Below, in pieces: positions 1-25,854 of a stretch of DNA of 25,854 nucleotides. This stretch comes from an uncultured Muribaculaceae bacterium (GTDB lineage: Bacteria > Bacillota_I > Bacilli_A > RF39 > UBA660), in contig CAYOMH010000001.1 of NCBI GenBank assembly GCA_964405055.1, forward strand, positions 9,873 through 35,726, written 5' to 3'. The notes beneath the pieces were generated by a model, which saw only the letters and a list, made by a program, of their open reading frames with translations, ran no database searches and was not told the origin of the DNA. The translations under genes were made by a program, and so were the position numbers. Each line of letters begins with the position of its first letter. The stretch's first letter is position 1.

Positions 1-942
1 AGTGATCAAACCGATATTTTTAATTTTAAACAACCACTTGAGGAAATGCTTAATCAAACAGACGAATTACCAAGGAAAGTAGAAGAAATAAAACCAGTAC
101 TAAAAATTGAGGAACCAATTCCAGAAATAAAAAAAAGAACTAGTGTTTTTGATGAAGATGATCAAGAAATAAAACCAGTTGAAAAAAAAGAAAATATTTT
201 ACCGAAAAAAGAATTGCCAAGTGATGAAATTCAATCTGCTGAAATAAAACCAGCAGAAATTATTCCTGAAAAAATAAATTTTGATAATACCCAAATTCAA
301 TTATTAGAAGAAAGTATTTTACCAGATATAGAAGAACAAAAGGTTAATCAAAAAGAAGAAAAACAATCTATTCAACCTACAGTTTTACCAGATTTAGTTG
401 AAAAATTAACTCCAACTAGTAATGAAGAAAAAGAAATTAATAAAAAATTAAAAAACTACTTTCTTAAAAAAACTTTATTTTATTTATTTGTCGTAATTTT
501 AGTTATTGGTTCAGGATTTGCGGGCTATGCCTTCTTTGTAAAATTTGGTCCTCCTCAATTAGCTTATGTGGGTAATATTGAATATAAAGTTGATCGAACT
601 TATAATGCATCGATTAAAGAAAAATTTTTAGTTATTTCTGATAAAGCTAATACTTGGACAATTGAAGTAACTTCAACCGTTGATTTTAATTCCTTAACGG
701 AATTTAGTTCAAAAACATCTGAATCATACGAAGAAGTAAAAGCAATAAGCAAAAAATATGATGGAATAGATACTGCCATAATCGAAATAAATGACAAAGA
801 TAAAAAATTCTATAACGTTGCTATCAAAAAAGGATCTAATGATTATGTCAGTGCAAAGATAACTTATAAAGATAATAAACTTAACGAAAAAATAATTGAT
901 GTTTTTGTTAAAATTGCTAAAACTAAAACAATAAAGTACTAA
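1..942 (+). CDS. Hypothetical single-pass membrane protein with a low-complexity E/K/P-rich N-terminal region; probably 5'-partial
   Basis: Frame is open from base 1 (no stop before ATG 46). One hydrophobic segment (TLFYLFVVILVIGSGFAGYAFFV) separates a charged low-complexity region from a C-terminal domain. No family motif recognised. Confidence 0.8.
   Translation, partial: SDQTDIFNFKQPLEEMLNQTDELPRKVEEIKPVLKIEEPIPEIKKRTSVFDEDDQEIKPVEKKENILPKKELPSDEIQSAEIKPAEIIPEKINFDNTQIQLLEESILPDIEEQKVNQKEEKQSIQPTVLPDLVEKLTPTSNEEKEINKKLKNYFLKKTLFYLFVVILVIGSGFAGYAFFVKFGPPQLAYVGNIEYKVDRTYNASIKEKFLVISDKANTWTIEVTSTVDFNSLTEFSSKTSESYEEVKAISKKYDGIDTAIIEINDKDKKFYNVAIKKGSNDYVSAKITYKDNKLNEKIIDVFVKIAKTKTIKY
85..253 (+). 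repeat. Three dispersed copies of a 13-bp motif GAAATAAAACCAG (EIKP peptide repeat)
   Basis: Copies at 85, 166 and 241, all in frame within the low-complexity region. Confidence 0.6.
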
Positions 943-943
943 T

Positions 944-973
944 AAATCACTTCAAATGAAGTGATTTTTTTTT
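944..973 (+). terminator. Rho-independent terminator
   Basis: AAATCACTTC-aaat-GAAGTGATTT hairpin followed by a T run, immediately after the stop at 942. Confidence 0.85.
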
Positions 974-1010
974 AAGGATAAATATGGTAAAATTAAATAG
1001 GTGATTAACA

Positions 1011-1649
1011 TTGATAATAAATATAAATAATCAACCAATTGAAGTAGTTATTGTTCATAAAAAAATAAAAAACATTTATTTTCGTTTTAAGAATGATTTA
1101 AAACTTTATGTTAGTTGTAATTTATTAGTTAATCAAAACCAGATAATAAAGATGATTAAAGAAAATGAAAAAAGTATTTATAAAATGTATTTACAAATGT
1201 TAAAAAAAAGTAATGATCAAAAAATATTTGCTATTCTTGGTGATGAATATATTGTAAATATCGATTCTAGTTTAAAAAAAGTATTTATTGAAGGAAATAA
1301 AATATATGGTAAATCATTGCTTGATATTGAAAAATATTATTTAATTGAAGCCAAGAAATTTATTACTGTTCGGTTTAATCGTTGTGCTAATTTATTTACT
1401 TATCTTCCCGAATGTAAATTAACATTTAGAAAAATGACAAGTCGTTGGGGAGTGTGCAATACCAAATTAAAGAAAATTACTATTAATACAGAATTATATC
1501 GCTATGATGTTTCACTTATTGATTATGTAATTATTCATGAATTATGTCATTTATTTGTACCCAATCATTCACCAAAGTTTTGGAATGAAGTTAGTAAATA
1601 TTATCCGCATTACAAAAGTGCTAGAAAATTATTAAAAGGAGGATTGTAA
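1011..1649 (+). CDS. M48/YgjP (DUF45)-family metal-dependent hydrolase
   Basis: RKMTSRWGVC motif and IDYVIIHELCHL...NHS..FW zincin HExxH motif. TTG start with an AGGTGA RBS. Confidence 0.9.
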   Translation: MIININNQPIEVVIVHKKIKNIYFRFKNDLKLYVSCNLLVNQNQIIKMIKENEKSIYKMYLQMLKKSNDQKIFAILGDEYIVNIDSSLKKVFIEGNKIYGKSLLDIEKYYLIEAKKFITVRFNRCANLFTYLPECKLTFRKMTSRWGVCNTKLKKITINTELYRYDVSLIDYVIIHELCHLFVPNHSPKFWNEVSKYYPHYKSARKLLKGGL

Positions 1650-1650
1650 A

Positions 1651-2370
1651 ATGATTACATCAATTCAAAATGAAAAAATAAAAAACCTTATCTCACTTAA
1701 AGATAAAAAATATCGTGATCTTAATAATCAATTTATTATTGAAGGAGAACATCTGGTCGAAGAAGCTTATCTTACTAATAATTTAATTGAAGTCTATACT
1801 ACTGATGAAACATTTCAATTAGAAAATATTCAAGTAATTTATATTAGTCAATCAATTATGGCTAAAATAAGTAGTCAGGTTAGTGCTAGTAAATTAATCG
1901 GTTTATGTCGCAAACAAATATCAAGAGAAATAGTTGGAAATGTTTTAATATTAGATCGAATTCAAGATCCAGGAAATTTAGGAACTATAATTCGTAATGC
2001 AGTTGCTTTTGATATTGATACAATTATCATTAGTAATGATAGCGTTGATTTATATAATGATAAAGTAATTCGTAGTACTCAAGGATTAATTTTTAAGATA
2101 AATATAATAATTAGTGATTTAAAACCAATTATTAATCAATTAAAAAATGATGGTTATCAAATAATTGGTTCGGTAGTGAATGGTAATAATTCATTAAATA
2201 ACAACCAAAAATTTGCTTTAATAGTTGGTAATGAAGGCAAAGGAATAAGTGATGAAATATTAGCACTATGTGATACATTTGTAACTATCTTAATTAATAA
2301 GAATTGTGAAAGTTTAAATGCAGGTGTAGCTAGTGGAATATTATTATATGAATTAAGTAAGGTGAAATAA
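1651..2370 (+). CDS. TrmH/SpoU-family (SPOUT) RNA 2'-O-methyltransferase
   Basis: ITS.QN..IK N-terminus, LDRIQDPGNLGTIIR, VGNEGKG and ESLNAGVASGILLY motifs. Confidence 0.93.
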   Translation: MITSIQNEKIKNLISLKDKKYRDLNNQFIIEGEHLVEEAYLTNNLIEVYTTDETFQLENIQVIYISQSIMAKISSQVSASKLIGLCRKQISREIVGNVLILDRIQDPGNLGTIIRNAVAFDIDTIIISNDSVDLYNDKVIRSTQGLIFKINIIISDLKPIINQLKNDGYQIIGSVVNGNNSLNNNQKFALIVGNEGKGISDEILALCDTFVTILINKNCESLNAGVASGILLYELSKVK

Positions 2371-2855
2371 TGTTAAAAATTGGGAAGATTGTTAGTACTC
2401 ATGGGATAAAAGGTGAGATAAAAATAAAAAGTGATTTTGAAAGAAAAGATGAAGTATTTATCCCAGGTTTTATTATTTATTTTAATGACCAAGAAACTGC
2501 TCATATTATTAAAAGTCATCGAATTCATAAAAATTACAATATGATTACTTTTGATGATTACAAAAACATAAATGAAATTTTACCATTTATTAAAAATGAT
2601 GTTTATATAAAAAAATCTGACATTATAAAAAATGAAAATGATTACTTAAAATCAGATTTAATTGGTTTAGATATTTTTTATTTAGATAAAAATTGTGGTA
2701 AAGTTTGTGAATATGTGTATAATAATGGCAATGATTTGTTAATGATTAAAAATGCTTTAATTGATTACATACCGTATAATGATAATTTTATCGAAAAAGT
2801 AGATCTAAAAGCTAAAAAAATAATTGTTAAAAACATAGAGGGGTTGATGAAATGA
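2370..2855 (+). CDS. rimM: 16S rRNA processing / ribosome maturation factor RimM
   Basis: IGKIVSTHGIKGEIKI N-terminus, PRC-barrel C-terminus (NGNDLL...IPY...FI..VDL), directly upstream of trmD. Confidence 0.93.
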   Translation: MLKIGKIVSTHGIKGEIKIKSDFERKDEVFIPGFIIYFNDQETAHIIKSHRIHKNYNMITFDDYKNINEILPFIKNDVYIKKSDIIKNENDYLKSDLIGLDIFYLDKNCGKVCEYVYNNGNDLLMIKNALIDYIPYNDNFIEKVDLKAKKIIVKNIEGLMK

Positions 2856-3514
2856 AAATAGATATTTTAACTTTATTTCCTGATATGTTTAGTTGTTTTT
2901 TTAAGGAATCAATCATTGCTAATGCACTTAAAAAAGAATTAATTACAATTAATGTTATCAATATTCGTGATTTTTCTGATTTAAACCACCATCAAGTTGA
3001 TGATACTCCATATGGTGGTGGAGCTGGAATGGTTTTAATGTGTGATCCTGTATTTAAGGCAATTGAAAGCGTTAAAACGTCAGATTCGTTTGTGATAATG
3101 ATGAGTCCACAAGGAAACACATTTAATCAACAGACAGCTATAAAATTGGCAACTAAACCTCATTTAATAATATTATGTGGTCATTATGAAGGCTTTGATG
3201 AAAGAATAAAAACTATTATTGATTTGGAATTAAGCGTTGGTGATTTTATAGTAACTGGTGGTGAAGTTCCAGCTATGTTAATAGTGGATGCAATTTCAAG
3301 ATTAGTTCCTGGGGTAATAAATAAAGAAAGTCTAACCGATGAAACATTTAATAATAATTTATTTGATTATCCAACATATACAAAGCCACAAATATATCGT
3401 GGAATGGAAGTTCCAAAAGTATTATTAAGTGGTAATCATCAAGCAATTGATGATTACCGTAAAGAAATGCAAATAGCTAATACTAAAAATAAACGACCAG
3501 ATTTATTGGAGTGA
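2852..3514 (+). CDS. trmD: tRNA (guanine37-N1)-methyltransferase
   Basis: ILTLFP, VDDTPYGGGAGM, LCGHYEGFDER, SVGDFIVTGGE and LLSGNH motifs. Confidence 0.98.
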   Translation: MKIDILTLFPDMFSCFFKESIIANALKKELITINVINIRDFSDLNHHQVDDTPYGGGAGMVLMCDPVFKAIESVKTSDSFVIMMSPQGNTFNQQTAIKLATKPHLIILCGHYEGFDERIKTIIDLELSVGDFIVTGGEVPAMLIVDAISRLVPGVINKESLTDETFNNNLFDYPTYTKPQIYRGMEVPKVLLSGNHQAIDDYRKEMQIANTKNKRPDLLE

Positions 3515-3521
3515 AATATTT

Positions 3522-3962
3522 ATGCCAAACTATTTAATTAAAAAGGATAAAAAAACTGGCGAAATAATTTATATGGAATATAAATTAAATGGCTATAATT
3601 TTAAACCCCGAAATAACAGTGGAGTTAATTTTAGTTTGGAAAAGATAGTAATAATTAAACCAGAAATGATTGATAAAATATTATCATTAAAAATTAAAAA
3701 ACGTTTAGATAAAATAATTAAACTAACAATGTATTTACTTAATCAAGGTGATGATGATAGTAATCCAGCTGATGTGATGTTAGCGTTAAATGAAATATCA
3801 AAATTAAGAAGTCAAATTTTGAATAAGTATCAAAATTATCTTTCTCAACAAAAAGAAATGTTATTCTTAAAAAAATTAAGAATATTAGAAAATGAATTAC
3901 GAATAAAAAATTTATCAATGCAAGAATTAACAAGTTATAAAACAATCGGTCGTAATTTATAG
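3522..3962 (+). CDS. Hypothetical protein
   Basis: 146-aa ORF filling the gap between trmD and the rplS promoter in the same orientation. No motif recognised. Confidence 0.7.
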   Translation: MPNYLIKKDKKTGEIIYMEYKLNGYNFKPRNNSGVNFSLEKIVIIKPEMIDKILSLKIKKRLDKIIKLTMYLLNQGDDDSNPADVMLALNEISKLRSQILNKYQNYLSQQKEMLFLKKLRILENELRIKNLSMQELTSYKTIGRNL

Positions 3963-3969
3963 TTTTGCC

Positions 3970-3999
3970 TTGATTTATTGTGAATTATTGTGTTATAAT
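3970..3999 (+). promoter_or_regulatory. Sigma-A-type promoter for rplS
   Basis: TTGATT (3970-3975), 18-nt spacer, TGtTATAAT extended -10 (3991-3999). Confidence 0.7.
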
Positions 4000-4020
4000 C
4001 AATTTGCTTTGAAAAAAGGT

Positions 4021-4062
4021 GTAATCCGCTGATTAGTTATTATGATTGCAATATAATATTTT
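4021..4062 (+). ncRNA. Probable L19 leader (ribosomal protein autoregulatory leader)
   Basis: Core CCGCTG (4026-4031) in the rplS 5' UTR matches my recollection of the Firmicute L19 leader. Not confirmed by a covariance model. Confidence 0.5.
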
Positions 4063-4079
4063 ATGAAAGGGAGAATATA

Positions 4080-4418
4080 ATGAACCTAATTGAAAAGGTA
4101 AATGCCAAACAATTAAAAAGTGACGTTCCCGAATTTAGAGTCGGAGATACTATCACAGTTAACGTTTGGATTACTGAAGGTAAGAAAAGAAGAATTCAAG
4201 CATTTCAAGGCTTAGTAGTCGCGAAAAAAGGCGGTAGTATTAATGAAACTTTTACTGTTCGTAAAAACAATAAAGGTTATGGCGTTAAAAGAACATTTCC
4301 GCTACACTCACCAATTATTGACTCAATTGTTGTTAATAAAAAAGGTGTTGTACGCCGTGCTAAACTAAATTTCTTAGATAACATGGAAAAAGAATTCAAA
4401 ATTAAAGAAAGAAACTAG
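4080..4418 (+). CDS. rplS: 50S ribosomal protein L19
   Basis: PEFRVGDT..V, RIQAFQG.V, FTVRK...G.GV.RTFPLHSP and G.VRRAKL motifs. Confidence 0.98.
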   Translation: MNLIEKVNAKQLKSDVPEFRVGDTITVNVWITEGKKRRIQAFQGLVVAKKGGSINETFTVRKNNKGYGVKRTFPLHSPIIDSIVVNKKGVVRRAKLNFLDNMEKEFKIKERN

Positions 4419-4434
4419 TTTAGTTTCTTTCTTT
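4404..4434 (+). terminator. Terminator hairpin overlapping the rplS stop
   Basis: Perfect 14-bp stem AAAGAAAGAAACTA / TAGTTTCTTTCTTT with a 3-nt loop. Confidence 0.75.
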
Positions 4435-4452
4435 ATTATATAAGGAGAAAAA

Positions 4453-4929
4453 ATGAAAATAATTCGTGAATTTGTCCCATATTTAATAATGATTGCTGTT
4501 GTAATATTAATTAGAACTTATTTATTTGCTCCAATAAGAGTTAATGGTGATTCAATGAAACCTACTTTAATTGATCAAGAAATAATGATTTTAAATAAAA
4601 TTTCTGCAATTAACCGATTTGATATTGTGGTAATAAAAGAAGACACTAGTTATTTAATAAAACGAGTTATTGGCTTACCAAATGATAAAATAACTTATCA
4701 AAATAATAAACTAATAATTAATGGTAAAGTCGTAGAAGATAGTCATTTAGGAAAACACATTATTGAAGATTTTTCTATTTCACTAGAAAAAAATGAATAC
4801 TTTGTTCTTGGTGATAATCGTTCAAATTCATATGATTCAAGAATTTTTGGTCCAGTATTAAAAAAAGATATACTTGGAACAACCAGTTTAGTACTTTTTC
4901 CATTTAATCGAATTGGTCTAGTTAATTAA
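4453..4929 (+). CDS. lepB: Signal peptidase I
   Basis: N-terminal TM segment, catalytic Ser in GDSMKPTL, catalytic Lys in YLIKRVIG, and YFVLGDNRSNSYDSR.FG. Confidence 0.95.
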   Translation: MKIIREFVPYLIMIAVVILIRTYLFAPIRVNGDSMKPTLIDQEIMILNKISAINRFDIVVIKEDTSYLIKRVIGLPNDKITYQNNKLIINGKVVEDSHLGKHIIEDFSISLEKNEYFVLGDNRSNSYDSRIFGPVLKKDILGTTSLVLFPFNRIGLVN

Positions 4930-4955
4930 AAATTTATTTAATATAAATTTTTTTA
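4928..4955 (+). terminator. Possible weak AT-only terminator after lepB
   Basis: AAAAATTTAT / ATAAATTTTT inverted repeat followed by Ts. Confidence 0.35.
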
Positions 4956-5023
4956 TTTACAATTAATTTAAATTTTAAAACCATAGTTAAGCAAATAATA
5001 TAAATTAGAAAAGAGGAATAAAA

Positions 5024-5251
5024 ATGGCTGAATTTTCCACAGAAGAACAAAATGAAATGGAAAGAGAATTTGAACAACATGAAGAACTAAAAAAGCAAAT
5101 AAATGATCTCAAAGAACGTTCAATTTTTGTAGTAAGTAATTGGTGGGGTTTTAAATATGCTGGTTCAGCAGGAACAGTTGTTACAGCAAATAAAGAATTA
5201 TATGTCTATCAAAATTATTTTTTAATTCCTGAAAATTTAAAGGACAAATAA
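5024..5251 (+). pseudogene. Hypothetical protein, probably truncated
   Basis: Good RBS (AGAGGA) and ATG. Plausible coding sequence continues past TAA 5249-5251 (INFITKK) and, after a frameshift in the A9 run at 5266-5274, reads TEEEYSKVTKFIED. Confidence 0.55.
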
Positions 5252-5264
5252 ATAAATTTTATAA

Positions 5265-6908
5265 CAAAAAAAAAGAAGTTCAACTGAAGAAGAATATAGT
5301 AAAGTAACAAAATTTATTGAAGATAAAATATTAACTATTGATTTTAGAAATCCAGAGTTATCAAATAAGATTAATATATTAGATCCAGTTATTAAAGAAT
5401 ATGAAGAATATATAAAATATGAAAAGTTATCAATAGAATCTAAATTAGAAGAAGATAAATTAAAATACAATAATTTATCAATGAGTTCTTTAGCTGAGAC
5501 TAATAGATTAATATCTTCACTTGCAACAATGGTTATGCAAGATAAGGTAGAGCAAAAAGATCCTTTTTGAAATGAATCTGCAAAAAACTTATTAGAGGGT
5601 TTAATAGGTTTCTTTTTAGAAGAGTATAAATCTGGAAATATAACAAGAGAAAAAATTACAATGACTTCCATCAGAAAATTTCAAAATAGTTCTATGGAAG
5701 AAAATAACTTTAAAAAATTTAAAGATTATATTAATACTAAAGAGTATGGAAGTAAATCTAAAGATGCTTTAGTAAGTATATTAAGTGCTAGTGATAATAC
5801 ATATAAATCAATTACTGCTGTATTTGGTCAAAAGATGAATATATTTGATGATATTAATGTAGCCAATGTTACAAGTACAAGTGATTTTGATTTTAATATT
5901 TTAGGTAAAGAACCTGTTGCTTTATATGTGATAGTTCCAGATGAAGATAAAACATATTTTACTTTAGTAACTATTATTGTAGGATTACTTTATAGAGATT
6001 TAGTAAAACTTGCTAATAGTACTGATAAAAAGAAACTACCTTATGAAATAGATTTTATTTTAGATGAATTTGCAAACTGTCCACCACTTGCAGATATTGA
6101 AGCAATTGTTTCAGTTGCAAGAAGTAGAGGAATGCATTTTCATTTTTTTATACAGTCTTTTTCTCAATTAGATAATGTTTATGGTAAAGAAGTAGCTCAA
6201 ATAATTTTAGATAACTGTGGTCTAGTGTATTTAAAAACTAATACTCAAGAAACAGCAAAAGCTATCTCAAAAAGGTTAGGTAAAAAAACAATTGAATCTA
6301 ATAGTATGAGACAGTCTGTTTCTTTAATGAACTATAATGGAAATAAGACTACTAATTTAATTGGAAGAGATTTAATGACTCCAGAAGAGGTAAAACCACT
6401 TCATTATAAAACCATCATATTCCCTATAATTGGATTCCCAATATTTAGAGATACTGTTTTATATAATAAATTTAGTTGTTATGAATCTGGTAAAATTGAA
6501 AGAAAATCTAATCCATTAAAAGATTTATCATATACATATTTTACTGTAGAGCAAATTGATCATGAAATAAAAGGTAAAAGAAAATCTAATCCAAGAGAAG
6601 TAAAAGAAATGAATCAATCTTTAGAACAGGCTGATAAAGATAATTTAAAATTAGTAGAAGAGGCAATATGTAAAATATTTAAAAATGGATATTAAATAAA
6701 ATATGTGATTGGACAAAATCATAGAACATATATGTCTGTTACTTTAGATAGGACTTTAAAGCAAAGAGAAAAATCTTTACTTAATTCCAAGATAAAAGCA
6801 GAATATTATCATTCACAAATTATAGAAAAAGATAATAAAATAATTATAGAAATTCATAATGAGAATCCAAGTATGAACTTATTGAGAAGTTTAAATAATG
6901 AGAGGTAG
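5265..6908 (+). pseudogene. VirD4/TraG type IV coupling protein pseudogene, lacking its N-terminus
   Basis: One frame reads KILTIDFRNPELSNKINILDP...DPF*NESAKNLL...FILDEFAN (Walker B)...ARSRGM...QSFSQL..VYG...GRDLMTPEEV. In-frame TGA at 5568-5570 replaces the usual DPFW Trp. In-frame TAA at 6693-6695 separates track ORFs 5661..6695 and 6705..6908. No Walker A motif or N-terminal TM segments are present. Confidence 0.88.
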
Positions 6909-6932
6909 TCTATATGGCTACCTCAATTTTTT
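6902..6932 (+). terminator. Rho-independent terminator ending the VirD4 relic
   Basis: GAGGTAGTC-tatat-GGCTACCTC stem followed by AATTTTTTT. Confidence 0.75.
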
Positions 6933-6989
6933 TATGCAATTAAACACTAATCAGAATATAGTACTGACTCAACTTACTTAATCGAATAT

Positions 6990-7140
6990 AGAATGTGGAG
7001 GTTAGCTAACACTTTATAGAACGAGAACTTTATCTCCAATTGTAATACGTTAGCCAATCCTCCTCAATCATAATAAAAAAGAGTGTAATTTTCAATCCTG
7101 ATCAGTGGATTTACTTCTTACACTTTTATAGTACCAAATA
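6990..7140 (-). ncRNA. Candidate structured non-coding RNA or leader
   Basis: Two long imperfect stems: GGAGGTTAGCTAAC 6997-7010 with GTTAGCCAATCCTCC 7049-7063, and AAGAGTGTAA 7079-7088 with TTACACTTTT 7118-7127, the latter enclosing hairpin AATCC-tgatcagt-GGATT. A minus-strand TGgTACTAT extended -10 lies at about 7128-7136. Confidence 0.35.
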
Positions 7141-7160
7141 TGTAAACGGGTTATATTTAT

Positions 7161-7570
7161 AGGCGCCTGCGGGGTCTGAAAGACCTAATCATGATACACA
7201 ATGATTATATGATGACCAGTGAGAGCCTATATTTTCTCTCCACTAATGAAAGGCAATAGTACTAAGTTAGTGTGACAAAGAAAAGAGTATGAATTATCAA
7301 GTCACAAGAAATGACAAGATATTCAAATGAAATATAGGCAGTCAGATGTATCCATAGTATCGTTGATACCATATCAATAAATATGGAGGAGAAAAGGAAT
7401 ACACATGATATGGTAGTTAGTTATGGAAATATTATCGTTACACAGGGAACGAAAAATAATAAGAACAAAAGTAAATAACATAAAATCCATATCATAAAGA
7501 GCCATATACTAGAAAGCGGCACGTACGGTTCTGTGAGGGTTATATGGAGCAATCTGTATTTCTACTCGAT
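7161..7570 (+). mobile_element. ORF-less, degenerate group II intron
   Basis: 5' end AGGCGCC (cf. GTGCG). AGGCAGTCAGA..ATAGTA..GAAAAGG D2/D3 signature at 7336-7400. D4 stem ATGATATGG/CCATATCAT with no RT ORF. D5 GAGCCATATACTAGAAAGCGGCACGTACGGTTC (7499-7531, AGC triad, AC bulge). D6 with a GCAA-capped stem, bulged A and 3' end CTACTCGAT. Confidence 0.85.
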
Positions 7571-7589
7571 ATTTGACGATTAAGAACAA

Positions 7590-7793
7590 TTGGAACAAAA
7601 AATATTGAAGTTAGGTAAAGTAGAATGTAAATTATATACTTTAGAATATACTATTGAATTTAATGATGGAAAATATATAATATATGCAAATTATTATAAA
7701 AACAACAAGACTACATTTAATTCCCTAAAAGAACTTCTAAATAATTTTAAAATATATAACGAAAGTGTTTTGGATAACATCATAAATAGTTAA
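7590..7793 (+). CDS. Small hypothetical protein, possibly the 3' exon of a gene interrupted by the intron
   Basis: 67-aa ORF, TTG start without a clear RBS. The frame extends to the intron 3' boundary with one TAA at 7581. Confidence 0.45.
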   Translation: MEQKILKLGKVECKLYTLEYTIEFNDGKYIIYANYYKNNKTTFNSLKELLNNFKIYNESVLDNIINS

Positions 7794-7812
7794 ATAAAAT
7801 CAAATAATCTAA

Positions 7813-7841
7813 TTGACATTTATAATTTAATTTTGTATAAT
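7813..7841 (+). promoter_or_regulatory. Perfect consensus sigma-A promoter
   Basis: TTGACA (7813-7818), 17 nt ending in TG, TATAAT (7836-7841). Confidence 0.85.
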
Positions 7842-7903
7842 ATAAAGCAATTTTAAGGTGTTGTTCCTGATTATTTATATAAATATTATGATAATTTATT
7901 TTT

Positions 7904-7942
7904 GAGAATAAGAGCAACTCGGTGCTTTTTATTCTCTTTTTT
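7904..7942 (+). terminator. Rho-independent terminator upstream of the operon
   Basis: GAGAATAAGAGCA-actcgg-TGCTTTTTATTCTC stem followed by TTTTTT. Confidence 0.8.
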
Positions 7943-7978
7943 AATATTAATAAAAAAATATTTAAATTTCATGATACA

Positions 7979-7987
7979 TGATATAAT
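7979..7987 (+). promoter_or_regulatory. Possible second, extended -10 promoter for the operon
   Basis: TGaTATAAT lies downstream of the terminator, about 50 nt before ATG 8035. No good -35. Confidence 0.45.
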
Positions 7988-8034
7988 AAAAAAGATAGGC
8001 GACAATTATTTATATGTTACAACAGGAGGTAAAA

Positions 8035-8985
8035 ATGAAAATTTTAATTACAGGTGGAGCAGGATTTATAGGTAGTAATTTAGTATCCAAATTGATAGAA
8101 GATAAAAAAAATAAAATTGTTGTATTGGATAATCTTTCAACAGGGTCAGAAAGAAATATTCAGGAATTTCTAAATTATGAAAATTTTGAATTTTATAAAT
8201 ATGATATTACTGACAGTTCAATTATAGATTATATAAAGAATTTAAATGTGGATGAAATATATAATTTAGCTTGTCCAGCATCTCCAAAATATTATTTGAA
8301 ACATCCAATTGAAACTTGGGAAGCAAGTGTGATTGGTATTCGTAATTTGTTACAAGCTATTAATGGTACAAAGATAAGAATGATTCATTCATCTACATCA
8401 GAAGTATATGGAGATGCCTTAGAATATCCTCAAACTGAAAATTATTGGGGAAATGTAAATCCTATTGGAGTAAGAGCATGCTATGATGAAGGCAAGAGAG
8501 CTGCTGAAGCATTGATATATGATTATATTCGTCAATATAATGTAGATGTAAGAGTTGTTAGAATATTTAATACTTATGGTCCAAAAATGAATCCTTTGGA
8601 TGGTAGAATTGTTTCTAATTTTATAATGCAGGCACTAAATAATGATGATATAACTATTTATGGAAATGGAAAACAAACTAGAAGTTTTTGCTTTGTTGAT
8701 GATACAGTTAATTGTCTTATTAAATTGATGGATTTGGATCAAAAAAATGAATCACCAATAAATGTCGGTAATCCATATGAATTATCTGTAAGTTATGTAG
8801 CAGAATTTATAAAAGAAAGAATTGGTTCATCATCTCAGATAGTATATTTGAATGAAATGTCAGATGATCCTAAGAAAAGAAAACCAAATATATCCAAAGC
8901 TAAAAAAATCATTGATTGGGAACCATGTGTTAGTTTTGAATATGGCATTGATTCAACAATTGATTATTTTAAAAATATTAAGTAA
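8035..8985 (+). CDS. UDP-glucuronate decarboxylase (UDP-xylose synthase), extended SDR family
   Basis: ITGGAGFIGS, YNLACPASP, TSEVYGD, YWGNVNPIG.RACYDEGKR.AE and RIFNTYGP.M...DGR.VSNF. Start placed at ATG 8035 because of the AGGAGG RBS. Confidence 0.9.
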   Translation: MKILITGGAGFIGSNLVSKLIEDKKNKIVVLDNLSTGSERNIQEFLNYENFEFYKYDITDSSIIDYIKNLNVDEIYNLACPASPKYYLKHPIETWEASVIGIRNLLQAINGTKIRMIHSSTSEVYGDALEYPQTENYWGNVNPIGVRACYDEGKRAAEALIYDYIRQYNVDVRVVRIFNTYGPKMNPLDGRIVSNFIMQALNNDDITIYGNGKQTRSFCFVDDTVNCLIKLMDLDQKNESPINVGNPYELSVSYVAEFIKERIGSSSQIVYLNEMSDDPKKRKPNISKAKKIIDWEPCVSFEYGIDSTIDYFKNIK

Positions 8986-9020
8986 ATAATAGAATACATA
9001 AATAAAGATAGGAGATTAGT

Positions 9021-9890
9021 ATGATAGCAGTAAAGAGTTTAGAAATTCATGTATCGTATCATTGTAATTTATCTTGTAAGGGGTGCTCGCATATGACTCC
9101 GTTGGAAAAAGAAAAATTTATTGATGAAAAGGATATCTATGATACATTGAAAATTCTTAGTATGTATTTACATTGCGATGTTATTAGATTAATTGGTGGG
9201 GAACCAACTCTTAATAAAAATCTTGCTGATATTGCCAAAAATATAAAAAAAATTAATATTGCTGATAAAATCGCAATTGCTACTAATGGTATTTTTATTG
9301 ATAGACTTAATGAAGAAGTGTTAGAAAATATTGATGTGTTTGAAATTTCAAATTACCATTATTCAGATAATTTAACAAATAAGATAATTAATTGGGCAAA
9401 AAAGGCAAAAGAAAAATATAATATTAAAACATATATCTATATGTATAAAAATTTTAGAGAATCTATTTCCTTCCAAGAGAACAATAGTACAGATTTAGTA
9501 AAAAATATATATGATACTTGTATTGTGTCTCATGACTGGCAATGTTTCAATGTTTTTGAAGGCTACTTTTTTAAATGTCCACAAGCTATGGCTATATCTA
9601 GAAATATTAAAAATAATCCAATGAATATAAATGGTATTAAAATTGAAAACTCAAATAATTTAGAGATGGAATTGCTTAATTATATAAACAGTACTGAGCC
9701 ATTAAAAGCTTGTACTCATTGCTTAGGTACTGTTGGTAAATATATAGAATTAGATCAAATTCCTAAAAATAAATACAAGGAGTTATCAAATAATTCAATT
9801 GAGGAAATGGTTGATTATGATTTTTTAGAAAAAAATTTAGATGAGAGTACTGGAGATATGCTTACGGTTGAAAATGTAATAGAAATATAG
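9021..9890 (+). CDS. Radical SAM enzyme 1 with C-terminal auxiliary Cys cluster (twitch-like)
   Basis: HCNLSCKGCSH (CxxxCxxC), GGEP, ATNG. C-terminal C..C..KCP...CTHC. Confidence 0.9.
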   Translation: MIAVKSLEIHVSYHCNLSCKGCSHMTPLEKEKFIDEKDIYDTLKILSMYLHCDVIRLIGGEPTLNKNLADIAKNIKKINIADKIAIATNGIFIDRLNEEVLENIDVFEISNYHYSDNLTNKIINWAKKAKEKYNIKTYIYMYKNFRESISFQENNSTDLVKNIYDTCIVSHDWQCFNVFEGYFFKCPQAMAISRNIKNNPMNINGIKIENSNNLEMELLNYINSTEPLKACTHCLGTVGKYIELDQIPKNKYKELSNNSIEEMVDYDFLEKNLDESTGDMLTVENVIEI

Positions 9891-9898
9891 AAGGCTTT

Positions 9899-10930
9899 AT
9901 GGAAAGATATGTTGAAATTGATGGTAAAAATATAAAAGAGTTAATATCAAATAACAATGTTATATGTTGTAGACTAAGAAATTCTAGAATAAAATCAAAG
10001 CAATTAGCAATTATGGAAATGTTGCTAATGAATTATGATTTGGATCTTCGTTTTATTAAAAATGGACCTTTAGGAGATGTTAAAGGCATTGTATCTTTTT
10101 TAATATCAAAAGATAAGATGGATGCATTAACTGAAAGATTAAATAGAATAGGGTATTTTAACGAGTTTTATTTATTAAACTTTGATTCTGAAATATGCGA
10201 AAACAAATCTAATATAGAAACTATTAATCCATTAGTATGGAAAGGATTGAGTTTTTCTATTGAAACAATTTATAAACAAGATGAAAAGTTATATGAACAG
10301 CAATCACCTCATAATAGAACATTTAAAATTGTTTCTTATAATGGTGAAGAAAAAATTTTAAATGGTTATAGAGGAAATGGAACTGATATGGGTAGACGAG
10401 CACTTCCAGTAGAAGATGCAAGATGTTTAGTAAATTTGTCAATACCATTTAATGAAAATAAAGTACTAGAACCGTTTGCTGGTGGTGGAGGAATAATATA
10501 TATGTATAAATATATTAATCCGAATGTTGATATAACAAGTATTGATATAGATGAAACATTAAAACCAGGATTAGAATATTATGGCTCAAAACATATAGTT
10601 GGTTCATCAGCAAGTGTTCACTTATCTGAATCGTATGATGCCATTGTAACAGAAGTTCCTTTTAGTAATAATGCTACTGCATCTGTAGTAGAAGCAATAA
10701 AAAATGTTTATCCTAATTTGGATGAAAAAGGAATTATTGTTCTAATGTGTGGAATTCAACAAAGTAAGGATATTGCAAATTGCTTAAAAGAAGAATTAAA
10801 TAGTAATTTATTATTTAAAAAAGAATTAAACAGAAAAGGCACTGATGTTGTTATACAAGTTTGGACGAAAAATTTTGAACTCTATAATGAATTAGAAAGT
10901 ACAATTTCAACTGTGTCAAAAATATTTTAA
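9899..10930 (+). CDS. Class I SAM-dependent methyltransferase, Trm11/TrmG10 (UPF0020)-like
   Basis: LPVEDARCLVNL...VLEPFAGGGGI resembles the Trm11/Trm14 LP..LA.AMVNL...LDPFCG.G signature. IDID (motif II) and DAIVTEVPF (a DPPY-like motif IV variant) are present. Confidence 0.7.
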   Translation: MERYVEIDGKNIKELISNNNVICCRLRNSRIKSKQLAIMEMLLMNYDLDLRFIKNGPLGDVKGIVSFLISKDKMDALTERLNRIGYFNEFYLLNFDSEICENKSNIETINPLVWKGLSFSIETIYKQDEKLYEQQSPHNRTFKIVSYNGEEKILNGYRGNGTDMGRRALPVEDARCLVNLSIPFNENKVLEPFAGGGGIIYMYKYINPNVDITSIDIDETLKPGLEYYGSKHIVGSSASVHLSESYDAIVTEVPFSNNATASVVEAIKNVYPNLDEKGIIVLMCGIQQSKDIANCLKEELNSNLLFKKELNRKGTDVVIQVWTKNFELYNELESTISTVSKIF

Positions 10931-10947
10931 TAAAAGGAGTGTATCCT

Positions 10948-12576
10948 ATGAAAAAAGTTGTTTTTATGTTACAAAATGGAATTGGATTCGGTCATTTTAA
11001 ATTAGCTTTAACTATATCAAAGTACATGAAAGAGAAATGTGATATTTCGTTTATAACACAAGCTAAATCTACAGTTATATTTGATAACTATGATTATAAA
11101 GTATATAATTTTCCAATGCTATATTCTTTAAAATCTAATAATGAAATATTAATAATGAATAATTTAATTAATAAACTTTTAGAAGATATTCATCCTGATT
11201 TAATAATTGAAGATACTTATCCAGAGGATTTCTATATGAATCTTCCAGCAACAAAAAATATACCAAAATTATTATTAATGAATAGACTAAATGCAACAGA
11301 ATTTGAAAATTTCTTCTATAGTGGTATATTAAATCAATATGATAAATTAATTGTATTAAAGGAAAAAGAAACATTTATTAATGAAATAAGTGCTAAAGAG
11401 GTTAGGAATTATGCTATTTATTCGGATAAAATTAAATATTTAAGTGGTGTATTTAATGAACCATCTGAAACTATAAAAAATGAAGTAGAGCAAAAATATA
11501 ATTTAAAAAAATTTGATAAAAATATTGTTGTTAACTGTGGAGCTGGTGGTTGGCATATTGGAAATAATATTTGTGAGAAAATATTTGATAAAGTAATTAA
11601 TACAACAAACAAATTAGTTGAAAATGGTATAAATATTCAAACAATTTTAGTTCTTGGACCTTATAGTAAATATTTAGAGGAAAAGTATAAAAAAAATATG
11701 AATGAACATATAAAAATAGTAGACTTTGAAACTAACTTAGATGCATTATTTCATAAAGTAGATTTAGTAATTTTAAGACCAGGTTATAATACTACAATGG
11801 AAGCTTTATCTGGGAAACAAAATATTTTATTACTTCCCGGTATATCTTATATGGAAGATCAAGATGTTTGGTGCAGAGAATTAGCTACTACTTATGGAAT
11901 AGATTATTTAAATGTTAATAATTTAGATGAAATAGATTTTAAAATAGAAAGACTGTTAAAAAGAAATGTTAGGACTTCAGTTAAACCAGTAAATAATACT
12001 AAAAATGTTGCGGAAGAAATTTTAAATACACTGAATAAAGATATCGGTAATAAAGAAGTACAAATATGTATTAATAATTTAATAAATGAAGATGACAGTT
12101 TAGTATTGCCTAAAAACGTTTACAATTTAAAAAAAGATAAAACTATAAATAATATAATGGTTTTGAATATGAGTGATATTAGCATATTGGATTATTCTAA
12201 ACACAACAGTTTCATTTTTGTAAACGATATTAAATTAGAATTAAATAGGCAATCTTTTTATAATACACGATATAATCTTGCCGGAATAAATACAATTGAA
12301 TATGAAGAAATTGTATTTATAAATAAAAAGCGATTATTTAATGAAATAATTACTATATTAGATAATCCTCAAAGATTTACTAATAATATAATAATAACAT
12401 TACCTAAAATGACAAAAAATGATTTAAAAGATTTAATTAATTCTTTAAAAGATTTTATTAAAGATAATAAATTAAATGTTATTTCATTAGAAAAAATATT
12501 AACAGATTTGGTAAATGATTCTATTTCAAATTATAAATATGGTTTTTATAGGCCAGAAATTACTAAATTAAATTAG
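10948..12576 (+). CDS. GT-B fold glycosyltransferase (GT1/GT28 C-terminal-like) with a C-terminal extension
   Basis: QNGIGFGH N-terminal motif, VVNCGAGG, VLGPY, VDLVILRPGYNTTMEAL, LLLP. Start placed at ATG 10948 from RBS spacing. Confidence 0.78.
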   Translation: MKKVVFMLQNGIGFGHFKLALTISKYMKEKCDISFITQAKSTVIFDNYDYKVYNFPMLYSLKSNNEILIMNNLINKLLEDIHPDLIIEDTYPEDFYMNLPATKNIPKLLLMNRLNATEFENFFYSGILNQYDKLIVLKEKETFINEISAKEVRNYAIYSDKIKYLSGVFNEPSETIKNEVEQKYNLKKFDKNIVVNCGAGGWHIGNNICEKIFDKVINTTNKLVENGINIQTILVLGPYSKYLEEKYKKNMNEHIKIVDFETNLDALFHKVDLVILRPGYNTTMEALSGKQNILLLPGISYMEDQDVWCRELATTYGIDYLNVNNLDEIDFKIERLLKRNVRTSVKPVNNTKNVAEEILNTLNKDIGNKEVQICINNLINEDDSLVLPKNVYNLKKDKTINNIMVLNMSDISILDYSKHNSFIFVNDIKLELNRQSFYNTRYNLAGINTIEYEEIVFINKKRLFNEIITILDNPQRFTNNIIITLPKMTKNDLKDLINSLKDFIKDNKLNVISLEKILTDLVNDSISNYKYGFYRPEITKLN

Positions 12577-12585
12577 GAGGATAAA

Positions 12586-13470
12586 ATGAACAGATTTAAA
12601 AGTTACAATATCCCAAATATTTCTTTTGAAGAATTAAAAAAGCTAGAAGATCAGTATTTAGAACAAGTGCGTAACGATAATTTGAAAAAAGTGGAAATAA
12701 AAATAAATGATGAAAATATAAATATTAATATTGAACCATTCTATAAAAAATCTTCTTTATGGAGTGAATTAAGAAATTTAATTAAACTAAATAATGTTGA
12801 ATTTTGGTTTAGAGATGATGATGCTGGAATAGACAATAATTCTCTTGATACACTTATGGATTATTTAAATAAAAAGAATATTAATGTGTTAATTGCAGCT
12901 ATACCAAAATTAAGTAATAATGAATTAAAATTTATATTAGACAAATATTATAATTATTTAATTGCCCAACATGGGTATGAACATATAAATTATACTAATG
13001 GTGATTCAAGTGAATATCCTGATACGAGGGAAGTAGAAGTTATTAATAAAGAATTACTTGAAGGTAATAAAATATTAGAAAAATTATTTGAAAATAAATA
13101 TAAAAAAATTTTTATTCCTCCTTGGTTTGAAATAGGTAATAAAGCTAAAAAAATATTAAAGGATAACAATTATTTAGCTATTTCAAATTACTGGACTAAT
13201 AAGATTAATTTTGATGAATTAGTTGAGATAAATTCACAAGTGGACTTTGTTAATTGGGATGATGCATATACATTTGGAGGAGAGGATTTTGTATTAAAAC
13301 AAATAATTAGTGAAATAAATTCTGGTAATAAATGCATTGGATTATTATTACATCATGAAAGAATTGGTAAAGAAACATATTATTTTTTAGATAAGCTAAT
13401 TGATGTAATATTGGAAAATGGTTCCATTACAGATTTTAATACAATTTTAGAAAGTTATAGAAATGATTAG
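12586..13470 (+). CDS. Polysaccharide deacetylase (NodB/CE4-like)
   Basis: FWFRDDD, QHGYEH, FIPPW and LLLHH motifs. No signal peptide. Confidence 0.8.
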   Translation: MNRFKSYNIPNISFEELKKLEDQYLEQVRNDNLKKVEIKINDENININIEPFYKKSSLWSELRNLIKLNNVEFWFRDDDAGIDNNSLDTLMDYLNKKNINVLIAAIPKLSNNELKFILDKYYNYLIAQHGYEHINYTNGDSSEYPDTREVEVINKELLEGNKILEKLFENKYKKIFIPPWFEIGNKAKKILKDNNYLAISNYWTNKINFDELVEINSQVDFVNWDDAYTFGGEDFVLKQIISEINSGNKCIGLLLHHERIGKETYYFLDKLIDVILENGSITDFNTILESYRND

Positions 13471-14335
13471 TGTAATAATACCTACTTATAATTCAGAAAA
13501 GTATATTGTCAATTGTATAAATAGTATTTTAAGTAATACTTATACCAATTATGAAATAATTGTTGTAGATGATGGTTCGACGGATAATACAATTAGTTTA
13601 ATTAATGAATTAAAAATTAATAATATTAAAATTTGCAGAAGCAATAATAAAGGCCCAGGAAGTGCAAGAAATATTGGCATTAAAAATTCCAATGGTAAAT
13701 ATTTATTCTTTTTAGACTCAGATGATTTAATTAATTCAAATACTTTTGAATTGTTAATCAAAGAAATGAAAGATAATGATCTTGTTATAGGCGATTATAA
13801 AATAATCTATGATAATGGAGATATAGAAGAATTTAGTACACCATCAGATTCATCATTTAATAGTTTTTTTGAGTCAGTTACTATATGGAATAGGCTATAT
13901 TTGAAATCATTTATTGAAAATAATAATATTGAATTTGATAATTTATATCAAGGAGAGGATAGATTATTTTTGGCTAAAATGTATCTAGCAAATCCTAAGT
14001 TTAAAGTAGTATCAAAAAGTATCTATAATTGGATAAGGCATGATACCGACAGTAACTCGACATTAACTCATCAAACTACTAAAGATAGGTTTTATAATCA
14101 AGTGGATTGTATGAGAAAGTTTTTAGAAGTATTAATAAATAATATATCAAAGAAAGATAAAGAATTGTTATTAGACCATTTAAGATATAGTTGTATTTAT
14201 TTGATGGAAATATATACATCAATAGATGATAAAACTTGTAAACCAGATAAATTATATGAATTAGCTAATTTATTAGAATTTAATAAATACAAGGATTTAT
14301 ATAAGAAAATATTTAATAAAGAATGGAGTGATTAA
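13463..14335 (+). CDS. Glycosyltransferase family 2
   Basis: ISVIIPTYN, VVDDGSTD, GPGSARN.G, FLDSDD, GEDRLF. Confidence 0.93.
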   Translation: MISVIIPTYNSEKYIVNCINSILSNTYTNYEIIVVDDGSTDNTISLINELKINNIKICRSNNKGPGSARNIGIKNSNGKYLFFLDSDDLINSNTFELLIKEMKDNDLVIGDYKIIYDNGDIEEFSTPSDSSFNSFFESVTIWNRLYLKSFIENNNIEFDNLYQGEDRLFLAKMYLANPKFKVVSKSIYNWIRHDTDSNSTLTHQTTKDRFYNQVDCMRKFLEVLINNISKKDKELLLDHLRYSCIYLMEIYTSIDDKTCKPDKLYELANLLEFNKYKDLYKKIFNKEWSD

Positions 14336-14336
14336 A

Positions 14337-15254
14337 ATGACTGTAGAATTATCAATAGAGGAAAAAATAAATAAGATGCAAGAAGAAATAGATAGTTTAA
14401 AAAAAGAATGTGAATACTGGGCAAAAGAAGTTGAAGATATAACAGAATTATCTTTGCAAAAAATGAGAGGACCTTATATATCATTTGAATATCATTTGAA
14501 CGATCATTGTAATTTAAATTGTAAGGGATGTGATCATTTTTCTCCATTAGCAGAAGAAAAGTTTACTAACTATGAAAATTTTGTAAAAGATATTGATAGA
14601 ATGTCTGAATTGTTTGATGGAAAAGCTAAATCGATTCATATTTTAGGTGGAGAGCCATTATTAAATAAAGATGTTATTAAATATTTAGAAAAAACAAGAA
14701 AAGCATTTCCTGATACTGAATTAACTGAAATAAGATTAATATCTAATGGTATTTTAGTTAATAAAATGAATTCAGAATTTTGGAAAGCATTAAATAAATA
14801 TAATATTATATTATCTGTGACTAAATATCCACTAAAATTAGATTATGATTTAATGAAGAAGACAGCTGATAAATATAATGCTATGTTTGAATTCTATGAT
14901 AATACTGATCAAAATCAAGTATGGTATAACATTAAACTACAAGAAGATGGTAAGAGAGATCCAAAAAGAAGTTATTATAAATGTTTTGTTTCAAACAATT
15001 GTATTATGTTAAAAGAGGGAAAATTATATACTTGTACTTTAATACCTAATATAGAACACTTTAATAAGTTTTTTAATAAACATTTAGAAGTTTGTGATGA
15101 AGATTATATTGATATTTATAAAGCGGAAAACAAAGAACAAATTTTTGATTTTTTAAGTAAACCAGTTCCATTTTGTAGATATTGTAATCCTGATGTTAAA
15201 GATTATTCATTAGCATGGGAACCAACTAATAAAAAAATAGATGAATGGACTTGA
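14337..15254 (+). CDS. Radical SAM enzyme 2 with N-terminal coiled-coil and C-terminal Cys cluster
   Basis: HCNLNCKGCDHF, GGEPLL, ISNG. C-terminal CF...C...YTC...FCRYC. Confidence 0.9.
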   Translation: MTVELSIEEKINKMQEEIDSLKKECEYWAKEVEDITELSLQKMRGPYISFEYHLNDHCNLNCKGCDHFSPLAEEKFTNYENFVKDIDRMSELFDGKAKSIHILGGEPLLNKDVIKYLEKTRKAFPDTELTEIRLISNGILVNKMNSEFWKALNKYNIILSVTKYPLKLDYDLMKKTADKYNAMFEFYDNTDQNQVWYNIKLQEDGKRDPKRSYYKCFVSNNCIMLKEGKLYTCTLIPNIEHFNKFFNKHLEVCDEDYIDIYKAENKEQIFDFLSKPVPFCRYCNPDVKDYSLAWEPTNKKIDEWT

Positions 15255-16347
15255 TTATATGAAATATGTATTATATTCGAGTGACGATGTAACTAATATA
15301 TTAGATAAAAAAGGATTTAATTATGAATATAGAATTACTAATGATTCAAATGAAATGAGTGGTGAAATCAATAGTATTTATTATTTAAAAAACAATTACA
15401 ATGGTGAGACAATAATTATTCCATCATATATTTCGGACGATATAAATCCTGATGATATATATAACTATTTTATATCAATTGGATTTGATCACAATGACAT
15501 TTTGTTTGTTCCAATTGAAATGATTAAAGGAAGAGAAAGCATTGATACAAGTAAGTTTTATAAGTATGGAAGTGTTACATATTTAGATTATATAGAAATA
15601 AATATAAATGATCACTGTAATATGAATTGTAAAGGATGTTCACATTTTGCGCCTCTTGCCCCAACATCTTTTAAAGATTTTAATGTTTTTTTTAAAGATA
15701 TAAAGAGATTAAAAGAATTAATACCACACATATTTAAGATTAGAATAATGGGTGGAGAACCATTTTTAAATCCCGAATTAAAAAAATATGTTAGAGCAAT
15801 AAAGGAAGTATATCCATATACAGATTTGCGAATTGTAACCAATGGGTTATTATTAAAAAATATTGATGATGAAATATTAGATTTTATTAAAAATAATGAT
15901 GTTATGTTAGATATATCAGTGTATCCGCCACTTCATAAAACAATAGATGAAATTGTTCAAAAGCTAAAAGATAAAAAAGTAAAAATTTTCTTAGAAAATA
16001 TTAGTTTTTTCAAACCAATATTATTGAGTGAGAAAGAAAAATATCCATTTAATACATTGCAAAACTGTAATTGTATTAATTTGGAAAATGGATTTATAGC
16101 ATCATGTCCATTACAAACAACTATTAAGTATTATAATGACCATTTTGATAATAAATATGATTATAAAACAAATAAAATAAATATTTATGAATCAATTACT
16201 GGCTCAGATATAAAGAGAAGATTAAAAGAGCCATTTGAATTATGTGATTATTGTGCACATTATCGTGATGATCTACCATATTTTGAATGGAGTAAAAGTA
16301 TAACAAATATAGATTCAAAAGATTGGATTTATAAGAAAGGTAAGTAG
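15241..16347 (+). CDS. Radical SAM enzyme 3 with an N-terminal extension of about 115 aa
   Basis: HCNMNCKGCSHF, GGEPFL, VTNG. C-terminal CNC...SCP...LCDYC. Confidence 0.9.
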   Translation: MNGLDYMKYVLYSSDDVTNILDKKGFNYEYRITNDSNEMSGEINSIYYLKNNYNGETIIIPSYISDDINPDDIYNYFISIGFDHNDILFVPIEMIKGRESIDTSKFYKYGSVTYLDYIEININDHCNMNCKGCSHFAPLAPTSFKDFNVFFKDIKRLKELIPHIFKIRIMGGEPFLNPELKKYVRAIKEVYPYTDLRIVTNGLLLKNIDDEILDFIKNNDVMLDISVYPPLHKTIDEIVQKLKDKKVKIFLENISFFKPILLSEKEKYPFNTLQNCNCINLENGFIASCPLQTTIKYYNDHFDNKYDYKTNKINIYESITGSDIKRRLKEPFELCDYCAHYRDDLPYFEWSKSITNIDSKDWIYKKGK

Positions 16348-16348
16348 T

Positions 16349-17788
16349 ATGGGTTTAAGAATATGTAAAGGCAAATATCTTATTACTGATAAAGATAGTA
16401 TTAATTATGACTTTTTTGAAGATGATAATAATAAATTTATATTTATTAGAGGTAATGGAATTATTAAATCTTATATAACTAATGATTATAAAGAGCATAG
16501 CGAATTTTTAAATAAAGAAGATATTTTTATAAATGGCCACAATATAATAAGTAAAACAAATTTAGAATACATACCTATTGTTGATAATAATAAAATAATT
16601 GGTTTCTGCTACGATGATGAATATATCAATGATGTAATAAATAAAATTAAAGATTTAATAACTTTTGCTAATGATGATATATTGTCTTCATATTCTAAAG
16701 CAATTATATACGGCTATAATGAAATAACTATATATTTAGAAAAATTATTTAAAAAATGTAATTTAAAATATGAAATAAAAGCTAATTTGTTTTGTAGTCG
16801 AATAACACAAGAGAAAGATGATGTATTAGAATTATATGTGGAAGGTAATACAGGTTTATCGATAGACAATTATTCTTACTGGCGAGTATATCATGAGTGG
16901 TTATTTGATAATATGAAAGTTATTTATGATTTATATGATAAATTAAATATTTTTGTTTATGATCAACAAAAAGTAATTGAAGATAAAATAAAAAATAATA
17001 AACCATTTATGATGTCAAGGGTAGGTAATACTGAATTATGGGTAGTGAAAGAATACCTACAAAAACAAAAAGGATTAATAGATGATTATAATGAGTTTTG
17101 GGTAGATTATTTATTAAACACCTCAGGTTTTTTTACAAAAAAAGATGTAAAAGATGATATAGATAGATTTGCTATAAAACATATTGATGCAATTAAAAAT
17201 TGTGATTTTAATTTATGTTATGGTAATAGCGAATTAGCTGATGGCTTAAAAATGACTTTAGATAATTTACAAAAAAAGTCTTATAATTTTGATTGGGAAT
17301 TATTAACTAATCCATTTAACAATTCATGGTTTAAATTATTAAATAATAAAAAAGTATTAGTTATAAGCCCTTATTCAAAGAGTATTGAAAAACAATATAA
17401 AAATATTAGAAAAATTTATAATTATGATTATCCTGATTTTGAACTTATTACCTATCAAAGTTATGAAACACAATTAGGTAATGATTTGGGATATGAGTCA
17501 TACTTTGAAGTGTTAGATAAAATGATAGACGATATAAGTAAAATTGATTTTGATATTTCTTTTGTATGCTGTGGAGCATATGGATATATTTTATCTAGTT
17601 ATATAAAAAATATGGGAAAATCATCTATTGAATTATGCAGCTATTTACCTAATTGGTTTGGTATAAAAATCAAAAGATATTGTACTAAATTAAGTGTTAA
17701 TAAGTATTGGAATGAAAATTGGATTTTTCCGATTGAAAATCCAATAAAAAAATCAGAAAAAATAGAAGAAAGTTGTTATTGGGAGTGA
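16349..17788 (+). CDS. Multidomain hypothetical protein; C-terminal half resembles GT-D-like proteins of glycosylation loci
   Basis: KPFMMSRVGNTE (RxGxxE), KKVLVISPY and FDISFVCCGAYG motifs. The N-terminal half is unassigned. Confidence 0.5.
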   Translation: MGLRICKGKYLITDKDSINYDFFEDDNNKFIFIRGNGIIKSYITNDYKEHSEFLNKEDIFINGHNIISKTNLEYIPIVDNNKIIGFCYDDEYINDVINKIKDLITFANDDILSSYSKAIIYGYNEITIYLEKLFKKCNLKYEIKANLFCSRITQEKDDVLELYVEGNTGLSIDNYSYWRVYHEWLFDNMKVIYDLYDKLNIFVYDQQKVIEDKIKNNKPFMMSRVGNTELWVVKEYLQKQKGLIDDYNEFWVDYLLNTSGFFTKKDVKDDIDRFAIKHIDAIKNCDFNLCYGNSELADGLKMTLDNLQKKSYNFDWELLTNPFNNSWFKLLNNKKVLVISPYSKSIEKQYKNIRKIYNYDYPDFELITYQSYETQLGNDLGYESYFEVLDKMIDDISKIDFDISFVCCGAYGYILSSYIKNMGKSSIELCSYLPNWFGIKIKRYCTKLSVNKYWNENWIFPIENPIKKSEKIEESCYWE

Positions 17789-17791
17789 AAT

Positions 17792-18895
17792 ATGAAAATA
17801 CTAGTATACCTTTATTATCCTGTGTATGAGGATCATTTAGCTGGTGGAGTACAAGTGTGGATAAAAGATTTAATTAAATATATTGAAAAAAAACATCATG
17901 ATATAAAATTTCAAATAATATGTCCAGATGGAGATAGATTTGATTTTGCAAAAGATATTCAAATTGAACATTCTTTAGTTGATATGGAAAGAGATTTCGT
18001 GTCTCCAAAAGATATTTATGACAATTTTAATAAGATAAAAAAATTGGAAGAACAAGCAGATATAATATGGATGATTGATCGTAATTTTCCTATCCAAAGT
18101 AATAAACCCAAATTATTGTCTTTAAATACATTATGTTATGAAAGAGAATTAATGAGTATATTTCAAAGTGGATGGGATAAAATGGTTTGCTTAACAGATT
18201 ATGTAAAAAATCAAATTAAAGATTATATTGATTCTACTAGATTGTATGAAATACCATGTTATGTTAATCCTATATTTTTAAATGTAGATGATAATGAAGA
18301 AATTATAAAAAAATATTTTGACTACGATAAAACAAAAAAATATATTTTATTTCCTCATAGACCAGATTTAGATAAAGGACATTTTGAAGCAATTGACATA
18401 TTAGAAGAATTAATAAAAAAAGACAACTCTTATCGCTTATTAATTCCTAACCCTCCATTAGCTAAAGAAATTAATGTTGATAGAGAACAACATAATATTG
18501 ATATAGTAAAAGAATATGTTAGAAATAAAAATTTAAGTGATTATGTAATATTTCACAAATGGGTAAATTATAGTGATATTCCCTATTATTATAAAATTGG
18601 TGAGTTTACATTATTTTTATCAAAACTTCCAGAAACATTTGGAATTACATTATTAAATTCAGTAAGTGTTGGTATACCTGTATTGAGTTATGGATTTGGA
18701 GCATTAAATGAAGTTGTGCCAACTGGCAGATCTCATATGAACTTTAAAACGAAAGAAGAAGCAGTAAATATAATATTAAAAGGTAAAGATAGTATTGATA
18801 CTATTTCTGATATGAATTATGTAAAAGATAAATATAATTTAGAAACAATTTCTGAACAATATGTTGAATTATTTAAATCGATAAAAGGAGAATAA
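17792..18895 (+). CDS. Glycosyltransferase family 4 (GT-B, retaining)
   Basis: AGGVQ N-terminal motif, R....KG, and ETFGITLLNSVSVGIPV...FGALNEVV (ExFG-type motif). Confidence 0.85.
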   Translation: MKILVYLYYPVYEDHLAGGVQVWIKDLIKYIEKKHHDIKFQIICPDGDRFDFAKDIQIEHSLVDMERDFVSPKDIYDNFNKIKKLEEQADIIWMIDRNFPIQSNKPKLLSLNTLCYERELMSIFQSGWDKMVCLTDYVKNQIKDYIDSTRLYEIPCYVNPIFLNVDDNEEIIKKYFDYDKTKKYILFPHRPDLDKGHFEAIDILEELIKKDNSYRLLIPNPPLAKEINVDREQHNIDIVKEYVRNKNLSDYVIFHKWVNYSDIPYYYKIGEFTLFLSKLPETFGITLLNSVSVGIPVLSYGFGALNEVVPTGRSHMNFKTKEEAVNIILKGKDSIDTISDMNYVKDKYNLETISEQYVELFKSIKGE

Positions 18896-18897
18896 GT

Positions 18898-20064
18898 ATG
18901 AGTAAAGTAAGTATAGTTACAGTCACATTAAATAGGTCATCATTAAAACAAGCATGTAAAAGTGTAGATCGTCAAACATATAAAGATTATCATCATTATG
19001 TTTTAGGAGATGGAGTATTACCAACCGAATATGAAAATCCGAAAAGAAGTTCTCTAGGATTTTCTACTGCCTTAGGTGCTAAAGAACCAGGTGCAAATAT
19101 GCCTAATGGTACACCAAATCCATTATTGAGATGGGCAATTAAAAATTTAGATTTAGGTGATTATTTATGCTTCTTAGATGATGATAATATTTATAAAGAT
19201 AATTATCTTGAAGAAATGGTCAAAGTATTAGATGAAAATCCGGATGTCGGTTTAGTATTATGTGGTGCAGAAGACTTAAGGTATGAACAAAATATAGATG
19301 GCTATCCTGAATTGGGAAGATGTGATAATTCGGCATTTATGGTAAGGAGAGAAATTGCTAAATCAATTGAATTTCCTCATGCTTCCATGGATAAAAATGT
19401 CGTTCAAGATTGTGAATATATTGGTTTGTGCTGTAAGAATAACAAATGGGTTAGTCTAAACAAAAAATTATTAGTGTTTGGGTATGGATTAAACAATCCG
19501 CCTAGTAGAGGTAAAATTATGTATTTAGAATCATGGAAGATACCTCAAGAAGCATTTAAATTAGCTATTCAAAAGAATTACGAAGAGGCAGAAAAAATGT
19601 TTATTGATTCAATTAATGATTGTAATACAGATGCATGGTCAATTAGAAAACTTGCTGAGTTATATATGATTACTAATAGAAAAAGTGAAGCAATGAATTA
19701 TTATAAAATGTGGGAAAAATTATATTTAACTGAAAAAAATCATCATTTTGCAGTAGATTATTCTTATTCAATTTATTTGAAATTAATTGGTAAAGAATAT
19801 GAAGCGTTAATGAAAAAATCTATAATTGAAAGAGAAAAATGGAAAGTAGCAGAGCCAGATGCATTAGAACATTTATACTATTTGTATTTATCATATGCTT
19901 TTTTAGGAAATCAGGACAAGTGCGATGAATATGCAAATTTAATTATTAATGCTGGCAAAGATGCTGTATTATGGGCATATCAAGATGTAGCATGGAATTT
20001 TAAAGTATATCGTGATTTATTTGATATTGATTATCATGTGATGGAAGAATTTTTAGGTGTATAG
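18898..20064 (+). CDS. GT2-like glycosyltransferase fused to a helical TPR-like C-terminal domain
   Basis: VSIVTVT...SVDRQTY, FLDDDN, QDCEY. The C-terminal half has TPR-like helices (YEEAEKMF, LAELY...EAMNYY). Confidence 0.75.
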   Translation: MSKVSIVTVTLNRSSLKQACKSVDRQTYKDYHHYVLGDGVLPTEYENPKRSSLGFSTALGAKEPGANMPNGTPNPLLRWAIKNLDLGDYLCFLDDDNIYKDNYLEEMVKVLDENPDVGLVLCGAEDLRYEQNIDGYPELGRCDNSAFMVRREIAKSIEFPHASMDKNVVQDCEYIGLCCKNNKWVSLNKKLLVFGYGLNNPPSRGKIMYLESWKIPQEAFKLAIQKNYEEAEKMFIDSINDCNTDAWSIRKLAELYMITNRKSEAMNYYKMWEKLYLTEKNHHFAVDYSYSIYLKLIGKEYEALMKKSIIEREKWKVAEPDALEHLYYLYLSYAFLGNQDKCDEYANLIINAGKDAVLWAYQDVAWNFKVYRDLFDIDYHVMEEFLGV

Positions 20065-20763
20065 ATGAAAATATTTTATATTAGTCCGCATTATGATGAT
20101 GCGGTTGGCTCATGTGGAGCAAGGATGTGTAAAGATAATCTAAATAATGAAGTCAGTCTAATTACTGTTTTTTCTGAAGTTAAAAAGCCATTTTCGGATT
20201 ATGCTAATATGCTTCATGATTATTGGAAACTAACCAATCCTTTTAGTGACAGAAAAGAAGAAAATGTTAATGTGTGTAATTATTTAAATATTAGTAATAT
20301 CATGTTAGGATTTTTAGATGCAGTATATCGTACTTCAAATGATATGTATATATATCCTAATCAAGATAGTATTTTTTCAAAAGTTAGTGCATTAGATTCG
20401 GAATTAGTAGATGAAATAAAAAAGAAATTAATTAATTATATAACGAAAGATGATTTATTATATTTTCCACTGAGCGTTGGTTCCCATGTAGATCATGTTA
20501 TTGTAAGTGAAGTTGGAAAGAAATTAAAGAGCGAAAATTATCAAGTAAGATTTTATTTAGATTTCTCATATGATGGCAAGTTACCAAAAATTTGTAATTA
20601 TTTAAATGAAAAAAAACTTAAATTTGATGATAAATTTATAAATAAAAAGATAGAAGCAATGAAATTGTATAAGTCTCAAGTTTGTATGTTATACGGAGAT
20701 GAGACTAAAATAGATGAATATTATAATATTAAACTTGGAGGAGTTGAAATATATTATGAGTAG
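20065..20763 (+). CDS. PIG-L/LmbE-family N-deacetylase
   Basis: SPHYDDAVGSCG (HxDD) and GSHVDH motifs. Confidence 0.9.
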   Translation: MKIFYISPHYDDAVGSCGARMCKDNLNNEVSLITVFSEVKKPFSDYANMLHDYWKLTNPFSDRKEENVNVCNYLNISNIMLGFLDAVYRTSNDMYIYPNQDSIFSKVSALDSELVDEIKKKLINYITKDDLLYFPLSVGSHVDHVIVSEVGKKLKSENYQVRFYLDFSYDGKLPKICNYLNEKKLKFDDKFINKKIEAMKLYKSQVCMLYGDETKIDEYYNIKLGGVEIYYE

Positions 20764-21535
20764 TGAATTACCATTAATTACAGTAATTACTGTTACTAAA
20801 AACAGGCCTAATTTATTAAAACGAGCAATTGAAACAGTTAAGAATCAAACATATTCAAATATCAAGCATTTGATTATTATAGATGAATGCCCAAAAACTT
20901 TAGAAATGATGGAATTAAATTATAAAAATGATCCAAAAATAGAATATGAATACATGAAAAGGATTCCAAATGAAAAAAGCGGACCTAGCGTATTAGCAAG
21001 ATTAAGAACATATACTATTCATAAAATTGGAGAAGGTTGGTTTTCTTTTTTAGATGATGATAATGAGTTTTATCCAAATCATATTGAAGAGCTATATAAA
21101 TTTGCAATTTCTCATGATTGTAATGCTGTTCATTCATATCGTGAAGTCATTTATAAAGATGGTACTCCGTATTTAAAAGAAGAATGGCCTTGGGGGAGAA
21201 CTTATGAAAAGAAATTAGAAACATATAATTATATGAAGGAAGCAGGTGTTGTTGTTCCTGGAAGCAACATTTGGCACGATAGATTTGGTTATACAGTAGA
21301 TACTAATGTATGGCTATTAAGAGCAGAATTATTTAATAATAAAGAAATAAAAAATAAATATACTGAAGAAGACTATGATGAATGTCGCCCTGAAGATGAA
21401 AAAATGATGGAATTACTAATCAAAAATAATGTTAGGGTATTAACAAATCAAATGCCTACAGTTAAATATTATTTGGGTGGATATTCTAATGATAGTGATG
21501 ATCCAATCGAAGGAACAATCACATGGGAAAGATAA
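20756..21535 (+). CDS. GT2-like glycosyltransferase
   Basis: LITVITVTKNRP.LL.RAI.TV.NQTY, FLDDDN, DTN..L, PEDE. Start placed at ATG 20756, overlapping the upstream stop. Confidence 0.8.
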   Translation: MSSELPLITVITVTKNRPNLLKRAIETVKNQTYSNIKHLIIIDECPKTLEMMELNYKNDPKIEYEYMKRIPNEKSGPSVLARLRTYTIHKIGEGWFSFLDDDNEFYPNHIEELYKFAISHDCNAVHSYREVIYKDGTPYLKEEWPWGRTYEKKLETYNYMKEAGVVVPGSNIWHDRFGYTVDTNVWLLRAELFNNKEIKNKYTEEDYDECRPEDEKMMELLIKNNVRVLTNQMPTVKYYLGGYSNDSDDPIEGTITWER

Positions 21536-23052
21536 GAAATTTTAAAACAACAAATAAAATTTTAAATTATGTTAATGATTATCAATATATAAAAGATGAT
21601 TATGAAATGAAATTTGGAGAATCACTTAATCATCAACCATATGATTCAATTAATAATTATCCATTAAAAGAGTGCAAATATAAAGTAAGCTTAATTATTT
21701 CAACTTGGAATAGTTGTAATTCTTTAAGGATGACTTTAAAAACAATTGAAAATACATATATCTGTAATAATTTTAATAATAAATTAGAAGTAGTTATTGT
21801 AGATGATGGTTCAGATGATGAAACATATAATTTAATAGAAAATAATGATTATAATTTAAAATTAAAGTATATTAAACAAGTCCATTTGGGTAGAGCACAA
21901 GGAATAAATTTAGGAGTATTAAATTCATCAGGAGAGATGATTATATTTTTAGATGCTGATATTTTATTGTTTCCATATACAATAGACGAAATTGTTAAAA
22001 GGCAACAAGAATACTTGGATGATGTTATTTGTTTTGGATTTAGAGAAGATGTGTTTGATGTTCCTAACGAGGACAGTAAAATTATTGAATATGTTAATAA
22101 TTTTAAACCTAGTTTTTGGTTAGATAATAGATTTACTTATGATTTTCAAGGAAGTTTTGGTAGTAATATGATGTTAGAAACAAACATTATGTTAAGTTAT
22201 TCCACAAAGAAGAATATATGGGTGAGTAACAATGTCAAAGCTATATATGATTGTTGGCAAGTATATCGTATGGTTTATGGCTTTTTATTTGCAGTAAGTA
22301 AAAAAAATTTTGAATTATTTGGAGGTTTTGCAGAATTTTTAGTAGGATGGGGATGCGATGATACTTTATTTGTTTCTTTGGCTGTAGAAAATAATCTGAA
22401 ATTAATACCTATTCCATCAGCACATTGTTTACATATTTATCATGATATTAGAATGAAAAGTCAATGGGAAGATGGAAAGAAAAACGAAGAAAGAATGTAT
22501 AATTATATTTCTAAAAATAATCGTATAAATTTTTTGGATAATGACTATGAATCAAGAATAGTTTCTAGAATAAATAAACAATTAAAATTTAAACCGAAAT
22601 ATATAAAGAAAATCATTAGGAAAAATAATGATAATCTAGAAAATGCTAATTATCATTATTATTTAGGAAACCTAGAAGAAGCTTTAGAATCATATAAAAA
22701 TATAATTGATGACTTAGATATCATAAATTTAGAAAATTTATTTGATATAATTGTTAGATTAGGAGATAAAGATACATTTAATAGTATTAATAATATTAAT
22801 AATCATGAATGTTTTTATTATCATTTAGGTAATTACATATTTAATCATAAAATAGATTATAATAAAGAATCTAAAAGTATTTATTTAGAATTTTTAAATA
22901 ATATCAATTTAGATGAACTAGAAGAAAGAGCAGAGCAATATTTATATGAAGAACAATATTATCTATCTTTATTAGATTATTTTGGCATTTACATTAAAAC
23001 TCAAAAAAATAAAAGGAAAATAGATAAAATAATAAATAAATTATATCATTAG
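21523..23052 (+). CDS. Glycosyltransferase family 2 with a helical/TPR-like C-terminus
   Basis: VSLIISTWN, VIVDDGSDD, RAQGIN.G, FLDAD, FGGF.E...GWGCDD, HIYH. Confidence 0.88.
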   Translation: MGKIRNFKTTNKILNYVNDYQYIKDDYEMKFGESLNHQPYDSINNYPLKECKYKVSLIISTWNSCNSLRMTLKTIENTYICNNFNNKLEVVIVDDGSDDETYNLIENNDYNLKLKYIKQVHLGRAQGINLGVLNSSGEMIIFLDADILLFPYTIDEIVKRQQEYLDDVICFGFREDVFDVPNEDSKIIEYVNNFKPSFWLDNRFTYDFQGSFGSNMMLETNIMLSYSTKKNIWVSNNVKAIYDCWQVYRMVYGFLFAVSKKNFELFGGFAEFLVGWGCDDTLFVSLAVENNLKLIPIPSAHCLHIYHDIRMKSQWEDGKKNEERMYNYISKNNRINFLDNDYESRIVSRINKQLKFKPKYIKKIIRKNNDNLENANYHYYLGNLEEALESYKNIIDDLDIINLENLFDIIVRLGDKDTFNSINNINNHECFYYHLGNYIFNHKIDYNKESKSIYLEFLNNINLDELEERAEQYLYEEQYYLSLLDYFGIYIKTQKNKRKIDKIINKLYH

Positions 23053-23066
23053 GAGGCTTTTTGAAC

Positions 23067-23858
23067 ATGGCAAATCGAATAGATAAAGAAATGGTAACAA
23101 GAAAATTAGTACCATCTCGAACAAAAGCACAAGAATTAATTAAATCAAAATTAGTTGTTTGTAATGGAAAACTTATTGATAAAATGAATTATTTAGTATC
23201 TGCAGAAGATGAAATAATAATTACTGAAAACGATAAATTAAAGTATGTTTCCAGAGGCGGTTTAAAATTAGAACATGCAATAAAAAAATTTAATCTAGAT
23301 ATTAATGGATTAAAAATAATGGATATTGGATCAAGTACTGGTGGATTTTGTGATTGTGCGCTTCAGCATGGTGCATCATCAATAATCGCAATTGATGTTG
23401 GAACAGATTTGTTACATAAATCATTAAGAAATAATAAATTAATTGATTTACATGAAAAAACGAATTTTAAGGATTTAGATAGTAAATATTTTAATGATAT
23501 TGATCTAATAGTTTGTGATGTATCATTTATATCTTTGAAACAAATTATTGATAAGATACCATCAGAAAATATAAAAATTGATATTGTGTGTTTAATAAAA
23601 CCTCAATTTGAATGTGGAAAAGAAATTGCTACTAAATATAAGGGAATTATTCTAAATAAGGATATTCATATTGATATAATAAACTCATTAATAAACTATT
23701 TTAATGAAAACGAATTTTATATTAAAAATTTAGTATCCTCTCCAATTAGAGGTGGAGATGGAAATATTGAGTATTTAACATTTATTTCAAATAAAATAAA
23801 TCATAACGAGGAAGTAAATGTTAAAAAAATAGTTTTTGATGCTTTTAATAATTTATAA
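23067..23858 (+). CDS. tlyA: TlyA-family rRNA (cytidine-2'-O)-methyltransferase (S4 + FtsJ domains)
   Basis: RID..MV.R.L..SR.KA, YVSRGGLKL, DIGSSTGGFCD, DVSFIS, IKPQFE, SPIRGGDGN.EY. Confidence 0.93.
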   Translation: MANRIDKEMVTRKLVPSRTKAQELIKSKLVVCNGKLIDKMNYLVSAEDEIIITENDKLKYVSRGGLKLEHAIKKFNLDINGLKIMDIGSSTGGFCDCALQHGASSIIAIDVGTDLLHKSLRNNKLIDLHEKTNFKDLDSKYFNDIDLIVCDVSFISLKQIIDKIPSENIKIDIVCLIKPQFECGKEIATKYKGIILNKDIHIDIINSLINYFNENEFYIKNLVSSPIRGGDGNIEYLTFISNKINHNEEVNVKKIVFDAFNNL

Positions 23859-23932
23859 AATATTGATTTATGGCAGTTTAAAATATTTTTAAATAATGAA
23901 TTTACATATTGAGTAGATTGGTGGAATGTATT

Positions 23933-25099
23933 ATGAAAATAGCAGTTGCTGGAACAGGATATGTAGGATTATCTTTAGCAGTACTCTTATCTAGAAAAAA
24001 TGAAGTGGTAGCTTTAGATGTAATAAAAGAAAAGGTAGATATGATTAATAATAAAATATCGCCAATTAAAGATAAAGAAATAGAAGAATATTTAAGCACT
24101 AAGGAACTTAATTTAAAAGCCACTTTAGATTATAAGGAAGCTTTTGAAGGAGCAAATTATATAATTATTAGCACACCAACTAATTATGATGATAAAACTA
24201 ATTGTTTTGATACTTCTAGTGTAGAAGATATCATAAAAAAAGTTATTGATATGAATATTGATACTACAATGGTTGTTAAATCAACTGTACCTGTTGGATT
24301 TATTAAAGAAATAAAAGAAAAATATAATATAAATAATATAATGTTTTCACCAGAATTTTTAAGAGAAGGAAAAGCTTTATATGATAATTTATATCCATCA
24401 AGAATTATAATTGGTGAAAAAAGTATGAGAGCAGAAGTATTTGTTAATTTACTTAAAGATGCAGCTTTAAAAGAAGATGTTCCAGTTTTATTTATGGATA
24501 GTACTGAAGCAGAAGCTGTTAAATTATTTGCCAATACATATTTAGCTTTAAGAGTATCATATTTTAATGAATTAGATACATATGCTGAGGTAAAAGGATT
24601 AAACACTAAAGATATAATTGATGGTGTATGTTCAGACCCAAGAATAGGTAATCACTATAATAATCCATCATTTGGATATGGGGGATATTGTTTACCTAAA
24701 GATACAAAACAATTACTTGCTAATTATAATGAGGTACCACAAAATATGATTGAAGCAATTGTAAAATCAAATGATACTAGAAAAGAACATATTGCCAATG
24801 AAATATTAAAATGGAATCCAAAAATAGTAGGAGTATATCGATTAACAATGAAAAGTTGTTCTGATAATTTTAGAGCTAGTGCAATATATGATGTTATGCA
24901 AAGATTAAAAAATAATAATGTTAATATTATTATTTATGAGCCTACAATAAAAGAAAATACATATAATGGATTTGAAATTATTCATGATTTAAAACTATTC
25001 AAAGATATAAGTGAAGCTATTATTGCAAATAGGTATGATAATAAATTAGATGATATTAAAGATAAAATATATACAAGGGATATATATAACAGAGACTAA
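23933..25099 (+). CDS. ugd: UDP-glucose 6-dehydrogenase
   Basis: [53 protein letters not shown] (catalytic Cys). Confidence 0.96.
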
Positions 25100-25231
25100 T
25101 ATTTTACAATTTTTTAATTGTTAAAAATTACAATTTTTTTAAGATTTAATAAATGTTATTTAATATATGAACTATTAGTTAATTATAGAATAAAAAAGAT
25201 ACTTTTAAAATAAAAATAGGAGGCGTGTAGT

Positions 25232-25354
25232 ATTATTAAACGAATCGATCGAATCATATCAGAACAAACAAATTATAGTAGAAAAGAAATAAAAAAATTA
25301 ATTTCTAAAGGTTTAATATATGTGAATAATGAAAAAATAAAAAAACAAGAATAA
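25232..25354 (+). pseudogene. N-terminal S4-domain fragment of an RsuA/RluB-type pseudouridine synthase
   Basis: IIKRIDRIISEQTNYSRKEIKKLISKGLIYVNNEKIKKQE* follows a GGAGG RBS (25219-25223). No in-frame ATG and no catalytic domain. Confidence 0.7.
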
Positions 25355-25854
25355 GTCATAAAAGACATAATATTGTATCTGTGCCTGAAGATGATTGGAT
25401 TATTGTTCCTGATCATCATAAAGCAATCGTTAATGAAGAATTATTTAATCAAGTACAAAGTATTTTATATAATAAAAATGCTAGAATAAACTCTAGTGGA
25501 AAAATGTATAAATATTCTGGATTTTTAAAATGTGCAGATTGTAAGTCGTCAATGCATAAAAATAGTTCAGGAAAAACTAAAATGATTTCTTTTTATTGTG
25601 GTACTTATCATAAGAGAAAAACATGTAGTAAGCACTATATAAATGAGAAAGATTTAGATGAAATGATTTTAGAAATAATTAATAAATTTATTGATGTAAT
25701 TACTGATTTAGACAAAAAAATTGATAATAATATATCAATGTCTTATTTAGATTATGAAAAAGAAAATAAAGAATTTAAACTTATAGAATTAGATAAAGAA
25801 GAAAAGAAATACAGAAAATTATTAAATCAAATAAAAGTTGATTATCAAAATGAT
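25345..25854 (+). pseudogene. Internal/C-terminal fragment of a large serine recombinase (recombinase domain end, zinc ribbon, coiled-coil); runs off the window
   Basis: TRISHKRHNIVSVPEDDWIIVPDHHKAIVNEELFNQVQ...YSGFLKCADCKSSM...FYCGTY.....CSKHYI.E..L, open to the window end. The frame is closed upstream by TGA at 25330, so the catalytic N-terminal domain is missing. Confidence 0.85.

Follow-up and report, generated by a model that had tools for sequence, protein, structure and literature searches.

A mobile operon of glycosyltransferases, radical SAM enzymes and RNA-type methyltransferases that may build a soluble amino-oligosaccharide

Aminoglycoside clusters of actinomycete producers encode one to three glycosyltransferases (GTs) and one radical SAM enzyme, together with paired ABC exporters and producer self-resistance genes. 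The radical SAM enzymes of the hygromycin B, spectinomycin and butirosin clusters (HygY, SpeY and BtrN) are of the SpeY-class twitch type, and gentamicin uses xylose. Orthosomycin clusters, such as those for avilamycin and everninomicin, make hepta- or octasaccharide products with many GTs. They encode the UDP-glucuronate decarboxylase AviE2 and the radical SAM epimerase AviX12, which works on the assembled glycoside, and their self-resistance relies on two rRNA methyltransferases, AviRa and AviRb. Here we describe a stretch of 25,854 nucleotides (the window) from a reduced-genome anaerobe, 84% of whose genome is assembled. It carries an operon with seven GT-like proteins, three radical SAM paralogs and two RNA-type methyltransferases. 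The operon may be a mobile cluster for a soluble oligosaccharide containing xylose and glucosamine, with rRNA modifiers that are possibly self-protective. We favor this reading tentatively and give it somewhat less than an even chance.

The operon covers about 17 kb (8014–25099), in which the ORF listing gives 16 intact ORFs in one orientation; all features named below lie on the + strand. The first ORF starts at 8014, or at an internal ATG at 8035. An earlier note on this DNA had described 15 intact co-oriented genes with a single methyltransferase. Intactness and orientation hold, but the window has two methyltransferases (9899–10930 and 23061–23858), and the lower tally appears to come from counting only one of them. 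The overlaps or junctions that it listed at 13463/13470, 15241/15254, 20064/20065 and 21523/21535 are present, while the one at 20756/20763 hangs on the start chosen for GT2c, whose ORF opens at 20714. Its three radical SAM enzymes, about seven GTs, two deacetylases and UDP-xylose supply are borne out by Pfam and NCBIfam. The absence of transmembrane segments also stands, as none of the 16 proteins has a TM-like stretch in a 19-residue Kyte-Doolittle scan, where a value above 1.6 is reached only at the Rossmann N-terminus of Ugd. A likely sigma-70 promoter (TTGACA-17 nt-TATAAT, 7813–7841) is the sole 12/12 consensus match across 6600–25854, and its region is 85% identical to the sequence 5' of the L013 cluster. 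It is the single promoter, and no internal terminator was found in the operon. The transcription signal of the operon consists of short contigs in RNA libraries and could be DNA carry-over.

The operon is the cargo of an island of about 21 kb that sits between lepB and rbgA. The island was found in none of the five same-genus genomes searched, nor in most of the family; in the closest relative it occupies another chromosomal site and its recombinase is intact. On its left is an N-terminally truncated TraG/VirD4 coupling-protein fragment (5661–6695; Pfam T4SS-DNA_transf), which spans only positions 189–434 of the 468 in that profile. A group II intron domain V–VI remnant (7497–7570) matches the full Rfam model RF00029 (1–77) with 39.1 bits (gathering score 40) and E 8.8e-6. 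On the right is a 5'-truncated large serine recombinase (25381–25854), which matches positions 72–99 of Pfam Recombinase plus Zn_ribbon_recom and aligns with residues ~270–516 of a 553-aa recombinase. No resolvase domain was found upstream of this ORF, which runs on into contig C34 and is followed there by rbgA-rnhB-topA. A 38-codon stub at 25232–25345 is what is left of an S4-domain pseudouridine synthase; by tblastn it is 76% identical to residues 1–38 of a 234-aa PseudoU_synth_2 protein in the closest relative (L122), where the gene is intact. The proposal that the cargo is under selection while its flanking mobility genes decay agrees with these data: dN/dS is 0.06–0.38 for all 15 genes tested, which is purifying selection, whereas TraG/VirD4 and the recombinase are both partial.

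Sugar nucleotides are supplied by UXS (8014–8985), a UDP-glucuronate decarboxylase that matches human UXS1 over its full length (PDB 2b69, E 1.8e-99), and by the UDP-glucose 6-dehydrogenase Ugd (23909–25099; NF011631, E 8.8e-173). The seven GT-like proteins assigned by Pfam and NCBIfam comprise one GT28C-like, four GT2, one GT-D-like and one GT4 protein. The first is a 545-aa GT-B protein (10939–12576; Glyco_tran_28_C-like, PF04101, E 1.5e-6) with orthologs in L015, L032, L038 and L057 and a C-terminal region without family assignment. GT2a (13463–14335; PF00535, E 2.6e-37), GT2c (20714–21535; PF00535, E 8.8e-14) and the 509-aa GT2d (21523–23052; PF00535, E 9.4e-19; Glyco_transf_7C region, PF02709, E 4e-5) are joined by GT2b (18898–20064), a 388-aa GT-A protein encoded by a core gene. 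With identities of 50–78% across L015, L030, L032 and L038, GT2b is among the most conserved of the GTs. The core GT4 (17792–18895; PF00534, E 2.6e-15) adjoins GT2b and PIG-L in all cluster versions, and a 479-aa protein (16349–17788) has a GT-D-like domain at its C-terminus (PF22882, E 1.1e-6). The two deacetylases are a DUF2334/polysaccharide-deacetylase-like protein (12586–13470; PF10096, E 1.4e-8; Polysacc_deac_1, PF01522, E 6.6e-4) and a core PIG-L/LmbE-type GlcNAc de-N-acetylase (20065–20763; PF02585). The best PDB relatives of the latter are the glycopeptide-antibiotic deacetylases Dbv21 (E 6.5e-14) and teicoplanin Orf2*.

The core gene rSAM1 (9021–9890) encodes a SpeY/HygY-type sugar-alcohol dehydrogenase/epimerase. 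It is a full-length homolog of SpeY of spectinomycin biosynthesis (7WZV, E 8e-47), with BtrN as the next match, and its model (pLDDT 94.9) superimposes on SpeY with Z 39.6 and an rmsd of 1.4 Å over 286 residues, which establishes the SpeY/BtrN twitch class for this enzyme. It is also 30% identical (E 1e-61) to the radical SAM protein (HygY) of a hygromycin-B-type cluster, in which two ABC exporters, APH(7'')-Ia, a GT4 and an SDR beside the radical SAM gene are also encoded. The paralog rSAM2 (14328–15254; 7WZV, E 2e-9) is 29–31% identical to rSAM1 and rSAM3 and has the shared CX3CX2C motif and C-terminal cysteines. In G026, GT2a and an rSAM2-like domain are fused in one 579-aa ORF, and this gene fusion supports a functional coupling of GT2a to rSAM2. 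The third paralog, rSAM3 (15241–16347; 7WZV, E 4e-10), has an N-terminal extension of ~110 aa; its orthologs in L011–L015 are 52–86% identical, and distant homologs sit in loci rich in radical SAM genes that resemble natural-product clusters. The earlier note had argued for a soluble acceptor, and the key enzymes side with it, since they are closest to SpeY, the hygromycin-B-type radical SAM enzyme, BtrN and Dbv21, whose substrates are soluble antibiotic intermediates.

The cluster recurs in at least nine versions across Bacillota and Alphaproteobacteria, including that of the cultured Paenibacillus lautus NRS-1281. None of these versions encodes a priming transferase, Wzx/Wzy, an ABC-2 exporter or an LCP ligase, and the homologous clusters with wzx, wzy or priming GT genes that, by the earlier note, would speak against its proposal did not turn up. 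The lack of a priming transferase is confirmed for the window and all orthologous low-GC versions. The absence of an exporter likewise holds for these, but not for P. lautus, whose cluster encloses a pair of ABC_membrane/ABC_tran exporters in addition to a class-III aminotransferase, a double GNAT and AMP-ligases. Export of the product is therefore probable for P. lautus at least, and the lack of an exporter would be a trait of the reduced-genome versions rather than of the system.

The two methyltransferases are of RNA type. The core gene at 9899–10930 encodes a THUMP plus Rossmann enzyme of the Trm11 fold (profile match to Trm11 5e71/6zxw, E 6e-15), whose model (pLDDT 96.2) gives Z 23.7 to 6ZXV over residues 14–325; its motif IV, T-E-V-P-F, is non-canonical. 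The gene is found in every cluster version and is the most constrained (dN/dS 0.06–0.09). Its family is mostly stand-alone (76/80 loci), and this points to a substrate that is universal in cells. The second enzyme is TlyA (S4 + FtsJ; 23061–23858), a canonical rRNA cytidine-2'-O-methyltransferase with 197.7 bits against TIGR00478 (cut-off 185.8) and PDB matches to 3hp7 and 7s0s. The earlier note was right to call this FtsJ-type gene a methyltransferase, but a sugar-tailoring role is unlikely because nearly all housekeeping-TlyA invariant residues are kept, including the four catalytic motifs. It is the sole TlyA in the assembly, and TlyA is rare in the host family. The gene is retained even after shifting position within the cluster; it is absent from several versions, and three of the four such hosts encode TlyA elsewhere. 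TlyA methylation sensitizes cells to capreomycin.

In the reading that we favor, the 16 genes would form one operon, carried by a serine-recombinase integrative element, for a heavily tailored, aminoglycoside-like amino-oligosaccharide that is built in the cytoplasm on a non-polyprenol acceptor. Ugd and UXS would provide UDP-glucuronate and UDP-xylose, as their strong homology indicates. Homology and conserved adjacency suggest that GT4 puts GlcNAc on the acceptor and that PIG-L then frees the amine, the step that Dbv21 and BtrD catalyze on intermediates of antibiotics. Chain extension may fall to GT2b together with as many as five more GTs, and the DUF2334 protein may perform a second deacetylation. 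The three radical SAM enzymes, of the SpeY/BtrN twitch class, would oxidize or epimerize specific sugar hydroxyls after transfer, and the THUMP-fold enzyme could N-methylate the freed amine or, alternatively, methylate RNA. TlyA is predicted to 2'-O-methylate rRNA; with the pseudouridine synthase of the relatives it may adapt the producer ribosome to the product as self-protection. Export would use the paired ABC exporter where it is encoded (P. lautus). In reduced-genome hosts it would have to proceed via host functions or cell lysis, unless the product acts inside the cell. Several observations count against this reading. By Pfam, the window has no aminotransferase and no enzyme that forms a cyclitol or other aglycone; the low-GC versions have no exporter; TlyA methylation is not known to confer protection from any drug; and seven GTs are more usual for a polysaccharide repeat unit than for an aminoglycoside.

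Such a complex repeat unit could belong to a wall-linked heteropolysaccharide, made by the island enzymes on undecaprenyl phosphate with a host TagO/WecA-like primer; a host transporter would take it out of the cell and the host LCP ligase would anchor it to peptidoglycan. Host genes outside the island encode a solitary TagO-like primer (a Glycos_transf_4 protein, C32:2722–3771), an LCP ligase on C24 and an ABC-2 permease fragment on C38. Within the assembled 84% of the genome, this primer and ligase have no evident GT set, which also counts against a soluble product, and only two GT2 genes were found off the island. That CsbB/YfhO and LtaS-linked genes account for the host's own GTs speaks for a soluble product. 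In G016, a GT-D homolog has a GT4 on one side and an SDR gene for sugar modification on the other, much as in an ordinary polysaccharide locus. We nevertheless consider a wall glycan unlikely: across two phyla no cluster version has the primer, flippase, polymerase, ABC-2 exporter or ligase, the sole exporter seen is the ABC_membrane-type pair, P. lautus has an aminotransferase of class III rather than of DegT type, the key enzymes match antibiotic pathways, and the conserved TlyA and THUMP methyltransferases are left unexplained.

Cytoplasmic O-glycosylation of a protein that is then exported for secretion or surface display, as with flagellin and serine-rich-repeat adhesins, is improbable. 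These systems also work without transporters, and the weak GT-D match recalls a characterized GT-D enzyme that acts on a serine-rich adhesin. In Kineothrix, an rSAM3 homolog (39%) adjoins FliB, a GT2-TPR protein and FkbM methyltransferases in an island resembling a flagellin-glycosylation locus, another point against a soluble product, and the GT2b fusion of Alphaproteobacteria weakly matches TPR. Against this, no flagellin gene was found in the host genome, no version carries a conserved acceptor ORF, Pfam finds no Maf, GtfA/B or OGT-type initiating enzyme in the window, and the class-III aminotransferase and exporter pair of P. lautus fit poorly.

A glycolipid or lipoglycan, in which GlcNAc is placed on a membrane lipid and then deacetylated as in GPI (PIG-A/PIG-L) or glucosaminyl-phosphatidylglycerol synthesis, has a small chance. 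The GT4 and PIG-L pair follows the defining logic of GPI core synthesis, GT4 weakly matches GlcN-PG synthase (NF053787, 18.9 bits), and peripheral GTs need no TM segments; however, the PIG-L protein is nearer to antibiotic deacetylases, and the cluster has no lipid-related gene and RNA-type genes that a lipid does not explain. A glycan on tRNA or rRNA, with the THUMP enzyme recognizing the RNA and TlyA and the pseudouridine synthase sharing that molecule, would account for three RNA-modifying enzymes (THUMP, S4 and S4 domains) in the company of the cluster and for the constrained, mostly stand-alone THUMP family, but is very improbable given the lack of bacterial precedent, the very large adduct that seven GTs and three sugar-oxidizing radical SAM enzymes would make, the decayed pseudouridine synthase, the versions without TlyA and the non-canonical motif IV.

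Flagellin and serine-rich-repeat islands resemble the present cluster in combining soluble GTs with methyltransferases but no transporter; a GT-D-like domain occurs here too, and the Kineothrix island holds a distant radical SAM homolog; the present cluster differs in having no host flagellin, linked acceptor gene or characteristic initiating GT. Loci for wall teichoic acids and for surface polysaccharides of the ABC-transporter-dependent or Wzx/Wzy kind have in common with it multiple soluble GT2 and GT4 enzymes, Ugd, UXS and deacetylases, but no version has a primer, flippase, polymerase, ABC-2 exporter, chain-length regulator or LCP protein. The likeness to orthosomycin clusters lies solely in their logic (many GTs, a UDP-glucuronate decarboxylase, radical SAM enzymes and two RNA-type methyltransferases), and the polyketide synthase, orthoester-forming oxygenases and deoxysugar genes of those clusters are absent. 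Unlike aminoglycoside clusters, the present one has no cyclitol synthase and, in this window, lacks an aminotransferase. Its GTs number seven and its radical SAM paralogs three, and it occurs in low-GC anaerobes with reduced genomes, in a Paenibacillus and in Alphaproteobacteria. The low-GC versions have neither exporter nor kinase or acetyltransferase resistance gene, and the candidates for resistance are of TlyA and Trm11 type, with no 16S m7G1405 or m1A1408 methyltransferase. A GT4 and LmbE/PIG-L deacetylase stand where butirosin-type clusters have a BtrM/BtrD-type pair. The SpeY-class twitch radical SAM enzyme is shared with the hygromycin B, spectinomycin and butirosin clusters, and an SDR adjoins the radical SAM gene both here and in the cluster of Streptomyces sp. 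SAT1. The UDP-xylose supply is in keeping with gentamicin, which uses xylose, paired ABC exporters and a class-III aminotransferase are encoded in P. lautus, and TlyA is a candidate target-modifying self-resistance gene.

The operon consists of 16 intact co-oriented ORFs (8014 to 25099, + strand) downstream of a perfect TTGACA-17 nt-TATAAT promoter at 7813-7841. In order, these encode UXS, rSAM1, a 343-aa methyltransferase, a 545-aa GT-B protein, a DUF2334 deacetylase, GT2a, rSAM2, rSAM3, a GT-D-like protein, GT4, GT2b, a PIG-L deacetylase, GT2c, GT2d, TlyA, and Ugd (GT, glycosyltransferase; rSAM, radical SAM protein). The earlier note had counted 15 genes, having omitted one of the two methyltransferases; the rest of its description of the cluster is accurate. 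No terminator-like sites are found on the + strand within the cluster. Two metatranscriptomes contain short near-identical contigs from at least eight places in the operon, which suggests that it is transcribed. The window spans C1:9873-35726 of the host assembly G000, which is fragmentary (84% complete, 684 kb, 25.5% GC, genetic code 11); same-genus genomes are 0.8-0.9 Mb in size. TGA closes several genes in this assembly, which matches genetic code 11. UXS aligns over its full length with human UXS1 at 336 bits while the next SDR sugar-enzyme class reaches at most 153 bits, and on sequence its assignment as a UDP-glucuronate decarboxylase is secure. Ugd matches its profile with an E of 9e-173. 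PDB sequence searches with GT4 and the 545-aa GT-B protein, and an ESM Atlas look-up for GT2b, gave no informative match. A known anti-phage defense system was also considered for the cluster and rejected, as the PADLOC defense models gave no specific match and only generic pVip and mad2 similarity (21-46 bits).

The radical SAM proteins and the PIG-L deacetylase resemble enzymes of antibiotic pathways. Over its full length, rSAM1 is homologous to PDB 7WZV (E 8e-47), identified by fold search as the twitch radical SAM dehydrogenase SpeY. Its structural model (pLDDT 94.9) superposes on SpeY at Z 39.6 and 1.4 A, followed by BtrN at Z 14.6. Literature searches found nothing under the code 7WZV, and queries for radical SAM enzymes with UDP-xylose or SpeY gave only reviews. 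A Streptomyces plasmid carries a hygromycin-B-type cluster whose radical SAM protein shares 30% identity with rSAM1 (E 1e-61); that cluster also contains APH(7'')-Ia, a GT4, an SDR adjoining the radical SAM gene, and two ABC exporters. rSAM2 and rSAM3 are 29-31% identical paralogs of rSAM1 and have the CX3CX2C motif and C-terminal cysteines in common with it. In another genome (L002, G026:C8, 547-2283) a single 579-aa ORF joins GT2a-like and rSAM2-like domains, and this fusion links rSAM2 to the preceding glycosyl transfer. The fusion ORF is followed by another GT2 and a carbamoyltransferase. Distant rSAM3 homologs occur in loci rich in radical SAM genes, where APH kinases, a carbamoyltransferase, and UbiA are also encoded. 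An rSAM1 homolog of 46% identity (L031:2446-3339) is solitary and belongs to no glycan cluster; its neighbors are a Na/Pi cotransporter and a 7184-aa surface protein. The nearest solved relatives of the PIG-L protein are Dbv21 and teicoplanin Orf2*, which are GlcNAc deacetylases acting on antibiotic scaffolds.

Two of the encoded enzymes resemble RNA methyltransferases. The 343-aa methyltransferase (9899-10930) belongs to a small family, of which 1.84 billion proteins include 158 representatives. The protein is modeled (pLDDT 96.2) with a two-domain THUMP and Rossmann fold that matches Archaeoglobus fulgidus Trm11 over residues 14-325 at Z 23.7, with Trm14, TrmN, and RlmLK next. Motif IV of the family is T-E-x-P-F, with E252 and P254 invariant, and does not conform to the (D/N)PP(Y/F) of Trm11; for this reason the protein is not filed as a Trm11 ortholog. 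The family stands alone at 76 of 80 genome loci, including those of the closest homologs (44-48% identity), with no neighbor recurring in three or more of the stand-alone loci. One member (in genome G378) lies within the housekeeping block recO-glyS-dnaG-sigA-trmK. This distribution is compatible with an RNA methyltransferase recruited to the cluster, or with an amino-methyltransferase that may be re-used on an unmasked sugar amine. Kinship with the 'DNA methyltransferase' of the hygromycin-type cluster was rejected because the alignment is confined to the SAM-binding motif (47 columns, probability 81%), and that protein is a conceptual precedent only.

The TlyA protein (23061-23858) scores 197.7 against TIGR00478 (cut-off 185.8) and matches PDB 3hp7/7s0s over both its S4 and FtsJ domains. 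It keeps nearly all of the columns that are invariant in housekeeping TlyA, including the GGLKLE, DVSFIS, KPQFE, and GNIE motifs. Judged by its sequence, it is a member of the TlyA rRNA (cytidine-2'-O)-methyltransferase family with the S4 plus FtsJ fold and the K-D-K-E catalytic tetrad. The host assembly has no second TlyA. TlyA has a patchy distribution across the host family, and two relatives (G002 and G018) have housekeeping copies that share only 47% identity with the cluster protein. TlyA is encoded elsewhere in the genome in three of four hosts whose cluster lacks tlyA; this agrees with a requirement for TlyA, but only weakly, because TlyA is common in bacteria. TlyA is not known to have a protective effect. 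In a family member without the cluster (L018, G024:C70), a contig end encodes a TlyA of the cluster type (81% identical) next to a D-Ala-D-Ala carboxypeptidase. This is either a leftover of a lost island or a mark of the lineage from which the island took its tlyA.

Versions of the cluster occur beyond this host. Near-identical DNA is present in independent bioreactor, wastewater, digester, and soil metagenomes; in these independent runs it differs by substitutions only, and reported indels are intergenic save for a compensating pair in ugd. The same gene order is found on metagenome contigs L011/L012, L013, L014, and L015, with rSAM3 identities of 52-86%. L011 has an extra SDR and a dehydrogenase, and in L015 tlyA has moved to a position after the 343-aa methyltransferase. 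In L013, a 75%-identity version, ugd is reduced to a 58-aa remnant (L013:18570-18746) and the other 15 genes are intact. IS30-like transposase fragments are present upstream. Per-gene identities are mosaic, which points to module exchange between variants. More divergent versions of the core occur in L030 (39-54% identity), in L032 (gene order shuffled, methyltransferase tandemly duplicated), in Paenibacillus lautus NRS-1281, and in three alphaproteobacterial MAGs. The 343-aa methyltransferase, GT4, GT2b, PIG-L, and rSAM1 are always found together in divergent versions, and GT4, GT2b, and PIG-L are adjacent in the cluster versions; the searches used detected no separate PIG-L in the three alphaproteobacterial MAGs. 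The accessory genes encode TlyA, rSAM2/3, GT-D, and GT2a. Against L011 and L013, each of the 15 genes tested has a dN/dS within 0.06-0.38. The 343-aa methyltransferase has the lowest values, and TlyA (0.16-0.19) is no outlier among the biosynthetic genes.

The cluster is the cargo of a decayed integrative element. Upstream of it lie rimM-trmD-rplS-lepB, a TraG/VirD4 ORF that lacks its N-terminal part, and a group II intron remnant. The remnant (7497-7570, +) is a complete match to domains V-VI of Rfam Intron_gpII (39.1 bits, gathering score 40, E 8.8e-6). It sits between the TraG fragment and the operon promoter, with no intron-encoded protein ORF nearby. Between trmD and rplS a 146-aa ORF (3522-3962, +) has no Pfam match and is 64-67% identical to ORFs at the same position in same-genus genomes. 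Downstream, a 38-codon stub of an S4-domain pseudouridine synthase (25232-25345, +) is 76% identical to the start of a gene that is intact at the corresponding place in L122 (L122:12025-12729), and a 5'-truncated serine recombinase then runs on into contig C34, followed by rbgA-rnhB-topA. In L122, the closest relative, the cluster ends with TlyA, Ugd, the intact pseudouridine synthase, small ORFs, and an intact 553-aa serine recombinase. The island family thus carries a third RNA-modifying gene that has decayed here. The earlier proposal that the cargo stayed intact while its mobility genes decayed is borne out by the dN/dS values and the truncated TraG/VirD4 and recombinase genes.

The L122 cluster is inserted at a different chromosomal site, beside mraY and ftsW. 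Searches for the radical SAM and GT-D proteins came up empty in five same-genus genomes and in most of the family, and G002 and G005 have the rimM-lepB block without the island. These two were rejected as clean empty sites because an unrelated 339-aa gene, not rbgA, follows lepB; they establish the absence of the island and not its exact empty site. Another contig of the host encodes a second TraG homolog (G000:C22:2912-3418, 41% identical to the window fragment) and, a few kb away, a pseudouridine synthase homolog (6981-7670, 35% identical to that of L122); the two may mark a further copy of the mobile element or an element related to it. Carriage by phages was rejected, as the THUMP methyltransferase had no match among 50,697 phage records. 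In one alphaproteobacterial MAG (L057:885-4636) the cluster directly adjoins genes for a ParB-N6/N4 DNA methylase and a fragment of a terminase large subunit, and it may be prophage-borne there.

We tentatively propose, at a little short of an even chance, that the cluster makes a soluble amino-oligosaccharide and that its rRNA-modifying genes are candidates for self-protection. This reading is favored because the cluster has no exporter, because lipid-carrier machinery is missing from at least nine cluster versions in two phyla, and because its enzymes consistently resemble those of aminoglycoside and glycopeptide pathways. The cluster lacks an enzyme that would form the acceptor. The earlier note had called the operon transporter-less and without membrane segments or priming, Wzx, and Wzy genes. 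All of this holds in the window, where none of the 16 proteins has TM-like segments. The P. lautus version departs from it with two ~590-aa ABC_membrane/ABC_tran exporters inside the block.

An unlikely alternative is a TagO-primed wall glycan. The host could in part provide for it: beside MraY in the dcw cluster it has a second Glycos_transf_4 protein, a solitary TagO-like gene on another contig, together with an LCP ligase and a fragment of an ABC-2 permease. Its other envelope genes encode a CsbB-like GT2 adjoining YfhO, an LtaS-type synthase with a neighboring GT2, and a MurJ/YtgP-like flippase, which is the Polysacc_synt match adjoining rpoBC. Loci for polyprenol-linked polysaccharides or teichoic acids carry their own primer and export genes, whereas this locus has no Wzx/Wzy or ABC-2 (Wzm/Wzt, TagGH) genes and no cluster version has a priming phosphoglycosyl transferase. 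Bac_transf, Wzy, flagellin, SpoIVA, and SASP were not found in the 84% complete host genome. A spore-surface glycan made by the mother cell was dropped for want of the last two, although a Spo0A_C ORF exists. That Spo0A C-terminal domain (G000:C2:1719-2018) lies in an open frame of only 120 aa and may be a relic of a sporulating ancestor.

Protein glycosylation is less likely again. One distant rSAM3 homolog, in Kineothrix, lies in an island resembling a flagellin-glycosylation locus. Flagellin and SRRP glycosylation islands have a linked acceptor gene, whereas the host genome has no flagellin and the cluster versions have no small or flanking ORF in common. When the small ORFs flanking eight versions were compared all against all, only an XRE regulator proved to be shared, by L014 and L015, so a linked acceptor peptide or RiPP precursor was rejected; flagellin glycosylation was rejected for want of a flagellin gene in the genome. 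There is a slim chance that the amino-oligosaccharide stays inside the cell and binds ribosomes, with rRNA modification making the producer immune. It could then serve, for instance, in chemical defense against phage, and this would account for the missing exporter in reduced-genome versions. A glycolipid product is slightly more doubtful than that. Least probable is a glycan built on RNA, in which the THUMP-fold enzyme would dock the system onto a tRNA or rRNA that is also the substrate of TlyA and the pseudouridine synthase; the mobile element would then carry a bacterial pathway for RNA glycosylation.

If the cluster does make a soluble amino-oligosaccharide, it represents an uncharacterized family of aminoglycoside-like oligosaccharide clusters outside actinomycetes, spread on integrative elements among very small-genome anaerobes, Paenibacillus, and Alphaproteobacteria. 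The small-genome carriers come from digesters, wastewater, and gut samples, the last by sample label only. Radical SAM sugar oxidoreductases of the SpeY/BtrN class, to which HygY also belongs, would reach a new setting with three paralogs per cluster. A glycan pathway would also be tied to rRNA-modifying genes (TlyA, the THUMP methyltransferase, and the pseudouridine synthase), a link that suggests either a new way of self-protection or a new compound directed at ribosomes. Should one of the rivals be right, the cluster would instead perform an unusual radical-SAM tailoring of a surface glycan or glycoprotein. P. lautus NRS-1281, with its cluster at roughly 693-732 kb of NZ_JBCNHV010000001.1, is a cultured carrier and makes the cluster directly testable. 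Its version adds a class-III aminotransferase, a Methyltransf_24 gene, and a further GT, next to a double GNAT and AMP-ligases. It has a GC content of about 36%, presumably well below that genome's average, so the cluster looks acquired there too.

Compared with aminoglycoside clusters, the window cluster lacks a cyclitol-forming enzyme: no 2-deoxy-scyllo-inosose synthase or inositol-phosphate synthase domain is found in the 16 proteins, nor in the annotated P. lautus, L015, L030, and L032 versions. Aminoglycoside clusters use an aminotransferase on oxidized intermediates, whereas here only the P. lautus version has one, of class III. They also have a dedicated exporter and a self-resistance gene; the window has no exporter, and TlyA is a candidate target-modifying gene. 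The likeness lies in the twitch radical SAM enzyme that acts on a glycoside intermediate, for which rSAM1 is the putative SpeY-like counterpart, and in the pairing of a GT4 GlcNAc transferase with an LmbE/PIG-L deacetylase, which is present in the window.
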